Shown here: one piece after another, positions 1 to 64,000 of the stretch
Numbering within the stretch: the stretch's first letter is position 1
Layout of the letters: the number at the start of each line of letters is the position of its first letter
IMG/VR virus record: IMGVR_UViG_3300028920_001939
Length of the DNA stretch: 64,000 bases
Origin: a virus
Lineage: Duplodnaviria > Heunggongvirae > Uroviricota > Caudoviricetes
Reading direction: 5' to 3' (one strand)
Program-made: the position numbers and the translations under genes
Notes under the pieces: generated by a model
Told to the model about the DNA's origin: nothing
Database searches by the model: none
The model's input: the letters and a program-made list of their open reading frames with translations, nothing else

Positions 1-21
1 AGTATCGCACAAGGTAAACCA

Positions 22-3000
22 ATGACTTTTGGTCAAACATCAAAATCATTTTTAGTTGGTGCTACTTATTTTCCTTCAACACTTTGGACTGCTGCTTCTG
101 CTACACCACCTGCTGTTGAAAGTGGTGATTATTTAAAAGAATATCAATCTCAAATTTATCCAACTTTATATGGTGGTGGTTACAGATTATCAGAAGGCGC
201 AAGAGCATATCATAGAACAGGTAATATCTTGTCTTACGCAACTGAAGTTGCTACTACACCTGCTATGACAGATGTTGTTTATCCATTAGCGATAGGAGCC
301 GCCTTTCAATCTGCATCACCTTTATTATCAAAAGCTGGCGGAACGATTGCTAAAGGCGGAAGTAGATTAACTACAAAAGTTAGTTCTGTTATTACGAAGA
401 AACTTCCTACACTATCAGCGAAAATATCGAAAGCAGGTTTAAAAGGATCTCTTGGTAAAGTTGGTTCTGGCACGGGAAGATTACTTGGAAGAACTGTTGG
501 CACACCCTACGGCATAACAACAGCATTTATGGCACCAAGTGCCGCTGAGATGGGAATGACAACAGCACAATATCAAAAAGGTGAATTAGATAGAGGACAA
601 TGGATTCAATCATTACAACGAGGTGCACGAACAGGTTTTCAACTTGGAATGTTTAGTGCTGGAGCAACATATAAACCAAGTGGCACTTTATCGAGGGTTA
701 AAACTAATATTCAAAGTTTAAGAACTAAATATGGCAATATCATAAGTGATATGGAAAGAACTGGACAAACGACAAGATTTTTAAAACCCAAATCAGTCCA
801 AAGATTTGCTGATTGGGCAAGAGAAACTGATACTTCAAGAAATTTATTAATGAGTAGATTTGGTTCTCAAAATAGAATATATGGATTAAAAGCAAAAATT
901 GGAAGTTCTGCATTTGTAAAAGAAAGATCTTCTTTTGATGCTTTATCAAATTTTAGATCTTTTGGAAAAAGATTATCTCAAAGACTTCAACCTAGGTATA
1001 TAAAATCTATATCACCATATAAATATTTTAGAAGATATCTTGTAAAACAAAAAGGGTATAACTATATGGGTGGACAAGAGTATAGTTATCGTGGTGATGA
1101 TGTTTTTGGTTATATATCGCCAGAAGAAAGAATAGTTGCAGTAAGTAGATCTGTGCCGAGAACAAGAGTTGGTGCAAAACTTAAATTTATAAAAAGTAAA
1201 TTAAAGACAAAAATTCCTGGTGCAAAACAAGGATGGCCCACAAAATCAGAGGTTATGAGACATGAATTGACACATAGTTTATATCCTGAGTATTCTGAAG
1301 AAAGGATTTTAGATATAAATAAAATACTTACAGAGAATAAAGCAGGCATATACTCTGAAAGCAGAATACCAAGTTTTTCGCATGTAACAAAAAGAATAAA
1401 AAGTAATATATTAAATTCTAAATCTTTTAATAGAATGATAAAAACGAAAGGCAGAATATCAATAAGAATATCTGAATTAGAAAAAAGAATGCCTTATGCT
1501 GATGAATTTTTATCACAAAAAGCAATTGATTTGAAAGGAAAATTGATAACAGCTAAAACTAGAGTTTCTAAAATTCCAACAACATTAGAAGCAGGTTTAG
1601 AAAGAATTAAATCTGGTTATTATGGAGCAAGAGCTAGAGGTTTTGGTTATGATACATCAGGAAATGTAATGGATTTTTATGGACAACTTAAAGTTCCAGA
1701 TAAGTTAAAGATAGCACCATCAAAATTAAAATCTAGCTTTTATAAAACAAGATTTGAAGGATTTGGTGTTGATACATCAGGTGATGTTACTGGATTGTTT
1801 ATAAAAACAGGTCAAAAACTAAAAGGAAAGATATCTTCTATAAGAAGTCCCAGACAAACTATAAGTGATTGGTATATGAGAGTAAAAAGACCAGGTTCAA
1901 TGCAAATCAAAACAAGAATATCTGAACCATCTGTTGAAACAAGACTTAAAAATATATATCGTAATTTAGAGGGAAAAACAAAAACTATACCAGAAATGGA
2001 ATATGAAAAAATTATCTCTGGTGGTGGAAAGGAATTTGGCGCAACACCAATAAAAGATTACTATAAACCATATAGACAATCTGAACTTACAGAATTCGGA
2101 GTAAAAATTAGAGAAGGAGTACCAAAGTATGCAGAAGGGGGAAGATTGATAAAAGGTATGCCTAAATATGAACAAACAAGATTTGCAGGAAAGTTAGGAG
2201 AAGAAGGTTGGATATCTGTTGGTGGAGAACCTAGAAGAATAACTAAAAAATTAATGGGAAACATTTATTCATCAACTGATGATGCGATGAAAGCAATAGG
2301 TGCAAAACAAAAAGATGTAAAAGTAGCTGAAGAACTAAAAGATGCATTTGAAAGATATCAAAAAGCTAAGAAATCACCTAAAGGATATATTGAAGAAGAT
2401 GGATTAAAATATCACGCTGATGGAACAGTAACTGTTGTTGATACTGTGCCTAAAGTAAAAAAGCTAACACAAACAAAGCTTGAAAAATTTGGTTTTACAG
2501 AAAAAATTAAAGTTCCAGATAAACTTTTAAAACCAAAACCAAGAAAAGATATTATAACAGAACAAATTCCTCAACAATGGAAAGGTGTTTATGATGTACC
2601 ATATTCTCAATATCATCCTATAATCAAAAAATCTAACTTTTATCTTCCAATAATTCAAGTAAAACAAGATACAAGGCAATCATTAGCAAATTTACAAAGA
2701 CAAGAGTTAGTAAGAGATTTAGCAAAGGAACAAGAAAGAGCAAACATACAAGCACAATACCCTTTGATTAGAACTGATTACATGAGTGATACTGATACTA
2801 TTACAAGACAGCAACAAGCACAATTACAAGCACAAAAATTAGATACTGTTTTACAACAAGATTTACAACTCAAACTTGAACAAAAACAGAAATTTTTACC
2901 TCCAATATTACCTGATGATAAAGATGAAAAGAAATATTATTCACAATCAAAATATAAAAAAGGTTTAGGTTACAAAGAACGTTACTATAAAGTCCAATCA

Positions 3001-3045
3001 TTTGATTTAAGTAGAAAACCAAAATATTTGAGGATTGTAAAATGA
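22..3045 (+). CDS. Large Lys-rich protein (1007 aa), possibly tape-measure or internal virion protein; the reading frame is open back to nt 1, so it may start upstream of the window
   Basis: Long ORF. Gly/Ala-rich hydrophobic stretch near the N-terminus. Internal duplicated segment GFG(Y/V)DTSG(N/D)V...K(L/I)K. Q-rich coiled-coil C-terminus (QQQAQLQAQKL...). The next gene overlaps its stop as ATGA. Confidence 0.55.
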   Translation: MTFGQTSKSFLVGATYFPSTLWTAASATPPAVESGDYLKEYQSQIYPTLYGGGYRLSEGARAYHRTGNILSYATEVATTPAMTDVVYPLAIGAAFQSASPLLSKAGGTIAKGGSRLTTKVSSVITKKLPTLSAKISKAGLKGSLGKVGSGTGRLLGRTVGTPYGITTAFMAPSAAEMGMTTAQYQKGELDRGQWIQSLQRGARTGFQLGMFSAGATYKPSGTLSRVKTNIQSLRTKYGNIISDMERTGQTTRFLKPKSVQRFADWARETDTSRNLLMSRFGSQNRIYGLKAKIGSSAFVKERSSFDALSNFRSFGKRLSQRLQPRYIKSISPYKYFRRYLVKQKGYNYMGGQEYSYRGDDVFGYISPEERIVAVSRSVPRTRVGAKLKFIKSKLKTKIPGAKQGWPTKSEVMRHELTHSLYPEYSEERILDINKILTENKAGIYSESRIPSFSHVTKRIKSNILNSKSFNRMIKTKGRISIRISELEKRMPYADEFLSQKAIDLKGKLITAKTRVSKIPTTLEAGLERIKSGYYGARARGFGYDTSGNVMDFYGQLKVPDKLKIAPSKLKSSFYKTRFEGFGVDTSGDVTGLFIKTGQKLKGKISSIRSPRQTISDWYMRVKRPGSMQIKTRISEPSVETRLKNIYRNLEGKTKTIPEMEYEKIISGGGKEFGATPIKDYYKPYRQSELTEFGVKIREGVPKYAEGGRLIKGMPKYEQTRFAGKLGEEGWISVGGEPRRITKKLMGNIYSSTDDAMKAIGAKQKDVKVAEELKDAFERYQKAKKSPKGYIEEDGLKYHADGTVTVVDTVPKVKKLTQTKLEKFGFTEKIKVPDKLLKPKPRKDIITEQIPQQWKGVYDVPYSQYHPIIKKSNFYLPIIQVKQDTRQSLANLQRQELVRDLAKEQERANIQAQYPLIRTDYMSDTDTITRQQQAQLQAQKLDTVLQQDLQLKLEQKQKFLPPILPDDKDEKKYYSQSKYKKGLGYKERYYKVQSFDLSRKPKYLRIVK

Positions 3046-3230
3046 AAAAAATTATATTCTACTACATAACACTAACCTGGATCGCAATAGCCGTATTCAG
3101 CTTATTCCACAGCATACTGATGTTATCATTCGGCTCTGTAATGGGTGGCGTTTGTGCCACTATCGCATTCGGGTTTCTGTTGATATGTTATCAATTTACG
3201 AAAGAGGTGAAAGAATGGGATATATGTTAA
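3042..3230 (+). CDS. Small 2-TM membrane protein
   Basis: ATGA overlap with the upstream stop. Two hydrophobic helices (ITLTWIAIAVFSLF and VCATIAFGFLLICY). Confidence 0.4.
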   Translation: MKKIIFYYITLTWIAIAVFSLFHSILMLSFGSVMGGVCATIAFGFLLICYQFTKEVKEWDIC

Positions 3231-3412
3231 GAAGATATCAAAAAGATAAGATAGGAGAAATCAGGACGATGGACCCTAAACCCATATGGATTGGCACATC
3301 TGACAAAACGCCACATATCAAGAGAATGATGACTGCTGAAGAAGCAGAACGTTGGGTAAAAGAATCGCCAGATAGGCGAGTAATGATGAAATGCAAAAAA
3401 TATGAGTTGTGA
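3223..3412 (+). CDS. Hypothetical small protein (start trimmed to the ATG at 3223)
   Basis: The track ORF 3152-3412 overlaps the previous gene. The internal ATG at 3223 gives a 63-aa product that begins where the previous gene ends. Confidence 0.35.
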
Positions 3413-3415
3413 TAA

Positions 3416-3793
3416 ATGCCACTATCAATCTATGAATTGGGTTTAAGATTTCATTCCGGGAAGAAATCAGGACAATCAAGTAGAACCAGAATTATCAATA
3501 AACCCGAAAACACTTTGCTTGTAGATTACGATTGGGCTGTATTAGCCAAACGCCATAAAGATACAGGGCATATCACTTATTACAGCGGTTGGGATAGATA
3601 TAGTAGATCAACAAGTAGGCATATCACTCGAACAAACTTACGAGGTTCAAATTTTATTTCAGAAGCTCGACCGACGTTAGATTCGATAGATGATTTTATA
3701 ACAGATGATAGTGTGCAAACTTTTAGAAATACCTATGATGATGTGTTTATAGATCCATTTACTAAAAAATTAAAATTAAGAAGGCGAAAATAA
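3416..3793 (+). CDS. Hypothetical protein with C-terminal FIDPF-basic tail
   Basis: 125-aa ORF ending ...VFIDPFTKKLKLRRRK. The Arg codons form an AGGAG-like RBS for the next gene. Confidence 0.5.
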   Translation: MPLSIYELGLRFHSGKKSGQSSRTRIINKPENTLLVDYDWAVLAKRHKDTGHITYYSGWDRYSRSTSRHITRTNLRGSNFISEARPTLDSIDDFITDDSVQTFRNTYDDVFIDPFTKKLKLRRRK

Positions 3794-3987
3794 TGAAATT
3801 GTATGAAAACTATTGGGTTAAGAAAAAAGTAAGATTTGGTAAAAAAGAAATAGAAGATGATAATATGAGACCGAGAAGAGGTTATGGAAGAAAAGATGGA
3901 AGCAGAAGTGGTTGGAATAAAGGCGGACGAGGTCGAAACAGAACTGATGAATGCCGACACCCTGAAAAGAGAAGAAGGAGAAGATAA
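3793..3987 (+). CDS. Arg-rich small protein
   Basis: 64-aa ORF with the tail RHPEKRRRRR. Its last codons double as the SD (aggagaag) of the next gene. Confidence 0.3.
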   Translation: MKLYENYWVKKKVRFGKKEIEDDNMRPRRGYGRKDGSRSGWNKGGRGRNRTDECRHPEKRRRRR

Positions 3988-3988
3988 A

Positions 3989-4399
3989 ATGGGAGAAGAT
4001 ATAAATTGGGAATTAATTTCTGATAAGATAGATAGAAAAATGAAAAAGTCTGGATTACAAAGATATGTAGAAGAATTTGATTATTCTGGAGATATAGATA
4101 TTGATCAAAGAAGCGCTAGAACAGGACAACCTGTTAGTTTTAGTGCAGGAATTTATGGCAAGTTGAAAGGCGGAGTTAATTTCGTTGGTAGAGTTTTTGT
4201 TGATAATTATGGAAAGACAGTTGGTGTTCTTATGCAAAACGAAGAAACTGATGATGATTTTGATTTAGATGATAAGAATGCTTTAGATTTAGTTAAAAAA
4301 TGGACAGATAGAAAAAAGAATCAACAGAAGTATCAAACAGGTTCATTTAGTGCAACATTTATAGATCCATTTAAACCCATAAGAAAAAGAAGGAGATAA
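3989..4399 (+). CDS. Hypothetical acidic protein, paralogous C-terminus to 3416-3793
   Basis: ATG at 3989 preceded by aggagaag (track ORF starts at 3884). It ends ...ATFIDPFKPIRKRRR, the same FIDPF plus poly-basic tail as the 3416 gene. Confidence 0.45.
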   Translation: MGEDINWELISDKIDRKMKKSGLQRYVEEFDYSGDIDIDQRSARTGQPVSFSAGIYGKLKGGVNFVGRVFVDNYGKTVGVLMQNEETDDDFDLDDKNALDLVKKWTDRKKNQQKYQTGSFSATFIDPFKPIRKRRR

Positions 4400-4401
4400 A
4401 T

Positions 4402-4566
4402 ATGAAAAGGAGAAAATCATCAAAGAAAGTGAAGATTATACCTGTAGAAGTAATTGACCCGTTCTTAGAGGGATATTCAACAATTGATAAAGATGGTATT
4501 GAAACAGTATATGATATTCACGGAAATCCAATAAAAAAGTATAGTGGCGGTGTTGAAGTAAAATGA
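4402..4566 (+). CDS. Small protein, weak member of the KIIPV N-terminal family
   Basis: Not in the ORF track (54 aa). MKRRKSSKKVKIIPVEVIDPF...DKDG resembles the N-termini of the 30273, 31074 and 32629 genes. AGGAG RBS upstream. Confidence 0.35.
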   Translation: MKRRKSSKKVKIIPVEVIDPFLEGYSTIDKDGIETVYDIHGNPIKKYSGGVEVK

Positions 4567-4711
4567 CAAAAAACTTGACATATAAATATTTATATAAAAC
4601 ATTCAGACAAAGAAGAAAAAGATATCCAGAAAGCCAAAAAACAGAAAAGGTTTTTAAAAAATGGATTTGGGATAAACTTATGGATTTAAGAGATAATTAT
4701 TGGTGATGATA

Positions 4712-4909
4712 ATGCCCGTTGTATGGTATGTTGCAAGAGATAAAAAAACAGGAATTGATTTATTCAAAAAAGAACACAAATCTTGGGTTAAGCATGAATT
4801 GAAAAGAAGAGGTATAAAACAATCAACTGTTGATATTGTAAGAAAAACAATACCATACACATACGAAATTAAAAAATGGAATTGGCTTGGAGATAACTAT
4901 GACTATTGA
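4712..4909 (+). CDS. Hypothetical protein
   Basis: ORF 4700-4909; the ATG at 4712 (MPVVWYV...) is the likely start. Confidence 0.35.
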   Translation: MPVVWYVARDKKTGIDLFKKEHKSWVKHELKRRGIKQSTVDIVRKTIPYTYEIKKWNWLGDNYDY

Positions 4910-5267
4910 TAGATTAGGTATGAGAAAAGAATTCAATCAATGGAAAAAGAATCTTGCTGATAGAAATCTTGTATTAAAACAAGAAAGAAAGCAACTTGAG
5001 AAAGATAAATGGATTCCATTAGTTCAGGTTGGTGATATTAAATTGAAAAATAAAATAATGAAAACATTAAGACGAGGAGAATTCAAAGCACAAGAATTCA
5101 TTGAAACAACATCATCTGGTAATATGGGTTGTGTTATCAATATATTCGGAAAGCCAAGAGATGTGATGGATGCTAAAGAATGGTTAGATGATAAATATGA
5201 TTTGAATTTGAGAAATGCACCAGGATTACCTTGGATTGATGATTTCTTAAGCGAGAGTGATTATTGA
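4887..5267 (+). CDS. LG(L/M)xKEF-N-terminal family protein (dispersed member)
   Basis: N-terminus IDRLGMRKEFNQWKKNL matches the conserved N-terminal helix of the tandem array at 33018-35504. Confidence 0.5.
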   Translation: MEITMTIDRLGMRKEFNQWKKNLADRNLVLKQERKQLEKDKWIPLVQVGDIKLKNKIMKTLRRGEFKAQEFIETTSSGNMGCVINIFGKPRDVMDAKEWLDDKYDLNLRNAPGLPWIDDFLSESDY

Positions 5268-5510
5268 TGCCCTTTCGTAAGATAACAACTGGCAAGAATG
5301 CCGGCAAATATCGTTCTGATTCAGGACGAATTTATACCCTTAAACAAATGCGTTTGTATTACGCAACAAAGGGATTTAAGAAGAAACCGAGGCGAAAGAA
5401 ATGAAAGATAAATACAATAAAGGTGAAATGTATCTAAGATGGGATAAAGAAGATTTTGTATGGGCTTTCGGTAAACCATCTAAGAAAAAGTTAGAAGGGA
5501 GAAAAAAATA

Positions 5511-5615
5511 ATGGTAGAAAACATTTGGGGAGGCAGATGTATTTATTGTGGAAAGATACTTCCACCTGACCAATGCGTTTGCCAAAGATGTTATCATAAG
5601 AATCAGAGATGGTGA
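5511..5615 (+). CDS. Small zinc-ribbon protein
   Basis: Not in the track (34 aa). MVENIWGGRCIYCGKILPPDQCVCQRCYHK carries two CxxC pairs. Confidence 0.3.
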   Translation: MVENIWGGRCIYCGKILPPDQCVCQRCYHKNQRW

Positions 5616-5643
5616 ATTATGAAAAAGAAAACAAGACAAACTA

Positions 5644-5727
5644 CACTAGAAGAATTCGGTCTAGTGTTTGATTAGAGTTACTACATAATCGTGTGGTAAC
5701 ACACCTTGCCTATTGTTCACCTGGGGG
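5644..5727 (+). ncRNA. Cluster of three stable hairpins (possible structured RNA or terminator)
   Basis: Hairpin 1: acactaga / tctagtgt with loop agaattcgg. Hairpin 2: gtgtg GTAA cacac, a GNRA tetraloop. Hairpin 3: ggggga tct tccccc. A locally GC-rich island in an AT-rich genome. No tRNA cloverleaf could be built. Confidence 0.3.
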
Positions 5728-5765
5728 ATCTTCCCCCTCGTGAGCAATAATATGGAGTCGATAAG

Positions 5766-6017
5766 ATGAAAAAGAAAAATAAAATTTATCCAAATGCAAC
5801 TGTTACAGAAGTTAGAGAAAAATCTAAATGGATTAATACATCATTTGGTTTTAAAGTAAAAAAATATGAAAAAGGTAACTATGCTTACTTTATTGAAAAA
5901 GGTGAAGTTAATGCTATGTATCTTCCATCGAGGAAAAAGAAACTAAAGATAATGTGGTATTGGAGTCCAACAAGGGGAAAATGGGTTTCTCGTAATTGGA
6001 AAATGGGGGATAGATAA
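5766..6017 (+). CDS. Hypothetical protein
   Basis: 83-aa ORF on the + strand in the gene-dense block. Confidence 0.45.
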   Translation: MKKKNKIYPNATVTEVREKSKWINTSFGFKVKKYEKGNYAYFIEKGEVNAMYLPSRKKKLKIMWYWSPTRGKWVSRNWKMGDR

Positions 6018-6019
6018 AA

Positions 6020-6670
6020 ATGAAAATGCAAAAAAAGAAATTGGTATCTTCAATAAAAATAACGAATGATGAACCTATACCGGTTAAAGCAGTTCCTTTA
6101 GCGGGTAGAATATCTGAAAGAGGCGATGCACCAAGATGCTCAACTGAACAAGTAAAGCATTTTGTAGAGAATTGGGAAAAGATACTTCCACCACGAGTTA
6201 TCAGAAGTATCAAAAGGCATAATGATGTGTTGCACGGCGCTCGTTCTGTTAATATGATAGTTGGCAAGAAGTATTCACGACCAACTAAGGATTTTGATGT
6301 TTATTCTAAAGAACCACGAAAGCGTGCTCATCAGATAGAGAATGAGATTGATAGATGTATGGGTTGTGATATGGCTTATGTGCATTATCAAGCAATACCT
6401 AAATTGGATCCTATGGGAACTGATGATGAATTAACTGCTAAAGAATTGTTTATTGTTAAAACTGTGCCGCATCAAGATGGTGATGTGGATTATATGATGT
6501 TGCCACGTGGGTTGCCTACACATACAAGAAAAGGCATACGCCACGAAGATTTGAGAGAGGCATATCGTAAAGCGAAAAAGAATGTATATCATCCTTTGAG
6601 ATATTTCAAAGCAAGTGATGATATCAGAAGAATAGAAGCGTATTGGAGAAGTAGGGGGAAGAAAGTATGA
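6020..6670 (+). CDS. Putative minimal nucleotidyltransferase-fold protein
   Basis: LHGARSVNMIVGKKYSRPTKDFDVY fits the polymerase-beta-like NTase signature hG[GS]-x9-13-Dh[DE]h. A further acidic cluster (QDGDVDY) lies downstream. Called by eye only. Confidence 0.4.
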   Translation: MKMQKKKLVSSIKITNDEPIPVKAVPLAGRISERGDAPRCSTEQVKHFVENWEKILPPRVIRSIKRHNDVLHGARSVNMIVGKKYSRPTKDFDVYSKEPRKRAHQIENEIDRCMGCDMAYVHYQAIPKLDPMGTDDELTAKELFIVKTVPHQDGDVDYMMLPRGLPTHTRKGIRHEDLREAYRKAKKNVYHPLRYFKASDDIRRIEAYWRSRGKKV

Positions 6671-6845
6671 GTTACGACACAAGTAAGTTAATAGGTCCTA
6701 TAGTTGGAGCTGCTGGAGCCGCAATCGGCATTGGTATACTTGCTAAAACTGCACAGAATGTATCAAGAATGATGGATGACCATTACAAGAGAAAAGGAAA
6801 AAAGAAGAAAACGAAATTCCCTAATTACTGGGGTTATAAATAGAA

Positions 6846-7514
6846 ATGGCAAAAGATATACTGAAAGAATTAGGAATGGAAAAGGAATTCAACGAGTGGT
6901 TAGAACGTAAGAAACCTCAGCTTGGTTTACTTTATCCACCTGTTAAAATACTTAAAAGTAAATCACAAAGAGGAAGGATTTTTCATAAGATAGAAGAAGC
7001 ACACCCATTTTCTGCATCTTACGGTCCATTAAGAGCAATATCACCTGTTAGTGGAAATATTTATTTACATGAGTTACGTGCTGCTGGTTTGGTTGATAAG
7101 CCACGAAGAGGTGAATATAAAATAACAGAGAAAGGTTTAGATGTAGCGTATGAAATGAGAATGAATTTAGGAAGATGGATTAACCCTGATATGTTAGTTA
7201 AACCTGAACCAAAAAGTAAACCATATACAGATATGGATCCTAAAAAGATACAAAGGATTTATTCACCAACCAATATTATACAAGAAGATACTCAAAAAGC
7301 TGCTGTTTTGCGTATGTTGAAAGATTATGGGAAAGTGAGATTCTCTGAATTATCAAGAGTTGCTGATCCTGAAAATCTCGGGATTTACTTGAGAAGAATG
7401 GAAGCTGCAGGTATCGTTGATAGACCTGGACGTGGCATTTATCGTTTAACTGATAAAGGTAAAGAAGTTTATGATGAATTTGTAGAAACAGGTCAATGGG
7501 GCAGAAGGAGGTAA
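6846..7514 (+). CDS. DNA-binding protein: LGMEKEF N-terminal helix plus two winged-helix repeats
   Basis: N-terminus KELGMEKEFNEWLERKKP. Two repeats of ...(L/I)xxAG(L/I)VD(K/R)PxRGxY(K/R)(I/L)T(E/D)KG, typical wHTH recognition-helix and wing. Confidence 0.55.
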   Translation: MAKDILKELGMEKEFNEWLERKKPQLGLLYPPVKILKSKSQRGRIFHKIEEAHPFSASYGPLRAISPVSGNIYLHELRAAGLVDKPRRGEYKITEKGLDVAYEMRMNLGRWINPDMLVKPEPKSKPYTDMDPKKIQRIYSPTNIIQEDTQKAAVLRMLKDYGKVRFSELSRVADPENLGIYLRRMEAAGIVDRPGRGIYRLTDKGKEVYDEFVETGQWGRRR

Positions 7515-7866
7515 AATATGAAAAAAGGTAAAAATAAAAACAAAAGAAGATTCTTAATGTTAAACGACGCATCAATCGGTTTGTATAAACTGAAAACAGA
7601 TGCTAAAAGATTATATAAAAAGTATAAAAAGAAATGAGGTGATTAGATAGATTTTATTCCGCCGTTTAGGTTTGTCGCTAGTTTAATAGTATTCGGCTTA
7701 CTTATGTATGTTTATGGACCTATAGTAACGTGGCTTAACGAACAATATCCTACTTCAGGAGATTTTGCTACAGTTATGTTTTTCTTCTGGGGTGCTATGG
7801 CTGGGATATTTCTGTTCGCTTCTGGAATTAATTTGATAATGCAAATTCAAAGAAAAGGTTATTGAA

Positions 7867-9060
7867 ATGGAATATATAAAGAAGAAACATATCGATAGGA
7901 GAGCAACAAAACCCTTCTCGGGTAAATATAGTATTATAGATTTATCAAGAATGTTGACATACCCACGTCCCGCTGGATCTAAGATGGAAGAGAAATACAT
8001 ACACAAATTTATAGATACTGTGCCAGGTATGCAAAAGGACAAGTTTGGTAACAGATTTATCAAGATAGGCAAACAACCAACTACAATCTTCGCTTCTCAT
8101 ACTGATACTGTGCATAGTGATGATAAAAAACGAACACAGATTGATATCTTGAGAAACTCTGTTTACGATCCTAAAACAAAAACTGTTAAGTATAAAAAAC
8201 CTAAACCACTTAGAAATATTGTAATACAAGGTAAATGGGCTAAAGGCACGGGAGAAGATATTTTAGGTGCTGACGATACTACTGGTAACTGGCTTATGTT
8301 GAATCTTATACACGAAAAGAAACCAGGATTATATATATTTCATAGAGCAGAAGAAACCGGTCGTGAAGGTAGTGAATGGATTGCTAAAAATAGACCTAAA
8401 ATATTGAAGGGTATGAAAAGAGTAATATCATTTGATAGAAAAGGTTACGAAGATATTATCACACATCAAATGGGTTACAGAACCGCATCTGATAAATTCG
8501 CTAAAGAGTTAGCAAGAAGATTGGGAAGTGGTTACAAACCTGACCCAACTGGTTCTTTTACTGATTCAATGAGTTACGCTGAAAAAGTTCCAGAGTGCAC
8601 GAATATATCAATTGGTTATAAAAGAGCGCACTCAACTTCAGAAAAACAAAATTTGAGATTTGCTAGACATCTCTATACAAAATTAAGAGATATCGATTTT
8701 GAAACTTTGCCTGTTGTAAGAAAGCCAGAAAAGAGAGAAACGAATATAAGTTGGATAAATACAAGTCGTCCTTACACTTACGGCGAAGATTATTACAACT
8801 ATTGGTCTGGACGAGATTATGCAAGTAATATTTACAATGATTATGAATCGAACTATTATAAGAGATTAGAAAAAGCAAGAACAAGAGTTAGAGAGTATGA
8901 AAAAGAAGCCAAAAGAAATACAAAACAAGATGAAGAAAGAGTAATAAAAAAGTTATTTGGTGAAGAAGATAATGTAGTTGAGTTTGAAGATAATGAAGCA
9001 TATAAAAATTATATTTACAGAAGTTTGAAGAAGAAAAAGAAGGAAGGTGTTATTGAGTGA
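7867..9060 (+). CDS. M42/M20-family co-catalytic metallopeptidase-like protein (aminopeptidase)
   Basis: Ordered motifs ASHTDTV (H-x-D), LGADDTTGN (bridging D), RAEETGREG (EE-x-G), ISFDRKG (D) and KRAHSTSE (AHS) match the M42 active-site ligands. The frame is open upstream to an ATG at 7705, which would add a 2-TM N-terminal anchor. The C-terminus is low-complexity K/E-rich. Confidence 0.6.
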   Translation: MEYIKKKHIDRRATKPFSGKYSIIDLSRMLTYPRPAGSKMEEKYIHKFIDTVPGMQKDKFGNRFIKIGKQPTTIFASHTDTVHSDDKKRTQIDILRNSVYDPKTKTVKYKKPKPLRNIVIQGKWAKGTGEDILGADDTTGNWLMLNLIHEKKPGLYIFHRAEETGREGSEWIAKNRPKILKGMKRVISFDRKGYEDIITHQMGYRTASDKFAKELARRLGSGYKPDPTGSFTDSMSYAEKVPECTNISIGYKRAHSTSEKQNLRFARHLYTKLRDIDFETLPVVRKPEKRETNISWINTSRPYTYGEDYYNYWSGRDYASNIYNDYESNYYKRLEKARTRVREYEKEAKRNTKQDEERVIKKLFGEEDNVVEFEDNEAYKNYIYRSLKKKKKEGVIE

Positions 9061-11696
9061 AAACTATAAAGGTAAAAACAATCAGTTTGTATGATAAGAA
9101 ACATACTTGGGGAAAACCCTTATTCAAATTAGGTAAACCAAAGAAAGTTAAAAAATCAGATAAGAAACTATCATATAACAAAGCAAAGAAGAAATACTAT
9201 TTGAAACCCTTTGGCGATGCAGATAAAGATGGTTATTTTAATATAACTGATTGTAAACCTTTAGATCCTAAAAAGCATGGTGTTTATAAAAAATATAAAG
9301 ATAAACCTGTATTCTTTTATGATACAAAAGGTTACGGTGTTAAACCTGGCGAAGTTACTCAAGGTATGATTTTTGAGAAACTTGAGAAAAAACTACCAAG
9401 CCATTTTGGACATGAAAGAGGAGAAGGTGGACAGTATTCAGATATGCTAACTGATTCTCTTGTGAATATAGATAAAGGTGATATACCAACTGTTAAGAAA
9501 GTTGTAGGAGTACATGAGTTAGAAAAACCTGATTCTGTATCACATGAAACAGTATTTGCTACAAAACATTTAAAAGATTATCTGGAAGCAACACACCCTG
9601 ATAAAATGTTTACATTTGATATACATAAACCAGGTGAAGTATCTTACGTTGAGAAAAGCGGTAAAAGAAAAACAGAGAAGATATCAAAGTTACTTTCTAA
9701 ACCAATGTCAAGTGTGGAAACATCTGTAAGAACCCCTCTTTATGTGCAGAAAAAAGTAAAGAAATTAAAAAGTATATTTCCTGAAATAGAAAGAATGACA
9801 GGTAAGAAATTAACAGAAGAACAGAAGAAAGATATAGAAAAGAGATTAATAACTGAAGAAGATATATCTGGTATATCATCAAGTTATAGTATAAAACCTC
9901 ATTGGTCGGTAGAAGAATTACCCAAACATTTTGGTTCAAGAAAAGATGCAATTTTACATATAACAGATGATCCAGCGGAAGTTGTAATGAAATCAATGTA
10001 TCCTGGAATGCATAGTTGCGAATCAATAGATAATTGGGATTGGCATCCAAGAGGTGCTTTTTCAGATATAGAGCAAAGAAATCCTGTTGCATTCTTTTAT
10101 TTAACAGGTAAAACACCATATAGTGAAGATAGACCATCATATAGAATTATGTTAAGAAGAGCGCATCCTGTTAAGACAGGAGGAGAAATAGATAAATCAC
10201 AAGAATTTTTAGGTGTAGAAAAAGGTGTTTACGGAGGAGAACAAGCAACAGAAAGACAAATGTATCGTTGGTTGTTGCAAGAATTTCTTAAAAAGAAAAA
10301 TTTATGGAGAGTTCCACTAAAAACAAGACGTCCACATATAGGTTATTCTGATTTTGTTGCTCAAACACCAGAAAAAGCAGTTGATTATTTAGTGGATGAA
10401 TGGACACAAAAAGCAGAAGAAAGAGGCGCATATCTAGATGAGTATGATGATGATTTATTACAATTAGTTGAAGATGACGATATCACAAAATACGCTGCAA
10501 ATATTCCTTCTGTTTACGCTGAAGAGTATAGGAAACCATCTACTTCTGAAAAGACGCCTACATATAAAGAATCAGTTAGATATTTGTTATCAAAACCAAA
10601 AGATAAAGCAATACCACGTTCTTTCTTCTATAATATATTGAAAACACCAGATGTTGAAACTTTGAAATCAGCTATCAAGAGACCAGAGATGAAACCAGAA
10701 TATTATCATCCTTTAGCGTTTCATCCAAGTAGAGATATAAAGAGGGAAGTTGCTTCTTATCCTAAACTTCAGCAGATAACTGTAAAAGAATTGATACCTT
10801 CAAAAGATTATGATGTATCAAGTAAATTATTCTTTAACCCCGCTTTAACATACAAACAGAGAAAAAAGGTTGCTAAAAGAGAAGATGAAGAACTCGCTTA
10901 TGATCCTTATGATTTAACAAGTAGTGTAGAACCAAGAGTTGCAAGAGAGGCAGTTAGGATAACTGATAAGATACGTCCATCTCAAGTTTCTTCTATAGCA
11001 AGAAACACAACAAGTTTAGCGGCGATAAAATACATTTATGAAAAATATCCAGAACAAATAGAATATATCATAAAAAATCCAAATACACCTGAAAGTATCG
11101 TTAGTGATTGTGTTTCAGATATTGCAAATAGTAAAATATCAACTGATGATAAGATAAAGCAGATAAAATATATAATAGAAAACTCTGATAACTTAACAGA
11201 ACCTATAATTGATAAAATATACAGAATGTTCGGTAATAATCCTAAAGTAGCTGTAAATTTGTTTTATGATGATAGAGTTCCACCAGATATCAAAAATAAA
11301 ATAGGCAGTAGATTATTCAAGAAAGGTTACGAAGAATTGCTAGAGAAATTCATAGTTTATCCTAACAGAACCAATGTTGAAACAATAAATATGATGATTG
11401 ATAAGTTACCTATGACTAAATTAAAAAGAATGATGCTTTCTTTAACTTTGGGTAGTTATACATCAAAACAAGAAAAAGAATTATTATCAAAATTCGTTGA
11501 TAAAGCAAAGAGTAACGCAACATTCAAAAAAGCTTTCTTTGATATGTTAGAATCAAATAGAAGTTCATCATTGGAAAAGAACTTACTTGAATTAACTGAT
11601 TCCTGCTCCACCGCTTTACATAGAGATGTGATAAGATATTTAATGAAATCAACTAATAAATCAACAACAGATGAATTGATAAAGAGGTATAGTTAA
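9057..11696 (+). CDS. Large hypothetical protein (879 aa) with N-terminal TSP3-like Ca-binding motif
   Basis: FGDADKDGYFNITDCKPLDPKKHG near the N-terminus resembles the DTDGDGxP..DCxPxNP module of the 30273, 31074 and 32629 genes. ATGA-type overlap with the upstream gene. Confidence 0.6.
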   Translation: MKTIKVKTISLYDKKHTWGKPLFKLGKPKKVKKSDKKLSYNKAKKKYYLKPFGDADKDGYFNITDCKPLDPKKHGVYKKYKDKPVFFYDTKGYGVKPGEVTQGMIFEKLEKKLPSHFGHERGEGGQYSDMLTDSLVNIDKGDIPTVKKVVGVHELEKPDSVSHETVFATKHLKDYLEATHPDKMFTFDIHKPGEVSYVEKSGKRKTEKISKLLSKPMSSVETSVRTPLYVQKKVKKLKSIFPEIERMTGKKLTEEQKKDIEKRLITEEDISGISSSYSIKPHWSVEELPKHFGSRKDAILHITDDPAEVVMKSMYPGMHSCESIDNWDWHPRGAFSDIEQRNPVAFFYLTGKTPYSEDRPSYRIMLRRAHPVKTGGEIDKSQEFLGVEKGVYGGEQATERQMYRWLLQEFLKKKNLWRVPLKTRRPHIGYSDFVAQTPEKAVDYLVDEWTQKAEERGAYLDEYDDDLLQLVEDDDITKYAANIPSVYAEEYRKPSTSEKTPTYKESVRYLLSKPKDKAIPRSFFYNILKTPDVETLKSAIKRPEMKPEYYHPLAFHPSRDIKREVASYPKLQQITVKELIPSKDYDVSSKLFFNPALTYKQRKKVAKREDEELAYDPYDLTSSVEPRVAREAVRITDKIRPSQVSSIARNTTSLAAIKYIYEKYPEQIEYIIKNPNTPESIVSDCVSDIANSKISTDDKIKQIKYIIENSDNLTEPIIDKIYRMFGNNPKVAVNLFYDDRVPPDIKNKIGSRLFKKGYEELLEKFIVYPNRTNVETINMMIDKLPMTKLKRMMLSLTLGSYTSKQEKELLSKFVDKAKSNATFKKAFFDMLESNRSSSLEKNLLELTDSCSTALHRDVIRYLMKSTNKSTTDELIKRYS

Positions 11697-11698
11697 AT

Positions 11699-11995
11699 AT
11701 GAGTTGGCTTAAACAGGCAGTCGGGTTTGCAACATTCTCATTTATACTAATGGTAATATTCATAGTGTTATCAAGTCCATACAACATGTTACTTGATACC
11801 GTTAAGAATGAATCAGAAGAATATGTATCATCTGATACGTTAGACAATAGCATTACTCCATTCCTAAACACTCTACGCACAATTTTCGGGTTATTATTTG
11901 CCTTATCAATGGTTAGTTTAGTTATAGGGATATTTCTGAAGGCGCATGAAGATGAGTATGAAGAATATCCTGAAAATTACAATAGGAGGTTATGA
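11699..11995 (+). CDS. Small 2-TM membrane protein
   Basis: Two hydrophobic segments (FATFSFILMVIFIVL and LFALSMVSLVIGIFL). Confidence 0.45.
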   Translation: MSWLKQAVGFATFSFILMVIFIVLSSPYNMLLDTVKNESEEYVSSDTLDNSITPFLNTLRTIFGLLFALSMVSLVIGIFLKAHEDEYEEYPENYNRRL

Positions 11996-14900
11996 TGAAA
12001 TCAAAGTTATCAATAATTCTTCTTATAATGCTTATATTATCAAGTATTCCCATTACCATTGATGTTAGAGCAGATGATCCTTCTTCTTTTGAATTATTGC
12101 CTAATTCTGATAATGTTGATATTGGAGAAATATTCAACATAAGTGTTTATGTATCACCTAACGCTTCTATCAACTGTATTGCTATTGATGAATTAACATT
12201 TGACCCAACTTTATTGAATATCGTTGCGCACAATGCAACTGATAATGTATCACAAGGCAATATATTCGAAAGTGGAACAACATTATTGTGGCGTAGTGGC
12301 GTTATCAATAATACAGAAGGAAATCTTACAGATGTTTCGTGGGTAACAACTCCTGCTCATGGTGGAGAAGGATATTTCTGCAATATCACTTTTGAAGCAC
12401 TCGCTGTTGGTATTGCTTATGTTAATCTTACAGATGTTGCTATTGTTTACGATATCAACGAATGGGATTATCAGATTTTATCAAACGCAACTATAACTAT
12501 AGGTATCAATGTTACCACAAATGAAGCAACCGGCGTAGAAGAAACAAATGCAACATTAAATGGTTATATCAATAATCCATCTGATTTGCTTCTTAAATAT
12601 GGTTTCAATTGGGGTACAACTGCTTCCTACGGCAATAATTTAACTTTTATCAATATGACTTTTAGTTCTAACAATACTATAGATGATGCTGTTGGAATTG
12701 ATTCTCAATCTATTCTAGATGTTTTCAAGATGAATGGTGTTACATATATGATAATTGGAGCTGTTGATGGGCAATTTGAAGGTTATCATTGGAATGCAAC
12801 TGGATGTGAATGGGAAACTAATGCTTCAATCGTATCTGGTTTAGATGATGTTGGTAGTGATTCTGCTCCGACAATATTTAATATTAGTGATGTATGGTTT
12901 CTTATTGCTGGAGAAAGTACTGGAGTATTTAATGGATATGAATGGAATGGGACAGCTTGGGAAACCAACAACAGTATAATTACTGGTCTTGGTGATATTG
13001 GTGGTAATTCTGTACCATGCACTTTTTATATGAATGGTGTTTTATATCTAATAGCAGGAGAATATAACGGTTATTCTAATGGATTTGAATGGAATGGTAC
13101 ATCTTGGGTAGTTAATGATACTATTAGAAGTGGAATAGGTGATGTTGGTGCTTATTCTACGCCAACAGTTTTTAACATACAAGGAAATTATTTTCTTATA
13201 TCAGGAGAATCTACAGGAGTTCTTAATGGCTGGAATTGGACTGAAGATACTTGGGAGAGTAATTCCTTATATCCTGGTAGTGATGTGGGTGATGATTCTG
13301 CCCCAAATGTTTTTTATATCAACGATAGTCTTTATTTACTTGTAGGAGAAGCAAATACTGTTTTGAATGGTTGGGATATAAATATTGATTTCAACGGCAC
13401 TTTTTCTTATGACCTTACAGGTCTTTCTGAAGGTACTCTTTATCACTATCGTGCTTTTATGAATCAATCTGGTTCTGTTTCTAACGGACTTGATGAAACT
13501 TTCTTAACTAAACCTAATGCGCCGGAAGATTTTCAAGCCATTGCTTGGAATACAACAGTAATAAATCTAACTTGGTCAAAAGGCGATGGTGCTAACAATA
13601 CTGTTGTGGTTCACAAAACAACAGGATATCCCTCAAGTCCAGCAGATGGTTCTATAGTTTATAATGGCACCGCTGAGAAATATGATCATACTATTGTTGA
13701 AGGCACAACAAATTACTATAGTGCTTGGTCTTTTTCAAAGTGGGGTACTTTACATCAATGGAGTGATACAAATGATAGTGATATAGGCAAATATATCGAC
13801 TTCTCTTTGATAATCTTTGTTAATTCAACAACAAGTATTGAAGAAGAAGCAGTGAAACTTAACGGTTATGTTGCTTCTCATGATGCTACATATGCAGATG
13901 TAGGTTTTGTTTATGATACAGAAATACACACAGATATAGATGATTGGACTTATAATTTTACAGCTGAAGAAGATATTGCTAATTATACTGAATTCGATTA
14001 TACTGCTGTAAACTTACAACCTGGAGAATACTATTATGTAAAATCTTGGTTGCATATCTATTATCAAGGAACTCATCTATGGAATCAATCAAGTGATATA
14101 GAATACTTTTTAACCAAACCTGAATCACCATCTAATCTTACTGTTACAGATATTGGTGATACAAACTTGACTTTAGAGTGGGATAAAACAACGGATGTAG
14201 GTTCCGGAACAACAGTAAATACAGTTATACGTTACAAAGAAAATGTATATCCAACATCACCAACTGGCGCAGATGGAAGCACTTTAGCATATAACGGCAC
14301 AGATGAAACTAAATTAGTAACAGGTTTAAATCCTGATGTAAATTATTATTTCAGCTCTTGGACTTGCGCTAACTCATCAGGTTCACCTAATCTATATCAA
14401 TACAGCGATAATTATGATTCTTTGATGTATTCTTTATTCAATGGTACATACAACATAACTGTAAGATATGAAAACAGAACTTATGGTCTTGTTGATTTGA
14501 CAACAGGGCACAACCATCAATTTATAGTGTATTATTCATCATCAACAGAAGTAAACGATTTTAACAAAACAGGTGAAATGGACGGTGGAAATGATACTGT
14601 AGGTTATTGGGACAATGTGAATAACGGCAACTTTACTATTAATGTAGAATCAAGACCTTTATTCTTCTCTTTCCATTGGAATGCTACTAAAACTTGGCTT
14701 GACGATTCAGGTAATTCAAATACAACAAATTTCAGTTGTTACAGAGTTATTGTACCAGAAACAGGACAACGTAATATAACATTCTATATAAGAGATGATT
14801 TGCGTGTTTACGGCGATTCATCTATTTACAGAAACGATAGTTTAGTGCGTTATACAATGTCCTTTATAGATAGTTCTGGGGAATTTATACCTCAAAACAA

Positions 14901-15753
14901 TCCATACGCTATCATATATACCTATGATAGTGAAAACAACAAACAAGTTATACATTCAGAATACTTTGACGCTTCAAAACAGATAATACCTTGGTTGATT
15001 TATGATAAGAGATATTATATCGGCGTAAAATGTGATACAGAAGAATTTGCTAGAATATCAACATTCATTCCTGGAGATGACCAAAATCCAAAGATACTCA
15101 TACCTTATCAATATGTTTCTGACATATCATTTTTTGATTTAATTGAACTTGATGTTGGTAGAACAGCTACTGGTTTCTTTGTTGATTATCAAGATACAAC
15201 AGGTTGCGATATCAGCGCAACTTTATATGTTTGGTGGTATAGTAATGATACAGTTTATAAATCACCTACATACCCAAAAACAGTTTATTTGAATTCACAT
15301 AACTGGACAGTTGTTTGTAACACATCAATGGCTTGGAAATACAATCTTAAAATCATTCTTACAGATACAGATCCAGATGATAATATCAATTATACTGGTA
15401 CATATTGGTTAGCAAACGCTAATGGTGCTGCTGTCTTAAATCCTGGTCTTGAAAGTATTATAACTGTTAATGATATCAATGATATACTCCAAATAATATT
15501 TGGTGATTCACCTATGTATGATAACGAAGGAGATGTTGTTTCTTGGGCTAGTATAGCTCTTTTTGGATTTTCATTTGTATTACTTGTATCATTTGGAAAG
15601 ATAAATGCTTTCGTTGGTTCACTTTCAGTAGGAATATTTTTAATGGCTGCTGGAGGTTGGGTATATGGGGCAATATCTGGTATTGTAGCAGTAGGTGTAT
15701 TCATTTTAGCAATATCAATTGTTGGATTATTGGGAGGTGTTGATACAAGATGA
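11992..15753 (+). CDS. Giant secreted, membrane-anchored glycoprotein (1253 aa): beta-propeller-like repeats plus two FN3 domains plus C-terminal TM helices
   Basis: Sec signal peptide (...TIDVRA/DD). About 5 tandem 48-aa blades (F.NG..YLI.GE..G..NG.EWNGT.W..N.SI..G.GD.G..S.P..F). Two FN3-like domains (TKPNAPEDF...YYSAWSF and TKPESPSNLTVT...YYFSSWT). Dozens of N-x-S/T sequons. C-terminal Gly-rich TM helices. Confidence 0.8.
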   Translation: MMKSKLSIILLIMLILSSIPITIDVRADDPSSFELLPNSDNVDIGEIFNISVYVSPNASINCIAIDELTFDPTLLNIVAHNATDNVSQGNIFESGTTLLWRSGVINNTEGNLTDVSWVTTPAHGGEGYFCNITFEALAVGIAYVNLTDVAIVYDINEWDYQILSNATITIGINVTTNEATGVEETNATLNGYINNPSDLLLKYGFNWGTTASYGNNLTFINMTFSSNNTIDDAVGIDSQSILDVFKMNGVTYMIIGAVDGQFEGYHWNATGCEWETNASIVSGLDDVGSDSAPTIFNISDVWFLIAGESTGVFNGYEWNGTAWETNNSIITGLGDIGGNSVPCTFYMNGVLYLIAGEYNGYSNGFEWNGTSWVVNDTIRSGIGDVGAYSTPTVFNIQGNYFLISGESTGVLNGWNWTEDTWESNSLYPGSDVGDDSAPNVFYINDSLYLLVGEANTVLNGWDINIDFNGTFSYDLTGLSEGTLYHYRAFMNQSGSVSNGLDETFLTKPNAPEDFQAIAWNTTVINLTWSKGDGANNTVVVHKTTGYPSSPADGSIVYNGTAEKYDHTIVEGTTNYYSAWSFSKWGTLHQWSDTNDSDIGKYIDFSLIIFVNSTTSIEEEAVKLNGYVASHDATYADVGFVYDTEIHTDIDDWTYNFTAEEDIANYTEFDYTAVNLQPGEYYYVKSWLHIYYQGTHLWNQSSDIEYFLTKPESPSNLTVTDIGDTNLTLEWDKTTDVGSGTTVNTVIRYKENVYPTSPTGADGSTLAYNGTDETKLVTGLNPDVNYYFSSWTCANSSGSPNLYQYSDNYDSLMYSLFNGTYNITVRYENRTYGLVDLTTGHNHQFIVYYSSSTEVNDFNKTGEMDGGNDTVGYWDNVNNGNFTINVESRPLFFSFHWNATKTWLDDSGNSNTTNFSCYRVIVPETGQRNITFYIRDDLRVYGDSSIYRNDSLVRYTMSFIDSSGEFIPQNNPYAIIYTYDSENNKQVIHSEYFDASKQIIPWLIYDKRYYIGVKCDTEEFARISTFIPGDDQNPKILIPYQYVSDISFFDLIELDVGRTATGFFVDYQDTTGCDISATLYVWWYSNDTVYKSPTYPKTVYLNSHNWTVVCNTSMAWKYNLKIILTDTDPDDNINYTGTYWLANANGAAVLNPGLESIITVNDINDILQIIFGDSPMYDNEGDVVSWASIALFGFSFVLLVSFGKINAFVGSLSVGIFLMAAGGWVYGAISGIVAVGVFILAISIVGLLGGVDTR

Positions 15754-16220
15754 ATGCATATCATTTAATGGCGTTTTTATTATTATTTAACATATCAATG
15801 TCAGTAGTTTTGAGTATGAGTATATATACTGTTCCTGTTGAACCTGTACCTATTGTAGATGTTGATGATACGAATACTTCTGCAGATTTTTCAAATCCAA
15901 ATTCTCTGCAAAAAGCAAATCTTTTATATATATTTGGTGGTAATGTTATAGCAGGTTTACTTATGGGTGTGGTTTTTGGCGGAGCTTTAGCAATATGGAC
16001 ACAAATTCCTGGCGATGCTGCTTTTGCTTATTCTATATTCATAACTTTTTATTGGACAATGGCAAAAAATACTGTTGATATACTTTATGCTATATCAGAA
16101 GGAACAGGTGCTGGAGATGGTTTGATATATGTAGTTGCTGTTTTTGTTGCTGTATTAGCAGTATCTTTTGTATCGTTTATGATACAGTTGGTGAGAGGAC
16201 CATGGGGATCTATGCGTTAG
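15750..16220 (+). CDS. Multi-TM membrane protein
   Basis: ATGA overlap. 3-4 hydrophobic helices. Confidence 0.5.
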   Translation: MNAYHLMAFLLLFNISMSVVLSMSIYTVPVEPVPIVDVDDTNTSADFSNPNSLQKANLLYIFGGNVIAGLLMGVVFGGALAIWTQIPGDAAFAYSIFITFYWTMAKNTVDILYAISEGTGAGDGLIYVVAVFVAVLAVSFVSFMIQLVRGPWGSMR

Positions 16221-16528
16221 TATCTACAGTCGTTGCGGCTATTAATCTTAACTTGAGTAATTTAACAACTGATGGTATATTGAAAGCTGCTTTCAATCCA
16301 TACTATTCAATCTTTGGTGAATTCACTTGGGGTATAATATTAGGATTCATAGGCGCTGCTTTGTATGTTAATGAAAGAAGTGTAGGCACTACAACCACAT
16401 ATCTTATACTTGTGGGTGTGTTTGTATCAATAATATTCCCATCTCATATAGTATCTGTATTTGGTGTGATACTCGCTTTCCTGATAGCTATAATATTCTA
16501 CAAAGCATTTATAGAAAGAGAAGGTTAA
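16202..16528 (+). CDS. Multi-TM membrane protein
   Basis: Hydrophobic helices throughout. Overlaps the upstream gene end. Confidence 0.45.
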   Translation: MGIYALVSTVVAAINLNLSNLTTDGILKAAFNPYYSIFGEFTWGIILGFIGAALYVNERSVGTTTTYLILVGVFVSIIFPSHIVSVFGVILAFLIAIIFYKAFIEREG

Positions 16529-16558
16529 TAAAGGTAATAGTAGATTAAAGAGGTAAAA

Positions 16559-16885
16559 ATGTTTGAAAATATCTTCATAGTGATGTTAATAATCGGCATT
16601 GTAATGCAGATACTTGCTATCTATTGGGAATCTTGGCCCTTCAATGTTTTATGTATAATGTGGTTTCTTAAATTAACACTTGATTCTTTGAATATACAAC
16701 ATCTCATAGTTTATCAACCTTTTATGCTTGATAATGTAACATATATTAATGGAACATATGAATTGATTTCTCACGGTGATTATGGGTTGGGTTCGTTATT
16801 AGGGATTTTCATATTTATCAATATACCTCTTGCAATCTATTATTTTTCAGGAAGATCTTTAATGGAAAGATATAAGGGAATGTAA
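16559..16885 (+). CDS. Multi-TM membrane protein
   Basis: Three hydrophobic segments. Confidence 0.45.
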   Translation: MFENIFIVMLIIGIVMQILAIYWESWPFNVLCIMWFLKLTLDSLNIQHLIVYQPFMLDNVTYINGTYELISHGDYGLGSLLGIFIFINIPLAIYYFSGRSLMERYKGM

Positions 16886-17175
16886 TGAATAAAATTATCA
16901 AAATTATAAGAATGAAAACTCCTGAAGAAGTTAAGCAGGAGATGAAGAAAGTTCTTGATAAGTTAGAGAAAGAGAACTTTGCTAGAACTGATAATTCTGC
17001 TGTTATGAGAATGTTCCCTCGTTTTATCCCTGATGTTTACAAACGTGATAATACTGTTTATTGTAAAGAGGGTATCATATTCATAAAACCTACTTATTAT
17101 GTCGAAAGATGTGGGGAATATAGTTTTAAGTTAAAAATACGAAATTCTAATTTTTTGATGGAAAGTTCAGAGTAG
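16885..17175 (+). CDS. Hypothetical soluble protein
   Basis: 96-aa ORF with TAATG overlap. Confidence 0.45.
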   Translation: MNKIIKIIRMKTPEEVKQEMKKVLDKLEKENFARTDNSAVMRMFPRFIPDVYKRDNTVYCKEGIIFIKPTYYVERCGEYSFKLKIRNSNFLMESSE

Positions 17176-17310
17176 GTATATTTCTCCAGATATTTATATA
17201 TAAAATATATATTTTCTTTACCAGATATACTATATATCAATAAATATCGGTTTACCTTTATATACCATAAACGATAATACTACCTTCAATAAATAAAAGG
17301 AGGTTAAGAC
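17176..17310 (+). promoter_or_regulatory. Strong promoter/leader region for the small 2-TM protein genes
   Basis: 135-nt AT-rich intergenic region with repeated ccagatat and tatatat elements and a near-perfect SD (aaaggaggt) 8 nt before the ATG at 17311. Confidence 0.35.
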
Positions 17311-17562
17311 ATGAAAACTAGATTCGGATTTATAGATCCAGGCGCCATAATGGGTGTAGTAGTCTCTCTAATCATTCTAGCAGTCGGTGTTTTCGCGTTC
17401 TACGTCACCATTACAGAAATTCCACACGACGACACTAACATCTGGGACAAAGTCAACAACACATCTGACACAGCTGACTCTGTTTTCAACATTATAGGTA
17501 TAGTGTTGATAATTGGAGCAATTATGTCTATCGTTGGTCTTGTCTATAACTACGTACGTTAG
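17311..17562 (+). CDS. Small 2-TM protein, probably abundant structural or membrane protein (paralogue A)
   Basis: MKTRFGFIDPGAIMGVVVSLIIL... with two TM helices. Strong SD. Tandem paralogue follows. Confidence 0.6.
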   Translation: MKTRFGFIDPGAIMGVVVSLIILAVGVFAFYVTITEIPHDDTNIWDKVNNTSDTADSVFNIIGIVLIIGAIMSIVGLVYNYVR

Positions 17563-17574
17563 AGGTGACATCGA

Positions 17575-17865
17575 ATGAAAACACGATTTGGTTTCATTGA
17601 CCCCGGTGCAATAATGGGTGCTGTAGTCTCTCTGATAATACTTGGAGTAGGCGTGTTCGCTTTCTTCATAGTAATAAGTGAAGTGCAACCCACCGTGCCA
17701 GATGATGGTAATTACAGTAATATGACAAACGCTGATAGAAACTTACTCGATAAGTTTAACAATACATCAGCTACTGGAGATTCTGTATTTAACATCATAG
17801 GCATAGTGCTTATCATTGGTGCCATAATGAGTATTGTAGGGTTAGTCTACAACTATGTCCGATAA
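17575..17865 (+). CDS. Small 2-TM protein (paralogue B of 17311-17562)
   Basis: Identical N-terminal 15 aa (MKTRFGFIDPGAIMG) and conserved C-terminus (NIIGIVLIIGAIMSIVGLVYNYVR). Confidence 0.6.
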   Translation: MKTRFGFIDPGAIMGAVVSLIILGVGVFAFFIVISEVQPTVPDDGNYSNMTNADRNLLDKFNNTSATGDSVFNIIGIVLIIGAIMSIVGLVYNYVR

Positions 17866-17878
17866 ATATAACAACCGT

Positions 17879-17914
17879 GGAGGCATTTTGCCTCCTACCT
17901 TTTATCTTTTATTT
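17879..17914 (+). terminator. Hairpin plus oligo-T terminator after the paralogue pair
   Basis: ggaggc-atttt-gcctcc stem-loop immediately followed by taccttttatcttttattt. Confidence 0.5.
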
Positions 17915-17934
17915 ATGAATTGGAGGAAAGTTAA

Positions 17935-18228
17935 ATGGATAATTTGCCTAATGTGATTTTGATATTATCAGTATCATTAATGATTTTTGCTGTTGGTTTC
18001 TTTGCTTTTTTTTATGTTTATACCGAATTAGAATACTCAACTGAACAGATTGAGAGTTTTGCTGTTACAGATCCCACAACGGATGAAACTGTAACATTAT
18101 CAGATTTACCCACAAGTATCACTCTCGTTGAGCAGTATAATGGTTTTGAATGGAAGGAGATTCCATCGGCTGGTTATACGCAAAACGAAAATCAAGTTAC
18201 AGTTGATAGTGCTTATTTGGAGGGTTAG
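17935..18228 (+). CDS. N-terminally anchored small protein
   Basis: One N-terminal TM helix then an acidic, Thr-rich ectodomain. Confidence 0.45.
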   Translation: MDNLPNVILILSVSLMIFAVGFFAFFYVYTELEYSTEQIESFAVTDPTTDETVTLSDLPTSITLVEQYNGFEWKEIPSAGYTQNENQVTVDSAYLEG

Positions 18229-18246
18229 TTTTTTAGAGGTATTTTT

Positions 18247-19530
18247 ATGTCAAGAAAGATGAAAAAATTTTTAAGAGATACTAAAGCTAGAATGTTGCCG
18301 TATTCTGTAATATTTTTGTTGATAATAGCAGGTTTAACAAGTATGTTTTTTGTTTTGCCTGGAAATAAATTTGTGAGAGCTCTTAGTGAACATTCAGATG
18401 ATTTTGAGGATGATACACCAGGACAATGGCCCGATGAAGATTGGTATATTTTAAGTATTGATAATATAAATGTAGGAGATAGAAATGTAACAGATTCTAC
18501 ATCTTATGATGGTTCTAATTGTTTGTTAGTTAATTATTCAGATCCAGATAATAATGGACATATGTTTTTTAATACAACTTCTGAGAATGAAAAATGGAGT
18601 AATTTTTCTTTTTGGTTTTATGCGGAAGCTGATAACAACGATTTTTCTACTTGGTATAGTAATGGAACAAATGGTAGTGCTGGTTCTTTTGCTAGTGTAA
18701 GAATAGGATGCACTGGAATAGGTGGTGGTGATGCAGAATCTATTTCTATTAAAGGAGGAGGAGGAGAAGAAATTACTGATATAGACTATACTTTTGAAGA
18801 ATGGTGGTTTTTTAAAGTTAGTTTTAATTGGACAGATGAAACATTTTCAGTACATATACATAACGATACTCAAGAAAATAATACAGAGTGGTTTACCTTT
18901 ATTTACTCTGTTTCAGAAGGAGGAGCTAATCCATTTTTAGGAAGATATCATTTTACAAATCCTAAAGGTAAAGTTACTAACATCTATCTTGATAATATGC
19001 AATTTAATGGAACAACTTCTGGAGCTGCACAAGGAGAAATATGTTATTATAATTATACAGGTCTTGATGAAAGTAATAGAACCACATTTGGCTCTGGAAC
19101 TCCTGGTGATACACTTTATTCTAATGCTACAGCTAATTGGAATACTGGTGCTATGCTTACAATTGAAATTTCTGTTAATGATACTGTTTATGTTGAAGAT
19201 GTATGTATTGATTTTGCTGAAACAGATTTACATACATCAGTTCATTGGGAAAACATCAGTATATCTGTAGATTTAGATAATTCTACTTGGCATGCTTTTG
19301 CAGCCGTAACAGATATAGATCAAGGAGGAGATGCTTCCAATATTAGTTTGAATACTTCTTGGGCTAGTATATGTTCAGATGGCAATCCATTTCCAATATC
19401 AAATACATCTGTAGGTGTTGATGATTATATTTATGTTCTTTTTAAACTTGACTTGCCAGATGATGCAGAAACAGGAGGTCCTTATACAACTGATTCTTGG
19501 AATATTTTATGGAAAACAGTAGAATCGTGA
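18247..19530 (+). CDS. Secreted or signal-anchored glycoprotein
   Basis: N-terminal hydrophobic anchor. Many N-x-S/T sequons (NVTD, NYSD, NTTS, NFSF, NGTN...). Confidence 0.65.
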   Translation: MSRKMKKFLRDTKARMLPYSVIFLLIIAGLTSMFFVLPGNKFVRALSEHSDDFEDDTPGQWPDEDWYILSIDNINVGDRNVTDSTSYDGSNCLLVNYSDPDNNGHMFFNTTSENEKWSNFSFWFYAEADNNDFSTWYSNGTNGSAGSFASVRIGCTGIGGGDAESISIKGGGGEEITDIDYTFEEWWFFKVSFNWTDETFSVHIHNDTQENNTEWFTFIYSVSEGGANPFLGRYHFTNPKGKVTNIYLDNMQFNGTTSGAAQGEICYYNYTGLDESNRTTFGSGTPGDTLYSNATANWNTGAMLTIEISVNDTVYVEDVCIDFAETDLHTSVHWENISISVDLDNSTWHAFAAVTDIDQGGDASNISLNTSWASICSDGNPFPISNTSVGVDDYIYVLFKLDLPDDAETGGPYTTDSWNILWKTVES

Positions 19531-19573
19531 TTTATATGATGAAATCTATAATATAAAGAGTGGAGATAAATAT

Positions 19574-21469
19574 ATGAAGAACAAAGAAGTAATAATAATT
19601 GTTTCTTTATTTATAACTTTATGTTTACTCGTAGGAACAATTACACCGCCTTATTCTTTTGAAGAAACTGTTTCTGAAAATACAGCAACTATTAACTGGA
19701 TAGATGGAAATCAATCTCAAGAAAATCGTTCTTACTTTACTGGTTATCTTATTTATGTATCATATATTGCAGAGGATAACGCAACATATGTTGTAACATC
19801 AAATGATGATGATGATTCAACGGTACAAGCTTTTTATCATAATAATTGTACTTGGTCTGAACTATATACAGTTGATGAGGGAATACCTGCTGTTGGTGAT
19901 TCTGGTGCTACACCAAGGCAAGTAATTAAAGATAATGAAGGATATTATCATATTTTGTATCATGTACATAATGGTTGGGGTGGCTTATACAAGAGTGTAG
20001 GACAAAACATTAGTGAGTGGGGAGAATATGAACAGTTCGGTGCTAATGATGGTTCTAACTATGAACATATATATACTGATGATGGAGATTGGTATATTTT
20101 TTACAGAACAGGTGGAGGCGCAAATAGGCCCTATCATTATAGATTATCTACCGATAATGGAGATAATTGGGGAGCAGAAACGACAATTTTTGATTTTGAT
20201 GATACTACAACACAAGAACAGTATGTTCATGGTATAAGATATGATCCAGAAAATAACTATATACACTTTTCTTGGTGCCAACAATCACATGGTTTAGGAG
20301 GCGCAAGACACGGAATGTGGTATGCTTATTGGCTTTTAACTAATCATTCATTTTGGGACGTAGAAGGGAAATATATAACAGATACTACTCTTAATCATGC
20401 AAATACCAATTATACTCCTTGTAAGTTATTTGGTACTGGTTTTTATACAGAAGCAGGTGGACCTATAGTTAATTCAGGATTTTTAGGAATAGATGAGAAT
20501 AATTATCCATGGGTTGAATTTACAGCTGATTATGACCAATCTGTTGAAACAGAAGATGATTGGGGTAACTATGTGGTTCATTGGGATGGAGATGAATGGA
20601 TACAAGATATTGTATTCAATCAAAGTTATGATGGACATAGTGCTATTAGAAATTGTGGTGCTTTGTATGTACATAATAACTCAAGTATAGACTATTGGGC
20701 TATAGATGGAAATACTGTTGATGATAATGGCGCATATCCAGGAAATGTTACTCACTATTATTATGATGGAGAAGATTGGATTTTTCAAGGTGAATTAGCC
20801 AATTTATCTACTTGGGGAGCACATTTTAATTTTAACATAGGAAGGTATGGAATGAGCACCTTTAATAGTTCTGATGATTTCTCTGGTTGGTGGAATGTTG
20901 CTGTAATAGCTTTTGAGCAAGATGATAATGATGCTTATTATATATATTCTCCTGTTGGTGGATATTTATGTAGTGGAAATAATCAATTATATACTCTTGT
21001 AAGATACTCAGATTCTGATAATATCACAACGATAAATGATGGTTATTCAGCGTATAATGATTCAGGTAATTCTTACACTTTTACTGGGTTAGATAGTGGT
21101 ACTACTTATTATTATAGTGCTTGGTCATTTACTGTAAATGAGGGATATAGTGAAATGGAAGAGGGAACATTTACTACAGAAGGGGAACAAAATACAGATG
21201 TAACAATTTCATCTATAAACAATCAAGAAAATAATACAATTGCAAAAAATAGAAGTAGATGTTTTAATTGGTCAAAAGTTAGTAATGCAATATCTTATCA
21301 AATAAGAATATCAAATACATCTAATTTCGTTACTACTTTCTTAAATATGAGTGTTACTGAAGAAGATTATAGTGTTGTTGGCGGTTATATAGAATATAAT
21401 TTACCATATCAATATAATATAAGTTGGAACGCATATCATTATTATCAGGTAAGAGCATATTTGGCTTAA
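19574..21469 (+). CDS. Secreted glycoprotein with C-terminal FN3-like domain
   Basis: Signal peptide. Sequon-rich. FN3-like ...YTFTGLDSGTTYYYSAWSF shared with neighbouring genes. Confidence 0.7.
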   Translation: MKNKEVIIIVSLFITLCLLVGTITPPYSFEETVSENTATINWIDGNQSQENRSYFTGYLIYVSYIAEDNATYVVTSNDDDDSTVQAFYHNNCTWSELYTVDEGIPAVGDSGATPRQVIKDNEGYYHILYHVHNGWGGLYKSVGQNISEWGEYEQFGANDGSNYEHIYTDDGDWYIFYRTGGGANRPYHYRLSTDNGDNWGAETTIFDFDDTTTQEQYVHGIRYDPENNYIHFSWCQQSHGLGGARHGMWYAYWLLTNHSFWDVEGKYITDTTLNHANTNYTPCKLFGTGFYTEAGGPIVNSGFLGIDENNYPWVEFTADYDQSVETEDDWGNYVVHWDGDEWIQDIVFNQSYDGHSAIRNCGALYVHNNSSIDYWAIDGNTVDDNGAYPGNVTHYYYDGEDWIFQGELANLSTWGAHFNFNIGRYGMSTFNSSDDFSGWWNVAVIAFEQDDNDAYYIYSPVGGYLCSGNNQLYTLVRYSDSDNITTINDGYSAYNDSGNSYTFTGLDSGTTYYYSAWSFTVNEGYSEMEEGTFTTEGEQNTDVTISSINNQENNTIAKNRSRCFNWSKVSNAISYQIRISNTSNFVTTFLNMSVTEEDYSVVGGYIEYNLPYQYNISWNAYHYYQVRAYLA

Positions 21470-21487
21470 AGGAGATATAAAATAAAA

Positions 21488-23596
21488 ATGAAAAATAATA
21501 AAAAGATTGTATGGTTCATTCTTGGTATTCTATTATTTTCAACTATCAATCTTTTTTATATAAATTCTTCCAAAGCGGATGGAGAAAGTTGGCTTACTGG
21601 TTGGACTTATCGAAAGGAGATAACAGTTAGCAATAAGATAGCTGATTATGCTACTATGATTAATGTTACAAAATCATCTGGCGGTGATGTAGATTGTGAA
21701 GGACATTGTAATGATAATTTTAGTGATTTGCGTTTTACACAAAGCGATGGAGAAACATTGATACCTCATTGGATTGATGAATTGGAGTATAGTAGTGGAA
21801 GTTATGCACATGTTTGGGTAAATAATACAAATGATGAAGCTACTCTTTATATGTATTATGGTAATGTTGGTGCAACAAGTACAAGTAGTGGAGATGATAC
21901 ATTTATAGTTTTTAGTTCATTTGAAAATGAATATGATGATGGATGGTCTTTGGATCAAGGTGGTGGTGGGTTTACAGATGTTACAAGTAGAGATGGTAGT
22001 TATTCTGTTGATTTATATGATAATGGTGCTGATGCGTGGTGTGTTCTTAATAGAGCAATTGATTTTGATTTTACATTAAATTGTTGGCTTTATATGGCTG
22101 ATGCTAATGCTGTTTGTCATATACGTTTTTGGGATACTTCTGGTGACCCTCCAGATGCAAATCTTATGTATGGTATTAGATTTGAAGATGATTTGTTGCG
22201 TGTATATGGCGATGTTGGTTATGATGCATATACACCTCATCACAATGAAGATAGTTGGTATTTTTTTGTTTTTGATGTTGATATTTCTGCTAATGATGTT
22301 TGGATGAAATACCGAGAAGATGGTAGTGATACTTGGTCTTATTATAATACAACTGCTTGGTCAGAAGGAAGTGCTGTAACAACATCTGAATTTTGGTTTA
22401 TGAGTGGTTATAATTCTCAACATGCATATTTTGATGCTTTCGTTTTAAAACCTTGGACTACTGGTACTGAACCAAGTTTCAGTTTCGGAAGTGAGGAAAC
22501 AGAGGGACCTGGTTGGACTAATTCTAATCCTTCGATTACTGCAGATAGTGAAAATCCTCCTGATACACAAACAGATGTAACAACATTACTTGCAAATTTC
22601 TATAATCATTTCAATATCAGCGTAACAGATGATGATAACACAAATCAATCTATCAATGTTACTTGGAGAGCTATAGTAGATAGTGAATGGAAAGATATTG
22701 GTTCTAATGCATCTTCAGAATGTAATTCTACCTTTTATTGTAATAATGTTAGTTGGATAGATAGTTATAATACTGAATATACTTGGAGTGTTAATGTATC
22801 AGATAACTGTACTTCTGGTAAAGGGTGGTCTAATCAAACATTTACTTTTACAACAATAGATTATACACCTGATGCACCGACCATTACAGGGGCAACTGCT
22901 GATAGTCCATCACAAATCACAATCACTTGGACAGATGATGATGAGGCAGATTCTACATACATTGAATGGGATTCTCAAAATGATGATAGTTGGAATCGTG
23001 GCGACCATAACGATACAACTATTAATGCAACATCTGGTTCTGAATCACATACAGGTTTATCATCTGGAACAACATATTATTATAAAGCGTGGTCTTGGAA
23101 TGCTTCGCAAGCAATTTGGAGTTCAGGTTCAAATATTGTTAGTGCTAAAACTCGTGGTTTAGTTTGGCACTCTAAAACATTTGGTGGTAGTGTTACTGTA
23201 ACAGGCGGTGAAGCAATAGATTGTGAATTAAATTCGACTAACTGGATTATAGGTGAGTTAGGAGTAGGAAATTCTGCTGTAAAGAATTTCAAATTCTGGC
23301 AGAATGGTACTGCTAATATAGATGTAGAAATCGGTGTAAGCAATATCAATTTTACATTTGTTAATTACACTGATTGGGATGCAAGTGGTTTCAATCAATT
23401 TTGCGCTAACTTTACAAACGACAGCTGGGTAACTGAAACGAATATACTTACAAGTCCATTCAATGGTACACTTAAATATAATTTTGCCCCAGGCAATTTT
23501 GATTTTGGTGTACGTATTTGGATGCCGAAAACTATGAGTGTTGAAAGTAAGAGAGAAGATTTCGAGGTGATTTTAACTGTTACAGAGCATACATGA
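21488..23596 (+). CDS. Secreted glycoprotein, DUF2341-like N-terminus plus FN3
   Basis: Signal peptide (SKA/DGE). WLTGWTYRKEITV resembles the DUF2341 hallmark. FN3 (...HTGLSSGTTYYYKAWSW). WHSKTFGGSVTV motif shared with the 25415 gene. Confidence 0.7.
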   Translation: MKNNKKIVWFILGILLFSTINLFYINSSKADGESWLTGWTYRKEITVSNKIADYATMINVTKSSGGDVDCEGHCNDNFSDLRFTQSDGETLIPHWIDELEYSSGSYAHVWVNNTNDEATLYMYYGNVGATSTSSGDDTFIVFSSFENEYDDGWSLDQGGGGFTDVTSRDGSYSVDLYDNGADAWCVLNRAIDFDFTLNCWLYMADANAVCHIRFWDTSGDPPDANLMYGIRFEDDLLRVYGDVGYDAYTPHHNEDSWYFFVFDVDISANDVWMKYREDGSDTWSYYNTTAWSEGSAVTTSEFWFMSGYNSQHAYFDAFVLKPWTTGTEPSFSFGSEETEGPGWTNSNPSITADSENPPDTQTDVTTLLANFYNHFNISVTDDDNTNQSINVTWRAIVDSEWKDIGSNASSECNSTFYCNNVSWIDSYNTEYTWSVNVSDNCTSGKGWSNQTFTFTTIDYTPDAPTITGATADSPSQITITWTDDDEADSTYIEWDSQNDDSWNRGDHNDTTINATSGSESHTGLSSGTTYYYKAWSWNASQAIWSSGSNIVSAKTRGLVWHSKTFGGSVTVTGGEAIDCELNSTNWIIGELGVGNSAVKNFKFWQNGTANIDVEIGVSNINFTFVNYTDWDASGFNQFCANFTNDSWVTETNILTSPFNGTLKYNFAPGNFDFGVRIWMPKTMSVESKREDFEVILTVTEHT

Positions 23597-23662
23597 AAAT
23601 AACGGGCAGGACGGCAATAGAAAAATCCTATCTTGTGGGGTAGTTGAAGAGGTGAAGAGCAT

Positions 23663-24157
23663 ATGAAAAACAAAATTGTGGTATTACTGGTCGTATCTGC
23701 TGTATTCGGTATGCTTGCTGCCCCTATAGGGTTTGCAAGTGATACAACAGTTACAGGTACATTCACAGCAACTGCATCATTAGATGTTGATGTAAACAGA
23801 TCTACAGCAGCATTTGGTACTATAACTGTAAGTGATCACTTTACTGTACCATTTAAATTAGTTAATAATGGTACTGTTGCTGCTGATGTAACTCAAGACC
23901 AAGCAGTAAAAGACAGCGGTGATATGACTATCGGAACCAATGGATCTCTAGCACAAGACGAGTATAGCGTTGTAATGAATGTATCAGAAGTTTGGACAGA
24001 TATAGGACAAAACGATAATACAGAAATAGCAGATGGATTAGCAGCATCCGGGGAAAAAGGTTATAATATAACAGTTTACATTGGTCCCTCGTTAAGTGCA
24101 GAATCACATGCAGATGAACAATTTAGCATAGATGTTACTGTAGCGGCTGATACATAA
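23663..24157 (+). CDS. Small secreted Thr/Val-rich protein
   Basis: Signal peptide (GFA/SD); 164 aa. Confidence 0.6.
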   Translation: MKNKIVVLLVVSAVFGMLAAPIGFASDTTVTGTFTATASLDVDVNRSTAAFGTITVSDHFTVPFKLVNNGTVAADVTQDQAVKDSGDMTIGTNGSLAQDEYSVVMNVSEVWTDIGQNDNTEIADGLAASGEKGYNITVYIGPSLSAESHADEQFSIDVTVAADT

Positions 24158-24168
24158 GGTGATATCAC

Positions 24169-24819
24169 ATGAAACATAAAATTTGCTTGATAATGATTCT
24201 TTTGTTATCAAGCATCTTATTTATTTCTAATGCTAACGCCGTAGATATATCATTAGTGAATAGTATAGGTATACACACGTTTGATTATGATGATACAGGA
24301 AATGTGTTAATATCAAAGGGTAGTGTTCCCATTGAAAATCAAGATAAAGAGAATAGCATTCATATAACATTATCAACATCAAATGATTTACTAAATACCG
24401 ATTTAGGTCCTAACAGAGAACCAAGAAAGCATAACATAAATCAAAAAGTTTATTTTTATCCGCTTGTTGATACAAGTTGGGTAGAGTTCGAAGAAGATAG
24501 TTTCACTATTCCACCCGCTTCTGTTAGAATCGCTAATTATACTTTGGTGATACCTGTAGATGAATTGCCATCATATGTAAACGCTACAAATGGTTTCATT
24601 GGTTACATAAAGATAATTTGTGGTTCAGAACCAACTTCGGGTAGTGGAGCAAGTGTAGGAGTAAAATACACATATAAACTATTCGTAATTTTTCACGAAA
24701 CATTTCCATTTCCAATTCCATTATACTATATCATTTCTGTAATAGTGCTTTCTATTGCTTTGATATATCTAGTAATCAGATTACGAATAAAAGATAAGAA
24801 GAAATCGAAACACCTTTGA
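24169..24819 (+). CDS. Secreted protein with C-terminal TM plus basic-tail anchor
   Basis: Signal peptide (ANA/VD). C-terminus FPFPIPLYYIISVIVLSIALIYLVIRLRIKDKKKSKHL, a sortase/archaeosortase-style tripartite sorting signal. Confidence 0.6.
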   Translation: MKHKICLIMILLLSSILFISNANAVDISLVNSIGIHTFDYDDTGNVLISKGSVPIENQDKENSIHITLSTSNDLLNTDLGPNREPRKHNINQKVYFYPLVDTSWVEFEEDSFTIPPASVRIANYTLVIPVDELPSYVNATNGFIGYIKIICGSEPTSGSGASVGVKYTYKLFVIFHETFPFPIPLYYIISVIVLSIALIYLVIRLRIKDKKKSKHL

Positions 24820-25418
24820 AGGAGGTCATTAGAATTAAGAAAATTACCGTTGCGGTAATACTGATACTGATAGTATCTTTGCCTGCAACATACGCAAGTA
24901 ATGAAGTAACTTGCTCTTTCAATGCAAGTGACCCAAATTATGGGAGTAGTGCAATAATGGAATTACCTGAACCTGAAAATAAATCTTGGAGAGATACAGA
25001 TAATCATTCAATGAAAGTTAAAGTATCAAATCAATTAGGTGAAACTATGGATGTATCATTCTATTGGCATAACAATCACACTCTTATAGGCGAAGATACA
25101 GATGTAGCTAACGATACATACGCAAACGTAACTGTCGGATTTAGTTATGTAGAATATGAAAATTATACTTGGTATGTAAATGTAACTGCAACGCACTACG
25201 ATAACCAAAGTGCAAAGTGGTGGTTTAAAGGAGAAGCACACAATTGGGATATCAATAGAGATGAAGATATTAATATAGTTGATGTAACAGGAGTTACAGC
25301 ACACTATGGTGAAACAGATGAAACACCACATTGGATTAGAGCAGATTGTGCAGAAAATGGTGATATAAATATTGTTGATGTTACAACAGTAACATCGCAT
25401 TATGGAGAGTCGTATTGA
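24816..25418 (+). CDS. Secreted glycoprotein ending in a double dockerin-like Ca-binding repeat
   Basis: Signal peptide (TYA/SNE). C-terminus WDINRDEDINIVDVTGVTAHYGE...CAENGDINIVDVTTVTSHYGESY, two DxNxDxxxNxxD loops each followed by a helix. Confidence 0.65.
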   Translation: MKEVIRIKKITVAVILILIVSLPATYASNEVTCSFNASDPNYGSSAIMELPEPENKSWRDTDNHSMKVKVSNQLGETMDVSFYWHNNHTLIGEDTDVANDTYANVTVGFSYVEYENYTWYVNVTATHYDNQSAKWWFKGEAHNWDINRDEDINIVDVTGVTAHYGETDETPHWIRADCAENGDINIVDVTTVTSHYGESY

Positions 25419-26365
25419 TGAAATATGTGAAATATTTAATTGTGATATTAGGATTATTCTTTATTTTATTATTATCTTATAGTGTTAGTGCTGAATGGCA
25501 TTCTCAAAGTTTCGGTGGAAGTGTTACAGTAGAACCTTGGATTAATAGTGCCCCTACTTTTAGTGATAATTCACCATCTGGTTCAGGCATAGAATTAAAT
25601 GTAAATTTATCAGTTGTTGTTACGGATGCTAATGGGAATGAATCAACAGTTTATTGGAAGATTGATACTGATTCAAATGTGAACGATACAAGTGTTGCAC
25701 ATATCAATACTTCTATTTTGAATGAAACTGCTTATTATAATTATTCTTCTGAAGTAGATTCGTATTCTACTACTTATTATGTTGGAGTATGGGCTAATGA
25801 TACACACGACAATTCTTCTATCTATTGGAGTTTTACTACAGTTAATCAACCTGAACCTTATGTTTATGATGAATCACCAACGAACGGTTCAACAGATGAA
25901 GTAACAACAGGTATAACATTATCAATTAATGTAACAGAATATCAAGGACAAAAATTCAATATCACTTGGTCAACGAATGCAAGTGCTTGGACTGCTTATA
26001 ATTCTTCTTGTGATAATGGTACTTTTACACAAGATATAACTTGGGCTGATACTGAATCTACTAAATATTGGTGGAATGTATCTGTTAATGATACTGCTGG
26101 AAATTGGAATAATAAAACATATCATTTTACTACAGGCAGTTTTGAATGGGGAAATTGGTCTGTTTATTGGAAGTTAGGTCAAACATCAATTTATGATGTT
26201 AATCTAAATATGGGTGTGAATATTGTTGATGTTACTTCTGTTACCAGTCATTATGGAGAATCTGGTGATCCAGGGTGGATTGATCAAGATATTAATAATG
26301 ATGGTGATATTAATTATATAGATGTAAGTGGTATCGCAAACCACTTTGGAGAAGATTATACTTGA
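25415..26365 (+). CDS. Secreted glycoprotein ending in a double dockerin-like repeat
   Basis: Signal peptide (VSA/EW). C-terminus ...NLNMGVNIVDVTSVTSHYGESGDPGWIDQDINNDGDINYIDVSGIANHFGEDYT. Confidence 0.65.
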   Translation: MMKYVKYLIVILGLFFILLLSYSVSAEWHSQSFGGSVTVEPWINSAPTFSDNSPSGSGIELNVNLSVVVTDANGNESTVYWKIDTDSNVNDTSVAHINTSILNETAYYNYSSEVDSYSTTYYVGVWANDTHDNSSIYWSFTTVNQPEPYVYDESPTNGSTDEVTTGITLSINVTEYQGQKFNITWSTNASAWTAYNSSCDNGTFTQDITWADTESTKYWWNVSVNDTAGNWNNKTYHFTTGSFEWGNWSVYWKLGQTSIYDVNLNMGVNIVDVTSVTSHYGESGDPGWIDQDINNDGDINYIDVSGIANHFGEDYT

Positions 26366-27696
26366 AGAAGGTGAAAATAATGAATAAAAAATCAATAAAA
26401 ATATTGATAATATCAATAATGCTGATTTTGTCTACAATTGTTTTAACAACAACTGTAAGTGCTGATGATGAAGCTTGGGTTGTATATGTAACTCCAGAAG
26501 AACAAAGTGTTATTAATGGTTCGAGTTTCGAGATAAGTTTAACTGCAAATAACACACAAGGCGGTTCAGGATCTGCAGTTGGTGGTTGGGAGATAACTCA
26601 ACTTAACTGGACTGTTGGTTTAGCCAACATAACATCAGCTACTGAAGGTAATTGGTTGTCAGATGTTGATTCTACTTTGTTTAGTGATGGTGATTTTCAC
26701 AACGCAAGTGGAAACTTAACTGATAACTATTGTGCTATTCTTGGTACTGGAGATACATCAGTAAATGGAACAATGGTGACTTATAATTTCACTACTTTAA
26801 AAACAGGTGTTATTGAAATAACATTTTATGGTTTATTTTCTTATGGAGAAAATGAAATATGGTTTGCCGAAACTACAGGCAACATAACGGTGTATAATGA
26901 TAGTGCGCCAGAAATAGTAGATAATTCTCCTGCTACTGGGACTACTGGAGATTTTTTTCTATTCAATGTTTCTGTTACTGATGATGTTGATAGTGCGCCG
27001 GCGCTTACGGTCAAAGTGAATTGGACGCATGACCCATCTTCAAGTAACGATTCAATGGAATATCAAGGTGGAACTTACTTTGAGAAACAGATAACATTGG
27101 ATAATAGTGTTTCAGATTTAGCATATCATATATATGTTAATGATACAGTTCCAAATGCAAATTATACTGAAGAACTTACAGCAGGTGTAACAGATAATGA
27201 TAAACCATTGAATAATACTAAAGTTAATGTTAGTGAAAAGTTTATGGGAGATGTAACAAAGATATTTAGTATTGATTGGACTAATATTTCTTGTAATGTT
27301 ACAGATAACATAGCTGTAACTGGAGTATATCTTAACATAACAATAAATGGTTCAATCTATGATAATACTTCTGTTGTAGATAATAAAACAGCAGATAACA
27401 AGTATTTTAGAAATAACAGTTTTGCAACGGTTGGAACATATGTTGTATTCTTGCATTCATATGATGCTGCTTCAAACAAGAATAATACTGAAAATCAAAC
27501 TTATGAGATATTCTATAAATGGGATTTAAATCAAGATAATGATGTAAACATAGTCGATATCACTTCCATAACAGGTGTTTATGGACAAACAGGTGATAAT
27601 AGATGGATAAAACAAGATTGTGCATCTACTGGTGATGGAGATATCGACATTGTTGATATAACTACTGTAACCGCCCATTATGGCGAAACATATTAG
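26362..27696 (+). CDS. Secreted glycoprotein ending in a double dockerin-like repeat
   Basis: Signal peptide (VSA/DD). C-terminus WDLNQDNDVNIVDITSITGVYGQTGDNRWIKQDCASTGDGDIDIVDITTVTAHYGETY. Confidence 0.65.
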   Translation: MKKVKIMNKKSIKILIISIMLILSTIVLTTTVSADDEAWVVYVTPEEQSVINGSSFEISLTANNTQGGSGSAVGGWEITQLNWTVGLANITSATEGNWLSDVDSTLFSDGDFHNASGNLTDNYCAILGTGDTSVNGTMVTYNFTTLKTGVIEITFYGLFSYGENEIWFAETTGNITVYNDSAPEIVDNSPATGTTGDFFLFNVSVTDDVDSAPALTVKVNWTHDPSSSNDSMEYQGGTYFEKQITLDNSVSDLAYHIYVNDTVPNANYTEELTAGVTDNDKPLNNTKVNVSEKFMGDVTKIFSIDWTNISCNVTDNIAVTGVYLNITINGSIYDNTSVVDNKTADNKYFRNNSFATVGTYVVFLHSYDAASNKNNTENQTYEIFYKWDLNQDNDVNIVDITSITGVYGQTGDNRWIKQDCASTGDGDIDIVDITTVTAHYGETY

Positions 27697-27705
27697 GGAA
27701 TGTAA

Positions 27706-30210
27706 ATGAAGAAGAATATAAGTAAATTGATAATACTAATGCTATTGTTTAACTTACTGTTTGTAGGATTTATATCTGAAGTAAATGCTACAGGCACCAC
27801 AACTTTAGTGATAGATCCAGAGAATACAAATGTAACTATAGGTGATTCTTTTATTGTTTATATCAATGCTACAATTGATACTGATGATGATATAGGTGGA
27901 TTTGAGATAACATTTTTCAATTTTACTTCTGGTGTTGTGAATATCACTAAAGTTAATGAAGGTGATGTGTTTGACGCATATCCATCTTTATTTGATCCAG
28001 GTGATATCTATAATGATACAGGTAACGTAACAGATTCTTATGGTGCTATATTGGGAGTTGAAAATGTATCTGGTGCCAAATCTCTTGTTTATTATAATAT
28101 ATTAGCATACGGCGTAGGCGTATCACCTATCAATTTTAGTGCTGTTTTATCTTATAGTGAAAATACTTTTATTCATACTGATAGTTTTGGTAACATAACT
28201 GTTCATCCAGAATCTATTACAGGCGCAACTGCAACTAATCATTCACATAACAGAATCAATTTAACTTGGGATACGCCATTCGGGAATGGAACTGATAAAT
28301 GTGTAGTATTCGCCAATTCTACTGGAAGTGCTGCTTCAAGAAGTCCAGGTGATGAAATTTACAACGGAACAAGTGATCATTATAATCATACAGGTTTAGA
28401 TCCTAATCAACAATGGAATTATTCTTTCTGGGGTTGGAATGAAACTGCTAGATTGTATTCAATGCTATTTCAACAAGATTCTAACACAACACAAACTTCT
28501 CCAGGTACTAATACTTGGATAATTTTAGGTGATGCAACACCGGCAACTGGTTCAACTTACGCTTATAAAACATCGCAAGAAGTTAATATCACTATAATAG
28601 GCGGTTATCTTACAGATACAATACAACCTATAACACATGGAGCTTTTGGGGGAGCATCAGATGAATTGCCACATCAATATATCTGTTATATGAATATAAC
28701 ATTTGGCGCAACACAATATAATGAAACAGAAGATTATATTTTAGATAGATACAATGGTGTTGTTGATTGGTCTCCTGCTGGAGATGAACCAGCGCCTGGT
28801 GCATCTTATTCAGCAAATTACACATACATATACAATACAGATTCATCATTCAAGTATTGGATTAACACAACAGCAGGGCAAAAAACAGAATCATCTGTTA
28901 ATTCTGGTTATAAAACTTATACAATGAGTGGTCTTACAGGTGGAACTGAATGGTGGAATGTTACTGCTGTATTTGATGGGAATAAAACCCAAGGCAATTA
29001 TTCGTTTGATATCAATCGAAAACCAAGAGGCGGTGGGGATGGAGGAGATTGGAATGAGGATCCTGAAAATTCAGCGCCTTCTGTTTCTGTATCAACAGCA
29101 TTAGCAGTAGATGTTGAAGATTTAGATGGCGATACTGTAAATGTAACTTTCTATTGGCAAAACGATACTCGAATAGATAACGATACTGTTGCTGGAGCAG
29201 GAACTGCTTCTGTTAATCCTTCAACTTTAGATTACAATACAGAATACGGCTGGTATGTGATTGCTGATGATTTTACTGATACAACAAGAGGACCCACAGC
29301 TGGGTATTGGACTTTTAATACATCTTCGTTGGGTATCAATCTAACAAAAGAATGGGTTTTAAATCCTGAAAACAACACTATAAGAAGTTGGATTAATGTA
29401 ACTAATACTGGTACTGCTAACTTAACAGGCGTTAATATATGGGATAGAGAATGCCACGGCTTGAACCTTGTTAGTTATAATAATTCAGTTGATTTTTCAG
29501 GCAACGGTCATTGGAATTGGGAAGCTGCTTATCTTAACATATCAGGTTATGATAATCACACTTACAAGATAACTATGTTACATGAATATTATACACTTGT
29601 GCCTTTAGCAAATGGTAGTGAAGTTTGGAATTATGCAAACGTATCACATCTCGGTCAAACATCTGGACAGAATGTATCTGGCTACTTTGTGGGATTTACT
29701 GCAACTAAAGAAGCAAACGTATCAAAGATGAATAGCACAATACTTGATGTAACGTGGTGGATAAATATCACTAATTCAGGTGATTTCAATCTTACAAATG
29801 TAACAGTAAACGAAACCTATGATGATTTTATCAATTATACAAGTAGTAATGTTGATCCTTTTGATGAATCTAATGTTACGTTTGTTATACCATTTATTAA
29901 GCCAAGTGAAACATTTAGTTTAATGGTTAATATATCTGCGACACCTAACTCAATAACTAATGGTTCAACAGTTTATAACAATATCACTATACGTTCTGAC
30001 CAGTTAGAAGAACAAACATTTAGTGAATCTTTGAGTTATGGTGGACGTACTGAAACTTTGAGAATTACATACGACACGACCTTGACCGATGTATCAGTAT
30101 ATGGAGATTCGTTGGTAATTATAATAGGCGTATTACTAACAATCTCTGCTTTGCTGATAGTAGTTGGATTGTTGTATAAATTCGGTTATCTCGGGAGAGG
30201 TGAGCAATAG
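27706..30210 (+). CDS. Large secreted glycoprotein (834 aa) with FN3 and C-terminal TM anchor
   Basis: Signal peptide (VNA/TG). FN3 (...NHTGLDPNQQWNYSFWGW). Many sequons. C-terminal TM LVIIIGVLLTISALLIVVGLLYKFGYLGRGEQ. Confidence 0.7.
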   Translation: MKKNISKLIILMLLFNLLFVGFISEVNATGTTTLVIDPENTNVTIGDSFIVYINATIDTDDDIGGFEITFFNFTSGVVNITKVNEGDVFDAYPSLFDPGDIYNDTGNVTDSYGAILGVENVSGAKSLVYYNILAYGVGVSPINFSAVLSYSENTFIHTDSFGNITVHPESITGATATNHSHNRINLTWDTPFGNGTDKCVVFANSTGSAASRSPGDEIYNGTSDHYNHTGLDPNQQWNYSFWGWNETARLYSMLFQQDSNTTQTSPGTNTWIILGDATPATGSTYAYKTSQEVNITIIGGYLTDTIQPITHGAFGGASDELPHQYICYMNITFGATQYNETEDYILDRYNGVVDWSPAGDEPAPGASYSANYTYIYNTDSSFKYWINTTAGQKTESSVNSGYKTYTMSGLTGGTEWWNVTAVFDGNKTQGNYSFDINRKPRGGGDGGDWNEDPENSAPSVSVSTALAVDVEDLDGDTVNVTFYWQNDTRIDNDTVAGAGTASVNPSTLDYNTEYGWYVIADDFTDTTRGPTAGYWTFNTSSLGINLTKEWVLNPENNTIRSWINVTNTGTANLTGVNIWDRECHGLNLVSYNNSVDFSGNGHWNWEAAYLNISGYDNHTYKITMLHEYYTLVPLANGSEVWNYANVSHLGQTSGQNVSGYFVGFTATKEANVSKMNSTILDVTWWINITNSGDFNLTNVTVNETYDDFINYTSSNVDPFDESNVTFVIPFIKPSETFSLMVNISATPNSITNGSTVYNNITIRSDQLEEQTFSESLSYGGRTETLRITYDTTLTDVSVYGDSLVIIIGVLLTISALLIVVGLLYKFGYLGRGEQ

Positions 30211-30223
30211 GCAAGAAAAATAT

Positions 30224-30247
30224 GTGGTCTCTCGAAAGAGGGACCAC
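30224..30247 (+). terminator. Stem-loop with GAAA tetraloop after the glycoprotein block
   Basis: gtggtctctc-GAAA-gagggaccac lies 14 nt after the stop of the 27706-30210 gene. No clear oligo-T follows. Confidence 0.3.
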
Positions 30248-30272
30248 CTTTCCTCCAAATGAGGTGTAAGAT

Positions 30273-31073
30273 ATGAAAAAGGTAAAAATAATAGAAGTAA
30301 AGCCGATGAAAATAAATTGGGTAAACGAAAGACATGATACAGATGGTGATATGATACCAAACTACTTTGATTGTAATCCTTGGAATCCTAATGAGCAAGG
30401 TTGGTTACACGATACTATAGATAAATTAAAAGATAGACATTCTGAAGTTAAGCAAATGAAAAAAGAAAGAAAAGGTAAAGAAGCTTATTTTTCTGCTGCT
30501 AAACAAGATGCACAACAACATGCACAAGTAGAAGCTGAAATACAAAAACAAGTTGATAGAGCAAAAAAACCTGTTTATCTATATGCAAAGATGGGAGATC
30601 CAAGATTGAAAGGTGGATTAAAATGGTATTTTATTGGTGGTTACGAAAGAGGCAATATCAATCAAGTTGTAAGAGAGTTATCATCACGACAAAATGTGCA
30701 CGGTGTTGAATCATCTGATAGAGCAGATATGGAAGGTTATCTTAATAGAAGGGATTTCGGTGAAGCAGTTAAGAAATATGGTAGTGAAAGATGGACTGGT
30801 AAAGATAAAGAAGGTAAAAAAGTTTATAGTGGTTGGAAAGAAAATGTAGAAAGAGGTTTAATGTCAAAAGATAAACAAGAAAGATTGAAAAGATTGAAAT
30901 CTTATCAAAAGAGGTTAGCTATTGAAAGAGCAATCACCGGTGCGCCACAAGTTATTGTGCATACAGGTGATGAATTTAATAGTATAGTAAGTAATAGGCG
31001 TCCTAAAAAAAGGATGATTTATCAAACGTATCCCCCAAGAATGAGAGGGGAAGAAAATATAGGAGGTGAATAG
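30273..31073 (+). CDS. KIIPVK-DTDGDG-DCxPWNP N-terminal family protein (266 aa)
   Basis: MKKVKIIEVKPMKINWVNERHDTDGDMIPNYFDCNPWNPNEQ, a TSP3-like Ca-binding motif in the N-terminus. The rest is Lys-rich. Confidence 0.55.
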   Translation: MKKVKIIEVKPMKINWVNERHDTDGDMIPNYFDCNPWNPNEQGWLHDTIDKLKDRHSEVKQMKKERKGKEAYFSAAKQDAQQHAQVEAEIQKQVDRAKKPVYLYAKMGDPRLKGGLKWYFIGGYERGNINQVVRELSSRQNVHGVESSDRADMEGYLNRRDFGEAVKKYGSERWTGKDKEGKKVYSGWKENVERGLMSKDKQERLKRLKSYQKRLAIERAITGAPQVIVHTGDEFNSIVSNRRPKKRMIYQTYPPRMRGEENIGGE

Positions 31074-31388
31074 ATGAAAATGAAAAAAATAAAAATAATA
31101 CCAGTAAAGTGGATACCAGACAAGCATGACACAGATGGAGATGGTGTACCAAACTACAAAGATTGTGTACCTTGGGACTCAAAAAGGCAACACTTTAAGC
31201 CATTCGGTGTTTATTCTATAGGTAACAACAGATACGCAGTATATCAACAGCAATTAATGGGTGCTGGTTATGTAAAGAGAGGCAAACCATTATTTGTTGG
31301 CACCGAATACGAAGCGAAGCAGTTTATAAATCAGATACCCGTAAATCCAGAAAGTTACGACGCTGAAACATCTATATTCGAGAGGTAA
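31074..31388 (+). CDS. KIIPVK-DTDGDG-DCxPW family protein (104 aa)
   Basis: MKMKKIKIIPVKWIPDKHDTDGDGVPNYKDCVPWDSKRQH. Confidence 0.5.
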   Translation: MKMKKIKIIPVKWIPDKHDTDGDGVPNYKDCVPWDSKRQHFKPFGVYSIGNNRYAVYQQQLMGAGYVKRGKPLFVGTEYEAKQFINQIPVNPESYDAETSIFER

Positions 31389-31394
31389 TAGAAA

Positions 31395-31577
31395 ATGAAG
31401 GCGAAATTCACAATAGAATTAGAAGCAGATAAAGAAGAAATAAATGATTTCGTGAAGAACATAAATCATTTTGTGCATAGACGTGATAATATACTCATAG
31501 ATGTAAAACCAGTTGGCGGTTATATACCAAGATTCTATTTACCCAAAAGAAATTATTTAAAAATAAAAGGGAGGTGA
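31395..31577 (+). CDS. Hypothetical small protein
   Basis: 60-aa ORF. Confidence 0.3.
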   Translation: MKAKFTIELEADKEEINDFVKNINHFVHRRDNILIDVKPVGGYIPRFYLPKRNYLKIKGR

Positions 31578-31583
31578 TAATAT

Positions 31584-31733
31584 ATGGCAAGAAAAAGAAT
31601 TGTAGCAACAAGTGCTAAATCAGCTCGTAGAAAAGCAGGTGGAAAAACAATTGTTGTTACAAAAGTCAATTATATCAAAGGTTCTAAAAAAGGCAACAAA
31701 AAGACCTATGATGTAACTACTAAAAAGAAATAA
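31584..31733 (+). CDS. Small basic protein (possible nucleic-acid binding)
   Basis: Not in the track (49 aa). MARKRIVATSAKSARRKAGGKTIVV..., pI clearly basic. GGGAGGTGA SD upstream. Confidence 0.35.
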   Translation: MARKRIVATSAKSARRKAGGKTIVVTKVNYIKGSKKGNKKTYDVTTKKK

Positions 31734-31782
31734 GGATTTATTTATAGTTTGAACAAAAAAATAAATAGGAGGTAGTAGCCAA

Positions 31783-31887
31783 TGAAAAAGAAAAATAAAT
31801 ACACAAAAGCCGAACATAAAAAAGCAGCTAAAAAAGCTTGGCGTACACGCCGAAAGAAATACGGCAAAAACGGCGTACGAGGTTAAG
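31783..31887 (+). CDS. Very basic mini-protein (34 aa)
   Basis: MKKKNKYTKAEHKKAAKKAWRTRRKKYGKNGVRG. AGGAGGT SD upstream. T-rich terminator-like tract (gcttttttgtttg) follows. Confidence 0.3.
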
Positions 31888-32031
31888 CTTTTTTGTTTGT
31901 AAGTGGGGTTGATAAAACCCTTCTTCTGTTGTCAATCCCATTTACCTGCTAAAATATCAACGAAAAGTATATACTTAACGTGTTAGAAATCCATTACCGT
32001 GGATCTTTATATCAGTAAAGTTGAAAAAACT

Positions 32032-32454
32032 ATGGAATATAGAAAAATTAATTCAAAATACATTGATGATATTCTCAAACTTGATAGTAGATTTGGATCT
32101 CCTTGGTCAAGAGGACTTTATTTAGATAGATTATCAATGTTTCCCGATTTATCATATGGTGTTTTTAAAAATGGTAAACTTATTGGGTTTATTTTAGGCA
32201 AAAAAGAACCTATTGGTAATATCAAGATTAGTAGATTGGTTGTTGATGAGAAATACGAAGGTCGTGGCATAGGCGGACATTTAGTTGATGTTTTAACTAA
32301 AAAAGCTGATGAGAAAACGAAGAAGATGAGATCTATTATTCGTGAAAGTAACAAACGCTCAATCAAGTTGCATAAGCACCGTGGTTTTGAGATTTATGAT
32401 TATCATACTTATAAAGATGGTGAAAAAGGAATTAAATTTTTAAAGAGGTTATGA
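32032..32454 (+). CDS. GNAT-family N-acetyltransferase
   Basis: Acetyl-CoA binding motif A (LVVDEKYEGRGIGGHLVDVL = h..hhV...Y.G.GIG..Lh). Track start 31999 is GTG; the ATG at 32032 is more likely. Confidence 0.55.
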   Translation: MEYRKINSKYIDDILKLDSRFGSPWSRGLYLDRLSMFPDLSYGVFKNGKLIGFILGKKEPIGNIKISRLVVDEKYEGRGIGGHLVDVLTKKADEKTKKMRSIIRESNKRSIKLHKHRGFEIYDYHTYKDGEKGIKFLKRL

Positions 32455-32455
32455 A

Positions 32456-32632
32456 ATGAAATGGTTTGTAATGAAAAAAGTGGATGAAATATCACATTAT
32501 GGTTATAGTGAAATAGTTTATCATAAAGCAAGTAAGTATTTCTCAACTAAAAAGAAAGCGCAAAATGAAATGAAGAAAATGAAAAAGAAACATCCAAAAA
32601 CATATTATAAAATAGGTGGTGAACCTGAATGA
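32456..32632 (+). CDS. Small basic protein
   Basis: Not in the track (58 aa). ...KKKAQNEMKKMKKKHPKTYYKIGG. Confidence 0.3.
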   Translation: MKWFVMKKVDEISHYGYSEIVYHKASKYFSTKKKAQNEMKKMKKKHPKTYYKIGGEPE

Positions 32633-33021
32633 AGAAGATAAAAGTTATACCAATTAAATTGAATTTAGATACAGATGGCGATGGAGTTAAGGATTGTAAG
32701 GACTGTAAACCTTTCAACCCATATAAGCAACACACGAAGAAATGGAAAGAAAAGATGTTGAAAGAAGAACGATTCAAACGAGAACACGCTGATGATATAA
32801 TATGGCATTTAGATAGGGGATTTTCTGAAGGACAAGCATTAACAAGAATGAAAAAGAAACGAAGTTCTAATCTTGAAAAACTAATATCAAGGCACGAAAG
32901 AATATCAAAGATACCTAATGCAACTGCTTTTTGTGGTGATGATATAAGAAGAACAAAAGATGTTGTTATGTATATTCACGATAATAAATTGAAAGATTTA
33001 GGTTCAGAGATAAGATTATGA
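32629..33021 (+). CDS. KIIPVK-DTDGDG-DCKPFNP family protein (130 aa)
   Basis: MKKIKVIPIKLNLDTDGDGVKDCKDCKPFNPYKQH. ATGA overlap. Confidence 0.5.
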   Translation: MKKIKVIPIKLNLDTDGDGVKDCKDCKPFNPYKQHTKKWKEKMLKEERFKREHADDIIWHLDRGFSEGQALTRMKKKRSSNLEKLISRHERISKIPNATAFCGDDIRRTKDVVMYIHDNKLKDLGSEIRL

Positions 33022-33272
33022 AAACGATAAAGAGATTGGGATTGGAGAAAGAGTTTGAAGCATGGAAAAAAGATATACTTGATAAAAGACCTTTGGTTTT
33101 GGATGATTTTAAGATTGGTGATAAAGTATTGTTTGTGAGAGGAGATATACCTAATAGTCCATTTTTGAATAAGAAAGGAAAAGTTATAGGAAAAACTGGT
33201 AACCTTCTTCTTGTAGACCTAGAAGGATATGGAGAAGGTAACTTTTATCCTTATAAATTTAAGTTGATATAA
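33018..33272 (+). CDS. LGLEKEF-KOW family protein, array copy 1
   Basis: MKTIKRLGLEKEFEAWKKDI followed by the KOW/SH3-like motif IGDKVLFVRGDIPNSPFLNKKGKVIGK. Confidence 0.6.
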   Translation: MKTIKRLGLEKEFEAWKKDILDKRPLVLDDFKIGDKVLFVRGDIPNSPFLNKKGKVIGKTGNLLLVDLEGYGEGNFYPYKFKLI

Positions 33273-33457
33273 TGACCCAAAGAAAACGTGTTAAGATAGA
33301 ACAAACACCGAATTATATCATATACAGATATGGCTATCTTAATGATGCTCGAAAGAAACAAGAACAGTTGGAGAATGAATATGGTTACGAATTTGATATA
33401 TACAAAGAGAAATTTAAAGGCGGTTATGATTATTTTATAGCGGAGCCCATAAGATGA
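33272..33457 (+). CDS. Hypothetical small protein inside the array
   Basis: 61-aa ORF. Tyr-rich. ATGA-type overlap. Confidence 0.35.
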   Translation: MTQRKRVKIEQTPNYIIYRYGYLNDARKKQEQLENEYGYEFDIYKEKFKGGYDYFIAEPIR

Positions 33458-33747
33458 GTAAAGATACAATTAAGCGATTAGGATTAGAAAAAGAATTCAA
33501 AAAGTGGATGATAGATATAAATAAACCTGTTAAATTTAGAGCAGGCGATAGAGTTATGATAACAGGTAAAGCAGAATCACACAAACATGGATTTACTGAT
33601 AGTTGGGTTAGAGAAATGGATAACACGATAGGAACTGTGGGCACAATAAGAGAAATTGATGAAAGTGGTAATGTCGCAGTATTTTTTACATATGAATATA
33701 ACTATTTTTGGTATCCTAAATTTGTTTTGAAAAAGGTTGAAAGATGA
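33454..33747 (+). CDS. LGLEKEF-KOW family protein, array copy 2
   Basis: MSKDTIKRLGLEKEFKKWMIDI then AGDRVMITGKAESHK. Confidence 0.6.
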   Translation: MSKDTIKRLGLEKEFKKWMIDINKPVKFRAGDRVMITGKAESHKHGFTDSWVREMDNTIGTVGTIREIDESGNVAVFFTYEYNYFWYPKFVLKKVER

Positions 33748-34151
33748 AATTCATAAGAGCAACAGATAGCAGTAAATACAAGAAATCCCGTAGATTAACC
33801 TATATGAAACCATCTGAATTTCTCGATTTATCACTTCCACAAAAACCCACTAAAAGTAAATACGATTCTCAATATTACGAAAAAGAATCACTTGATAATC
33901 TCGAAAAGCGTATGAAGCGTGGGTTAGAGATAGATGCGCCTTCTTTTGATGTTGATATCAAACACAAGGCAATCGTTGGTCACGCTGGACGACATCGTGC
34001 TTTTACAGCACATAAGTTGGGAATATCAAAGATACCTGTTTATGTGTATTACAAAGAAGGTCCCTATTATATTGAGCAGTTAGGCACAAATATCAAAGAT
34101 GTTGAGAAATTTAAACCGAAAAGTGAGTTGTTTGGGTTGCATTTGAAATGA
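33744..34151 (+). CDS. ParB/Srx-like domain protein (tentative)
   Basis: AIVGHAGRHRAFTAHKLGISKIPVYV resembles the G(R/H)HR..A motif of ParB N-terminal/sulfiredoxin domains. Called by eye only. Confidence 0.35.
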   Translation: MKFIRATDSSKYKKSRRLTYMKPSEFLDLSLPQKPTKSKYDSQYYEKESLDNLEKRMKRGLEIDAPSFDVDIKHKAIVGHAGRHRAFTAHKLGISKIPVYVYYKEGPYYIEQLGTNIKDVEKFKPKSELFGLHLK

Positions 34152-34402
34152 AAACTATAAAAAGATTAGGATTAGAAAAAGAGTTCAAGAATTGGTTAAA
34201 AGATATTAAAGATAATCCTTTTAGAAGAAATCAAAGACTTGAATTGATGAATATGGAAGATATGCCAAGAAGAATGTTTAAAGGTCAAATGGTACGAGTT
34301 GTTGCAACAGATTATGGAGATAATGTTTTACTTTATAGTGAAGGCAGAACTTTTAGATTTCCAAAAAAAGAGATGAAGAAGCATTTTAAGGTGTTATATT
34401 GA
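34148..34402 (+). CDS. LGLEKEF-KOW family protein, array copy 3
   Basis: MKTIKRLGLEKEFKNWLKDI...KGQMVRVV. Confidence 0.6.
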   Translation: MKTIKRLGLEKEFKNWLKDIKDNPFRRNQRLELMNMEDMPRRMFKGQMVRVVATDYGDNVLLYSEGRTFRFPKKEMKKHFKVLY

Positions 34403-34662
34403 AAAAGAATATTATCAAGAAACTTGGTATGGAAAAAGAATTCAAAAATTGGGTTAAGAATATAGAATCAAGACAAGGTATAGATATCGGTTCAAGAGTT
34501 GAGTTAATTGAAAATTTTAGAATATATCCTATAGGAGCAAAAGGCACCGTTAAAGGTTCTAAACCTTCTAGATTAGAACCTGGAATAAGATTACTTACAG
34601 TATCACTTGATAATTATGAAACTACACATATTTATGATAAGAGGTTCAAGTTGATAAAATGA
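34399..34662 (+). CDS. LGLEKEF-KOW family protein, array copy 4
   Basis: KKLGMEKEFKNWVKNI...GSRVELIENFRIYPIGAKGTVKG. Confidence 0.6.
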   Translation: MKKNIIKKLGMEKEFKNWVKNIESRQGIDIGSRVELIENFRIYPIGAKGTVKGSKPSRLEPGIRLLTVSLDNYETTHIYDKRFKLIK

Positions 34663-34955
34663 AGAAAAAGAAAAACACTTTGAAGCGATTGGGTATGGAA
34701 AAAGAATTTAACAATTGGGTTAAAGATATTCGTTCAAAGCCAAGAATGCAAGTTGGTTCAAGAGTAAGAATAAAAGAAAATGTTAAAAGATATAATTTAA
34801 CAACACCATTTAGTGAAGGTGTTATTGTTGAATATGAGCCGGTTACTTCATCAATGTGGATAAAATTTGATAAACTTACTTGCCCAAGAGAAAGATTAAG
34901 TGAAACATCACGAAGGAAATTTCAGATTGAAAAAAGATATGTTGAATTGATATGA
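34659..34955 (+). CDS. LGLEKEF-KOW family protein, array copy 5
   Basis: LKRLGMEKEFNNWVKDI...VGSRVRIKENVK. Confidence 0.6.
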   Translation: MKKKKNTLKRLGMEKEFNNWVKDIRSKPRMQVGSRVRIKENVKRYNLTTPFSEGVIVEYEPVTSSMWIKFDKLTCPRERLSETSRRKFQIEKRYVELI

Positions 34956-35254
34956 AGAAAAGCAACACGTTAAAACGATTGGGATTAGAAAAGGAATTTG
35001 CTAATTGGTTAGTTGATATCAGAAAACGAGAAAGCGGATTTAAAATAGGGGATAAAGTTTTTTTGAATATACCTAATAAATCTTTTGAAGATTATTGGAA
35101 ATATTATGGTGTTCGTAGTGGATCTGAAGGAACTATTGAAAGAGATGCAGGAAAATGTTCAATTCATGGAGAAAATAAAGAATGTTATCAAATTGACTTC
35201 GGTAGACGTATGTTATATGTGCCAAAAAATCAGTTGAGGAGGCGAAATTATTAG
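34952..35254 (+). CDS. LGLEKEF-KOW family protein, array copy 6
   Basis: LKRLGLEKEFANWLVDI...IGDKVFLNIPNK. Confidence 0.6.
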   Translation: MKKSNTLKRLGLEKEFANWLVDIRKRESGFKIGDKVFLNIPNKSFEDYWKYYGVRSGSEGTIERDAGKCSIHGENKECYQIDFGRRMLYVPKNQLRRRNY

Positions 35255-35504
35255 CAAAAATACATTAAAAAAACTTGGATTAGAAAAAGAATTCGCAAAT
35301 TGGAAGAAAACAATTAACGATAAAGTTGAATTATCATTTGATAAACTTACTGTTGGTACTAAATTTGAAGTAATAAAAGGACCCTTTAAAGGAGAAAGAG
35401 GTATAATTAAGAGTAGAACTCCTTCTATTTGTTATTGTGATATTGGTGAAGATGTTGATGTTACTTTAGAAAAAGAAACTTTTGATTATATTAAGATTTT
35501 ATAA
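35250..35504 (+). pseudogene. LGLEKEF-KOW family, array copy 7, lacking a canonical start codon (ATT in place of ATG)
   Basis: Frame reads ...I-I-S-K-N-T-L-K-K-L-G-L-E-K-E-F-A-N-W-K-K-T-I...VGTKFEVIKGPFKGERGIIK (textbook KOW GxxKGxxGxV). There is no ATG/GTG/TTG between the upstream in-frame stop at 35235-35237 and the motif. ATT sits where the paralogues have ATG, overlapping the upstream stop. Confidence 0.45.
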
Positions 35505-35593
35505 TTTTTTAAAAACCGATACCATTATAACGGTAACTGCCTATATATAGATTACTATATAGAAAAAATATAGTTGATATATAGGGTGTTTCT

Positions 35594-35899
35594 ATGGAAG
35601 TAAAAAAAATATCTATGGATATTCCCGTTGAAGATTATAATTGGTTAAAAGACGAGAATATCAATATGACCGAACTTTTTAAAGGGGCTATTGAAAGAGT
35701 AAGATACAATAAAACAGAAAAAGTATCGCCATTGATGTTTTTAGCATCAATAATGGGAATTGTTTTCTCTATTGCATTGATTGGAATAGGTTTAACACCA
35801 ACACCAATACATTTTTTCACAAGAGGTTTCTTGTGTGTGTTGGGAGGAGTTATGGCAGTATCAACCATGACAGCATATATAAGAAGTAAAAGGAAATAA
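35594..35899 (+). CDS. Membrane protein (soluble N-terminus plus 2 TM)
   Basis: 101-aa ORF preceded by an AT-rich region with TATATAG repeats. Confidence 0.45.
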   Translation: MEVKKISMDIPVEDYNWLKDENINMTELFKGAIERVRYNKTEKVSPLMFLASIMGIVFSIALIGIGLTPTPIHFFTRGFLCVLGGVMAVSTMTAYIRSKRK

Positions 35900-35904
35900 G
35901 TAGT

Positions 35905-36351
35905 ATGATGAGGGGAGATTATAATCCTAATGCTATTCAGGATGCTTCATTAACTGCTGTAGAGTATATACTCGACCCCTCAATACCAGCTTCTCAAAGA
36001 AAGTATTTTGAAAGATTTTATGTTTTATTCACAAACATAATGGCGCTTGGTAATATTCAGAGAAGGGAAATATTTGCTATTATACTTGCTTTTGATGAAA
36101 TAACACTTCTTATGGAAATGGGTTTATATGAAGAAGCTCGTCAATTAATGGGAAGGGAATTGATGAAAATGCAAGTATCACGTTCTGTTGATGGTTTCCA
36201 AACTTTGTTTGGTCAACACGGCATACAGAGAACAGAACATATAGAGAAAGTGTTAGCAAGAACCAAGAAAAGAAAGGGTATAATAAATAGAATCGCTGGT
36301 GGATTTGGTGGAAAGAAGAAACAAGAATATATAGAGGAGGAAGTATATTGA
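35905..36351 (+). CDS. Hypothetical protein
   Basis: 148-aa ORF. Confidence 0.45.
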   Translation: MMRGDYNPNAIQDASLTAVEYILDPSIPASQRKYFERFYVLFTNIMALGNIQRREIFAIILAFDEITLLMEMGLYEEARQLMGRELMKMQVSRSVDGFQTLFGQHGIQRTEHIEKVLARTKKRKGIINRIAGGFGGKKKQEYIEEEVY

Positions 36352-36926
36352 TATTTGCATTAGCTTTTATATTTTTAATAGCAGGAGTATTCTTATGTGG
36401 AATAGTAGGTTTAATGCCTATACAGATACAAATGGTAATACCCGATATGTTTAGAGTAGTGTTTTTCTTTTTAGGCGGTATCATTTCTGCAATAGGACTT
36501 ATCATTCTACGTGGAAGAGCAGAAAAAACAGGTTCTATACATCTGTTAGAATTTGGTAGACCAGGAACAGTTAATTGGTTTTATTTTTATAAAGATGATA
36601 CTATGAAGATAACACCTGCTATAAGAGATGTTGAAGCACAACTTTATTCTAAAGAGTTAGATGCTCAAATAACTGAATTGAAATCGTATAGATTATTTGA
36701 TCACTCTATAAGAATTGTGCCAGAAGGTGTTGGTCACGCTGTAGATTTAGATATGGTTTTGTATTCTAATCTGTTTAGGTCTAAATGGGGTTTTCAATCT
36801 ATACGTTCAGCTAGAAGAAATATTTTTTCAAGTATGATAAATATGTTTAGGCAACCAGAGTTAAGTGAATTGCCCAAAGAGAAAATGTTAGTATCAAAAG
36901 GTGAAGAAGATGGCGAGAATAAATAA
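36348..36926 (+). CDS. N-terminally membrane-anchored protein
   Basis: Two N-terminal TM helices. ATGA-type overlap. Confidence 0.45.
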   Translation: MIFALAFIFLIAGVFLCGIVGLMPIQIQMVIPDMFRVVFFFLGGIISAIGLIILRGRAEKTGSIHLLEFGRPGTVNWFYFYKDDTMKITPAIRDVEAQLYSKELDAQITELKSYRLFDHSIRIVPEGVGHAVDLDMVLYSNLFRSKWGFQSIRSARRNIFSSMINMFRQPELSELPKEKMLVSKGEEDGENK

Positions 36927-37416
36927 GAGAGTTAAAGATTTACAAGATGAAATAAATGAGGATTTTTATAAATCACAAGAACCTGGTTACAGTAGTAATC
37001 AGAGAGATGTGCAACAACATATGCGAACACCTCCTTCAAGGGTGTATTACTCGGACCGTGAGGAATCTCACGGTTTCGGTGATACACGAGATTCTGTTGG
37101 TATAGCAAAAGATATAGAAGATAATCCAATGCCACCTGGAATATGTGAAGTTATGATAGGTGGTCGTCCAGTTGATTTACATATGTTTGAAGATTATATG
37201 GTGTGGAGAATATCACCATATCAAATGAGAACTGTTTTAAGATATAGAACTGCAAGAATAATGGAAGAGATAAAAAATTATTCATCTTCACCTAAAGCAA
37301 AGTTTGGTTCAAATATATTCATACTTATCATTATAGCAGTTGCTTTTCTTGTAATAGGTGTATTGGTTCTTATGTATATGCCACAAATTACGCAATTCTT
37401 TAAGGGTTTCGTATGA
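36901..37416 (+). CDS. C-terminally membrane-anchored protein
   Basis: C-terminal TM IFILIIIAVAFLVIGVLVLMYM. Confidence 0.45.
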   Translation: MKKMARINKRVKDLQDEINEDFYKSQEPGYSSNQRDVQQHMRTPPSRVYYSDREESHGFGDTRDSVGIAKDIEDNPMPPGICEVMIGGRPVDLHMFEDYMVWRISPYQMRTVLRYRTARIMEEIKNYSSSPKAKFGSNIFILIIIAVAFLVIGVLVLMYMPQITQFFKGFV

Positions 37417-37557
37417 GTAAATTGATTGATTCTATACGAGAACAATTTCGAAGTGCTAAAGATCAATTAATGTTTAGTTGGGATAAAGGTGCCAATATTG
37501 GCAAACATATGAAGAAATCACATAAGAATAAGTTAAAAAAATTGAGAGGTAAGAAAG

Positions 37558-38130
37558 ATGAAAAATAGAGCTAAAGGTAGTTTTTTAATATTAATGATAG
37601 TTTTTATCATATTCTCAATGGGTTGGTTTGTATTAAATACTGTTAATAGCCAAATAGATGGGCAGAATGATTATATGAATACAACTGCTTATACTTCGAA
37701 TACAGTATTCAGTATTGTCAATGTTGTAATGGTTGTAGGTGCTATTGTAGTTTGCGTTGGTTTAGCAAGTTGGTATGTATCAACACCAGAAAGATACAAG
37801 AAAGGTAATAAGTATGTAAGAATGTTGATAGATTTTTTAGATACAACTACTTATTATTTTGCTTATGGTTTACTTGCTATTGTATGTATAGGTATCCCAA
37901 CGATACTGATATATCTTGCTTACAGATTAGCAGTATATTCAGCAGAAACAGGTGTTGGTTTAGAGATAGGGAAATGGGCAATAGTAATTATCGTACTCTA
38001 TTTCGGAATTGCTGGACTTGGTTATCTGTTTAAACGTAAGATATGGGATAAGTGGAAAAAGAGAAGATCAGAAAGCGAAGAAAAAGAATATAAAGATAAC
38101 TTTAAATATCTACCAGGGTTGTTTAAATGA
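37558..38130 (+). CDS. Multi-TM membrane protein
   Basis: 4 hydrophobic helices. Confidence 0.5.
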   Translation: MKNRAKGSFLILMIVFIIFSMGWFVLNTVNSQIDGQNDYMNTTAYTSNTVFSIVNVVMVVGAIVVCVGLASWYVSTPERYKKGNKYVRMLIDFLDTTTYYFAYGLLAIVCIGIPTILIYLAYRLAVYSAETGVGLEIGKWAIVIIVLYFGIAGLGYLFKRKIWDKWKKRRSESEEKEYKDNFKYLPGLFK

Positions 38131-38525
38131 AATCTTATGATGATTTATCAGATAAAGAACAAGAAAAACTTGCTTCATATATACAATCTATAACTTATTT
38201 TAAGTTAAGAAGTAATCAAACAAATTCAGAATATATGATGTTCTTGATATGGGTATCAATTTTAGCATCTGCGTTTTTAGTGTCTGGTTGTGTTTTGGCA
38301 TCCAATTTTCCATCAATTGCAGAAATGTTTTTAATTGTTTCTATAATAACATTCATTTCAGGGTTGGTAATTTATTCGTTACTTTGCGTATATCAATTTT
38401 ATCTTGAAGAAAGAATTAACAGGATGCTGTTTCTTATATACGGTTATACAGGTATAAAAACAGAAGTTTTCGATATCAAAAAATCTGATATTGATAGTTT
38501 GAAAAAAGTTTATAAAAAGAGGTAA
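38127..38525 (+). CDS. Membrane protein
   Basis: 2-3 TM helices. ATGA overlap. Confidence 0.45.
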   Translation: MKSYDDLSDKEQEKLASYIQSITYFKLRSNQTNSEYMMFLIWVSILASAFLVSGCVLASNFPSIAEMFLIVSIITFISGLVIYSLLCVYQFYLEERINRMLFLIYGYTGIKTEVFDIKKSDIDSLKKVYKKR

Positions 38526-38530
38526 TGTAA

Positions 38531-39067
38531 ATGTTTGATGTAGAAGCAAAAGAAGCTAATGTTTCATCTTTAGAGTTGTTATTGATGAGAAGATTAGAAA
38601 AGGCGTTTGAAGCAGTTGATGCACATCAAGGAGAAATCTTTGATGAGATTGTAGAAGAAATGGAAATGTTATTCAAGTTGAAACCAAAGATATACAAACA
38701 ACTACTTGCTTACAAAGAAGAATTAACTAAAAACATAACAATATTAGCTGAACGAGCAGGACAGTTAGCAGGCGCCGCTAGAAACGAGATACAAAGAAGG
38801 GCATTTTATGAAGGTGAAGTAGATTCGATTGAATGGGATGCAAGAAAAGATTATCTTGACCAGATTGTATCAATAATGGGAACTAACCAAATGATACCGA
38901 TGGAAACTGTAGAACCAGCAACGCTTGAAAGAGCAGAACCGATTGAAGAAGCACCAGAAGAAGAAGAAGAAACTACTGATGAACCAGAAGAAAAACCTTT
39001 AAAAAAGAAAGATAAACCAAAATTATCATTTACACCTAAAAAATCTGATAAAGAGTTTGAAGTATAA
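38531..39067 (+). CDS. Hypothetical protein with acidic C-terminal tail (scaffold-like?)
   Basis: C-terminus EEAPEEEEETTDEPEEKPLKKKDKPK. Confidence 0.45.
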   Translation: MFDVEAKEANVSSLELLLMRRLEKAFEAVDAHQGEIFDEIVEEMEMLFKLKPKIYKQLLAYKEELTKNITILAERAGQLAGAARNEIQRRAFYEGEVDSIEWDARKDYLDQIVSIMGTNQMIPMETVEPATLERAEPIEEAPEEEEETTDEPEEKPLKKKDKPKLSFTPKKSDKEFEV

Positions 39068-39942
39068 TGGTATCAAAGTTAGAGATTATTGCAGGTCAAA
39101 TTCGTGATAGAATTCATAATCATGACCCTGACCACGGTGGAGTGTTTTTAGAAGTAACAGGATCACCAGGTTCAGGAAAAACAAGTTCTATGTTATCAAT
39201 GATAAGAACTATAATGAAAGAGCATCCTGATGAGAAGATATTTTTCAGTAATACTTATTTTGCGCCTATGCAGAGTTTGAGAATAGGTATGGAGAACCAT
39301 AAGATACTTATTAAGAGAGGTGCTAAAGTTACCTTTCACGATAGGGATAAGAGATTGAAACAGATTTATCCTAAAATTACATATTTCTCTGATTTTGATG
39401 AATTGTATGATAGTGCAGAAGCAGGTAAGATAAATGCTGTTTTCTTTGGTAATAGAGCTGAATGGAGAAAATTTTTACATTACTTGCGAAGTGTTGGGGA
39501 ATGGTGCCACGTATGTTTTGATGAGTTTGGTGAAGTAGCACCTGCTCATAAAGCGGGAAAAGAGTATTGGAATATAGGTAAATTCTCTGATGATTTGAAA
39601 GAAGTAAGAAAGTGTATGATAAACGTATTTGAGAACACACAATCAGTTACAGATATTGATTTTAGGGTTAGAACGAAAATAATGGTCTTTATTTATTTAC
39701 CTGGAGCAAGAGCAAACAAGAATGGTAGAGTTACACAAGCAGCAATTGATAATTTAGATTTGAATCGTAAAAAGGGTAATGAGGCGTATCTTGAGTTTTC
39801 TGGTCGTTTCGGTAAACTACGTTTTAGAGATATATTTCCTCCAGCGAAACAACATTGGGAAGCAAGAATACCTGAAGTTTTAGAAGGAGAAGAAGATGAA
39901 CAAAAAGGAAACGAAAGCGCTTCAAGTAAGAGCGACTCTTAA
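39067..39942 (+). CDS. P-loop NTPase (candidate FtsK/HerA- or A32-like packaging ATPase; function unproven)
   Basis: Walker A VTGSPGSGKTSS at about aa 35. Walker B HVCFDEFGE at about aa 150. 291 aa with no additional recognizable domain. Confidence 0.5.
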   Translation: MVSKLEIIAGQIRDRIHNHDPDHGGVFLEVTGSPGSGKTSSMLSMIRTIMKEHPDEKIFFSNTYFAPMQSLRIGMENHKILIKRGAKVTFHDRDKRLKQIYPKITYFSDFDELYDSAEAGKINAVFFGNRAEWRKFLHYLRSVGEWCHVCFDEFGEVAPAHKAGKEYWNIGKFSDDLKEVRKCMINVFENTQSVTDIDFRVRTKIMVFIYLPGARANKNGRVTQAAIDNLDLNRKKGNEAYLEFSGRFGKLRFRDIFPPAKQHWEARIPEVLEGEEDEQKGNESASSKSDS

Positions 39943-40354
39943 AGATACACGGCGACGTCAAGATGAACTTTTTGAACTTCTTCGTAAAAAAATATATTAT
40001 AACACATCATTAAGTATTGAAGAAAGAAAGATTTTTTCTGGCTTAACTTCAGAAGCAATGCTTTCACAAGCGTATAGGCATTGTTATTATCTTGCGCCTG
40101 ATAACAAAAGAATAGATTTAGGTTCAATACGTTTTTTATGTCTTAATTTGTTAGATGTATCTGGCAAAGCTATCAATATAAAGGATCCAACAACTGATAG
40201 TAAATATAGAGTATCAATAAAAGAGATTTGGGAAATTTTGTATAATAAGTGCAAAGAAACAAGTCAAGCAGCGCTAAGAGAAGCGTTGAAGATGAGTAAA
40301 GAGTTACCTAAAAGAGAAGAACCAACTTCACTTGATTACTCCTCTGAAGATTAA
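39896..40354 (+). CDS. Hypothetical protein
   Basis: 152-aa ORF overlapping the upstream gene end. Confidence 0.4.
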   Translation: MNKKETKALQVRATLKDTRRRQDELFELLRKKIYYNTSLSIEERKIFSGLTSEAMLSQAYRHCYYLAPDNKRIDLGSIRFLCLNLLDVSGKAINIKDPTTDSKYRVSIKEIWEILYNKCKETSQAALREALKMSKELPKREEPTSLDYSSED

Positions 40355-40355
40355 A

Positions 40356-40385
40356 GTATGGATAATTACACAATCTTTATAAACT
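40356..40385 (+). promoter_or_regulatory. Conserved promoter architecture GTATGGATAATT-N-TTTATAAA (copy upstream of SPFH gene)
   Basis: GTATGG lies 20 nt upstream of a TATA-box-like TTTATAAA. The same arrangement is found at 41446, 43123 and 46553. Confidence 0.4.
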
Positions 40386-40422
40386 ATTTTTTGATTTTGT
40401 TTTTTAAAAGGTGATATAAAAA

Positions 40423-41253
40423 ATGAAAACGAAAAGTATGTTGACGCTGATGATTTTCATAGTGATGCTTGGTGTGATCGCTATAGTATTTACAACATGC
40501 ATAACAATAGTACCTGCAGGGCATGTTGGAGTACATGATTTATTCGGTAAAGTAAGTAAAGATGAATTTCAACCAGGATTGAAGTTTAAGAATCCATTTG
40601 CTCATATTGAAATGATGAGTGTAAAAACACAAGAATATACAATGACATATACAAAAGGTGAAGGAGCAATTCACGGATCAGATGTTATATCTTCTCTAAC
40701 AAAAGAGGGATTAACAGTTAATTTAGATATGACAGTTCTTTATCGTTTGAGATCAGATTACGCAAACGAAGTCTATAAAACTATTGGACCTGATTATGTT
40801 AATGTTATTGTAAGACCACAAATCAGAACAGCAATACGAGATGTAGTGGCTTTATATGAAGCAAAACAAATCTATAGTGCTGATAGACAAAAAGTTGCAC
40901 TAGAGATTTTTGATGAAATGGAACCTGTTTTATCAAAAAGAGGGATAGTATTAGAAAGTGTTTTATTGAGACATGTACAACTTCCAGCAGAATTAACTAC
41001 AGCAATTGAGGCAAAATTAACTGCTGAACAAAATATAGAAAAGAAAGCTTTTGAAGTTCAGGAAGCACAACAAGAAGCAAATAGAAAAAGAGAAGAAGCA
41101 CGAGGTATAGCCGACGCAAATATTATTATATCAAATAGTTTAACTAACAATTATTTGAGATGGTATTGGATAAACGGGTTACAAGAGCAAGATTCAATCT
41201 ATTATGTGCCTGTTGGTTCTGACGGATTACCTATAATGAAAATTATAGAGTGA
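40423..41253 (+). CDS. SPFH/band-7 (prohibitin/stomatin-like) membrane protein
   Basis: N-terminal TM then IVPAGHVGVHDLFGKV...PGLKFKNPF...TQEY, characteristic of SPFH domains. Coiled-coil, Glu/Ala-rich C-terminus. Confidence 0.65.
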   Translation: MKTKSMLTLMIFIVMLGVIAIVFTTCITIVPAGHVGVHDLFGKVSKDEFQPGLKFKNPFAHIEMMSVKTQEYTMTYTKGEGAIHGSDVISSLTKEGLTVNLDMTVLYRLRSDYANEVYKTIGPDYVNVIVRPQIRTAIRDVVALYEAKQIYSADRQKVALEIFDEMEPVLSKRGIVLESVLLRHVQLPAELTTAIEAKLTAEQNIEKKAFEVQEAQQEANRKREEARGIADANIIISNSLTNNYLRWYWINGLQEQDSIYYVPVGSDGLPIMKIIE

Positions 41254-41258
41254 TAAAC

Positions 41259-41441
41259 ATGACCGTTTTTTCAAGGGAAGAAGAAGTAAGAGCAATTTCT
41301 TCTGCTTTTCTTTCTCTTATTTTATTTATAACAACTATTATCTCTGGATTTTCAGGTTCGCCTATTTGGGTAGGTCTTTTTATAATATCAGTTGCTTTTT
41401 TAATACCTATAATAAGAATATTTTTAGAACAAACAGAATAG
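41259..41441 (+). CDS. Small 2-TM protein downstream of the SPFH gene
   Basis: Track ORF 41250 (GTG); the ATG at 41259 is likely. Two TM helices. Confidence 0.35.
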   Translation: MTVFSREEEVRAISSAFLSLILFITTIISGFSGSPIWVGLFIISVAFLIPIIRIFLEQTE

Positions 41442-41445
41442 TTTG

Positions 41446-41507
41446 ATATGGTAAATACCGAAATCTTTATAAAGCGATAAAACATTCTACCTATGGAGTG
41501 ATCTGAA
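41446..41507 (+). promoter_or_regulatory. Conserved 60-nt promoter/5'UTR element, copy 1 (upstream of MoxR/CobS-like gene)
   Basis: ATACCGAAATCTTTATAAAGCGATAAAACATTCTACCTATGGAGTGATCTGAAATG is about 85% identical to the copy at 43123-43187. Contains a BRE/TATA-like segment and a GGAGTGA SD. Confidence 0.5.
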
Positions 41508-42719
41508 ATGAACGAGCAAAATTCCCAAAAAAAGCAATTGAGTTATCAAGATGTGAAAAACATCTTAGAGAATTTTAAAGATAAGAAAGATTTTGATATT
41601 AAAGTTGATAAATTAGGTGCTATTACTGTAAAGTATAACGGTAAAAATCAAGAGTATTTTACCGAAAGAAATTACGGCATAGCACACGGCTATCAAAAGA
41701 GTGGTAGTTGGAATACTGATAAGTTACGAGATTATCAATCTTTAGAAAGAGCAATTAACAATCTTTTTGATGATAATTATCAACATAGTGTTATACCTAA
41801 AGAAATAACAGTAGAACACAAACCTGTTGATACATCTGAATACAAATCTCTTATACCTGAAAACTTTAAGTATTTTACAAGAGAGTTATGTGGCAACTTA
41901 ACTGATTATGAAGTTTTTGAGAGAGCACTTGAGCAAGGTAAGAATGTGTTACTTATCGGTCCTACAGGTTCAGGTAAAACTACTTTACCACGATATTATT
42001 GTGCACAACATAAAACACCTTACATTAGAGTATCACTAAACGGCGGTTGCACAGTAGAAGATTTAGTTGGACATTACGTTATCAAAACTGATGAACACGG
42101 TAATCAAGTAACAGAGTGGGTTGACGGACTTTTAACAATTGCTTGCCGTAAAGGGTATATAGTTGTTTTAGATGAGATAAACGCCGCTTCAAGTGAAATC
42201 TTATTCAAACTGAATTCTTTACTTGATGATGAACGTATCTTAATCCTTTCAGAAAAGGACGGCGAAATAGTAAATCCACACCCAGAGTTTCGTTTTATCG
42301 CCACTTGTAATCCAACAGAACTGGGTTATTCTGGAACAAAAGAACTTAATGAGGCATTACTTGATAGATTTCAAATGATTATGTATGTTGATTACAACGA
42401 GCAAGTTGAACGTAAAATCTTGAAACAGATACTAAAACTTGAAGATGTTGATAAAGTCCAGAATTTCGCCAAAGCTGTAAGAAGTGCTTACACTAACGCT
42501 GAGATACTTACACCACTATCTACAAGAACACTTATCAATCTCGCCGATTTAATGAATCAGGGAATGACAGATTTAATAGAAAACAGGTTCAAAGAATCAG
42601 AGAGAACGATAATATCTGACCAGATAGATATGCACATTAAAACGAAAAACAAACTAAACGAAGATAATGAGGGAGTTGGTAACGCTGATGATACCACTCC
42701 AACTACTCCCTCATCTTAA
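41508..42719 (+). CDS. MoxR-family AAA+ ATPase, CobS-like
   Basis: Walker A LLIGPTGSGKTTL. Walker B VVLDEINAA. Sensor region RFIATCNP...LLDRF, typical of AAA_5/CbbQ/CobS proteins. Confidence 0.7.
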   Translation: MNEQNSQKKQLSYQDVKNILENFKDKKDFDIKVDKLGAITVKYNGKNQEYFTERNYGIAHGYQKSGSWNTDKLRDYQSLERAINNLFDDNYQHSVIPKEITVEHKPVDTSEYKSLIPENFKYFTRELCGNLTDYEVFERALEQGKNVLLIGPTGSGKTTLPRYYCAQHKTPYIRVSLNGGCTVEDLVGHYVIKTDEHGNQVTEWVDGLLTIACRKGYIVVLDEINAASSEILFKLNSLLDDERILILSEKDGEIVNPHPEFRFIATCNPTELGYSGTKELNEALLDRFQMIMYVDYNEQVERKILKQILKLEDVDKVQNFAKAVRSAYTNAEILTPLSTRTLINLADLMNQGMTDLIENRFKESERTIISDQIDMHIKTKNKLNEDNEGVGNADDTTPTTPSS

Positions 42720-42738
42720 TCTTTTTGAGGTCGATTAA

Positions 42739-42918
42739 ATGAAAACTGTAAAAGAGATACATAAGGGCTATCAAACAAGAACAACAATATTTATAATGTT
42801 ATCTATACCTATTGCTATTGGTGGATATATTTTAAATAATAATTTTATATTGGGATATGGTATAGCATCACTTATTGTTGCATTCTCTTTATATCCTAGC
42901 CCAAAAGATTGTAGGTGA
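42739..42918 (+). CDS. Small 2-TM protein
   Basis: Not in the track (59 aa). Confidence 0.3.
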   Translation: MKTVKEIHKGYQTRTTIFIMLSIPIAIGGYILNNNFILGYGIASLIVAFSLYPSPKDCR

Positions 42919-42924
42919 AATAAG

Positions 42925-43122
42925 ATGAAAAGAAATGAGTTGTTAGATTGTTTATTTAGTTACGGTTTATCATTAGGTATTATATGTATTGCTGTTTTTG
43001 CTATACTATTATCATTGAAACTTGATAGTGTTATACCACAGTTTGCTTTTCTTGGTTTATATGGTGTTGGTAGTGCATCATTAGCTATTGGAATGTTATC
43101 AGATATTGTGTTGAGTAGATAA
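42925..43122 (+). CDS. Small 2-TM protein
   Basis: 65-aa hydrophobic ORF between the AAA+ and vWA genes. Confidence 0.35.
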   Translation: MKRNELLDCLFSYGLSLGIICIAVFAILLSLKLDSVIPQFAFLGLYGVGSASLAIGMLSDIVLSR

Positions 43123-43184
43123 GTATGGAAAACACCGAAATACTTATAAAGGGATAAATTATTCTACCTATGGAGTGAAATCGA
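43123..43184 (+). promoter_or_regulatory. Conserved 60-nt promoter/5'UTR element, copy 2 (upstream of vWA/CobT-like gene)
   Basis: GTATGGAAAACACCGAAATACTTATAAAGGGATAAATTATTCTACCTATGGAGTGAAATCGAATG. Confidence 0.5.
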
Positions 43185-45182
43185 ATGGAAATGAATAAAA
43201 CCCGGACTTTGATACGAGAGCAGAGGTTAGAAAAGTTTGCTCGTATTTTATCAAACAGATATAGTATTGAGTTGAAACTATCACCTGCTACGCATAAAGT
43301 TGGTTGTTGTGATACTACTAAAAAGATTTGGATATCATCTACGATTGATAAAGACCCAATACACAATTTACTTTTACAGAAAGCAACTGCTTTACATGAA
43401 TTAGGACATATGCTTTACACAAACAGTAAATCTTGGGAAAAGATGTGTGTTTCACCGAGATTTGCAAACATCATAGAGGACGGCAGAGTAGAAGAAGGAG
43501 TTAGCAGAATGTTTTCCAAAGCAAGATTATACTTTATCTACTTAAACAGAAAACTTAACCCAGTAGTTATTCACAAGAAAGAAGATTTAACTTTAGATAT
43601 CAATAAAATGGTATATGAGTTAGTTTTCAGAGAAGCGAAACGTAATGTTGGGATACCACAACTTCCTTTAGATATCAAATTGAAATTAAGAAGATACTTG
43701 AATGATGATTACGATTGGATACTTGAGAAAACAAGAGATTGTATAAACGCTAATACAGAAGATGAAGCAGCTAAACTTGCTTACGATTTAGAAATGAAAC
43801 TTCAATTCATAACTAAAAAAGAATGTGAAATAGGTAAATTTGATAAATCTTTAGATACTTGTGGAGCACAATCAAGACAAATGCCACAAATGACAGAAGA
43901 TGATATAGTTGATAAACTTGAAGAATTAAATAAGTTAGAACAAGAACAAATCGATAATCAAATAAAAGCAGAAGATGAGCAACAGAAATTACAAGAATCA
44001 CTAAAACAAGAACCAGAGATAAGAGAGAATATCAGTAAAACAGAATACAAACCACAAGAAGTAGAAGATGTATCAGTTGAAGAAGAAATGATTGATAATT
44101 TTTTTGGTAGAAAAACAAGTGTTGAACCAGATGATAAGAAACAAGAAGAAAAGAAAAATACTGGAAACGGCGAAACACCTGTTGATAAAGCTAAAAAACC
44201 AGATATACCTGGACAACTACCTGATATTGACGATATCACTAAACAAATAGAAGATAGTTTGAAATCGATTACTGACCAAGTTGAAGATAGAATATCAAAA
44301 GACGCTGAGAATGAATTAAGAAATGAGAATGATACTATACAATCAGGTGAAATAGATCCAGAATTTGATTCATATAATACTATTGATACTGATGATTTGA
44401 GACCAATGGGAGGTTACGGCAATTTATTACGACCTGTTGATGTTACTAAACTTGATCCTGTTGCCAGAAGAATATCAAGAAACTTTAAGATAATTGCTCA
44501 ATACGGTGACGGCTGGATACACAATCAAACTCGTGGTAGATTAGAAATGCACAAGATACACACTATCATAGATAAGAATAAAAGACCAAGAGTATTCAGA
44601 AAGAAAGATGAAGTAGAAGCAGTTGACCTTGCTGTTGTTACTTTACTGGACGCAAGTGGTTCTATGAAAACACGAAGATTCGTTGCTACTGATACTGCTT
44701 ATACAATATCAAGAGCACTTGAGTTGGGTAACTATAAATCAGAAGTTGTGCAGTTTGGTGTTAAAGCAGGTTCTACTGAAGTATTCGGTGTTAAATCATT
44801 TAATCAGAAAACACAATATGCAAGAAAGAGATTTAAACCTGTAGCAGAAGGTTATACGCCACTATTAGAGGCACTTGAGGGAGCAGATAGGTCGTTATCA
44901 AATCAAGACGCTAAACGTAAAGTGTGTTTCGTTATAACTGACGGATATCCATTTGCAGGACAAGGAAGTCAAAGTAATAAAGAATACAGAGATAAGTGTA
45001 GAAAACAAATGTTGAAAATGGAGAAACAGGGAATTACAGTAATAGGTGTTTTAATTCAAACAGATGATAGAAGAAACATGTTTCACGATAACAGAAAAAT
45101 AATATGTGAAGATGTTAATGATGTTGAGAAAAAGATGTTAGATGTATTGAAGAAAGTATTGATAAAGTTAAAGAATACTTAA
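43185..45182 (+). CDS. vWA-domain protein, CobT-like partner of the MoxR ATPase, with N-terminal HExxH motif
   Basis: C-terminal vWA MIDAS motif VVTLLDASGSMK...T...D (FVITDGYP). N-terminal ALHELGHMLY (HExxH) followed by EDGRVEEG. Central acidic, Lys-rich low-complexity linker. Confidence 0.7.
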   Translation: MEMNKTRTLIREQRLEKFARILSNRYSIELKLSPATHKVGCCDTTKKIWISSTIDKDPIHNLLLQKATALHELGHMLYTNSKSWEKMCVSPRFANIIEDGRVEEGVSRMFSKARLYFIYLNRKLNPVVIHKKEDLTLDINKMVYELVFREAKRNVGIPQLPLDIKLKLRRYLNDDYDWILEKTRDCINANTEDEAAKLAYDLEMKLQFITKKECEIGKFDKSLDTCGAQSRQMPQMTEDDIVDKLEELNKLEQEQIDNQIKAEDEQQKLQESLKQEPEIRENISKTEYKPQEVEDVSVEEEMIDNFFGRKTSVEPDDKKQEEKKNTGNGETPVDKAKKPDIPGQLPDIDDITKQIEDSLKSITDQVEDRISKDAENELRNENDTIQSGEIDPEFDSYNTIDTDDLRPMGGYGNLLRPVDVTKLDPVARRISRNFKIIAQYGDGWIHNQTRGRLEMHKIHTIIDKNKRPRVFRKKDEVEAVDLAVVTLLDASGSMKTRRFVATDTAYTISRALELGNYKSEVVQFGVKAGSTEVFGVKSFNQKTQYARKRFKPVAEGYTPLLEALEGADRSLSNQDAKRKVCFVITDGYPFAGQGSQSNKEYRDKCRKQMLKMEKQGITVIGVLIQTDDRRNMFHDNRKIICEDVNDVEKKMLDVLKKVLIKLKNT

Positions 45183-45192
45183 AGAGGTAAAA

Positions 45193-45360
45193 ATGAGCAG
45201 ATGTGATGATTGTAAAAAGAAATTCACTTGTAAAAGAAGTAAATACTACAATGGAGATAGGGAAAGTGATAGTGAAAATAAAAAACCAGCTTCTAACACG
45301 GGTTTCATTTCAATCACTCTACTATTGCTTTCCCCTCTAAAATATAAGGAGATGAAATAA
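45193..45360 (+). CDS. Small Cys-rich protein
   Basis: Not in the track (55 aa). MSRCDDCKKKFTCKRSKYY... Confidence 0.3.
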   Translation: MSRCDDCKKKFTCKRSKYYNGDRESDSENKKPASNTGFISITLLLLSPLKYKEMK

Positions 45361-45758
45361 TGGGTTTAGAAAAAAGAATTGCAGATATGTCAAAAAAGAG
45401 ATTAGAATTGTTGAAGAATCTTGTATCAGTAGGTGTGATAATATGTATTGCTTACGCTGCTATTACTTTAGCGGGATTAAGAGATCCGTTGGATTTCTTT
45501 GAAACACAAGCATTCATATACATTTGTATAACACTTTTACTGTTATCAATAGTTTGGAAATTGTTAAACGGTGCAAAGATGCATTTTCCTAATGATTTGA
45601 AAAAGAAAGATACACCGGTCAAGAAAGAATATGAACCTAAACAGAGGCAATCTTATCAGCGACCAAAGAAGTCCACTACAATTGGGTCCTGGCTTTGCCC
45701 TAAATGTGGAACCTTTGTTATAGGCGACCGATGTCCTAAATGTAAGTATAGAAGGTGA
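45360..45758 (+). CDS. Membrane protein with C-terminal zinc ribbon
   Basis: TM helices then CPKCGTFVIGDRCPKCKY. Confidence 0.5.
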   Translation: MGLEKRIADMSKKRLELLKNLVSVGVIICIAYAAITLAGLRDPLDFFETQAFIYICITLLLLSIVWKLLNGAKMHFPNDLKKKDTPVKKEYEPKQRQSYQRPKKSTTIGSWLCPKCGTFVIGDRCPKCKYRR

Positions 45759-45763
45759 TATAA

Positions 45764-46030
45764 ATGAATAGATTAATTAGATACGCTGGAATAATGTTTG
45801 CTTTCTTTATAACTGCAAACTTTTATGTTATTATGATAGTTGCTATGATAAATAATAATGCTGTAACAGTTTATTTTGATCATTTCGGCGAAGCTACAAT
45901 AGAATACATATTGTATTTTCTATTAGCACCTATACTGTTATATTCATTTTATTATGAGGTATCAAAATTTAGGAGGGCAAAAAATGCCAAAAAGAGATAT
46001 GCAAAAAATTATACTGAAAATACTAACTGA
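45764..46030 (+). CDS. 2-TM membrane protein
   Basis: Hydrophobic 88-aa ORF. Confidence 0.4.
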   Translation: MNRLIRYAGIMFAFFITANFYVIMIVAMINNNAVTVYFDHFGEATIEYILYFLLAPILLYSFYYEVSKFRRAKNAKKRYAKNYTENTN

Positions 46031-46271
46031 ATCAAAAAAGAATAATATTCCATATCTTACAAGAAAGCAGATAGTAGATAAAATTGAGAAGATTAAACCT
46101 AAAATGAAGAATGTTGATAGAAAAGTAAGTCAAGCGTTGTATTTACTGAAAATCAAACAGCATAGAAAGTGGAATGCACCTAAAGTTATACAATATGAAA
46201 AAGAAATTACTGTAGAAGGCGAAAAGAAAGTAGAAAGAGGTTGGACGATAAAAGATGAAAGTTACAGTTGA
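45984..46271 (+). CDS. Putative winged-helix DNA-binding protein
   Basis: ATG at 45984 preceded by AGGAGGG SD (track ORF starts at 45954). LTRKQIVDKI...RKVSQALYLLK is wHTH-like. Confidence 0.4.
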   Translation: MPKRDMQKIILKILTESKKNNIPYLTRKQIVDKIEKIKPKMKNVDRKVSQALYLLKIKQHRKWNAPKVIQYEKEITVEGEKKVERGWTIKDESYS

Positions 46272-46458
46272 TACACATCAATCTTGGGATATTTGGCTTT
46301 GGTATCTTATTCTTTTAACAGTTGCTTTGACTTATTATTTTTCGCATATTGGTTCTAATATGATGATTTTATCAATTATAGGTTTAATAGTTTTTTTTAT
46401 TTTGATGATAGTGAATAGTAGTGTTGCTGTAAATAAAATCAAAAATAAAAAAGTGTAG
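46255..46458 (+). CDS. 2-TM membrane protein
   Basis: 67-aa hydrophobic ORF. Confidence 0.4.
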   Translation: MKVTVDTHQSWDIWLWYLILLTVALTYYFSHIGSNMMILSIIGLIVFFILMIVNSSVAVNKIKNKKV

Positions 46459-46552
46459 GTGGATAGATGAGAGATAGAGTAAATAGCTTCCTAGCTAAAA
46501 CAATTTCCGCTTATTGTTATCTATCTTTTATTCCACAATCTACACTTTAAAA

Positions 46553-46582
46553 GTATGGATAATTCAAAAACATTTATAAATT
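46553..46582 (+). promoter_or_regulatory. Conserved promoter architecture GTATGGATAATT-N-TTTATAAA (copy upstream of 46604 gene)
   Basis: Near-identical to 40356-40385 (GTATGGATAATT...TTTATAAA with 20-nt spacing). Confidence 0.4.
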
Positions 46583-46603
46583 ATCTATTAATTCTTTTTA
46601 TTA

Positions 46604-46912
46604 ATGAAAATTATAACGCTTAAATCAGAGGAAGTCAAAATATCTTTTGATGATGATGTAAGTAAAAATTATGATATATCAACCAGAGGCGCTATAATAT
46701 TATGTTTGAAACATCTTTATCGTTATAATGAATTCTATATGCCTAAAGATATTATGGCAAGTATTTTGTTAAAAGCGTTGAGAGGTTGTAGTTGTGATAA
46801 GGATCATTTTGATATATCACAAAGATTAGCGTTGTATGATTATATCAAAGATAAGAAAATTGATGATCCATATGTAAAACAATTTATAAAAGAAACGGAG
46901 GAAAGAAAATGA
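46604..46912 (+). CDS. Hypothetical protein
   Basis: 102-aa ORF. Confidence 0.45.
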   Translation: MKIITLKSEEVKISFDDDVSKNYDISTRGAIILCLKHLYRYNEFYMPKDIMASILLKALRGCSCDKDHFDISQRLALYDYIKDKKIDDPYVKQFIKETEERK

Positions 46913-47490
46913 TAAGATTTAGTTATTCTCAAATAGAAGCAACTTTAAGTTGTGCTGATTGTGATAATAGAAATTATTGTGCTAAAGAAAGGTATAGAAA
47001 GTTGCCTACGCAAACGGCGCATATCTGTGATTCATTTGTAAAAAGAAGATATAAACCTGAAGTGAAAACAGCGTGTGTTGATTATAATCAACTTATGCAT
47101 CAACTATCAAATTGGAATTGTATAGCAGAAGGTGTAAAAAACCATCACATGTCAATTGATTGGTATGGTGGTTTAAAAGATGATAAAATTCCTGGTTTTA
47201 CTGAATGTTTAATCTTTATTGAAATAAATAAGATATTTATGGAATACTTAACTGAATTCAAAGAAATGTTGTTGCATAGCAATTCAATTTTAGAGTTACT
47301 TTTGCAAACTGTTTATTCTGTTGATATGAACAATAGCAAAGTATCAATATATACGAAGGATAAACTTTTGTTAGAAAGAATTGAGAACTATTTGCATATG
47401 ACAGATTTTAAGTTAAGAGAAGATACCTATGAAAATATAATGGGTATAAGTAAAGATAAAAATAGAATAATGCAATATATTGTATTATAG
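46909..47490 (+). CDS. Hypothetical Cys-rich protein
   Basis: N-terminus CADCDNRNYC...HICDSF. ATGA overlap. Confidence 0.45.
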   Translation: MIRFSYSQIEATLSCADCDNRNYCAKERYRKLPTQTAHICDSFVKRRYKPEVKTACVDYNQLMHQLSNWNCIAEGVKNHHMSIDWYGGLKDDKIPGFTECLIFIEINKIFMEYLTEFKEMLLHSNSILELLLQTVYSVDMNNSKVSIYTKDKLLLERIENYLHMTDFKLREDTYENIMGISKDKNRIMQYIVL

Positions 47491-47501
47491 GAGATGAAAA
47501 A

Positions 47502-48149
47502 ATGCTGAAAGTAGAAGCAACAATAGAAGAAGTAGTAAATGGCGAAGTTACACAACTTCGAATAGGTGATGATGTCTATTATATAACACATATTGGTTAT
47601 TATAAAGACATCGAAGAAGCTGATGATAAACAACCGATACCACAAGATAGTGTTTTAGAAAAGGGAAAGAAGATTGCTCAGATAAATCATTCTGCAGTAT
47701 ATGAAAATATATTCAATGATATAATCGAACATTTAGGTTCGAAATATGATCGTGATATGTATAGAAATATTGTAAAGAGATATTACAGAGATAGTCCTGA
47801 TTCAACAATTAAAAGTTTAATATCAACCTACAAAAGAGCAGTAGAAAATAAGTTTGATGGGACTTTAGAGAAACCACAACGAAGATACAAAAGATATAGA
47901 AGAAGAAAACCTGCAGGTGCGATTGGTAAAGATAAAACATATAAAGTTTGGATAAAAGAAGATGATTACAATAAAGTTAAGAGAGCTATGTTTACATTTG
48001 GAGCAACGCCTACAACAGATTTTATTGCAAGAGAAAGTGGTTTGACAGTAGACAAAGTAAGAGCAGTTGTTCATTATATGATTGATGAGGGAAAGGTAAA
48101 AAGAACAACAAATGAAGATGGTAGTGTATTTTACTCTTATACGGGGTAA
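47502..48149 (+). CDS. Hypothetical protein
   Basis: 215-aa ORF. Basic patch RRYKRYRRRKP. Confidence 0.45.
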   Translation: MLKVEATIEEVVNGEVTQLRIGDDVYYITHIGYYKDIEEADDKQPIPQDSVLEKGKKIAQINHSAVYENIFNDIIEHLGSKYDRDMYRNIVKRYYRDSPDSTIKSLISTYKRAVENKFDGTLEKPQRRYKRYRRRKPAGAIGKDKTYKVWIKEDDYNKVKRAMFTFGATPTTDFIARESGLTVDKVRAVVHYMIDEGKVKRTTNEDGSVFYSYTG

Positions 48150-48253
48150 TACCTACTTTTATTTTTTCTCTACCATAAAAAAATCAAAACTTTTATAAAG
48201 ATAAAAATCATTAACATTTTTTATCACAACCGAGAGGGATTTGTAATGGGAAT

Positions 48254-49651
48254 TTGTTTCTCCTAATCGCCTCTTTCGCTGTGGAGTTGGTGGCAACATT
48301 TATGGTTGGTGTGGTAATCAAATCAGAGGACTTTGGCGACAAACTTATATCTGATTATTTAGAAGTTTTCGACAAATATTCTTTTAAAAACAGATTCTAC
48401 GGAAATATTGCATTACACGTTATTTTAGGACAAGCATTGAAGAATGTTTATTATAGAATTGGAAGAAGAAAAATAGATATTCGTATTCATTTTATACTTA
48501 TCAAACCACAAGGAACTGGTAAAGGCGCAGGATTTGGTTTTTGTAAGAAAGCATCAGATTGGGTTGGTTTAGATTTTCAAGTTTTATCAGAATCAACAGA
48601 TGGTGGTTTAGCAGGTTCAAAGAAATACGACGCTTCTCAAAAGAAAGATATTGTTGTGCCGGGTTTACTTGAATATGCTGATGTAGTTGCTATGGAAGAA
48701 GCTTCCATATTGATTGATTTCGCTAATGAGTTTAGCAAGAAAAATATGACTTATATGCAAATCACTATGAATCCATTGGAAGATGATTCTTGTTATATAC
48801 ATAGAAGATTAGTTGGATTAGATATCAGTTTTAAACCACACGCTTCGTTTCTACTGATGAGTTATCCACCAGATAATATTGCTGATAAGATTGTAAAAAC
48901 TGGTTTCATTGATAGAATGGTAACTGATTTTGAAGATGTAACTTTAGTTGACAGATTAGAAGTTTTAAAGAAAATAATGGAAAATGCAAATCTTGATGAA
49001 GCAGAGTGGATGGATAAAGAACAGTATGTTAAGAAAAGATTACAATATATAGTAAAGAGATATGAGAAAGGTACTATATGTATCAATATAGAAGAAAAGA
49101 TACATCAGGCAGTATTACAATGTATTGATGAAATGGCAACAATGATACTGGACGCTTCACCTAAAGCAAGAGAGAAACTTGAACACTTTATCACACGTTT
49201 GTATGAAATTTTAGTTAAGTTATCAATACATCATGCGTTGTTATCAAATAGAACTGAATTGAGAATATCAGATGTGCTTTATGCACGAATGACCTATTTG
49301 CCTATATGGAGAAATCTTATCATTAGTATTGAATCATTATTAATTATTAGTCCACAAGAACGTTTTAGAAAGCACAGTATCAAATCACAAGCGATTAAAG
49401 AATATAAGAGATTGTTGAAAGAAGGTAGATTTGTTAAACAAGATGTTTGGGTTAGAAGATTAACTATGGTTCAGAATTTACAACCTAAATGGGATAACTG
49501 TAGTATGGAAACTGCAGATAATAATTTATCAAAATTAGAAGTATTACCTAAAGAAACTTATGGAAAGTTTTTGAAGGTTTCGCAGTATGAAAAAGAAAAG
49601 ATATTCAAAAGAAAATATTTTGGAGAAACTGCATATATAAAAATGATATAA
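48254..49651 (+). CDS. Hypothetical protein with divergent P-loop-like motif (candidate packaging/terminase-like NTPase; very tentative)
   Basis: TTG start in the track. KPQGTGKGAGF is Walker-A-like and VVAMEEAS is Walker-B-like. 465 aa. No confident assignment. Confidence 0.45.
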   Translation: MFLLIASFAVELVATFMVGVVIKSEDFGDKLISDYLEVFDKYSFKNRFYGNIALHVILGQALKNVYYRIGRRKIDIRIHFILIKPQGTGKGAGFGFCKKASDWVGLDFQVLSESTDGGLAGSKKYDASQKKDIVVPGLLEYADVVAMEEASILIDFANEFSKKNMTYMQITMNPLEDDSCYIHRRLVGLDISFKPHASFLLMSYPPDNIADKIVKTGFIDRMVTDFEDVTLVDRLEVLKKIMENANLDEAEWMDKEQYVKKRLQYIVKRYEKGTICINIEEKIHQAVLQCIDEMATMILDASPKAREKLEHFITRLYEILVKLSIHHALLSNRTELRISDVLYARMTYLPIWRNLIISIESLLIISPQERFRKHSIKSQAIKEYKRLLKEGRFVKQDVWVRRLTMVQNLQPKWDNCSMETADNNLSKLEVLPKETYGKFLKVSQYEKEKIFKRKYFGETAYIKMI

Positions 49652-49662
49652 GGAGGAAAAAG

Positions 49663-49848
49663 ATGAATTATAAAAAACAACCAATGCATTGGCAAAGAAT
49701 TAGATTTTTAGTAAAAAGATTGAAACAGTATAGAACAGAAGATGAGATAATTAATGAAATAAGAAAGTTGAAATGGACAGATTTTAATGAAAATATGTCA
49801 AGATTTCAAATAAGAAACGCAAAAAGATATGAATATAAAAAGATATAA
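49663..49848 (+). CDS. Hypothetical small protein
   Basis: 61-aa ORF with AGGAGG SD. Confidence 0.4.
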   Translation: MNYKKQPMHWQRIRFLVKRLKQYRTEDEIINEIRKLKWTDFNENMSRFQIRNAKRYEYKKI

Positions 49849-49859
49849 GGAGGAAAAAA

Positions 49860-50915
49860 ATGGCTCAAATACCAGAAGATATAAAGGCAGGAATTGAAGC
49901 ATTGAGTAAAGCGAAAGATACGCCAATAAAAGATTTGTTGGAGAGATTAAAGGAGATTATCAATGAAGATGAAAATTTAAAAGCGATGGATAATGATAAC
50001 TTTAAGATTAGAGTTGCTTGGGCTGCTTTGTATAAAGAATATTCTGCTGCTCAAGGTCAAGAGTGTTTGATAACACCTTTGTTACATTGTTCACCACGAT
50101 ATATAAGAATAAAAGAAGAAAACACAGCAGTTGGTGATATATCAGCACTTGTTAAACCTTTGAAGAATGAGAAAGGTGAAGAAATAGAGTATAAATCACC
50201 AGATGAAGGTTGGCAATACGCTGCTGGAACTCTTTGGAGAGATGCTGCTGAGAAAGCAGGTGATTTAGAAGTAGGTAAAGTTTACAACACTAAAGTTATT
50301 TTGACTAACACCTATGGAGAAAAAGGTAAAAAGAGAAAAGAAAGAGATTGGGGTTTAGGTATCATAGCAAGTAACGCAACTTTTTCTGTTTCGAAAGAGA
50401 AAGCACCTGATTTCAAGAAATTCTTTGAGAAAGAGATAGAAGATAACAACGAGATAATGATGTTATCAGATGCTGATATGAATCAAAGTGCACACGATAC
50501 AGATATCAGAGTTGTAAGAATTCAGATAATGGATGAAGATTTCGGTGAAAGAGAAGATGGGAGCGAATATGCTTTCTATGATATAATGGACAACTCAATT
50601 GCAGGTGAAACTAAAAGATTCTTTATTGATAAGAGAGATTACAAGTATATGCAAGGTTCTGTTTTACTTGCTGGTGTTATAGTTAGAAATACTGCGAAAG
50701 AAGATGAAGAACCTATATTTAGATTGAACCCACAATGGTTTATACCAGAGATTGCAGAAGAAGTATCATTTGAAGAAAAGAAATCAGAAGATACAGAAGA
50801 AATTGTACTTGATGAACCAGAAGAAAAAGAGGCAGAGAAAAAGGAAGATGTGGAGGAAAAACCTGAAGCGGAAAGTGAGGAAAAGAAAGAAGAAGGGGAT
50901 TTATTCGAGATTTAA
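49860..50915 (+). CDS. Hypothetical protein with long acidic C-terminal tail
   Basis: 351-aa ORF with AGGAGG SD. C-terminus EEKKSEDTEEIVLDEPEEKEAEKKEDVEEKPEAESEE. Confidence 0.5.
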   Translation: MAQIPEDIKAGIEALSKAKDTPIKDLLERLKEIINEDENLKAMDNDNFKIRVAWAALYKEYSAAQGQECLITPLLHCSPRYIRIKEENTAVGDISALVKPLKNEKGEEIEYKSPDEGWQYAAGTLWRDAAEKAGDLEVGKVYNTKVILTNTYGEKGKKRKERDWGLGIIASNATFSVSKEKAPDFKKFFEKEIEDNNEIMMLSDADMNQSAHDTDIRVVRIQIMDEDFGEREDGSEYAFYDIMDNSIAGETKRFFIDKRDYKYMQGSVLLAGVIVRNTAKEDEEPIFRLNPQWFIPEIAEEVSFEEKKSEDTEEIVLDEPEEKEAEKKEDVEEKPEAESEEKKEEGDLFEI

Positions 50916-50952
50916 ATTTCCCTTCTTCTATTTATTATGAAGGAGGAAAGAA

Positions 50953-52026
50953 ATGATTAAAAAAGAAACTTTAAAAAAACATGAAGCTGTTAATTTATGG
51001 GACCAAGAAGCTGAATCTTTAACTTTTACAGATTTTAAAGATTCTATTGCTGATACTGAAAAGTTGTTAGTATTTGGCGAAACTGGTTCTGGGAAAACAA
51101 AATTTTATATTGATAGATTCAGATATCTATACAAGAAAGGTGTAAAACCAGAAAATTTCTTCGCTTGTATTATATTGCCTGATAGACCAACAGGTATCAC
51201 TAAACTTGCTGATTTTATACCAGAAGAATACAAGGATAGAATAAAGATATTCCCTGTAAATCAATATGAAGATACTATCAAAGCAACGGCTACGGCTGTA
51301 AAACTATTAGAAGAACACTATCAAAAAACAGGTAAGTTTGGAGATTTAGTTTTCGAGTTAATGGAGAATTATTGGACATTTGCTCAAGATTATTTCTGTA
51401 GACAAGCATATGGTAAAACAATGGGAGAATTCTTTTCACAAATGCAATCAATAATGGGTGCTGATAAAGGTGATAAGAGAACTGCATATGAAGCATTTGC
51501 TGGACCCTTTGGTGGACCGTGGCCCATAATTAAGTTCTTTCACAACTTTAACTGGATTGATAAAGTAAAGAGATTACAATTCAATACGATTTTCACATCA
51601 GAGATTAAAGAAGAAACAAACAAAGATTCGATATTCTTTGATTTAGGTTTTAGACCTGCTGGTGAAAAACACAACCAGCACAAAATGGATAGCGTTGTTT
51701 ATGTATCTCATATAGGTGATGATTTCTTTATACGAGCATACAAACTTACTGGTTACACTAAATTGTATGGCAAAACTAAAGTTACGAATAAGAATGATTA
51801 TGAATCGCATTTGAAGTGTATCGAAGAATTAGAAAAACGTGGTTTTAAAGTATCTGCTATGAATGATTTAGAACAACAAGCAGGTATCGAACCACCAAAA
51901 AAAGAAGAAATTAAAGTTGTCAAAAAGGAGGAAATGACTGAAGAACAAAAAGAAGTTAAAAAGCAAGATGAGGAGGATAAACCCGAAGAAAGAGAAAGAG
52001 ATGATGATTGGGATTTATCATTGTAG
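50953..52026 (+). CDS. P-loop NTPase of unknown family
   Basis: Walker A VFGETGSGKTKF at about aa 40 with AGGAGG SD upstream. Acidic C-terminus. Confidence 0.5.
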   Translation: MIKKETLKKHEAVNLWDQEAESLTFTDFKDSIADTEKLLVFGETGSGKTKFYIDRFRYLYKKGVKPENFFACIILPDRPTGITKLADFIPEEYKDRIKIFPVNQYEDTIKATATAVKLLEEHYQKTGKFGDLVFELMENYWTFAQDYFCRQAYGKTMGEFFSQMQSIMGADKGDKRTAYEAFAGPFGGPWPIIKFFHNFNWIDKVKRLQFNTIFTSEIKEETNKDSIFFDLGFRPAGEKHNQHKMDSVVYVSHIGDDFFIRAYKLTGYTKLYGKTKVTNKNDYESHLKCIEELEKRGFKVSAMNDLEQQAGIEPPKKEEIKVVKKEEMTEEQKEVKKQDEEDKPEERERDDDWDLSL

Positions 52027-52149
52027 TGTTTTGTGAAAGAGAGTTTGGATATTTCGTTCTCCTTTCAGAAATACATCCACCTAGATATATTTCTTCACCA
52101 CACCAACTCTCCACAAAAGAACACTATGATGAAATAGAGGTGAATAAAA

Positions 52150-52914
52150 ATGAAATTTGTAATAAAACAAGAAAAACTTGAATATATGTTAGAAAAACTT
52201 TTGGTAAAAGATATGGTTCCATCTTCTGTTATATCAGTAAAAGATGGGAAGATGTTTTCTATTCAGAAGGAAGAAAAAGGCAGGTCGTTACGATTCTTAA
52301 AACTACAGAAAGAGTTTTTTGAAGAAATAGATGAGAAAGCGAATGAGTCAATACAACTTGATATTGCTAAGTTTCTTAAAAACGTGAAACTGTTTCCACC
52401 AAAAGAGAAACTTGAATGTGAAGTAATTGGATCTGTAATGAGTATCAAAGGTGAAGTTAGAAACCCTAAACTTACTATAGAATCGCCAAGAAGTGAAGTT
52501 ATGACTAAATTACCTTTTAATATCGAAGGTAATATTCCAACTGTAACAGATGATCAAGGCGCTGAAATTAAACTTGATGTGAAAGTAACAGTTGATGTTG
52601 CTGAATTTAGAGAGATAATAAGAGGTGCTGAAGCAATTGGAACTGAATTTTATGAATTTACCGATAAAGATGGAAAATTCTTAACTGTTGTTGGTGATTT
52701 GAATTCCAATGAGAAAGATGAATTTTTCCCTAAATCAATATTGAAAGGTAAAGATTTCAAAGCAGTTTACACTTATGGGATGCAGCAGATAGGTGCAACA
52801 TTTGATAAAGAGGTGAATATCAATATGGCGAATAACGCACCCGCTTGGGTATATGAAACATCAAAAGAACATTTACTTGGTGTGTTTATTCCGCCATTTA
52901 TGCAAGAAGATTAG
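52150..52914 (+). CDS. PCNA-like sliding clamp
   Basis: 254 aa, the typical PCNA size. Pattern resembles archaeal PCNA (…FSIQ…FFEEIDE…IQLDIAKFLKNVK…) and the C-terminus hGVFIPPFMQED matches the PCNA h.hLAP(K/R)hE(D/E) tail. Gene sits beside primase and RFC. Confidence 0.55.
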   Translation: MKFVIKQEKLEYMLEKLLVKDMVPSSVISVKDGKMFSIQKEEKGRSLRFLKLQKEFFEEIDEKANESIQLDIAKFLKNVKLFPPKEKLECEVIGSVMSIKGEVRNPKLTIESPRSEVMTKLPFNIEGNIPTVTDDQGAEIKLDVKVTVDVAEFREIIRGAEAIGTEFYEFTDKDGKFLTVVGDLNSNEKDEFFPKSILKGKDFKAVYTYGMQQIGATFDKEVNINMANNAPAWVYETSKEHLLGVFIPPFMQED

Positions 52915-52919
52915 ATAGA

Positions 52920-53900
52920 ATGTTTAAGGAATTGCCTCGGTACATGGGATTTCCCAATCAGAGCTTTGTTAAGAGAGAGTTTGCTTTTAACGCTTTCTTC
53001 AGAGAGCTCAACGGGGTTGCTCCTTTCTTTGTATCTACATATCAATTTAAAAATGAATCTACACCGATAGTTAATTCTCTTGTGTTTGATATTGATTCTA
53101 ATTTCGGTATGAGATTTCCATATAAGAATACTAAATCTTTGAAGAAATTTTGTGAAAATAACGATATACCATATGTGCTTGATTTTAGTGGTGGGAAAGG
53201 TTTTCATTTGTTTATGATTATAAAAGATATAATTCCAAAACCAGAAGAAAAAAATTCTTTAGCAGATAAGATGTATTCGGTCCAAGTTGCTTTAGCAAAA
53301 CATTTGAATATTGAATCTGTTGATTATCCAACATTTGGTAGATTGCATTTTCTTATAAGATACCCAACGAGTAAATATGTAAGAGCAAGAGAATCAAATG
53401 GGTTATATTGTAGAAACATAACATCAGAAGATTTTGATAGAGGTCTTAAACATATAGCAGAGATAGTAAAAACTCCAGGAGAAGTGCCGGAAACTCCAAA
53501 GGCGAAACAAAGTTTAGATGATATCATAAAGTTAGTGCCGAATTACAAAGAAATCGAAAGAGTAGATGGAGAAGATATGATACAGATAATTCGTGCTGGT
53601 ATGGAACCGCCTACAGTAGAAGCAGTTGCTTTGCCGTGTTTGAAAGATTTATCAAAACATTCACACCCAAGGCATTATGAAAGAGTAGAATTAGGTTCTT
53701 GGTTGAAGTTTCTGGGTTATACTGATTTGGCGATTATCACTTTTATGAAAAATCAGAACTGGACACGATTCAGTTACAATACAACACGATATCAAGTTAG
53801 CACGTTACAACCGAGATTTCCGAATTGTAAGAAATTGAAAGAAGTATATGGTGATTTATGTAAAGATTGTATATTGAATAAAAAGAGGAAGAAAAAATGA
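52920..53900 (+). CDS. Archaeo-eukaryotic primase catalytic subunit (PriS/Prim-Pol-like)
   Basis: Motif I LVFDIDSNF (DxD). Motif II DFSGGKGFHLF (SGxRG-F/Y-H). Motif III GRLHFLIRYPTSKY. Cys/His-rich C-terminus. Confidence 0.7.
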   Translation: MFKELPRYMGFPNQSFVKREFAFNAFFRELNGVAPFFVSTYQFKNESTPIVNSLVFDIDSNFGMRFPYKNTKSLKKFCENNDIPYVLDFSGGKGFHLFMIIKDIIPKPEEKNSLADKMYSVQVALAKHLNIESVDYPTFGRLHFLIRYPTSKYVRARESNGLYCRNITSEDFDRGLKHIAEIVKTPGEVPETPKAKQSLDDIIKLVPNYKEIERVDGEDMIQIIRAGMEPPTVEAVALPCLKDLSKHSHPRHYERVELGSWLKFLGYTDLAIITFMKNQNWTRFSYNTTRYQVSTLQPRFPNCKKLKEVYGDLCKDCILNKKRKKK

Positions 53901-54103
53901 CGAATAGTGTAAAAGATTTAAGAAAAGCATTGAAAAGAATGATGGGAGATTTATCAAAGAAACCAGATGAGAATCTTATCAGGGGTTACAAGAATGCTAT
54001 GAAAGATTACAAAGAAACTAAAGATGAGAAATGCTTACGAGCAGCTGAATTTATTAAGATAGAGTTAGATAAAAGAGGTATAGAAGTTGAAGATATACAT
54101 TGA
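53897..54103 (+). CDS. Hypothetical small protein
   Basis: 68-aa ORF with ATGA overlap. Confidence 0.4.
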   Translation: MTNSVKDLRKALKRMMGDLSKKPDENLIRGYKNAMKDYKETKDEKCLRAAEFIKIELDKRGIEVEDIH

Positions 54104-54746
54104 TAATCGAGAAGGAGAAAAGATAAATGCATTTAAAGAGTATATTTACAAACGAAAAAATAGTATTATTGATGATGTAAGAACTGGAAATTATCAAGTT
54201 AGCGATTATCATTCTGGTGATGGTTTAATTGGCATTGAGAGAAAGAAATCAGATTATACGAAAGATGTTTTTAGTGGCAAACTTGACCAGCAGTTGAAAG
54301 AGTTAAAAGATAATTTTGAATACCCATTTTTGTTTATAGATTACCCAAGTTTATCAGATTTGATAAGTGAATCTTTGGGAGTAAGCCCTCAAATTATTAT
54401 CGGCTCTTTGATATCAATATTAGCACGACACAAAGTTACTGTTATGTTTGTTGGTGGAATGTTTGTTCCATTTACTGTGAGATTATTTGAAAAATTTTAT
54501 GATGGGAAAACAAAACCTAAAGAGATGAATTATATTCCTATCAGAAGAAAATCAACATCATCAGAGATAAAGAGAGCGATGCTTGAGAATGTTTTTCCTG
54601 GATTAGGTAAAACTAAAGTGAATGCTTTGTTTGATCATTTTAATGGTTCATTTAAAGATATAGTAAATGCTGATACACAAGAATTGATGAAAGTAAAAGG
54701 TATAAGTAGCACACTTGCTTCGAAAATGGTAGAGGTGTTTAAATGA
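54087..54746 (+). CDS. Short archaeal-type XPF/ERCC4 nuclease with C-terminal HhH2
   Basis: IYIDNRE ... SDYHSGDG ... GIERKKSDY (ERCC4 ERK motif). C-terminal tandem helix-hairpin-helix GLGKTKVNALFDHFNGSFKDIVNADTQELMKVKGISSTLASKMVE. Track start is TTG. Confidence 0.6.
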   Translation: MKIYIDNREGEKINAFKEYIYKRKNSIIDDVRTGNYQVSDYHSGDGLIGIERKKSDYTKDVFSGKLDQQLKELKDNFEYPFLFIDYPSLSDLISESLGVSPQIIIGSLISILARHKVTVMFVGGMFVPFTVRLFEKFYDGKTKPKEMNYIPIRRKSTSSEIKRAMLENVFPGLGKTKVNALFDHFNGSFKDIVNADTQELMKVKGISSTLASKMVEVFK

Positions 54747-55699
54747 AAGATACACTTTTCGCTGAGAAATATAGACCACAAACATTATCAAAAATTATTG
54801 GTCAAGAACACGTTTTGAAATGGATTAAGAAATACGTTGAGAATGATGATATACCACATATGTTATTTGCTGGTCCTGCTGGTACTGGAAAGACAACCGT
54901 TGCTAAAGCACTTACTAAAGATTTATATGGAGATGATTGGAGATATTATTATCACGAAGTAAACGCTTCAGATGAAACTGGTGTTGAGAATATAAGAAAA
55001 TCTGTTAAAGATTTTGCAAGAATGAGAATAGTTGGTAGAAAATACAAGATAGTTTTCTTTGATGAAGCAGATTACTTGAGTATACCATCAATGGGTTGTT
55101 TAAGAAGAATAATGGAAGAATACGCACATATATGTAGATTTATTTTCAGTTGTAATTATCCAGAGAAAATAATTGATCCTATCAAAGACAGATGTAATGT
55201 TTTCAGATTCAAGAGTATCAAAGAAGATGATATGTTACCTTTGCTTTCTGAAATTGTGCAATCAGAAGAAATTGATATCAGAGATTCAGCACTTAAAGAA
55301 TTAGCAAGGTTATCACACGGTTCTATGAGAACAGCAACGAATTATTTACATCAGTTGAAACGAGCAAATATCAAAGATATACACAAAGAAGTAATCTATG
55401 AGATTACTGGTCACGTTGATGATAGTTTTATCAAACAGATGATTATGAAATGCAAAGAAGGTGATGTATCAATTGTTTATGATTATCTTCAAGATTTGCT
55501 GTATGATAAAGCGTATTCGCATAAAGAGATTATCAATACTTTAAGAGATGTAATTTTAGAATCTAAATCTAACAAGAAACTTGAGATACTTGAAAGATTG
55601 GTTGATACATCATTCAGAATATCATATGGCGGTGATGCTGAAGAACAGTTGTTTGGTTTTATGATATATTTAATGAAGATATTTGATGGAGGTAAATAA
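54743..55699 (+). CDS. Replication factor C small subunit (clamp loader)
   Basis: RFC box II EKYRPQTL. Walker A LFAGPAGTGKTT. NASDETGVENIRKSV. Walker B IVFFDEADYLS. SCNY-box IFSCNYPEKIIDPIKDRC, near-identical to the archaeal RFC-S consensus. Confidence 0.85.
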   Translation: MKDTLFAEKYRPQTLSKIIGQEHVLKWIKKYVENDDIPHMLFAGPAGTGKTTVAKALTKDLYGDDWRYYYHEVNASDETGVENIRKSVKDFARMRIVGRKYKIVFFDEADYLSIPSMGCLRRIMEEYAHICRFIFSCNYPEKIIDPIKDRCNVFRFKSIKEDDMLPLLSEIVQSEEIDIRDSALKELARLSHGSMRTATNYLHQLKRANIKDIHKEVIYEITGHVDDSFIKQMIMKCKEGDVSIVYDYLQDLLYDKAYSHKEIINTLRDVILESKSNKKLEILERLVDTSFRISYGGDAEEQLFGFMIYLMKIFDGGK

Positions 55700-55846
55700 A
55701 TGGAAAAACTAATGTGTGATGAAGATTGTTGGTTGATGAGATGGAGCAGATGTTATACAAATAATAAAGATGGCACTTGCGATAAGCCAGAAAGAAAGAA
55801 AAATGCAATGGAAACGAATGGTGGATTTACAGGATTTGATGGGTAA
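55700..55846 (+). CDS. Small Cys-rich protein
   Basis: Not in the track (48 aa). MEKLMCDEDCWLMRWSRCYTNNKDGTCDK. Confidence 0.3.
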   Translation: MEKLMCDEDCWLMRWSRCYTNNKDGTCDKPERKKNAMETNGGFTGFDG

Positions 55847-56013
55847 TGCAGAAAACTTATTGTGATATATGCAAAGAAGAAATTCCAAGAAAACATATAG
55901 AAGATTGCTATATTAGATTAGATATAGGTGGAATGGATTTTCAATGGGATTTGTGTAAGAAATGTAAAGATAGGTTATTTACATCAATTGAATGGATGTT
56001 GAAAGATTATTGA
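55846..56013 (+). CDS. Small zinc-ribbon protein
   Basis: Not in the track. CDICKEE...CKKCKD, two CxxC pairs. TAATG overlap. Confidence 0.3.
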   Translation: MQKTYCDICKEEIPRKHIEDCYIRLDIGGMDFQWDLCKKCKDRLFTSIEWMLKDY

Positions 56014-56024
56014 GGTGAAAAAGA

Positions 56025-56177
56025 ATGAAAAAGAATATGCCCTGGTTTGGGATTGGTAAATTACAGATATACTATAAATGTAAAAACTGTAATGAGAAGC
56101 AAGTGTTAGAAGAAAAAACAGTTATATATTTCTTAAAAAGAATATTTCCTATTCCACTTTTATCAAAGTCGATTTAA
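56025..56177 (+). CDS. Small zinc-ribbon protein
   Basis: Not in the track (50 aa). ...YYKCKNCNEKQ. Confidence 0.25.
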   Translation: MKKNMPWFGIGKLQIYYKCKNCNEKQVLEEKTVIYFLKRIFPIPLLSKSI

Positions 56178-56247
56178 ATGGAAGAAGAAACATTTGGTCA
56201 AAGAGTAAAGAAACTTGCTGAAAAAGCAAGATATCTTGATATGTTAG

Positions 56248-56727
56248 ATGAGGAGAATAGAAATGAAAAATGAAGAAGTTGATGAAGAAGAATCTGAAGT
56301 TAATTTGAAGCATTGGCTAACGAGAACTATCATATTACTTGCTATTTTTAGTATGTTAATCTATATGACAGAGATTACGTTTAAAGTTGAATTGTTATCA
56401 AATACAATTATGGTAATAGCAATTGCGGTATCACTTGGTTTAATCCACGAGTATTTGCATTATTATCAAGCAGTTAAACTTGGTTATAATCCTGTATGGT
56501 ATAGAACGAGATTCACTATGGGATTCGAGATATCACATAAATCTGCGAGAGGTAAGTGGGTTAAAGATAAGAAGAAGATATCATTGTTACCTTATAAAGT
56601 ATTGTTACCAGCATCAGTTGTAATATTTTGTATTGGATTTTATTTTGACATTTGGGGTATTTGGCTTGGTGGTGTGATGGGAATACTTTTACACACGATA
56701 GCATACCCTTTGACGGAGGGGCATTAA
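56248..56727 (+). CDS. Membrane protein with HExxH motif adjacent to a TM helix
   Basis: 3-4 TM helices. LGLIHEYLHYYQA (HEYLH) lies at the end of TM2. Possible intramembrane metalloprotease-like fold. Speculative. Confidence 0.4.
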   Translation: MRRIEMKNEEVDEEESEVNLKHWLTRTIILLAIFSMLIYMTEITFKVELLSNTIMVIAIAVSLGLIHEYLHYYQAVKLGYNPVWYRTRFTMGFEISHKSARGKWVKDKKKISLLPYKVLLPASVVIFCIGFYFDIWGIWLGGVMGILLHTIAYPLTEGH

Positions 56728-56894
56728 TGGAAAAATGTATAGAGAAAGGATGTGGAAATGAAGCAAGATGTTATGTCCATAATGGAAATGGTGTTTTAAG
56801 ATTTTGTTTCGAACACTACAAGAAGTATAGTGATAAACAACTTAAAGAAAGAATGAAATTAATAACAGATTTTCAACCTGTGAAAGATGAATAG
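56727..56894 (+). CDS. Small Cys/His-rich protein
   Basis: ATG at 56727 (track ORF 56652 overlaps the upstream gene). MEKCIEKGCGNEARCYVHNGNGVLRFCFEHY. Confidence 0.35.
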   Translation: MEKCIEKGCGNEARCYVHNGNGVLRFCFEHYKKYSDKQLKERMKLITDFQPVKDE

Positions 56895-57687
56895 AGGTAT
56901 TAGTCAATCAGGCATATGTCTTTACAGGTTTTGTCCATATGCCTACAAGTTGAAATATATCGATAAGTGTATACCGATGAGTTACGATTCATCAGCGATG
57001 GATACGGGAAGTTACGTACACGAAGCGATAAAGAGTTATTACTGGACTAAATTCTCAATGGATAATACTGCTAACGATATATTTTATGATACTTACAACA
57101 AGTTAAGAGAACTTTGGGATATCACACTTGAACCAGAATGGTTAAAAAAGGCATATGATTGTTTAAAGACACACGCTGAATGGGAATATCAAAATATTAA
57201 GAAAGGTATCACTAAACCATTCTCTGAAATAAAAATAGATCAAAATAATATCGATAAAACAAATAATGGTTACTTTGGAATTCTTGATTACGTTAATCTA
57301 CAGAAAGCACAAGTTATAGATTGGAAGACAGGTAGTTATCCAACAGTATCATTTGAGTATAGAATGCAAGCGCATGTTTATAAGATATTGTTTGAGAGTA
57401 AATTTGATACGAAACTCAAAGATTTTTATTTCTTTTATCTTTACCCAAATCAATGGCGTAAGATATCATATACTAACCCGAAACAGATTGAAGCGGGTAA
57501 AGAATGTGATTATTTGTTATCAAAGATTTTAGATAATGGCTACGAGAAAAAGCCAAGATTAGAAAATAGTTGTAGATACTGCGATTTTAAGTATTACTGT
57601 AAGGTTATCGAAGAACCTTACCAGATAAAAAACGAAATATATAAAAACATAAAAGAAGATTCAGATGTGAGAAAGCAATATGATTAG
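56887..57687 (+). CDS. Cas4/RecB-family PD-(D/E)xK exonuclease with Fe-S cluster cysteines
   Basis: N-terminal LYRFCPYAYKL (Cas4 N-terminal Cys). GILDYVNL...VIDWKTG (D...EhK-like core, cf. Cas4 IVDYKTG). QAHVYK (QhxxY). C-terminal CRYCDFKYYC (CxxCx5C). Confidence 0.7.
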   Translation: MNRGISQSGICLYRFCPYAYKLKYIDKCIPMSYDSSAMDTGSYVHEAIKSYYWTKFSMDNTANDIFYDTYNKLRELWDITLEPEWLKKAYDCLKTHAEWEYQNIKKGITKPFSEIKIDQNNIDKTNNGYFGILDYVNLQKAQVIDWKTGSYPTVSFEYRMQAHVYKILFESKFDTKLKDFYFFYLYPNQWRKISYTNPKQIEAGKECDYLLSKILDNGYEKKPRLENSCRYCDFKYYCKVIEEPYQIKNEIYKNIKEDSDVRKQYD

Positions 57688-57820
57688 AGATGGGGCAGAA
57701 AAAGATAGGTTTATTTGCCATAGTTGCGCAAATAGAGATTCTTGTGAAGATGGTAAAACAAGAGATTACAGATGGGGTCCCATTATAATTGAATGCACAA
57801 GTTATAAAGAGGATATTTAA
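57680..57820 (+). CDS. Small Cys-rich protein
   Basis: Not in the track (46 aa). ...FICHSCANRDSCEDG... Confidence 0.25.
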   Translation: MIRDGAEKDRFICHSCANRDSCEDGKTRDYRWGPIIIECTSYKEDI

Positions 57821-57821
57821 T

Positions 57822-59060
57822 ATGGAAAAAATAAAGTTATATGATGATTTACCAGATAACGCAGAACCTTATAAAACACCCATAAAACTAATGCCAACAG
57901 AAACATATTGCTGTCCCGCTTCTTTAAAAGTTGATCTATACCTTGGTTGTAGTTTTAGTTGTTTATATTGTTTCGCTATGGATTGGTTTCTGAATATGTA
58001 TCACAACTGGTATCGACCATCTAAACCAGCAGATATATCAATTGTAGAGAAAGAATTTTACAATGCTTTCAAAGGTAAAACAAACACTTATCTTGCTAAA
58101 GCATTACGACACAGACAATACATACGATTGGGAAGTATGACAGATAGTTTTCAGCACATAGAGAAAAAACATAAACTTACATACGAATTCTTTAAAATAG
58201 CAAATAAATATGATAAATACCCTGTTTTGATATTTACAAAATCAATAATTCAAGCAGAAAATGAATATATCAATCTGATGAAAGATGGCAATTATGTTTG
58301 CCAAGAGAGCATATCAATTTGGAATGATGAATTGAGAAAGAAGATTGAACCCGGCACTTGGTCAACAGAAAAGAGATTTGAAGCGTTAGCGAAGTTGAAT
58401 CGAAATGATATACCAATTCAAGTTAGAATTTCGCCACATTTGTATCAATTAACAGATATGAGTGATACTATCAAGATTATTGATAAGGCGAAAGAAGTTG
58501 GCGTTAATGAGATTATTTGGGAGCCGATTAGGATTACAACGCCGTGCAATAAGATATTCTTACAAGAAAGTGGTATTGATTTGATACAGAAGATGAAAGA
58601 TTACGGCGATACTGAATCAGATTATAGTGGTGGGAGTTACAGGAATATTTTTCCGATTAGGCAGAAAGTTATGAATGAAGTTAAGAAAGAAGTTGAAGAT
58701 AGAGATATGAAGTTCTATCATTGTTTGGCTGAAAACGCTTGTAATGCATCATGTCCCGGAGAGGACTGTTGTGGAATGGATAATTATCCCGAGTTTAGTA
58801 AGGGTGCTGTAAAGCGCAATATACAGAAGATATATATGCTTTTGAAAGAGAAAGGCGAATTATCAATTGATGATGTTGCGCATTTACACACTTGCCACGA
58901 CAAAGAGGCAGAGGCACAATGGAATAATGGTTCTCTTGTTAAGTATATGGCTGATGTTGTGTTTGATGAAAGAGATAAAGTTTACAGATATCAAAAAGAT
59001 GCTTATATGGGAGAAAATTTAAGGCATAAGAAAGTGGTGAAGGTGGATAAATGGCTATAA
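57822..59060 (+). CDS. Radical-SAM enzyme, SplB/spore-photoproduct-lyase-like (COG1533-type DNA repair)
   Basis: LGCSFSCLYCFA = CxxxCxxC radical-SAM cluster motif in the N-terminal region, resembling SplB-like CSHxCxYCY. Additional C-terminal Cys cluster (CPGEDCCGMDNYPEF). Track start 57789 is TTG; the in-frame ATG at 57822 is likely. Confidence 0.6.
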   Translation: MEKIKLYDDLPDNAEPYKTPIKLMPTETYCCPASLKVDLYLGCSFSCLYCFAMDWFLNMYHNWYRPSKPADISIVEKEFYNAFKGKTNTYLAKALRHRQYIRLGSMTDSFQHIEKKHKLTYEFFKIANKYDKYPVLIFTKSIIQAENEYINLMKDGNYVCQESISIWNDELRKKIEPGTWSTEKRFEALAKLNRNDIPIQVRISPHLYQLTDMSDTIKIIDKAKEVGVNEIIWEPIRITTPCNKIFLQESGIDLIQKMKDYGDTESDYSGGSYRNIFPIRQKVMNEVKKEVEDRDMKFYHCLAENACNASCPGEDCCGMDNYPEFSKGAVKRNIQKIYMLLKEKGELSIDDVAHLHTCHDKEAEAQWNNGSLVKYMADVVFDERDKVYRYQKDAYMGENLRHKKVVKVDKWL

Positions 59061-59854
59061 CAAAAAAGATTAATGAAAAAAATAAATTAATTGAATTATT
59101 AAAAAATATTCCACATTCTGATAAAGAAAATGAAGAAACACTTACAATTAAAATAATTGTTGATAATGATACTAGAATAATAAAAAATATTCCAAAAAGA
59201 TATGAATTGCCGTGTAATCTTAAAAGTTCTGTTTTGAAAAAAGAGTTTATGGAAAAATTAAACTTTATTTTTTTAGGTGAAGAAACAGAGTTATATGATT
59301 ATCAGAATAAAAGAAAAGAAGTAGGTCAACCAGATTTTATGATAAAGCCGAAAATATTGAATGATGTATCTATTGTTCAAGAACACAAGGTTAAAGGTGA
59401 TTCAATAAGAGAATCGCAAGAAGATTATTTATTTAATCATACTGATGAAGTTGGTATGTTTATTTATGTTGATAAATTTTATACAAAAAATGAATATAAG
59501 AATGTACTTCTTACTTATGATAATATAATTTACCAACTTGATAATTTTTCTAAAAAACAACCATATAGGCATCCAAAAACTAATAATCCATATATTGAAT
59601 TATATCAAGATGATTGGCCCGATAATACAAAGGATAGAACGATGGTTGGTGGAGGAATAGTTGTTTTAGGAAAAGTTATCTATCATTCTGGTAATGGATA
59701 TTTAATAAGATCAAGTTTTAATGACATACCTTATGATGATCACAAAGGAGTTCCTATAACACAAAGAGAAATAGATATTATAAAACTTGAGATAAAAGAT
59801 ATAATACATCAACAGCAACAATTAGTTTATAGTAGGAGGAAGAAAGATGTATGA
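59051..59854 (+). CDS. Hypothetical protein
   Basis: 267-aa ORF overlapping the upstream gene end. Confidence 0.45.
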   Translation: MAITKKINEKNKLIELLKNIPHSDKENEETLTIKIIVDNDTRIIKNIPKRYELPCNLKSSVLKKEFMEKLNFIFLGEETELYDYQNKRKEVGQPDFMIKPKILNDVSIVQEHKVKGDSIRESQEDYLFNHTDEVGMFIYVDKFYTKNEYKNVLLTYDNIIYQLDNFSKKQPYRHPKTNNPYIELYQDDWPDNTKDRTMVGGGIVVLGKVIYHSGNGYLIRSSFNDIPYDDHKGVPITQREIDIIKLEIKDIIHQQQQLVYSRRKKDV

Positions 59855-60368
59855 TATCAAACGTATAGAATATTATGTTAATCATCCAGAAGAAATAAAA
59901 ATTTCAAAAAATTGGATGAATGTTATTCTTGATTGTACTCCAAAAGGAAGAAAATTTTGTAAAGGTAAATGTTGTTATGATCACGGTGATAAAAAAGATA
60001 AAGGGATATTTGTTAGATATACAGATGATGAAGTAAAGAAACTTCCTAAATCTTTTAAAAAACACATAAAAGATAACAATGTTGTTAAAGTTGATAAAGA
60101 TGGTAAATGTGAATTGATTAATTTATGTATGAAATATCCTAAATATAAACCTATAGAATGTAAATTGATACCGTTAACTATTGATAAACGTGGTTTGTTA
60201 CAGATATATGTAGGTTCATTAAGTGGATGCCCAAATCTTAACAGAGGTAAAACTCCTGTTTATATTGCTATGAAGGATAATCTTATAGATTTATTTGGAG
60301 AAGAATTTTATAAAAGATTAGAAAATAAGATGAAAACAGATAATAATTCTGTTGATAAATATATGTGA
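59847..60368 (+). CDS. Hypothetical Cys-rich protein
   Basis: Multiple Cys (CTPKGRKFCKGKCCYDHGD ... CELINLC ... CKLIP ... CPN). Confidence 0.45.
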   Translation: MYDIKRIEYYVNHPEEIKISKNWMNVILDCTPKGRKFCKGKCCYDHGDKKDKGIFVRYTDDEVKKLPKSFKKHIKDNNVVKVDKDGKCELINLCMKYPKYKPIECKLIPLTIDKRGLLQIYVGSLSGCPNLNRGKTPVYIAMKDNLIDLFGEEFYKRLENKMKTDNNSVDKYM

Positions 60369-60377
60369 GGAAATTAA

Positions 60378-60545
60378 ATGAAAGATATAATTTGCCAAGA
60401 TTGTAAGAAAAAAGTTGGCGAAGTCGAAGAAGATTCTATGATAATATCATCAGATCCATTTTATGGTATTGATATTTATTGTAATAAATGTAAAGAGAAA
60501 CATATAAATGATTTTAGAGAGGATGAAAATCAGTTGGTGAATTAA
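60378..60545 (+). CDS. Small zinc-ribbon protein
   Basis: Not in the track (55 aa). CQDCKKK...CNKCKEKH. Confidence 0.3.
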   Translation: MKDIICQDCKKKVGEVEEDSMIISSDPFYGIDIYCNKCKEKHINDFREDENQLVN

Positions 60546-61208
60546 ATGAAACCGTTTTTGTATGAGGGAACTTATGTTTGTTATCCTATGATAACAATAG
60601 TTGAAGCAAACAGGACTATAAGAAATGATACATTACAGCATATCGTTTTATTCGATTTGGCTGAAACAGATATGGGTTTAGGGCAAGTTAATTTCAGAAA
60701 GACATCATCATTCTGTAGCAAAGGCAACTTTGTGCACGGTATCAATTACACACACCCATCTTTAGAGTTTCACGCTATAGGTAAAGAATTTATGTATGAT
60801 TTTAATGGTATTGATATAAACGATTACAACAGATGGGATAATGTGAATAAGAATCTTATCAACGGCAATATCAAGCCCGGCGCACATATCTGTTGCGCAG
60901 GTGAGTGGGAGTTCGGCACTATAGGTGATAATCTTTATGCTGGTGTTGGCATTGCGGTGCCAGAAGATAAGAAGAATGCTATTTTGTTTATGGAATGTGT
61001 TGGTAAGACGATTGAGATAACGAGGGAAACGATACGAGAAGATATCATTGAATCGATTGTGCAAATAGGTAAGAATCAGAATATCAAATACAAAGAAATA
61101 TATGTAGTAACAGATGAGAAAACACTACAGAAGGATTTGGGGTGTGCGATGGTAACGATACCTTATTTTTTGATAGAGAAAATACCGTATTTTTTAAAGG
61201 AGAAATAA
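60546..61208 (+). CDS. Hypothetical protein upstream of the methyltransferase
   Basis: 220-aa ORF with no recognizable motif. Confidence 0.45.
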   Translation: MKPFLYEGTYVCYPMITIVEANRTIRNDTLQHIVLFDLAETDMGLGQVNFRKTSSFCSKGNFVHGINYTHPSLEFHAIGKEFMYDFNGIDINDYNRWDNVNKNLINGNIKPGAHICCAGEWEFGTIGDNLYAGVGIAVPEDKKNAILFMECVGKTIEITRETIREDIIESIVQIGKNQNIKYKEIYVVTDEKTLQKDLGCAMVTIPYFLIEKIPYFLKEK

Positions 61209-61209
61209 T

Positions 61210-61758
61210 ATGGTAAAAAATATAAGTGATAATACAGTACAACAATATGAAAATGTAATAAATAGTATAATAAAAACAATTTATGAATTATTTGAAGTAG
61301 AAATTACATATGAAAAAATAGAAATTCCATTTGAGCAAAGAAACGGATATCATTATGATTATATTTATAGATATTCTTTAAAAGATGAAAATTATGTTAA
61401 TGATGGTGTTACACCTGTGAATTTACATACTACATATAGAGATGTATCATTTAAAAAACCAAGATATAAAGATGGAACTCGTGCTTGTTTTCATAATTGC
61501 AAAAAAGTTGATGAAATAATATTTTTTGATGAATTAAATGATATTCAAGAATTAATAAAGAAAGATATTAACAATTTTTGTTCTTCTATGAAAAGATATG
61601 CATTTATTTGGGCTTGTGCATATTTTGAATTTGCTGTTGGAATTCTTGTGAATAAAATAGTTGATGGGTTAGAACACGATAAAACAAATGAGTTTATATC
61701 TTTTGATGATTTTATAATTGAGGTTAAAAAGAATATTAATAATGGAAAATGGTTATAA
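61210..61758 (+). CDS. Hypothetical protein immediately upstream of, and overlapping, the DNA MTase (candidate restriction or control partner; unproven)
   Basis: 182 aa. Weak PD-(D/E)xK-like stretch ([10 protein letters not shown]). Overlaps the MTase start by 10 nt. Confidence 0.4.
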
Positions 61759-63623
61759 TGAAAGATAAGTGGATTAACAAAATACATTGCGGAGATAACA
61801 TAGAGTTATTGAAACAATTACCAGAAGAATCAGTTGATTGTGTGATAACATCGCCACCATATTGGGGGTTAAGGAGCTATTCTGATGCTGCTGTTAAGAT
61901 ATGGGGTGGAGATCCAAATTGTGAACACGAATGGGGAACATCACATACTCGCCATCAGGAGGCACCGGGTAAAACCTCTTTAGTTAAACAGAAAGGACTT
62001 GCATATGATGTTACAACACATACTTGCACAAAATGCGGTGCTTGGAAAGGGCAGTTCGGACTTGAACCACACCCAAATATGTATATCGAACATTTAGTAG
62101 AAATATGCAGAGAAATACGCAGAGTATTGAAGAAAACAGGTTCTTTCTATCTAAATTTAGGTGATTCATACTATAATTCTCCTGCTGGTAACAAAGAACT
62201 AACTCAATCAATATCAAAAGGCACCGCAAAAGCACAAGATATAGCATCAAAGAAAAGAGTTTTTCGACCAGATGGAAAGTGGCTCCGACCGAAACAACTG
62301 TTACTTATACCCACAAGAGTTGCGGAAGCATTACAAGAAGATGGGTGGATTTTAAGAAATGATTTAATATGGAATAAACCGAATCCAATGCCCACCAGCG
62401 TAGTTGATAGATTAAACAACACTTATGAACATATTTTCTTTTTTGTTAAAAACGAGTCATATTTCTTTGATTTAGATGTTATACGAGAAAAACCCTCAAC
62501 CGGCGTTGAATACACACGCAAAGCATCAGGTATCAAAGGCAACGTAGGCGCTATGAACCGGCAATCAATGCAAGACATATCAAATAATCCACTTGGTAAA
62601 AACCCCGGCGATGTATCAACATTTGAAAGTGTTACAATAGATGCAGAATTAGAAAAGATAAAAGATGATATCGAGTATCATATCAATAAGATATTCGTTT
62701 TAGCAAAGCAACGAGATAGAGAAACATACGGCGGTAAGTATAGTGATTGTGGTGAAGGTAAAGATGGTAAATCAACACAAGAATATTTAGTATCAATCAG
62801 AAGAACTGCTGATGAGTATGTCAAAGAAAACAAGCTAACTGGAAAAATAGCGCAGGTTATCAAGGATTATGCACACGGTTATGCTGGTAATCCTGCTGGT
62901 AGAAATCCTGGTGATATCTTTACAATAACTGTGCAACCATTTGCTGAAGCACACTTTGCTGTTTTCCCACCAGAGTTAGCAAGAAAACCTTTGATATCAT
63001 CTTGTCCTAAAGAAATCTGTACTGAATGTGGATCGCCAAGAGAAAGAATACTTGAAGATGTAAAACAATTAACACCTAAACAAGAAGAAGATTTGAAGAA
63101 ACAAAGAGAAAAGCAACAAGAGTATATTAAAGCCGGTGGAGGTCGTGGTGGTTTGCCTTCAACTGATTTGATATCAACAGAGAAAGTAACAGTTGGTTGG
63201 ACAGAATGTGGTTGTAAGGCACCTTATGCACCGGGAGTTGTTTTAGATCCATTTAATGGTAGTGGTACTACTTGTTTAGTTGCGAAACAAGAAGGCAGAA
63301 GATATATTGGTTTCGATATCAATCCAGATTATTGTGAAATGGCAAGAAACAGAATTGCTAAAGTTACCAATGTTGATGAGTGGGGTGGAAAGAATTACAA
63401 CTACCCATTGAAAAGTTACACTAATGCAGTAGTTCAATCAGGCGAAGTTGAAATTGAAGATGAATTCTTTGGTGGAGATTACAAGGTAAAAACAGAACTT
63501 GATGATGAAGAAACGATTGAAACAGTATCAAAGAGTGAAGGTAGCAAAGAAGTTAAGGGTAAAATGAGTAAAAAAGAATTTGTATCAAAAGATAAGAAAG
63601 AGGAGATAGATTGGGAGATTTAG
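61749..63623 (+). CDS. DNA methyltransferase, beta-class N6-adenine/N4-cytosine type
   Basis: Motif [12 protein letters not shown] near the N-terminus. Motif [12 protein letters not shown] near the C-terminus, so IV-before-I order = beta class. A long insertion of about 350 aa lies between them. K/E-rich C-terminal tail. Confidence 0.8.
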
Positions 63624-63817
63624 TTAAAGATAGACTTAAAGAGTTAAGTGAAAAATGTGATGTGCCTATAGATATGTTAGAGAAAACATTGAAAACTATA
63701 TTAGATGAACCAGATCATAAAGGATTTGTTTTACATATAGAAGAATGGGATAAACATAATGTTGCTTATTCTTTGAAAGATATGAAAGAGTTAAAGAAAA
63801 GGTATGGGATAAAATGA
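63611..63817 (+). CDS. Hypothetical small protein
   Basis: 68-aa ORF. Confidence 0.4.
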
Positions 63818-63945
63818 ATAAAGAAGAAATAATTAGGGAAATAGAGTTTCTTGAAAAAGATATAGATGAAGCAGAAGTTGAATTGAAAGATAAAGAAAGA
63901 GAATATGAGATGTTAATAGAAGATTTAGCAAATATGTGAATAGAT

Positions 63946-64000
63946 ATGAAAATCAAATTTATGGAGAAGATAGGTAAATTTTTTCACGATTTGTTTGAAA
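63946..64000 (+). CDS. Start of a gene truncated by the window end
   Basis: ATG at 63946 (MKIKFMEKIGKFFHDLF...) continues to the window edge. Confidence 0.3.
   Translation, partial: MKIKFMEKIGKFFHDLFE

Follow-up and report, generated by a model that had tools for sequence, protein, structure and literature searches.

The locus raises two questions: what role is served by a tandem row of small viral genes that begin alike and then diverge, and whether the last of them, which has no canonical start codon, is expressed. It lies in a window of 64,000 nucleotides, the whole stretch of tailed-virus DNA analysed here (IMG/VR record IMGVR_UViG_3300028920_001939; Caudoviricetes). All seven array genes are found where the original prediction had placed them (Table 1). 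Its claim of an ATGA overlap at every junction stands for five of the seven; copy 4 starts with TTG in a TTGA overlap, and the start of copy 7 shares one base with the TAG before it (ATTAG). The array is part of a string of genes with overlapping stops and starts, in the order GNAT acetyltransferase, 58-aa gene, 130-aa gene, copy 1, 61-aa gene, copy 2, ParB-like gene and copies 3-7. It comes after the tail gene block. A scan for promoters and terminators was uninformative in this AT-rich DNA.

Table 1. Features of the array, its neighbours and the dispersed tagged genes (positions in the window)
Feature	Position	Strand	Remarks
Dispersed member, tag + 100-aa non-barrel C-terminus	4899..5267	+	tag profile 35.1 bits; alternative TTG start at 4887
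Dispersed member, tag + two winged-helix domains	6846..7514	+	tag profile 27.8 bits
RimI-like GNAT acetyltransferase, first gene of the packed string with the array	31999..32454	+	profile matches, see text
130-aa gene directly 5' of copy 1	32629..33021	+	ends ..KLKDLGSEIRL; TGA overlaps copy 1 ATG
Array copy 1, 84 aa, tag + barrel	33018..33272	+	
61-aa conserved gene within the array, outside the tag family	33272..33457	+	L002 homologue 90% aa identity, dN/dS 0.06
Array copy 2, 97 aa, tag + Mind-bomb-repeat-type barrel	33454..33747	+	SH3_15 27.7 bits; barrel profile 41.4 bits
ParB-like 135-aa gene embedded in the array	33744..34151	+	GHAGRHRAF stretch read by eye
Array copy 3, 84 aa, tag + divergent C-terminus	34148..34402	+	tag present; barrel profile 3.8 bits
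Array copy 4, 87 aa, TTG start	34399..34662	+	AAGGTG before TTG; barrel profile 45.5 bits
Array copy 5, 98 aa, chimera	34659..34955	+	5' end of lost copy (P0015) + body of next (P0002)
14-nt identity ATGGAAAAAGAATT, codons M-E-K-E-F	34695..34708	+	crossover site of 248-nt deletion
Array copy 6, 100 aa	34952..35254	+	barrel profile 29.4 bits
AGGAGG Shine-Dalgarno sequence, 7 nt before ATT 35250	35237..35242	+	6-nt match at 0.7% of random positions
Array copy 7, 84 aa, probable ATT start, KOW-like barrel	35250..35504	+	

The genes strung together with the array recur at related loci. The GNAT gene scores 47.6 bits with TIGR01575 (rimI), under the cut-off of 86.4; an identical gene at locus L001 has Acetyltransf_1 on record, and the same position is filled in L002 and L011. 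The 130-aa gene has no Pfam match, and its homologues sit before arrays in L002 and L013. The ParB-like gene is 83-85% identical to its counterparts in L002 and L008, and its matches to ParB-like PHROGs are weak (E 0.09). The array family itself is real and undescribed. It comprises at least 46 clusters, all of them metagenomic, and is absent from Pfam and PHROGs. No relatives were found in IMG/VR, in GTDB genomes, or by megablast of positions 30000-40000 of the window against a phage collection, and a metagenome scan recovered five loci only, all from one JGI sample series. In a word-indexed protein search, a 48-column tag-centred profile returned just 2 matches, indicating that a word index is blind to the family and that exhaustive HMMER searching is needed. 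PADLOC, PHROGs, NCBIfam and Pfam yielded no function for the array, and a literature search for archaeal-virus SH3 arrays produced nothing relevant.

The shared beginning, or tag, follows the consensus [IL]-K-x-L-G-[ML]-E-K-E-F-x-x-W, which occurs in nine genes of the window (seven in the array, two dispersed) where none would be expected by chance. A tag profile run against the six-frame translation of the window found exactly these nine copies, at 27.8-46.3 bits, the runner-up stretch scoring 9.3 bits, and the back-translated core GGNWTRGARAARGARTTYNNNNNNTGG has 8 matches in the window and none in 100 shuffles. Across the 46 family clusters the G, E(+4) and W(+8) of the tag are invariant. 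At the nucleotide level the core is a purine-rich 27-mer that recurs at every gene start, and recombination has taken place inside it, as would suit a repeated element such as a ribosome-binding site or downstream box, a promoter or a recombination site, with no protein feature involved. The codons argue otherwise: leucine is encoded by CTT, TTA and TTG, and Gly, Lys, Glu, Phe and Arg by two codons each, while the residues are invariant. Over the 13-codon core, array paralogues have a mean pS of 0.83 and a mean pN of 0.15, and between orthologues pS is no lower in the tag (0.37-0.89) than in the barrels that follow it (0.29-0.67). Because synonymous divergence is high (about 0.8) and non-synonymous divergence low, the constraint acts on the protein, and the tag, a helix of about 20 N-terminal residues, is kept by purifying selection. 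Synonymous-site divergence, the test by which the original prediction had proposed to refute itself, thus upheld its claim of protein-level constraint; a nucleotide motif would have needed suppression of such divergence in the tag and is ruled out on that ground, and we allow a repeated element next to no chance.

Reuse of the tag on other scaffolds, which had also been predicted, was confirmed on four proteins. The first dispersed gene is a member of the family as claimed, with a start that is likelier at ATG 4899 (GGAG lies 6 nt upstream) than at the proposed 4887; its product has no family match in Pfam, PHROGs or NCBIfam at E 0.001 or above a curated cut-off. The second is, as predicted, a tagged protein with two winged-helix (wHTH) domains: Mrr_N, HTH_45 and HxlR score above their cut-offs, PADLOC returns AbiEi-like wHTH matches, and the word-indexed protein search found no homologue except the protein itself. 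Locus L013 supplies the remaining two, an SH3+tag+wHTH protein and an unrelated 121-aa protein joined to the tag, and two L013 proteins carry the tag internally and not at the N-terminus.

What follows the tag had been described as a set of divergent, KOW-like small beta-barrels. A five-stranded SH3-like small barrel of KOW type is indeed the predicted fold, seen in the models of copies 1 and 7, while a barrel-only profile built from foreign members misses copy 3. That profile detects five of the seven array barrels at 25-45 bits, with shuffled controls reaching at most 13.5 and copy 7 marginal at 14.5; the C-termini, though fast-diverging, are not unrelated scaffolds. The likeness to KOW domains holds for fold and not for sequence. 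The best KOW match (PF00467), that of copy 7, scores 18.4 bits against a gathering threshold of 22.3; KOW5_SPT5 reaches 18.8 bits (cut-off 27) and the NCBIfam Spt5/NusG models 15-16 bits (cut-offs 70-150). The array proteins also differ from NusG and Spt5 in having no match to an NGN domain, and none to a ribosomal family.

Among the array barrels, the only match above a curated threshold is that of copy 2 to SH3_15 (PF18346), the Mind bomb/HERC2-type repeat (27.7 bits, gathering threshold 24); the other six copies have no match at E<=1. When scored with a profile made of 54 repeats taken from SH3_15 proteins, copy 2 reaches 24.5 bits, copy 5 19.9 and the rest 11 or less. An 18-sequence family profile, which includes copy 2-type members, retrieves two multi-repeat SH3_15 proteins that score 235-318 bits with Pfam SH3_15, P0017 (E 2.6e-74, 17 stretches) and P0018 (E 7.2e-49); the same profile, copy 2-type members included, matches HERC2 in PDB (E 6.9e-4). 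The fold matches include MIB1. As a whole, the family appears, at the level of profiles, homologous to bona fide SH3_15 repeat proteins, and the barrel is nearest in sequence to the Mind-bomb repeat and nearest in fold to KOW domains. In contrast to SH3_15 repeats, for which the PF18346 model (67 positions) contains no tag, the window proteins are viral, single-domain, about 90 aa long and tagged at the N-terminus. The order of an N-terminal helix and a five-stranded bent sheet, in seven paralogues, also recalls Sm/LSm proteins. An Sm-like hetero-heptamer is ruled out by the fold neighbours, and the combination of Sm fold neighbours with Sm1/Sm2 motifs was not found.

The rapid diversification attributed to the array was borne out by comparison with its surroundings. 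Array orthologues share 32-57% identity, with dN of 0.27-0.70 and dN/dS of 0.33-0.74 (1.06 for one barrel), as against 78-91% identity, dN of 0.05-0.15 and dN/dS of 0.10-0.35 for flanking genes, so that divergence of the array copies proceeds about 5-10 times faster than that of the conserved genes which flank and separate them. No pairwise dN/dS is significantly above 1, and the high ratios could reflect relaxed instead of diversifying selection. It is conceivable that the tag has no shared partner, that the helix either is part of the structure of a small nucleic-acid-binding domain, comparable to KOW, Sso7d-like and ribosomal small barrels, or serves the self-association of such a domain, and that the array is an ordinary paralogue expansion drifting under relaxed constraint. 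Pairwise dN/dS below 1 would fit, as would fold neighbours that are mostly RNA-, DNA- or polymerase-binding barrels, the basic character of the proteins and a helix that, in the model of copy 1, runs on into the barrel. Since the models are of monomers only, the helix could do no more than lie against its own barrel or bring about self-association. The isoelectric points (9.4-10.2) give no lead on a ligand, because neighbouring proteins in this AT-rich genome are basic as well. We nevertheless consider a partnerless helix unlikely: the same tag is joined to non-barrel domains, it is far more conserved than any barrel position, the helix is modelled with lower pLDDT than the barrel (pTM is only 0.54-0.65), and tags vary in concert within lineages at the protein level.

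This last pattern bears on function. Tags are more alike within a genome than between genomes (69% versus 58% identity; permutation p 2e-4), although the barrels have orthologues across genomes. Codon identity at identical tag residues is no higher within genomes (46%) than between them (48.5%) and nucleotide identity among tags is 70-85%, which leaves recent gene conversion unsupported; the closer tags could stem from old gene conversion whose trace at synonymous sites has since been lost to saturation. For most copies, the gene of another genome that matches best in the tag is not the one that matches best in the barrel, and the sequences are too short to prove that tags and barrels have been shuffled. 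From the greater likeness of tags within genomes, unaccompanied by raised codon identity, we infer a shared partner, which would differ between virus lineages. The tag would be an address that docks all members, including the wHTH DNA-binding protein, onto that partner, and the barrels would supply differing binding specificities for host or viral macromolecules, which may be why they have diversified. We see about an even chance that this explanation is right as a whole, namely a virus-specific multigene family of two-module proteins, with a constrained docking tag, variable binding barrels and an expressed copy 7. The supposed function would pair one common docking tag with binding barrels that vary, and a role in host interaction or anti-defence may be supposed.

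A more specific version of the address-tag model would make the tag a virion-targeting signal that loads diverse small proteins into the particle for injection with the DNA, as immediate counter-defence or takeover effectors, a maturation protease perhaps removing the tag. The precedent is phage T4, in which a short conserved N-terminal capsid targeting sequence (CTS) is borne by diverse, fast-evolving internal proteins encoded at a plastic locus (PMC3012670). The array follows the same logic; its tag is also carried by a DNA-binding wHTH protein, its genes lie beyond the tail gene block, and the conserved run of seven adjacent tag positions, L-G-M/L-E-K-E-F, suggests a site of recognition or cleavage more than it does a single helix face. 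In contrast to the T4 system, however, there is no similarity in sequence to the CTS, the cargo is mostly of one fold, two of the L013 proteins have the tag inside, and the array is strung with GNAT and ParB-like genes and does not adjoin head genes. Neither a prohead protease nor a scaffold gene could be identified in the window, and the peptidase encoded at 7867 is similar not to a maturation protease but to a Zn-aminopeptidase that is annotated in phage genomes of podovirus size (40-45 kb). We regard virion targeting as rather doubtful. Encapsulin and bacterial microcompartment cargo peptides offer another parallel, in which a short amphipathic helix and linker send cargo proteins unrelated to each other to a single shell partner; genes for a shell or compartment are not evident here, and the likeness is one of analogy only.

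The tag-coding sequence has a further property. A genome 99.97% identical to the window (L001) has an eighth array copy, and relative to it the window carries a 248-nt deletion across a 14-nt identity within the tag, which removed one copy and thereby made copy 5 a chimera. The same chimera is present in a Logan contig. Array copy number changes through recombination in the tag-coding sequence.

With respect to the second question, copy 7 does lack a canonical start, as first reported: after an in-frame stop at 35235-35237 it reads GGA GGC GAA ATT ATT AGC, and its 88 stop-free codons include no ATG, GTG or TTG. It is the sole stretch of at least 60 codons on the + strand of the window of which this is true, and no gene is called there in either of the two assemblies whose gene calls were examined. 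Of the two explanations originally offered, decay and non-AUG initiation, the second is favoured. The last codons of copy 6, AGG AGG CGA AAT TAT TAG, are the source of a ribosome-binding site for copy 7, and its spacing is the modal one in this genome, where 70% of genes have a Shine-Dalgarno match of at least 4 nt, most often at a distance of 7. The ATT aligns with the start codons of the paralogues and is found in three assemblies (the window and two others), the orthologue in a relative begins with ATG, and, among the five array copies for which positional counterparts were compared, copy 7 shows the highest conservation. Modal spacing, the ATG orthologue and conservation make initiation at ATT likelier than decay. 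Judged from these features, translation probably begins at 35250, where ribosomes that end copy 6 at its TAG, or that are recruited by the AGGAGG, would initiate at AUU.

It would be somewhat surprising, in our estimation, if copy 7 were instead a recently silenced pseudogene, or were expressed solely when fused to copy 6 by a +1 shift at AGG AGG C. Its dN/dS of 0.61 is not significantly below 1, which leaves room for recent loss of expression; no canonical start is available, its frame is the +1 frame after the TGA at 35235-35237, and in E. coli tandem AGG codons are known to promote frameshifting. However, the reading frame is intact despite the AT-rich genome and the barrel is modelled with confidence, and the well-spaced 6-nt Shine-Dalgarno match, the aligned ATT and the conservation also speak for expression from its own start. 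E. coli infC likewise combines a near-cognate AUU start with a Shine-Dalgarno sequence; for copy 7 the AUU start is a prediction from sequence, and no autoregulatory role is implied.

Copy 7 is a clean candidate for AUU initiation, a class that gene callers miss, and the strain-level deletion gives a direct view of array turnover by microhomology recombination within a conserved module. Seen without a function, the array is a well-characterised but ordinary object, an expanded family of small viral proteins. In the boldest reading, to which we attach little probability, the tag is a targeting peptide of a kind not known before, directed to the virion or to a partner, that brings hypervariable barrel effectors and a DNA-binding protein to one hub, in an uncultivated clade of tailed viruses with archaeal-type replication genes. 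The strategy of the T4 internal proteins would then have been invented a second time, independently, with the tag-coding sequence doubling as a crossover point for the gain, loss and swapping of cargo. Should the tag prove to be an address peptide, it could steer cargo of any kind to a defined partner, viral or host, and it would mark the whole effector repertoire in viruses of this kind.

The array is real and carefully delimited: all seven predicted reading frames were recovered, in a window of 32% G+C with essentially all genes on the + strand, and genes between 31999 and 35504 sit close together, their stop and start codons overlapping. The overlap had been described as an ATGA junction at every array gene; it is present at five of the seven, copy 4 starting with TTG and copy 7 overlapping the preceding TAG by one base. 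The members form a two-module family, with a conserved N-terminal tag of about 20 residues and a variable SH3-like barrel. Scanning all six translated frames of the window with a regular expression found LG[LM]EKEFxxW in eight ORFs, and the variant LGMRKEFNQW is carried by the ORF at 4887-5267, whose start is probably ATG 4899 (GGAG 6 nt upstream) and not 4887 as first proposed. A tag profile detects exactly nine copies in the window (27.8-46.3 bits; runner-up stretch, 9.3 bits), and the back-translated tag core has 8 matches there versus 0 in 100 shuffles.

Genes of the array and its genomic context, by position (array copies by start codon; barrel-profile scores in bits)
Feature	Position	Strand	Barrel score	Remark
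Tag joined to non-barrel 100-aa domain	4899-5267			dispersed member
Tag joined to two winged-helix domains	6846-7514			dispersed member
397-aa peptidase	7867-9060			phrog_4191, E 1.8e-67
RimI-like GNAT (N-terminal acetyltransferase type)	31999-32454	+		below curated cut-off
58-aa gene		+
130-aa gene	32629-33021	+
Copy 1	33018	+	25.2
61-aa gene	33272-33457	+		inside array; also in related contig L002
Copy 2	33454	+	41.4
ParB-like 135-aa gene	33744-34151	+		inside array; also in related contigs L002, L008, L011
Copy 3	34148	+	3.8
Copy 4	34399	+	45.5
Copy 5	34659	+	27.1
Copy 6	34952	+	29.4
Copy 7	35250	+	14.5
PriL-like primase large subunit, RFC-like clamp loader	52920-53900 and 54743-55699			PriL 23.2 bits, just over cut-off 22.4

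The tag is maintained as a protein. Its invariant residues are encoded by varying codons (CTT, TTA and TTG for Leu; GGA and GGT for Gly), Lys, Glu, Phe and Arg use two codons each, and across the 21 array pairs the 13-codon core has a mean pS of 0.83 and a mean pN of 0.15. Between positional orthologues of the window and L008, tag pS (0.37-0.89) is not below barrel pS (0.29-0.67). Synonymous-site divergence thus rules out a repeated nucleotide motif, the explanation that the original prediction had set against a protein-level constraint. Besides the two dispersed members of the window, tags are joined to other cargo in the related locus L013, which encodes a 121-aa tagged protein with an unrelated C-terminus, and two adjacent paralogues (1815-2333 and 2335-2838) in which an internal tag, RLHHxGMExxYxxW, lies between an SH3-like N-terminal and a wHTH-like C-terminal domain.

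AlphaFold2 models, built with an 18-sequence alignment, were obtained for copies 1 and 7. Copy 1 (mean pLDDT 87.4) consists of a helix at residues 2-22 followed by five strands; copy 7 (mean pLDDT 77.6) has a helix at 3-8, a break at L-G-L, a second helix at 12-23 and a barrel at pLDDT 82-88. Copy 2 alone exceeds a curated sequence threshold (SH3_15, 27.7 bits; cut-off 24), copy 7 reaching 18.4 bits on KOW, under the cut-off of 22.3. In an exhaustive profile search 891 proteins reached E≤1e-3, the best being large multi-repeat proteins scored SH3_15 by Pfam, and a sequence search of the PDB matched HERC2 (E 7e-4) and nothing for the tag. No two barrels within the window match by BLASTP at E<1e-3. 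Scores against a profile built from the barrels alone of 39 foreign family members, for which shuffled controls reach at most 13.5 bits, show that most array C-termini are one diverged domain family and not unrelated scaffolds, with copy 3 outside the detected set. Copy 7 and P0015, the protein of a copy lost from the window, are a KOW-like subgroup.

When the window is compared with L008, identity is 78-91% for the genes flanking the copies or lying among them (dN 0.05-0.15, dN/dS 0.10-0.35) and 32-57% for positional orthologues of the array (dN 0.27-0.70, dN/dS 0.33-0.74), one barrel reaching a dN/dS of 1.06. The 61-aa and ParB-like genes lie within the array in every relative spanning those positions and are 83-90% conserved, whereas the surrounding copies show 32-57% identity. 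L002 gives the same divergence pattern. Recombination occurs inside the tag. The ENA contig L001, 99.97% identical to the window over 20 kb, has an additional, eighth copy that lies between copies 4 and 5, and comparison with it shows that copy 5, previously listed as an ordinary member, is a chimera of the first 50 nt of the extra gene and the body of the next, with the crossover within a 14-nt identity, ATGGAAAAAGAATT, coding M-E-K-E-F. The seven-copy form is reproduced exactly in a Logan contig, and we take the difference to be a real polymorphism, since a repeat of only 14 nt would not lead an assembly at k=141 astray.

Tags resemble one another more within a genome than between genomes (69% versus 58% identity; permutation p 2e-4), and codon identity at identical tag residues shows no such excess (46% within versus 48.5% between; p 0.83). 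The copy 7 barrel shares 60% identity with that of its L008 orthologue; by our count, its tag matches neighbouring copy 6 at 15/20 residues versus 10/20 for that orthologue. This pattern fits a history in which all tags of a lineage co-evolved with a single partner specific to it; the alternative is old gene conversion, since saturated at synonymous sites.

Copy 7 was predicted to lack a canonical start, and this was borne out: after the in-frame TGA at 35235-35237, 88 codons follow without ATG, GTG or TTG, a property that no other stop-free + strand stretch of 60 codons or more in the window shares. This genome uses Shine-Dalgarno sites, with matches of at least 4 nt at 70% of 80 genes versus 17% of random positions, most often at a spacing of 7 nt; starts among these 80 inferred genes include 12 TTG (copy 4 among them) and 4 GTG. 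AGGAGG lies exactly 7 nt before ATT 35250, a 6-nt match found at 0.7% of random positions, and this ATT aligns with the start codons of the paralogues. The L008 orthologue starts with ATG, copy 7 is the best conserved of five window-L008 positional pairs (57% identity, dN 0.27), and its barrel is modelled confidently. Of the two readings first offered, decay and non-AUG initiation, these observations favour the second, probably at AUU, helped by the strong Shine-Dalgarno site and coupling to copy 6 termination. Two less favoured readings are that copy 7 was silenced recently, or that it is made as a fusion via a +1 frameshift at AGG AGG C. Its dN/dS of 0.61 is not significantly below 1.

A word-indexed search gave 16 family clusters and an exhaustive search at least 46, of 84-100-aa proteins, in all of which the tag starts 7-15 residues from the N-terminus and its G, E(+4) and W(+8) never vary. 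IMG/VR and GTDB genomes yielded no relatives, nor did GenBank phages when queried with 10 kb of sequence around the array; the tag has no model in Pfam or PHROGs. Related contigs share a neighbourhood of GNAT, 130-aa homologue, 61-aa and ParB-like genes, followed by genes for a membrane protein of 101 aa and a protein of 148 aa, and vary in array copy number (7 in L002, at least 8 in L008/L007, 4 in L011, at least 3 in L010). The GNAT gene comes first in every relative, and acetylation of tagged proteins is a speculative idea. L011 has GNATs at 3869-4288 and 5828-6325, the second directly after its array. Homologues of the 130-aa gene precede the arrays (L002 9289-9834; L013 2835-3197 and 3194-3589). 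This gene has no Pfam match, and by eye its Asp/Cys-rich stretch DTDGDGVKDCKDCKPFNP seems to resemble a thrombospondin type-3 calcium-binding repeat; its C-terminus, ..KLKDLGSEIRL, looks like half a tag.

Elsewhere in the window, the genes resembling PriL and RFC suggest a replication module of archaeal type, and for the tail-associated DUF4815 protein and the 397-aa Zn-peptidase the nearest relatives are in bacterial phages. This peptidase is 31-37% identical to Zn-peptidase/aminopeptidase-annotated genes of Pectobacterium, Rhizobium and Pseudomonas phages, and matching records come most often from Klebsiella phages. Band_7 (SPFH), MoxR-type AAA ATPase and CobT/VWA genes stand in a row at 40423-45182. 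The block before them (35594-40354) encodes small proteins, and on visual inspection several of these seem to span the membrane.

The tag may serve as an address through which every member docks onto a single partner, with the barrels as binding modules under diversifying or relaxed selection. Conservation of L-G-M/L-E-K-E-F is consecutive and covers all helix faces, which a simple amphipathic docking helix does not explain. A helix that is purely structural or for self-association is unlikely, in our judgement, and virion targeting by the tag, a more specific proposal, strikes us as quite improbable. The curated family libraries searched do not cover this feature, and the kind of object is familiar: small viral proteins of known fold whose family has expanded and evolves fast.

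What the first reader, a model, noticed from the sequence alone, without database searches (positions are those of the whole stretch)
41446..45182. CobS/CobT-like MoxR AAA+ plus vWA pair, each gene driven by its own copy of a conserved 60-nt promoter/5'UTR, with an HExxH motif in the vWA protein
41508-42719 is a clear MoxR/CobS-type AAA+ protein (GPTGSGKT, DEIN, RFIATCNP). 43185-45182 ends in a canonical vWA MIDAS (DASGSM...T...D), the architecture of CobT/NorD/CoxE partners. The vWA protein also carries an N-terminal HELGH zincin motif with a downstream EDGRVEEG, so it may be a metalloprotease-vWA fusion. The segments 41450-41510 and 43125-43187 are about 85% identical and contain a TATA-like CTTTATAAAG and a GGAGTGA SD directly before each ATG. 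Two tiny 2-TM proteins (42739-42918 and 42925-43122) sit between the partners. MoxR-vWA pairs act as chaperone or activation modules; in a mobile element this could be metal-chelatase hijacking (cobS auxiliary genes are known in marine viruses) or an NTP-dependent conflict or assembly system.
Basis: partly seen in the sequence, partly recalled or inferred. Interest (0 to 1): 0.7.

Follow-up and report, generated by a model that had tools for sequence, protein, structure and literature searches.

The report
Archaeal-virus CobS/CobT-like ATPase–protease-adaptor pair
An archaeal tailed virus carries the AAA+ ATPase plus vWA-adaptor gene pair already known from many viruses as "cobS/cobT"; each gene has its own copy of one archaeal promoter, and the adaptor keeps an intact metalloprotease motif that cellular CobT lacks, so it is a real but largely known feature of untested function.

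Summary
41508-42719 encodes a MoxR-class AAA+ ATPase. 43185-45182 encodes a CobT-like adaptor with a C-terminal vWA/MIDAS domain. Both genes are preceded by a roughly 62-nt element that is 82% identical between the two copies and drops to background identity outside them. The HELGH motif is invariant in homologues.

New here:
- The window is an archaeal tailed virus (PriL, RFC, ERCC4 nuclease). The repeat is an archaeal BRE/TATA promoter plus a short Shine-Dalgarno leader.
- The repeat is conserved before both genes in related viruses. Its upstream motif also precedes an SPFH gene and the first gene of the replication module.
- The adaptor's N-domain models confidently as an M48-like zincin.
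- HExxH (or HExxGH) plus MIDAS occurs in 122 of 123 relatives. Most of the distant ones sampled match viral protein families.
- The broad family profile hits solved CobT at E=1e-48. Cellular CobT has SMALR where the viral proteins have HExxH.
- The two small membrane ORFs are not conserved.

The pair was already described as viral cobST (Liu 2021) and as a MoxR plus metallopeptidase-vWA pair (Iyer 2021). Verdict: new member of a known kind. The function is unresolved; I favour an ATP-driven remodelling and cleavage module over cobaltochelatase hijack.

The parts
41436..41507 (+). Promoter/leader copy 1, upstream of the AAA+ gene. Upstream motif TATGG 41447-41451; BRE-like ACCGAAAT 41457-41464; TATA box TTTATAAA 41466-41473; conserved CATTCTACCTATGG 41483-41496 (inferred transcription start region); Shine-Dalgarno GGAGTGAT 41495-41502.
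   Evidence: Repeat D9; core pattern occurs 2x versus 0 expected; 82% identity with sharp edges; same element upstream of the orthologous genes in L008/L009.
41508..42719 (+). MoxR-class (CobS/CbbQ/NorQ-like) AAA+ ATPase, 403 aa. Walker A 151-158, Walker B D222-E223 within LDEIN 221-225, sensor-1 N268, candidate R-finger R287, candidate sensor-2 R340.
42739..42918 (+). 59-aa hydrophobic ORF with two predicted membrane segments. No own promoter, so probably co-transcribed with the AAA+ gene. Not conserved in relatives; not a core part.
   Evidence: absent in L002, L005, L007.
42925..43122 (+). 65-aa hydrophobic ORF with two predicted membrane segments. Not conserved in relatives; not a core part.
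43113..43184 (+). Promoter/leader copy 2, upstream of the vWA gene. TATGG 43124-43128; ACCGAAAT 43134-43141; TATA (ACTTATAAA) 43142-43150; GGAGTGA 43172-43178.
43185..43829 (+). N-terminal zincin-like (M48-like, CobT_N-like) domain of the adaptor, aa 1-215. HELGH is aa 71-75 (nt 43395-43409). NIIEDGRVEE is aa 95-104 (nt 43467-43496).
43830..44429 (+). Acidic low-complexity linker, aa 216-415 (27% D+E). Length and sequence vary among homologues.
   Evidence: Corresponds to the disordered linker of about 90 residues in CobT (bioRxiv 10.64898/2026.07.21.739949).
44430..44630 (+). Pre-vWA helices and 'shaft' segment, aa 416-482 (GDGWIHNQTRGRLEMHKI...PRVFRKK). It aligns to CobT 372-414, the fragment that inserts into the CobS ring.
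   Evidence: Alignments; invariant A438, G441, G451, F471, D481; role of the shaft in CobT from the preprint.
44631..45182 (+). vWA domain with a complete MIDAS: D489-x-S491-x-S493 (nt 44649-44663), T558, D586.
40357..40383 (+). Third promoter of the same class (TATGG-N14-TTTATAAA), upstream of the SPFH/Band_7 gene 40423-41253.
   Evidence: (D14).
46554..46580 (+). Fourth promoter of the same class, 31 nt before the ATG of orf102 (46604-46912), the first gene of the block that runs into the replication module. This spacing is what a leaderless archaeal transcript would show.
   Evidence: (D14); the orthologous promoter in L002 and L003 has the same upstream motif as the AAA+ promoter of that virus.

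Best explanation
This is a divergent archaeal-virus member of the two-gene module known in tailed viruses as cobS/cobT, or as a MoxR plus metallopeptidase-vWA pair.

Shown:
- The first gene encodes a MoxR-class AAA+ ATPase.
- The second encodes an adaptor built like cobaltochelatase CobT: N-domain, acidic linker, 'shaft', then vWA/MIDAS. Its N-domain keeps a complete zincin motif (HExxH plus a conserved D/E helix).
- Each gene has its own archaeal BRE/TATA promoter with the same upstream TATGG motif and the same short Shine-Dalgarno leader. That promoter class also drives an SPFH gene and the first gene of the replication block.

Inferred mechanism, by analogy with the solved CobS-CobT-CobN complex:
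1. The ATPase forms a hexameric ring.
2. The adaptor's shaft enters the pore, and its N-domain sits on an ATPase lid domain.
3. A client protein is held between the N-domain and the MIDAS face of the vWA domain.
4. ATP hydrolysis remodels the client.
5. Unlike in cellular CobT, the zincin site then cleaves the client or a bound peptide.

The client is unknown. Shared promoters with replication-module genes suggest, weakly, expression in the early or middle phase of infection. I therefore lean to a host or viral non-structural protein rather than a virion protein, but virion maturation is not excluded.
For: Identity of the two proteins.

Family membership:
- phrog_249 at 1e-55.
- The N-domain profile finds 480 cluster representatives.
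- Of the 59 aligned members (P0001 plus 58 distant hits), 37 match phrog_459 'peptidase' and 44 match phrog_1576; phrog_5298 and phrog_17276 (CobT) are also matched.
- HExxH or HExxxH with MIDAS in 122 of 123 relatives.
- The broad family profile matches solved CobT 9uka_G at E=1.4e-48 from the E-x-R-V-E helix to the C-terminus, and NorD at 2e-25.
- Solved CobT_N reads ...GDSMALRQARH... where the viral proteins read ...ALHELGHMLYT... (the register is my own alignment).

Fold:
- AF2 model pLDDT 84 with helix, three strands, then helices.
- The CobSTN preprint independently describes CobT_N as a helix, a three-stranded sheet and eight helices, 'resembling peptidase M48C'.

Context:
- Gene adjacency is conserved in six related contigs.
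- Promoters. No sigma-70 site falls on them.
- Archaeal virus: PriL, RFC, ERCC4 and PvlArgDC. All named RFC homologues are archaeal.
- Iyer et al. 2021 proposed chaperone plus peptidolytic processing for the same architecture in jumbo phages.
Against: - No biochemical data exist for any viral member. Catalysis, zinc binding and complex formation are inferred.
- Direct sequence statistics for N-domain homology to CobT_N are weak: hhalign E=0.018 for the Glu helix only, and nothing for the HExxH helix. Foldseek against the PDB gave no significant hit.
- The temporal class is inferred only from shared promoter motifs.
- One subfamily has HExxGH spacing. That spacing is functional in M49 peptidases (my knowledge) but is unusual.
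- The family's closest solved relative is a chelatase subunit, which keeps the chelatase reading alive.
Confidence: 0.45

Rival explanations
1. Auxiliary metabolic genes. The viral CobS/CobT-like pair docks onto a host CobN-type subunit and drives cobalt (or another metal) insertion into a tetrapyrrole, boosting cobalamin-dependent nucleotide synthesis during infection (the hypothesis of Liu et al. 2021). The HExxH site would then be structural or metal-handling, not proteolytic.
For: - The broad family profile is closest to solved CobT (E=1.4e-48), ahead of NorD.
- The CobT-type architecture, including the shaft, is conserved.
- Pfam CobT_C is above threshold.
- The AAA+ protein hits CobS structure sequences at 4e-22.
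- The idea is published for haloarchaeal and bacterial viruses.
Against: - Far below the equivalog cut-offs: CobS 75 versus 558 bits, CobT 29 versus 759 bits. GvpN scores higher than CobS.
- The AAA+ protein is about equally similar to CbbQ and NorQ.
- Near-universal conservation of a catalytic-type HExxH that bona fide CobT lacks is unexplained by a chelatase role.
- No CobN-like ORF among the large window ORFs scanned.
- The host is unknown. The only full-length match in genome collections is on a contig binned with a Micrarchaeota MAG. That lineage usually lacks cobalamin synthesis (my knowledge).
Confidence: 0.25
2. Virion-assembly chaperone. The pair folds, assembles and proteolytically matures tail or other structural proteins, as proposed for jumbo phages and shown for the MoxR/vWA pair p618/p892 of Acidianus two-tailed virus.
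For: - Iyer et al. 2021 proposed this for the same architecture, and there is an ATV precedent (cited).
- The window carries a large set of big adhesin-like or tail-like proteins (fn3, BNR, DUF2341, DUF4815, dockerin-like repeats) that might need assisted assembly.
Against: - The pair lies outside the structural block. It shares its promoter class with the first gene of the replication module, not with structural genes.
- In halovirus Hardycor1 the pair is also placed in the replication/accessory module.
- An apparently cellular copy in a Helarchaeota contig is flanked by lipid-metabolism genes.
Confidence: 0.2
3. NTP-dependent conflict (defence or counter-defence) module of the MoxR-vWA ternary type.
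For: - Pfam bpMoxR scores 27.7 bits against a cut-off of 27.
- MoxR-vWA cores are used in such systems, occasionally with metallopeptidase effectors.
Against: - No third component (VMAP, beta-propeller or similar) is adjacent in any of six relatives.
- PADLOC gives only weak matches (E of 4.5e-4 or worse), most of them short stretches around the P-loop.
- The bpMoxR hit lies under a much stronger AAA_5 hit.
Confidence: 0.07

Closest known systems
Viral cobS/cobT two-gene cluster of tailed viruses (T4-like cyanophages; haloarchaeal Druskaviridae and Saparoviridae; SSU5-like, Rhizobium and Gordonia phages), Liu et al. 2021, PMC8651126
   Same: - An AAA+ gene next to a gene for a CobT-like vWA/MIDAS protein.
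- phrog_249 hit at 1e-55.
- The N-domain fold matches the vWA proteins of HVTV-1, HCTV-2 and HHTV-2 in BFVD.
- The cyanophage partner annotated 'peptidase' matches residues 4-111.
   Different: - Very divergent. tblastn finds only 15 phage records for the adaptor, none covering 80% or more.
- The close family is 19 metagenomic proteins.
- Each gene has its own duplicated archaeal promoter.
- The host is a different, unidentified archaeon with low-GC viruses.
MoxR AAA+ plus N-terminal-metallopeptidase-vWA pair of group 2.2 jumbo phages (Iyer et al. 2021, PMC7824862)
   Same: Same domain architecture and same predicted chaperone/co-chaperone logic, with a zincin fused to the vWA partner.
   Different: That paper did not link the pair to CobS/CobT. 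Here the link to solved CobT is shown. The genome is about 101 kb and archaeal, not a jumbo bacteriophage.
Cobaltochelatase CobS-CobT(-CobN), PDB 9uka and related entries; bioRxiv 10.64898/2026.07.21.739949
   Same: - MoxR-class hexameric motor.
- Adaptor with an M48-like N-domain, disordered acidic linker, pore-inserting shaft and vWA/MIDAS.
- The shaft and vWA align residue by residue.
   Different: - Cellular CobT_N has no HExxH: SMALR in the aligned position by my manual alignment.
- Scores are far below the equivalog cut-offs.
- The AAA+ protein has an extra N-terminal region of about 130 aa.
- The linker is about twice as long.
- No CobN is in view.
CbbQ-CbbO (Rubisco activase), NorQ-NorD and RavA-ViaA MoxR/vWA chaperone pairs
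   Same: Same AAA+ clade (CbbQ 1e-21, NorQ 6e-19), with a MIDAS-bearing adaptor (NorD 2e-25 to the family profile).
   Different: To my knowledge those adaptors have no zincin domain. Their clients are defined metalloenzymes encoded nearby, and no such client gene is adjacent here.
ATV p618/p892 (Acidianus two-tailed virus)
   Same: An archaeal-virus MoxR ATPase plus vWA protein pair with a chaperone role.
   Different: No peptidase domain (as stated in PMC7824862). It belongs to a non-tailed crenarchaeal virus. Sequence relationship was not tested here.

Membership tests
MoxR-class AAA+ ATPases (Pfam AAA_5; CobS/CbbQ/NorQ/GvpN group) | AAA+ core with Walker A, Walker B, sensor-1, arginine finger and sensor-2; family HMM above threshold | tested here: met
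   AAA_5 104 bits versus cut-off 22. Motifs at 151-158, 221-225, 265-269, R287 and R340. PDB sequence hits to CobS, CbbQ, NorQ and midasin.
MoxR-class AAA+ ATPases | Helix-2 insert and pre-sensor-1 beta-hairpin lining the pore | not tested
   No structure model of the ATPase was made. Only implied by homology to CobS/CbbQ.
Cobaltochelatase subunit CobS (NCBIfam TIGR01650 equivalog) | Score at or above the curated equivalog cut-off | tested here: not met
   75.1 bits versus 558.55. GvpN (TIGR02640) scores higher at 88.2, also below its cut-off.
Cobaltochelatase subunit CobT (NCBIfam TIGR01651 equivalog; Pfam CobT PF06213 N-terminal family) | Score at or above the equivalog cut-off; match to the CobT N-terminal family | tested here: not met
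   28.7 bits versus 759.05. PF06213 matched none of the 19 close homologues and only 3 of the 59 members of alignment A3.
CobT-like adaptor architecture | N-domain, then acidic disordered linker, then pore-inserting shaft, then vWA with MIDAS | tested here: met
   Pfam CobT_C 38.9 bits versus cut-off 21. Family profile versus 9uka_G E=1.4e-48 over CobT 105-621. Shaft region aligned. Linker composition.
Class I (ATP-driven) chelatase system | A CobN/ChlH/BchH-type large subunit available to the pair | not testable with these tools
   No such domain in the large window ORFs scanned. About 37 kb of the viral contig lies outside the window. The host is unidentified.
vWA domain with MIDAS | D-x-S-x-S, T and D motif residues | tested here: met
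   D489, S491, S493, T558 and D586 are invariant in 19 homologues. D/S/S is invariant in the 59-member alignment A3.
Zincin metallopeptidases (gluzincin / M48-like) | HExxH on the active-site helix, plus a downstream acidic third ligand on a following helix; mixed beta-sheet before the active-site helix | tested here: met
   - H71, E72 and H75 invariant; D99, E103 and E104 invariant in the close family; E98/D99 invariant in the wider sample.
- Model topology: H2-23, E29-33, E40-42, E47-51, H58-78, H91-109.
Zincin metallopeptidases | Zinc binding and peptide-bond hydrolysis | not testable with these tools
   Needs protein biochemistry.
Viral cobST / MoxR plus metallopeptidase-vWA gene pair | Adjacent AAA+ and zincin-vWA genes in a tailed-virus genome; matches to the phage families | tested here: met
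   - Adjacency in the window and in L002, L003, L005, L007, L009.
- phrog_249 at 1e-55; phrog_1576 at 4e-23; phrog_459 at 1e-5 on the HExxH region.
- BFVD fold matches to viral vWA/CobT proteins.
Archaeal BRE/TATA promoter | TTTAWAWA-type box preceded by a purine-rich BRE, about 25 nt upstream of the transcription start, in an archaeal genetic system | tested here: inconclusive
   - Sequence features are present: ACCGAAAT then TTTATAAA, with the ATG 34 nt after the box. The orf102 copy has leaderless-type spacing.
- The same layout with TTTATATA occurs in relatives.
- The replication genes are of archaeal type, and no sigma-70 match falls on the elements.
- The transcription start itself is not mapped.
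MoxR-vWA ternary conflict systems (Kaur et al. 2020) | A third core component (VMAP, beta-propeller, etc.) and effector domains next to the MoxR-vWA core | tested here: not met
   No such neighbour in any locus. PADLOC gives only weak matches, most of them short stretches at the P-loop.

The most novel reading that the evidence does not exclude
The viral (and some archaeal) CobT-like adaptors are the catalytically live form of an ancient two-component AAA+ protease. In this reading a MoxR ring threads or positions a MIDAS-captured client against an M48-like zincin. Cellular cobaltochelatase CobT would be a descendant that lost the protease site and was recruited to hold CobN. The genes annotated 'cobS/cobT', including the cyanophage pair that Liu et al. 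2021 describe as part of the core genome, would then be a dedicated targeted-proteolysis machine rather than cobalamin genes.
Probability: 0.3. Interest if true: 0.65.

Novelty: new member of a known kind. Interest (0 to 1): 0.38.

Why it matters
By itself the locus adds a divergent archaeal-virus branch to a gene pair already catalogued in many tailed viruses.

It is useful for three reasons:
- It makes explicit that practically all viral CobT-like proteins keep a protease-type zinc site that the structurally solved cellular CobT lacks. This argues that the routine 'cobalamin biosynthesis' annotation of these viral genes may be wrong, and it gives a simple mutational test.
- It provides a clean example of a conserved archaeal-virus promoter class with an upstream motif shared by a small regulon.
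- It shows that the two partners are kept on separate but matched promoters in several lineages, which hints at controlled stoichiometry.

Tried and rejected
- **RNA element in the leader.** No Rfam match at E up to 1 in 40300-46700. Folds of the leaders are not better than shuffles (z from 0.0 to -1.8). The five copies show no compensatory changes.
- **Bacterial sigma-70 promoter.** Consensus matches are not enriched (37 versus 32.9 expected) and none lies on the repeats.
- **Larger duplication.** Rejected; identity falls to background within 25 nt on both sides.
- **Pfam family for the N-domain.** None. Only single-member marginal YgjP and M78 hits.
- **N-domain profile versus PDB sequences.** No hit at E up to 10.
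- **Foldseek versus PDB.** Nothing significant (best E=0.63, an M1 aminopeptidase).
- **AFDB50 fold search.** Library unavailable.
- **hhalign of N-domain profiles against the solved CobT_N sequence.** Only the Glu helix aligns, weakly (E=0.018). The equivalence of the HExxH helix with CobT's 'SMALR' rests on architecture and my manual register.
- **Small TM ORFs as a third subunit.** Rejected; there is no sequence conservation among relatives, and they are absent in three lineages.
- **SPFH plus AAA+ plus zincin as an FtsH/HflKC-like membrane protease set.** Considered because of the shared promoter. The SPFH gene is not linked to the pair in most relatives, so this is left as a weak idea.
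- **Defence-system reading.** No PADLOC support.
- **Host identification.** The genome-contig scan gave only a Micrarchaeota-binned 11.8-kb contig and a Helarchaeota chromosomal copy. RFC homologues point to archaea generally, not to one lineage.

Full report
**1. The observation**

All ORFs exist as described. The 403-aa product of 41508-42719 is a MoxR-class AAA+ ATPase:
- Pfam AAA_5, E=8e-30.
- Full-length match to phrog_249, the phage 'CobS / porphyrin biosynthesis' family, E=1e-55.
- Sequence hits to solved CobS (4e-22), CbbQ (1e-21), NorQ (6e-19) and the midasin AAA modules.
- Walker A, Walker B and sensor-1 lie at 151-158, 221-225 and 265-269.

The 665-aa product of 43185-45182 ends in a vWA domain (Pfam CobT_C 1e-9, VWA 2e-7). 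Its MIDAS is complete: D489, S491, S493, T558 and D586, all invariant in 19 homologues. HELGH (71-75) is invariant in the same set, as are N95, D99, G100, R101, E103 and E104.

The two upstream segments are 82% identical over 61 nt (50/61). The flanking 25-nt blocks fall to 16-52% identity, and random 61-mer pairs from the window average 29%. The 45-nt core pattern occurs exactly twice in 64 kb, against 0 expected.

**2. What the window is**

All genes lie on one strand, GC is about 32%, and there are no tRNAs.
- Downstream of the pair are a PriL-type primase large subunit, an ERCC4/HhH nuclease, an RFC small subunit with Rep_fac_C, a Cas4-like nuclease and a pyruvoyl-dependent decarboxylase.
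- Upstream are large fn3, BNR, DUF2341 and DUF4815 proteins and dockerin-like repeats, typical of tail or adhesion modules.
- Every named cellular homologue of the RFC protein is archaeal: Thermoplasmatales, Nanohaloarchaea, Pacearchaeota, Halobacteria, Methanomassiliicoccaceae, at 37-41% identity.
- The exact adaptor protein lies on a 101,246-bp metagenomic contig.

I read this as an archaeal tailed virus. The host lineage is unresolved.

**3. The repeated 60-nt element is an archaeal promoter plus leader**

Each copy reads TATGG-(A/T)AAA-(T/C)-ACCGAAAT-NN-TTATAAA-N8-(C/T)ATTCTACCTATGGAGTGA, with the ATG 5-6 nt after it.
- A purine-rich ACCGAAAT directly before TTTATAAA is the archaeal BRE/TATA layout (established knowledge).
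- The ATG is 34 nt after the box. A start about 25 nt downstream of the TATA centre would give a leader of about 12-15 nt that begins at the Shine-Dalgarno GGAGTGAT. This is inference; no transcript data are available.
- No sigma-70-type site falls on the elements. No Rfam family matches. The leaders do not fold better than shuffles.

Comparative evidence:
- The element is conserved nearly base for base upstream of the orthologous genes in related viruses whose adaptor proteins are only 64-74% identical. It precedes both genes in L009 and the adaptor gene in L008, whose contig does not reach the start of the AAA+ gene.
- In more distant relatives (L002, L003, L007) each of the two genes again has its own (G)AAAC(C/A)-TTTATATA promoter.
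- In L002 and L007 the two promoters share a virus-specific upstream motif, RTATTAAA, at the position of TATGG.
- One relative (L005) has no separate promoter for the adaptor gene.

Within the window, TATGG-N14-TTTATAAA occurs four times at one mismatch or fewer, against 0.77 expected; 1 of 100 shuffles reached four. All four are intergenic and on the coding strand. They precede the SPFH/Band_7 gene (40357), the ATPase (41447), the adaptor (43124) and orf102 (46554). orf102 opens the block that runs into the replication genes, and its spacing is of the leaderless type. The orf102 orthologues in L002 and L003 carry the same upstream motif as the ATPase promoter of their own virus. The pair therefore belongs to a small conserved promoter class shared with the replication module.

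**4. The small ORFs**

The 59-aa and 65-aa ORFs between the partners are hydrophobic, with two segments each. They have no own promoter.

The same slot holds different content in relatives:
- one non-hydrophobic 61-aa ORF in L009;
- one hydrophobic 66-aa ORF and one non-hydrophobic 127-aa ORF in L003;
- an uncalled small hydrophobic reading frame in L008;
- nothing in L002, L005 and L007.

There is no sequence similarity among the ORFs compared (window, L009, L003). They are not part of the core module.

**5. The adaptor protein**

No Pfam model covers residues 1-230. An AlphaFold2 model built on the 19-sequence alignment is confident (pLDDT 84.2, pTM 0.82). It shows an N-terminal helix, three strands, a long helix carrying HELGH, and then a helix carrying NIIEDGRVEE.

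Fold comparisons:
- Foldseek against the PDB found nothing significant.
- Foldseek against predicted viral structures matched the N-termini of many viral vWA or 'CobT' proteins. These include haloarchaeal viruses HVTV-1, HCTV-2 and HHTV-2, and Gordonia and Brevibacterium phages (E down to 2e-5, TM about 0.6).

Family size and motif conservation:
- A profile of the N-domain searched against 1.84 billion representatives found 480 clusters at E of 1e-3 or better.
- A sample of 58 distant hits are proteins of about 410-850 aa, nearly all of 500 aa or more. Together with P0001 they form the 59-member alignment A3. Of those 59, 37 match phrog_459 ('peptidase'), 44 match phrog_1576, and others match phrog_5298 or phrog_17276 ('cobalamin biosynthesis' / 'CobT').
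- In that alignment H71, E72, H75, E98, D99 and the MIDAS D/S/S are invariant.
- Over all 123 fetched relatives of at least 450 aa, 112 have HExxH, 10 have HExxGH, and 122 have the MIDAS. The one exception looks N-terminally truncated.

**6. Relation to real CobT**

- The broad family profile hits solved CobT (9uka_G) at E=1.4e-48, in one alignment from CobT residue 105 to 621. NorD follows at 2e-25.
- The alignment starts at the helix 'AIFDAVEQARVEAI', which is matched to 'NILEDaRIErl'. It runs through the acidic linker.
- It then covers the segment Q373-R413, which aligns with our 438-482, and continues through the vWA domain.
- A 2026 preprint on CobS-CobT-CobN (bioRxiv 10.64898/2026.07.21.739949) reports four relevant points. 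CobT_N is a helix, a three-stranded sheet and eight helices 'resembling the peptidase M48C domain', and it binds the small (lid) domain of CobS. Q373-R413 is a 'shaft' that enters the CobS ring on nucleotide binding. The MIDAS is D422/S424/S426/N518/D546. [quoted passage not shown]
- Our model has the same order of secondary-structure elements and the same fold class.
- The solved CobT_N sequence, retrieved, reads ...TRGLGDSMALRQARHNP... where the viral proteins read ...QKATALHELGHMLYTNS.... In my manual register HExxH is replaced by SMALR. The E and R of the following helix are kept.
- Caveat: sequence statistics for the N-domain alone are weak. hhalign aligns only the Glu helix, E=0.018. Homology of the N-domains therefore rests on shared architecture, fold class and that motif.

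**7. Membership**

The pair is a member of the viral AAA+/zincin-vWA ('cobST') family and of the MoxR/vWA superfamily. It is not an equivalog of CobS or CobT: 75 versus 558 bits and 29 versus 759 bits, with GvpN scoring above CobS. No CobN-type protein is in view. No third component and no meaningful PADLOC hit supports a conflict system.

**8. What is already known**

- Liu et al. 2021 (PMC8651126) reported that a cobST two-gene cluster is widespread in tailed viruses of bacteria and archaea. [quoted passage not shown]
- Iyer et al. 2021 (PMC7824862) described a MoxR ATPase plus vWA co-chaperone 'fused to an N-terminal metallopeptidase domain' in jumbo phages. They proposed virion assembly with proteolytic processing, citing ATV p618/p892.
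- Dyall-Smith et al. [quoted passage not shown]
- In the papers I could search, I found no experimental test of any viral member.

**9. Mechanism**

Shown: the domain composition, the conserved motifs, the conserved adjacency, and the separate matched promoters.

Inferred by analogy with CobSTN:
- a ring-forming motor;
- shaft insertion and N-domain docking on the lid;
- a client held between the N-domain and the MIDAS;
- ATP-driven remodelling.

Inferred from near-universal conservation of a catalytic-type zinc site that the chelatase CobT lacks: the client, or a peptide of it, is cleaved.

The promoter class shared with the replication module and the genomic position argue mildly for an early or middle, non-structural role. 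I give the remodelling-plus-cleavage model 0.45, CobN hijack 0.25, virion-assembly chaperone 0.2 and a conflict system under 0.1.

**10. Other relatives**

A Micrarchaeota-binned 11.8-kb contig (L042) carries RecT, AAA_5, an HExxH-vWA protein, a Cas4-like nuclease and a DnaG-type primase, so it is likely another virus. A Helarchaeota 844-kb contig (L053) carries an AAA_5 plus HExxH-vWA pair between thiolase and acyl-CoA dehydrogenase genes. The live-zincin form therefore also occurs in what looks like a cellular context.

**11. Verdict**

The added value is threefold: the archaeal promoter regulon, the demonstration that the small ORFs are incidental, and the contrast between viral HExxH-bearing adaptors and the protease-dead cellular CobT. 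That contrast gives a concrete test of the long-standing 'viral cobS/cobT' annotation.

Noticed in passing
window 33009-35314 (also 4904-4952 and 6843-6910): At least eight small, mostly tandem ORFs share a block of about 68 nt at or near their starts that encodes '...LKRLGLEKEFxxW...'. This looks like an expanded paralogous family of small proteins (families D1, D4, D7).
   Followed up: no
window 25259-27689: Five copies of a 57-nt repeat that encodes dockerin-like 'DGDINIVDVTxVTxHYGE' segments, spread over adjacent ORFs of the presumed tail/adhesion module (D2).
   Followed up: no
window 17311-17401 and 17575-17665: Two neighbouring reading frames, the second a 96-aa ORF, share a 77%-identical start encoding a hydrophobic N-terminus (MKTRFGFIDPGAIMG...). 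The first is preceded by a TTTATATA box at 17257. They may be pilin-like or membrane proteins.
   Followed up: no
window 40357-41441: An SPFH/Band_7 gene (Pfam 1e-34) is followed by a 63-aa two-segment membrane ORF and driven by the same TATGG-N14-TTTATAAA promoter class as the ATPase and adaptor genes. An FtsH/HflKC-like functional link was considered. The SPFH gene is not linked to the pair in most relatives.
   Followed up: partly
proteins P0053, P0063, P0074, P0083, P0086, P0102, P0121 (distant relatives): A subfamily of the zincin-vWA proteins has HExxGH (for example AHEAAGH) instead of HExxH, followed by NILEDARVNHLL. The one-residue-longer spacing recalls the HELLGH motif of M49 dipeptidyl-peptidase III (the M49 comparison is from my own knowledge).
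   Followed up: partly
L053 3777-8463 (Candidatus Helarchaeota MAG, 844-kb contig): An AAA_5 protein (728 aa) and an HExxH-plus-vWA protein (805 aa, 'AIHEAWH...NIIEDGRIEE') sit between thiolase and acyl-CoA dehydrogenase genes. This appears to be a cellular copy of the live-zincin pair.
   Followed up: partly
L042 (Candidatus Micrarchaeota MAG, 11.8-kb contig): RecT, AAA_5, a 788-aa HExxH-vWA protein, a Cas4-like nuclease and a DnaG-type primase lie in a row. This is probably a viral contig binned with a DPANN genome and is the only full-length relative found in genome collections.
   Followed up: partly
window 45183-64000 versus L001 (ENA contig k141_4173328): The 101,246-bp ENA contig ends 3.4 kb after the adaptor gene, whereas the window continues 18.8 kb further. 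The window's RFC protein is nevertheless recorded on a contig of exactly that length (101,246 bp). This suggests a circular or circularly permuted genome.
   Followed up: no
window 38531-40354: A three-gene block lies just upstream of the pair; in the window the SPFH gene and a 63-aa ORF intervene. It comprises a 178-aa protein, a 291-aa P-loop protein (GSPGSGKTS; phrog_22963 1e-17) and a 152-aa protein. ORFs of similar sizes hold the same position in L002, L003 and L007. The function is unknown.
   Followed up: no
window 57789-63623: The right end of the window carries a weak radical-SAM-like ORF, a pyruvoyl-dependent decarboxylase-like ORF (HDC/PvlArgDC) and a 624-aa N6/N4 DNA methyltransferase with a second methyltransferase domain.
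   Followed up: no

Follow-up and report, generated by a model that had tools for sequence, protein, structure and literature searches.

The window, the whole 64,000-nucleotide stretch of DNA analysed, carries a run of genes resembling the replication apparatus of archaea and raises the question of whether a mobile element here replicates largely by itself and, if so, with which helicase and polymerase. The original prediction placed an archaeal-type replication/repair module at positions 48254–63623 of such an element, and this view is supported by the gene identities, the joining of the contig ends within the window, a family-B DNA polymerase (PolB) and an MCM-like protein.

Organization of the gene block and the element

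Every open reading frame (ORF) named beforehand exists on the + strand with the coordinates given (Table 1); RFC-S, XPF/Hef, Cas4-like, radical-SAM and methylase genes are identified by profiles, and PCNA is identified by fold. Region 48254–63623 appears to contain the greater part of the element's DNA replication/repair block, with rightward transcription; this reading carries good confidence, as one joint judgement on the whole explanation offered here. The module is a very divergent, distant relative of one known from haloarchaeal viruses, as judged by sequence comparison. The window showed no ligase, FEN1 or RNase H.

Table 1. Predicted features of the gene block and its upstream gap
Feature	Position	Strand	Basis
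BRE/TATA-like promoter motif AAACTTTTATAAA within the 152-bp gap before the module's first gene	48187..48199	+	pattern count
MCM-like AAA+ ATPase, 449 aa, candidate replicative helicase	48302..49651	+	AF2 model, Foldseek, hhalign
61-aa basic ORF	49663..49848	+	ORF list, translation
Putative SSB-like protein, 351 aa, acidic C-terminal tail ending DLFEI, HCTV-16 gp103 homolog	49860..50915	+	family profile
AAA_24 (Sak4-type, RecA-like) P-loop ATPase, 357 aa, acidic tail ending DWDLSL, HCTV-16 gp102 homolog	50953..52026	+	PF13479
Highly divergent PCNA sliding clamp, 254 aa	52150..52914	+	AF2 and Foldseek
Archaeo-eukaryotic primase, PriS-like catalytic domain and PriL-like C-terminal domain with four cysteines	52920..53900	+	motifs, Pfam, PHROG
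68-aa ORF	53897..54103	+	ORF list; also called on source contig
Short XPF/Hef-type ERCC4 nuclease, C-terminal HhH2	54087..54746	+	Pfam, NCBIfam
Replication factor C small subunit, clamp-loader ATPase	54743..55699	+	NCBIfam, Pfam, motifs
Three tiny cysteine-motif ORFs (48, 55 and 50 aa)	55700..56177	+	translations; first two also called on source contig
Small membrane protein with HEYLH (HExxH) motif	56248..56727	+	translation
Cas4-like PD-(D/E)XK nuclease, four cysteines	56887..57687	+	Pfam, TIGR00372
Radical-SAM protein, PA0069/Rv2578c (SplB-like) group, C-terminus VDKWL	57789..59060	+	NCBIfam, PHROG
267-aa protein	59051..59854	+	no family match (Pfam, PHROG)
Cys-rich DUF3109-like protein	59847..60368	+	PF11307 1.8e-08
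55-aa zinc-ribbon ORF (CxxC...CxxC)	60378..60545	+	translation
Pyruvoyl-dependent decarboxylase-like protein	60546..61208	+	PF02329 2.2e-06, PF01862 7e-05, TIGR00286 3.2e-07
182-aa protein ending GKWL	61210..61758	+	translation, tail analysis
N4/N6 DNA methyltransferase ending IDWEI	61749..63623	+	PF01555 (N6_N4_Mtase) 3.8e-42

The source contig (ena:ERZ27252253:k141_4173328) is a 101,246-bp record, both ends of which are joined within the window. Window position 3416 corresponds to record position 55840, and 61210 in the window to 12778 in the record; the resulting period is 100,856 bp, with an end overlap of 390 bp on the record (window versus ENA contig positions). Over the 26,584 bases compared, the two sequences disagree at just 6. 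The window spans both contig ends, which makes the molecule either circular or terminally redundant. This ∼100.9-kb dsDNA is most likely an archaeal virus-like element, from an uncultured lineage of anoxic settings such as landfill leachate.

Candidate replicative helicase

The P-loop protein at 48254 probably starts at ATG 48302. This 449-residue protein has no sequence match in Pfam, PHROG or PDB, and, of the 124 clusters of its family at E ≤ 0.001, all 120 listed lack a Pfam domain, including PF00493. The earlier statement that the window has no recognizable helicase is correct at the sequence level but does not extend to modelling, which identifies the protein as MCM-like; the suggestion that a helicase was hidden among the P-loop proteins at 48254, 50953 and 39067 was borne out by the first of the three. 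The best 50 Foldseek matches of the AF2 model (pLDDT 89.1) in PDB are all MCM subunits (E 5.6e-10), and the model aligns to SsoMCM with an rmsd of 4.4 across 370 columns. In an hhalign comparison with six real viral MCMs, the family matched with a probability of 92.3% (E 5.5e-07) over 63 columns, which cover the MCM-specific GLTA-like and GA-x-V-x-AD segments. The protein has a GTGKG P-loop and an MEE Walker B motif, and K74, E132/E133 and R205 are invariant in the family alignment. It models as an MCM-type AAA+ ATPase that lacks the MCM N-terminal domain, and as such it would serve as the fork helicase. The helicase call stands on the predicted structure and the 63-column profile match. The family, with its GKG P-loop, is unannotated and looks new.

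MCM and MoxR belong to one AAA+ clade, and the 449-residue protein might instead be an initiator/loader or a remodeller of the MoxR/chelatase type; a host MCM, or the product of a gene elsewhere in the genome, would then do the unwinding. The replacement of the Mg2+-binding Ser/Thr of the P-loop by Gly in 36 of 36 aligned members, the missing N-terminal OB/Zn domain and the absent PF00493 match all speak for this reading, as does a MoxR-like ATPase at rank 50 of a viral fold search. The best matches of that same search are, however, phage helicase or primase-helicase proteins, and the uniformly MCM fold matches in PDB, the MCM-specific segments and the invariant residues point the same way. 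Moreover, in all relatives examined the gene stands first in the conserved block, and the element already has a separate MoxR/CobS-like gene at 41508. A remodeller or loader is unlikely, though it merits serious consideration beside the MCM-type helicase.

Sliding clamp, clamp loader, polymerase and primase

The PCNA gene product matches nothing in Pfam, PHROG or PDB by sequence, and its assignment comes from its AF2 model (pLDDT 90.5). The top Foldseek matches in PDB are all archaeal and eukaryotic PCNAs, aligned over the full length (E 1.2e-13, TM 0.70–0.77, identity 13–16%), with archaeal PCNAs ranked highest, and the profile scores 22.7 bits against the HCTV-16 gp100 PCNA. The model clearly has a PCNA fold. 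The clamp-loader small subunit exceeds the archaeal RFC-small equivalog cut-off (NCBIfam NF001679, 322.4 versus 303 bits, E 2.7e-96) and matches Rep_fac_C (3.6e-14) and AAA (2.3e-13) in Pfam. It displays GPAGTGKT, DEAD, SCNY and DRC motifs, and its nearest match is the RFC-S of haloarchaeal viruses (33.8% identity to that of HCTV).

None of the window ORFs scanned gave a polymerase-profile match, in agreement with the original prediction, which expected PolB outside the window. On the flanking source contig, a 738-residue PolB (PF03104 and PF00136) starts 2,501 bases past the window end, with an adjoining serine recombinase (resolvase) upstream and an RFC-large-like gene (3.2e-14) downstream. 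The small and RFC-large-like subunits would together load the very divergent PCNA ring, and PolB would extend the primers.

Those primers may be synthesized by a fused primase. The DxD (D57/D59) and SGGKGFH (90–96) motifs read earlier as PriS are present and invariant, as are C240, C303, C314 and C317. The plain PriS label was corrected to a PriS-PriL fusion with a C-terminal Fe-S domain, given the four cysteines, the Pfam PriL match (DNA_primase_lrg, 5e-05, 23.2 bits against a cut-off of 22.4, residues 198–296) and a match over the full length to HCTV-16 gp99, itself a PriS-N/PriL-C fusion by annotation. The PHROG primase match has an E-value of 6.1e-08.

SSB-like protein and AAA_24 ATPase

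The suggestion that the acidic-tailed protein at 49860–50915 is SSB/RPA-like stands insofar as SSBs are its sole matches, but these matches are weak. Its family profile hit two PDB chains only, both of them SSBs from bacteria (E 0.035 and 0.37), at a tlWrdaA motif, and scored 48.3 bits against HCTV-16 gp103; the acidic tail is conserved in the family (57 representatives). The protein is tentatively regarded as SSB-like and might coat single strands. The neighbouring protein at 50953–52026, also proposed as a helicase candidate, was rejected as such and assigned to the AAA_24 ATPases by PF13479, which is matched by 26 of 34 family members (best E 4.8e-07) and precomputed on many relatives. It matches HCTV-16 gp102 (profile 30.6 bits; tblastn 4e-11). 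From its family, the Sak4-type, RecA-like ATPase may act in strand annealing or recombination-dependent replication.

Repair enzymes and other ORFs

The XPF-type protein passes the Pfam cut-offs for ERCC4 (25.3 versus 24 bits) and HHH_5 (28.1 versus 27 bits), matches Hef nuclease (3.4e-19) and archaeal Xpf (6.2e-08) in NCBIfam and contains a GD...ERK motif. Neither PCNA, by Foldseek, nor XPF, by Pfam and NCBIfam, was reassigned to an unrelated fold. The Cas4-like protein matches PDDEXK_1 (2.1e-19), Cas_Cas4 (2.8e-05) and, under its cut-off, TIGR00372 cas4 (3.9e-08). The two nucleases would process flaps, forks or ends. The radical-SAM protein has a CSFSCLYC motif and matches the PA0069/Rv2578c NCBIfam models (1.3e-24 and 4.4e-17, under the equivalog cut-offs), PHROG 13321 (1.6e-22) and a 'DNA repair photolyase' PHROG (2.7e-05). 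The source-contig call for the methyltransferase is 621 residues long, and its start is therefore probably ATG 61758. These two enzymes could repair and mark the DNA. Among the minor ORFs, the 55-residue protein within 55700–56177 has two zinc-ribbon-like CxxC pairs, the HEYLH membrane protein has no family match in Pfam or PHROG, and the decarboxylase-like gene is auxiliary and not a replication gene.

C-terminal tails

A [KRD]W[LFMI] C-terminus is found in 4 of 102 proteins (binomial p ∼2e-06), namely PolB, RFC-L, the radical-SAM protein and the 182-residue protein, and the K-W tail is retained in relatives. The DKWL tail common to PolB, RFC-L and repair enzymes looks new. Such hydrophobic-D-K-W-L tails at the extreme C-termini would probably dock PolB, RFC-large, the radical-SAM enzyme and others on PCNA. 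The AAATGG that encodes K-W contains an ATG, and overlapping start codons could account for part of the motif; against this, the gene after PolB begins 14 nt later.

Nature of the element

Several signals, read from sequence, make the element most likely an archaeal virus. RFC-S lies past the archaeal cut-off, and the BRE/TATA-like pattern AAANNYTTATAAA occurs five times, all on the + strand (1.24 expected), in four cases in gaps just upstream of genes. For the P-loop ATPase at 39067, a search of GenBank phage and archaeal-virus records gave a single relative, in Pyrococcus abyssi virus 1 (PAV1), and AglB/STT3 is found in relatives of the element. These relatives (MCM-like identity 39–61%, contigs 35–141 kb) retain the gene order MCM-like, SSB-like, AAA_24, then primase and XPF; PCNA lies between AAA_24 and primase in four of five and is missing from that place in the fifth (L009).

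A large plasmid or other non-viral extrachromosomal element of an archaeon, with its own replisome and surface/glycosylation genes, is rather improbable. It would accommodate the lack of any capsid, portal or terminase match, by profile or BLAST, in the ∼78 kb of contig examined (window and flanks), although head genes could sit in the remaining 22.5 kb (record 23,327–45,839). The large ORFs with fn3, BNR, DUF2341 and DUF11 domains at 9–30 kb also fit cell-surface proteins, and a serine recombinase adjoins PolB. The collinear block in a cultured family of tailed viruses, the two relatives catalogued in IMG/VR and virus-like traits (many small ORFs, single-strand gene layout, several PHROG matches) count against a plasmid. 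Still less credence is due to a bacteriophage (infecting Saccharibacteria or another CPR group, for instance) with acquired archaeal-like replication genes. The sole genome-collection match of the helicase family lies in a Candidatus Saccharibacteria-labelled MAG, but on a 15.6-kb contig that consists of the same module, so mis-binning is likely. Strong Shine-Dalgarno signals (64 of 90 genes versus 15% background), a Zn-peptidase common to many bacteriophages and the RFC-like clamp loader and PolB of T4-like phages would suit a phage; the RFC-S score and haloarchaeal virus affinity, the PCNA fold with its archaeal top matches, the archaeal Hef/Xpf, the BRE/TATA-like motifs, the PAV1 homolog, AglB in relatives and collinearity with an archaeal virus do not. 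A chromosomal origin, whether as a decayed provirus island or as replication genes of the cell itself, is scarcely credible. RFC-S is near enough to its cellular counterparts to pass the equivalog cut-off, but PCNA, primase and helicase diverge much further than cellular orthologs do, and the block is found again on many separate contigs (35–141 kb). The joined contig ends and the absence of tRNAs and, in any profile scan, of housekeeping genes likewise mark a mobile element rather than a host chromosome.

Comparison with Druskaviridae

The block of this probable archaeal virus is collinear with that of the haloarchaeal Druskaviridae member HCTV-16, in the order gp103-gp102-gp100-gp99...gp94...gp91...gp89...gp85. 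ERCC4 and a CobS/CobT pair are common to both, and tiny zinc-ribbon ORFs, which the original prediction put forward as possible replisome accessory factors, are abundant in HCTV-16 too. The PolB and RFC-L of HCTV-16 have VL-x-F/W ends analogous to the DKWL tails described here.

Replication block and source contig

The replication block occupies positions 48254-63623 of the window. All ORFs that the original prediction claimed for this interval are found at the claimed coordinates in the ORF list and its translations, which confirms the observation of a module, and the motifs quoted for it (SCNY, DxD/SGGKGFH, ERK, QhxxY and CxxxCxxC) are all readable in the translations. The GC content of the window is ~32%, and the + strand holds nearly all genes.

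The window was placed by exact-protein look-ups on the contig ena:ERZ27252253:k141_4173328 (101,246 bp). In a coordinate comparison with the window, the ends of this contig overlap by 390 bp, which gives a period of 100,856 bp. The contig junction is located within the helicase gene, which is probably why an identical helicase protein is absent from the records. Circularity is directly established: because the window spans both contig ends with the 390-bp repeat, the molecule is either circular or a circular permutation with redundant termini. The window and the contig differ at 6 of 26,584 compared bases, and five of the six differences are clustered at window positions 58247-58298, inside the rSAM gene. 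Inspection of the flank revealed a serine recombinase, a family-B polymerase (PolB) and an RFC-large-like ATPase; PolB, which had been expected nearby, is observed 2.5 kb past the window end.

Features of the window and of adjoining source-contig DNA. Positions beyond 64,000 are window equivalents; L001 and L003 are coordinate handles for source-contig DNA with off-window genes; HCTV-16 is the haloarchaeal Druskaviridae reference.
Feature	Position	Strand	Assignment or match	C-terminus	HCTV-16 counterpart (profile)
C-terminal 1007 aa of a 1573-aa protein	22-3045 (L003 4909-9630)
Zn-peptidase	7867-9060		phrog_4191, 1.8e-67
Very large ORFs	9057-30210
Tandem small ORFs	17311-17934	+
ORFs with near-identical C-termini	24816-25418, 25415-26365, 26362-27696			HYGESY, HFGEDYT, HYGETY
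BRE/TATA-like motif AAANNYTTATAAA	38504, 41461, 43138, 46568, 48187	+
P-loop ATPase	39067-39942		GSPGSGKTS, FDEFGE
MoxR/CobS-like ATPase, CobT-like VWA protein	41508-42719, 43185-45182		AAA_5 (ATPase)		gp61/gp60
MCM-like candidate helicase	48302-49651	+
Contig junction	48433-48822
SSB-like protein	49860-50915	+			gp103 (48 bits)
AAA_24 ATPase	50953-52026	+		DWDLSL	gp102 (31 bits)
PCNA, by predicted fold	52150-52914	+			gp100 PCNA (23 bits)
Primase, PriS-PriL fusion	52920-53900	+			gp99 primase (46 bits)
XPF/Hef nuclease	54087-54746	+
RFC-S	54743-55699	+
Small multi-pass membrane protein	56248-56727	+
Cas4-like nuclease	56887-57687	+			gp91
rSAM protein	57789-59060	+		...VDKWL
Decarboxylase-like protein	60546-61208	+
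182-aa protein	61210-61758	+		...GKWL
N4/N6 DNA methylase (MTase)	61749-63623	+	3.8e-42	...IDWEI
Serine recombinase	65040-65684		PF00239 Resolvase
Family-B polymerase, 738 aa	66501-68717 (L001 15292-17508)		PF03104 + PF00136	...IDKWL
RFC-large-like ATPase (RFC-L)	69012-70040 (L001 17803-18831)		3.2e-14	...MDKWL

PCNA and clamp loader

The predicted PCNA (254 residues) has no Pfam (PCNA_N or PCNA_C), PHROG or PDB sequence match, either as a single sequence or as a 15-member profile. An AF2 model of the protein (pLDDT 90.5) displays a two-domain DNA-clamp fold. The top matches of the model in a Foldseek search of the PDB are all PCNAs, including that of A. fulgidus (1rxm, E 1.2e-13), and extend over the full length with TM values of 0.70-0.77 at 13-16% identity. 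The call of PCNA in the original prediction was thus right, and the identity of the protein is evident from its predicted fold alone.

RFC-S passes the archaeal equivalog model NCBIfam NF001679 with 322.4 bits (cut-off 303; E 2.7e-96) and matches Pfam Rep_fac_C (3.6e-14) and AAA (2.3e-13). Its translation contains GPAGTGKT (Walker A), FDEAD (DEAD Walker B), SCNY (sensor 1) and DRC, the last of which is an SRC-type arginine finger with an S-to-D change; the collar domain at the C-terminus is present too. Among cultured viruses, the nearest RFC-S proteins are those of the haloarchaeal Druskaviridae. With RFC-S in the window and the RFC-large-like ATPase downstream, the clamp loader has both of its predicted subunits.

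MCM-like candidate helicase

ATG 48302 is the most likely start of the ORF listed at 48254; the resulting length of 449 aa agrees with that of the relatives. The family comprises no fewer than 124 clusters of proteins (90% identity; E <= 0.001), with lengths of about 450-500 aa. No Pfam domain was found in the 120 family clusters listed or in the window protein, PF00493 included. A 36-sequence profile of the family retrieved nothing from the PDB by sequence, and a protein search of the GenBank phage and archaeal-virus records, including HCTV-16, yielded no homolog.

In the AF2 model (pLDDT 89.1), the protein adopts an MCM-type AAA+ core with two β-hairpin inserts (residues 106-119 and 166-177) and a winged-helix-like C-terminal end. 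About 45 residues, forming two helices, precede the ATPase core, and the N-terminal OB/Zn domain is absent. The best 50 Foldseek matches of the model in the PDB are all MCM subunits (best E 5.6e-10), and S. solfataricus MCM aligns with an rmsd of 4.4 over 370 columns. Of the viral structure predictions, phage proteins of the DUF3987, helicase and primase-helicase kinds come closest. In an hhalign comparison with six genuine viral MCMs, the family aligned with 92.3% probability and an E value of 5.5e-07 over 63 columns. The segments that align are the P-loop, with GTGKG opposite GTGKS, the 'GLTA' segment of MCM and the residues leading up to Walker B.

The K74, E132/E133 and R205 residues are invariant in the family, and T/S187 is conserved. 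The canonical Walker A GK[ST] is not kept; G73-K74-G75 is invariant in 36/36 aligned family members. The P-loop (residues 69-77) reads P-[QS]-G-[TS]-G-K-G-A-G, with Gly at the usual Mg2+-coordinating Ser/Thr position. The protein is termed MCM-like, not MCM, because it has no N-terminal OB/Zn domain, no PF00493 match and Gly in place of Ser/Thr after the P-loop lysine, and the model makes it a candidate fork helicase. A helicase had been expected among the P-loop proteins, including those at 48254 and 50953; the former is MCM-like by model and profile-profile comparison, whereas the latter belongs to AAA_24.

The MCMs of archaeal viruses and plasmids (BJ1, HFTV1, HATV-3, TPV1 and an Altiarchaeum virus) have the AAA+ core fold in common with the window protein, and their Walker A, GLTA-like and pre-Walker-B segments can be aligned with it. 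At about 550-780 aa, they carry the OB/Zn domain at the N-terminus and have GKS in the P-loop, two features that the 449-aa protein lacks. Moreover, these MCMs are detectable by tblastn with an MCM consensus, whereas the window protein matches no Pfam model. The core-only MCM-like family with a GKG P-loop, as a candidate helicase, is a new component in an otherwise known type of module.

Primase, AAA_24 and SSB-like proteins

The AEP motifs of the primase (D57/D59 and S90-G-G-K-G-F-H96) are invariant in five homologs. Residues 198-296 match the PriL profile PF04104 (23.2 bits against a cut-off of 22.4), and the C240, C303, C314 and C317 residues of the PriL-like part are invariant and putatively cluster-binding. 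The primase also matches PHROG 16345, a primase family (6.1e-08), without a match to Pfam DNA_primase_S or, in a protein search, to GenBank phages. The whole primase can be aligned with HCTV-16 gp99, annotated by its depositors as a PriS-N/PriL-C fusion. The PriS catalytic motifs that had been claimed are retained, but the protein is PriS fused to a PriL-like C-terminal domain, not PriS alone.

PolpTN2 is a functionally characterised precedent for a PriS-PriL fusion, and PolpTN2-type primases of archaeal plasmids combine in one polypeptide a PriS-like catalytic domain and, behind it, a C-terminal domain related to PriL, as observed here (PMC3973330). The window primase differs in its length of 326 aa and in the four invariant cysteines of the PriL part, and its demonstrated relative is HCTV-16 gp99.

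Profile searches against PDB sequences gave nothing informative on PCNA, the helicase, the primase or AAA_24. Pfam AAA_24, the Sak4-type RecA-like group, is matched by 26 of the 34 members of the family of 50953-52026, with 4.8e-07 as the best E value; the protein is therefore not a helicase candidate. The SSB-like family has 57 representatives in 1.84 billion proteins. Its profile matches two PDB chains only, both bacterial SSBs (E 0.035 and 0.37), and both align at one conserved segment, 'tlWrdaA'. The acidic tail of the protein ends in D-L-F-E-I and is kept in the relatives; in phages, the SSB tail stimulates Sak4. In line with the SSB part of the earlier SSB/RPA-like proposal, SSB-like is the best, if weakly supported, reading.

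Nucleases, radical SAM protein and methylase

The XPF/Hef protein matches ERCC4 (25.3 bits, cut-off 24), HHH_5 (28.1 bits, cut-off 27) and the Hef nuclease model (3.4e-19), and its translation contains the motif GDGLIGIERK. The Cas4-like protein matches PDDEXK_1 (2.1e-19) and Cas_Cas4 (24.7 bits, cut-off 22.7). Its translation contains C15, CRYC...C and QAHVY, which provide the four-cysteine and QhxxY features of a PD-(D/E)XK nuclease of this type. The TIGR00372 score of 33.3 bits is under the cut-off of 65, and the window contains no CRISPR repeat arrays. The protein is a virus-type Cas4-like nuclease, like HCTV-16 gp91.

The rSAM protein contains the CxxxCxxC motif and matches the PA0069 / Rv2578c families (1.3e-24 and 4.4e-17), with scores far under the equivalog cut-offs (86.8 versus 360 bits). 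Its sequence is consistent with membership of the PA0069/Rv2578c, SplB-like rSAM group. The replication block also encodes the N4/N6 DNA methylase, whose start differs in the gene call of the source contig, and a pyruvoyl-dependent arginine/histidine decarboxylase-like auxiliary metabolic gene. The small membrane protein in the middle of the block contains a metalloprotease-like HEYLH (HExxH) motif.

Common C-terminal tail and proposed replisome

Several proteins of the element end in similar C-terminal peptides, the DLFEI end of the SSB-like protein and the DWDLSL end of the AAA_24 protein among them. Ends of the form [KRD]W[LFMI] are found in 4 of 102 proteins (p about 2e-06), and the tail reads DKWF, DRWM or DDWL in the relatives. 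An analogous VL-x-F/W end is present in HCTV-16 on PolB, RFC-L and two uncharacterised proteins. Archaeal PolB and RFC-L bind PCNA via PIP boxes (QxxLxxWL) at their C-termini. The common tail may resemble a PIP peptide that lacks Q, and its presence as DKWL on both PolB and RFC-L hints at a PCNA-binding signal.

Family knowledge suggests how the components would cooperate. The MCM-like protein would unwind the DNA, and the SSB-like protein would coat the single strands. After priming by PriS-PriL, a PCNA trimer would be loaded by RFC-S4/RFC-L1, followed by extension by PolB. Flaps, forks or ends would be processed by XPF and Cas4, and annealing or recombination-dependent replication could be aided by AAA_24. 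The rSAM protein and the methylase would contribute repair and protective methylation, respectively.

A broader reading, which we advance tentatively and regard as rather doubtful in its entirety, is a replisome with two undescribed features. One would be the unannotated, core-only MCM relatives of ~450 aa, without the N-terminal OB/Zn domain and with Gly for the Mg-binding Ser/Thr. The other would be a very divergent PCNA hub that docks PolB, RFC-large, the SplB-like rSAM protein, the methylase and uncharacterised proteins via a hydrophobic-D-K-W-L/F tail, a shortened PIP box without glutamine.

The tail itself is a new feature of the module and offers a simple, testable handle on the enzymes that are recruited by a viral clamp, and three unannotated families gain a name and a testable function. 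PCNA, the helicase and the SSB-like protein escape standard profiles, and annotation pipelines would thus under-count viral replisomes.

Host domain

An archaeal host is indicated by the equivalog-level match of RFC-S, the top ranking of archaeal PCNAs by fold, the Hef/Xpf-type nuclease and AglB/STT3 in the relatives. When 50,697 records of phages and archaeal viruses were searched with the P-loop ATPase upstream of the block, the sole match was a hypothetical protein from Pyrococcus abyssi virus 1 (23% identity, E 5e-07); the ATPase also matches phrog_22963. The BRE/TATA-like motif AAANNYTTATAAA occurs five times, versus 1.24 times expected by chance. Four of the five copies are located immediately upstream of genes, the helicase gene included, and CGAAA precedes two copies. 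The motif before the helicase gene is not conserved in the relatives, since coding ORFs abut the gene there. Shine-Dalgarno-like GGAG/GAGG/GGTG sequences at -18 to -4 are found in 64 of 90 window genes, versus a background of 15%; such strong signals do not discriminate the host domain. A bacterial host for the lineage would fit the binning of one 15.6-kb contig with the same replication module (CAZNER010000046.1; L014 / L010 among the stretches from relatives) in a Candidatus Saccharibacteria MAG. This contig is probably a mis-binned low-GC viral contig, and we assign a bacterial host a small probability beside the archaeal one.

Genes outside the replication block

No housekeeping genes were seen, and the window contains no tRNA genes. 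In the ~78 kb of the source contig that were read (the other 22.5 kb lying outside), no capsid, portal or terminase was found, and the HK97-type capsid, portal, large terminase and tail genes of the Druskaviridae kind had no match. No virion hallmarks were detected when the large ORFs (7.8-31 kb) and many small ones were scanned with Pfam and PHROG. A 448-460-aa gene after a wHTH gene was considered as a terminase and dropped, as it has no family match. A Borg-like element was likewise rejected; the 64 kb contain only four weak two-copy tandem repeats, and no repeat arrays are present in the window.

The consecutive very large ORFs (879, 1253, 631, 702 and 834 aa) contain fn3, BNR_4, DUF2341, DUF4815 and DUF11/DUF7507 domains without a PHROG match in any, and could encode tail/adhesion proteins or cell-surface-type proteins. 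The near-identical C-termini of the three adjacent ORFs suggest that these are paralogs which encode fibre or surface proteins and share a module at the C-terminus. Two or three tandem paralogous small ORFs, which start with MKTRFGFIDPGAIMG... and contain a hydrophobic segment, exhibit 77-82% DNA identity; they reside in an apparently intergenic stretch of 759 bp and are masked by an overlapping minus-strand ORF. The Zn-peptidase is common to many bacteriophages (Rhizobium phage Pasto, 37% identity), and the 1573-aa protein at the window start has no family match.

Relatives of the element

A nucleotide search of GenBank phages with the window returned no match, and a scan of IMG/VR with the RFC-S protein alone found nothing; IMG/VR holds two relatives. 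In the metagenome collection, relatives were found at 74-75% identity, with UDG and glycosylation genes, and not head genes, in their downstream DNA. The one sample traced among the metagenomes with the lineage originates from landfill leachate. Conservation was analysed in five relatives (contigs of 35-141 kb, MCM-like proteins of 39-61% identity). The order of MCM-like, SSB-like and AAA_24 genes, followed by primase and XPF, is kept in all five. Four of the five have PCNA between the AAA_24 and primase genes; in relative L009, a PCNA gene is missing from this place. One relative also shows RFC-S, and a different one shows resolvase-PolB. Relatives also encode AglB/STT3, many glycosyltransferases, sugar epimerases and a transaldolase (L005 13514-20756, L007 16547-20780, L018 12179-17218 and L012 6561-8482). 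One relative contains GTP cyclohydrolase I and a QueE-like rSAM gene, which are 7-deazaguanine pathway genes found in HCTV-16 too.

Comparison with known replication modules

The replication module of the Druskaviridae (Thumleimavirales; HCTV-16 / HCTV-1, haloarchaeal siphoviruses of ~104 kb) is directly observed to be collinear with that of the window, and the genome sizes are similar. After gp99, HCTV-16 continues with gp94 RFC-S, gp91 Cas4, gp89 PolB and gp85 RFC-L, and PolB and RFC-L have a common C-terminal aromatic tail, as here. HCTV-16 likewise encodes a CobS/CobT pair, numerous Zn-finger mini-ORFs and an ERCC4 nuclease; in its genome these lie elsewhere than in the module, whereas XPF lies inside the block of the window. 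The CobS/CobT-like pair is also found in the relatives, and a BRE/TATA-like motif precedes each of its two window genes. Protein identities with HCTV-16 are 19-34%, and HCTV-16 has no MCM-like homolog. Its terminase, portal, gp111 and gp112 have no match in the ~78 kb read, no ORF of which matches its structural genes, and its RadA, RNR and Que genes are absent from the window. The 32% GC and the presence of landfill leachate, not salterns, among the samples also distinguish the element from the Druskaviridae.

The magroviruses (Aoguangviridae, Magrovirales), which are marine Poseidoniales viruses, have circularly assembled genomes of 90-100 kb with about 31.5% GC and a near-complete archaeal replisome of PolB, AEP primase, PCNA, RFC-S and MCM (PMC10768690). 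They possess a sequence-recognisable MCM, a split PolB, ligase and GroEL/ES, and their replication and morphogenesis clusters are oppositely oriented (PMC10768690). In contrast, all but a few genes of the element run one way, PolB is a single 738-aa protein, and the candidate helicase belongs to an unannotated family without the N-terminal domain.

The T4-type replisome (gp43 PolB, gp45 clamp, gp44/62 loader, gp32 SSB and UvsX) also combines a virus-encoded clamp, loader and PolB with an acidic-tail SSB and a RecA-like ATPase, and cyanophage gp44 is 28-31% identical to RFC-S of the window. Unlike in T4, the top matches of the clamp fold are archaeal PCNAs, with gp45 not among the 50 matches listed, and the loader passes the archaeal RFC-S model; the primase is of the AEP type, not DnaG-like, and the helicase candidate is AAA+ MCM-like, not DnaB-like.

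The proposed archaeal-type replication module is supported, with corrections on the primase, 50953 and 49860. Its overall architecture is already known, and the finding is useful more than surprising. The window module is a very divergent example of a replisome module of the archaeal tailed-virus type. As a deep-branching relative that is neither halophilic nor marine, it enlarges the small group of archaeal viruses with an almost whole archaeal replisome, which helps trace the spread of replisome modules between biomes.
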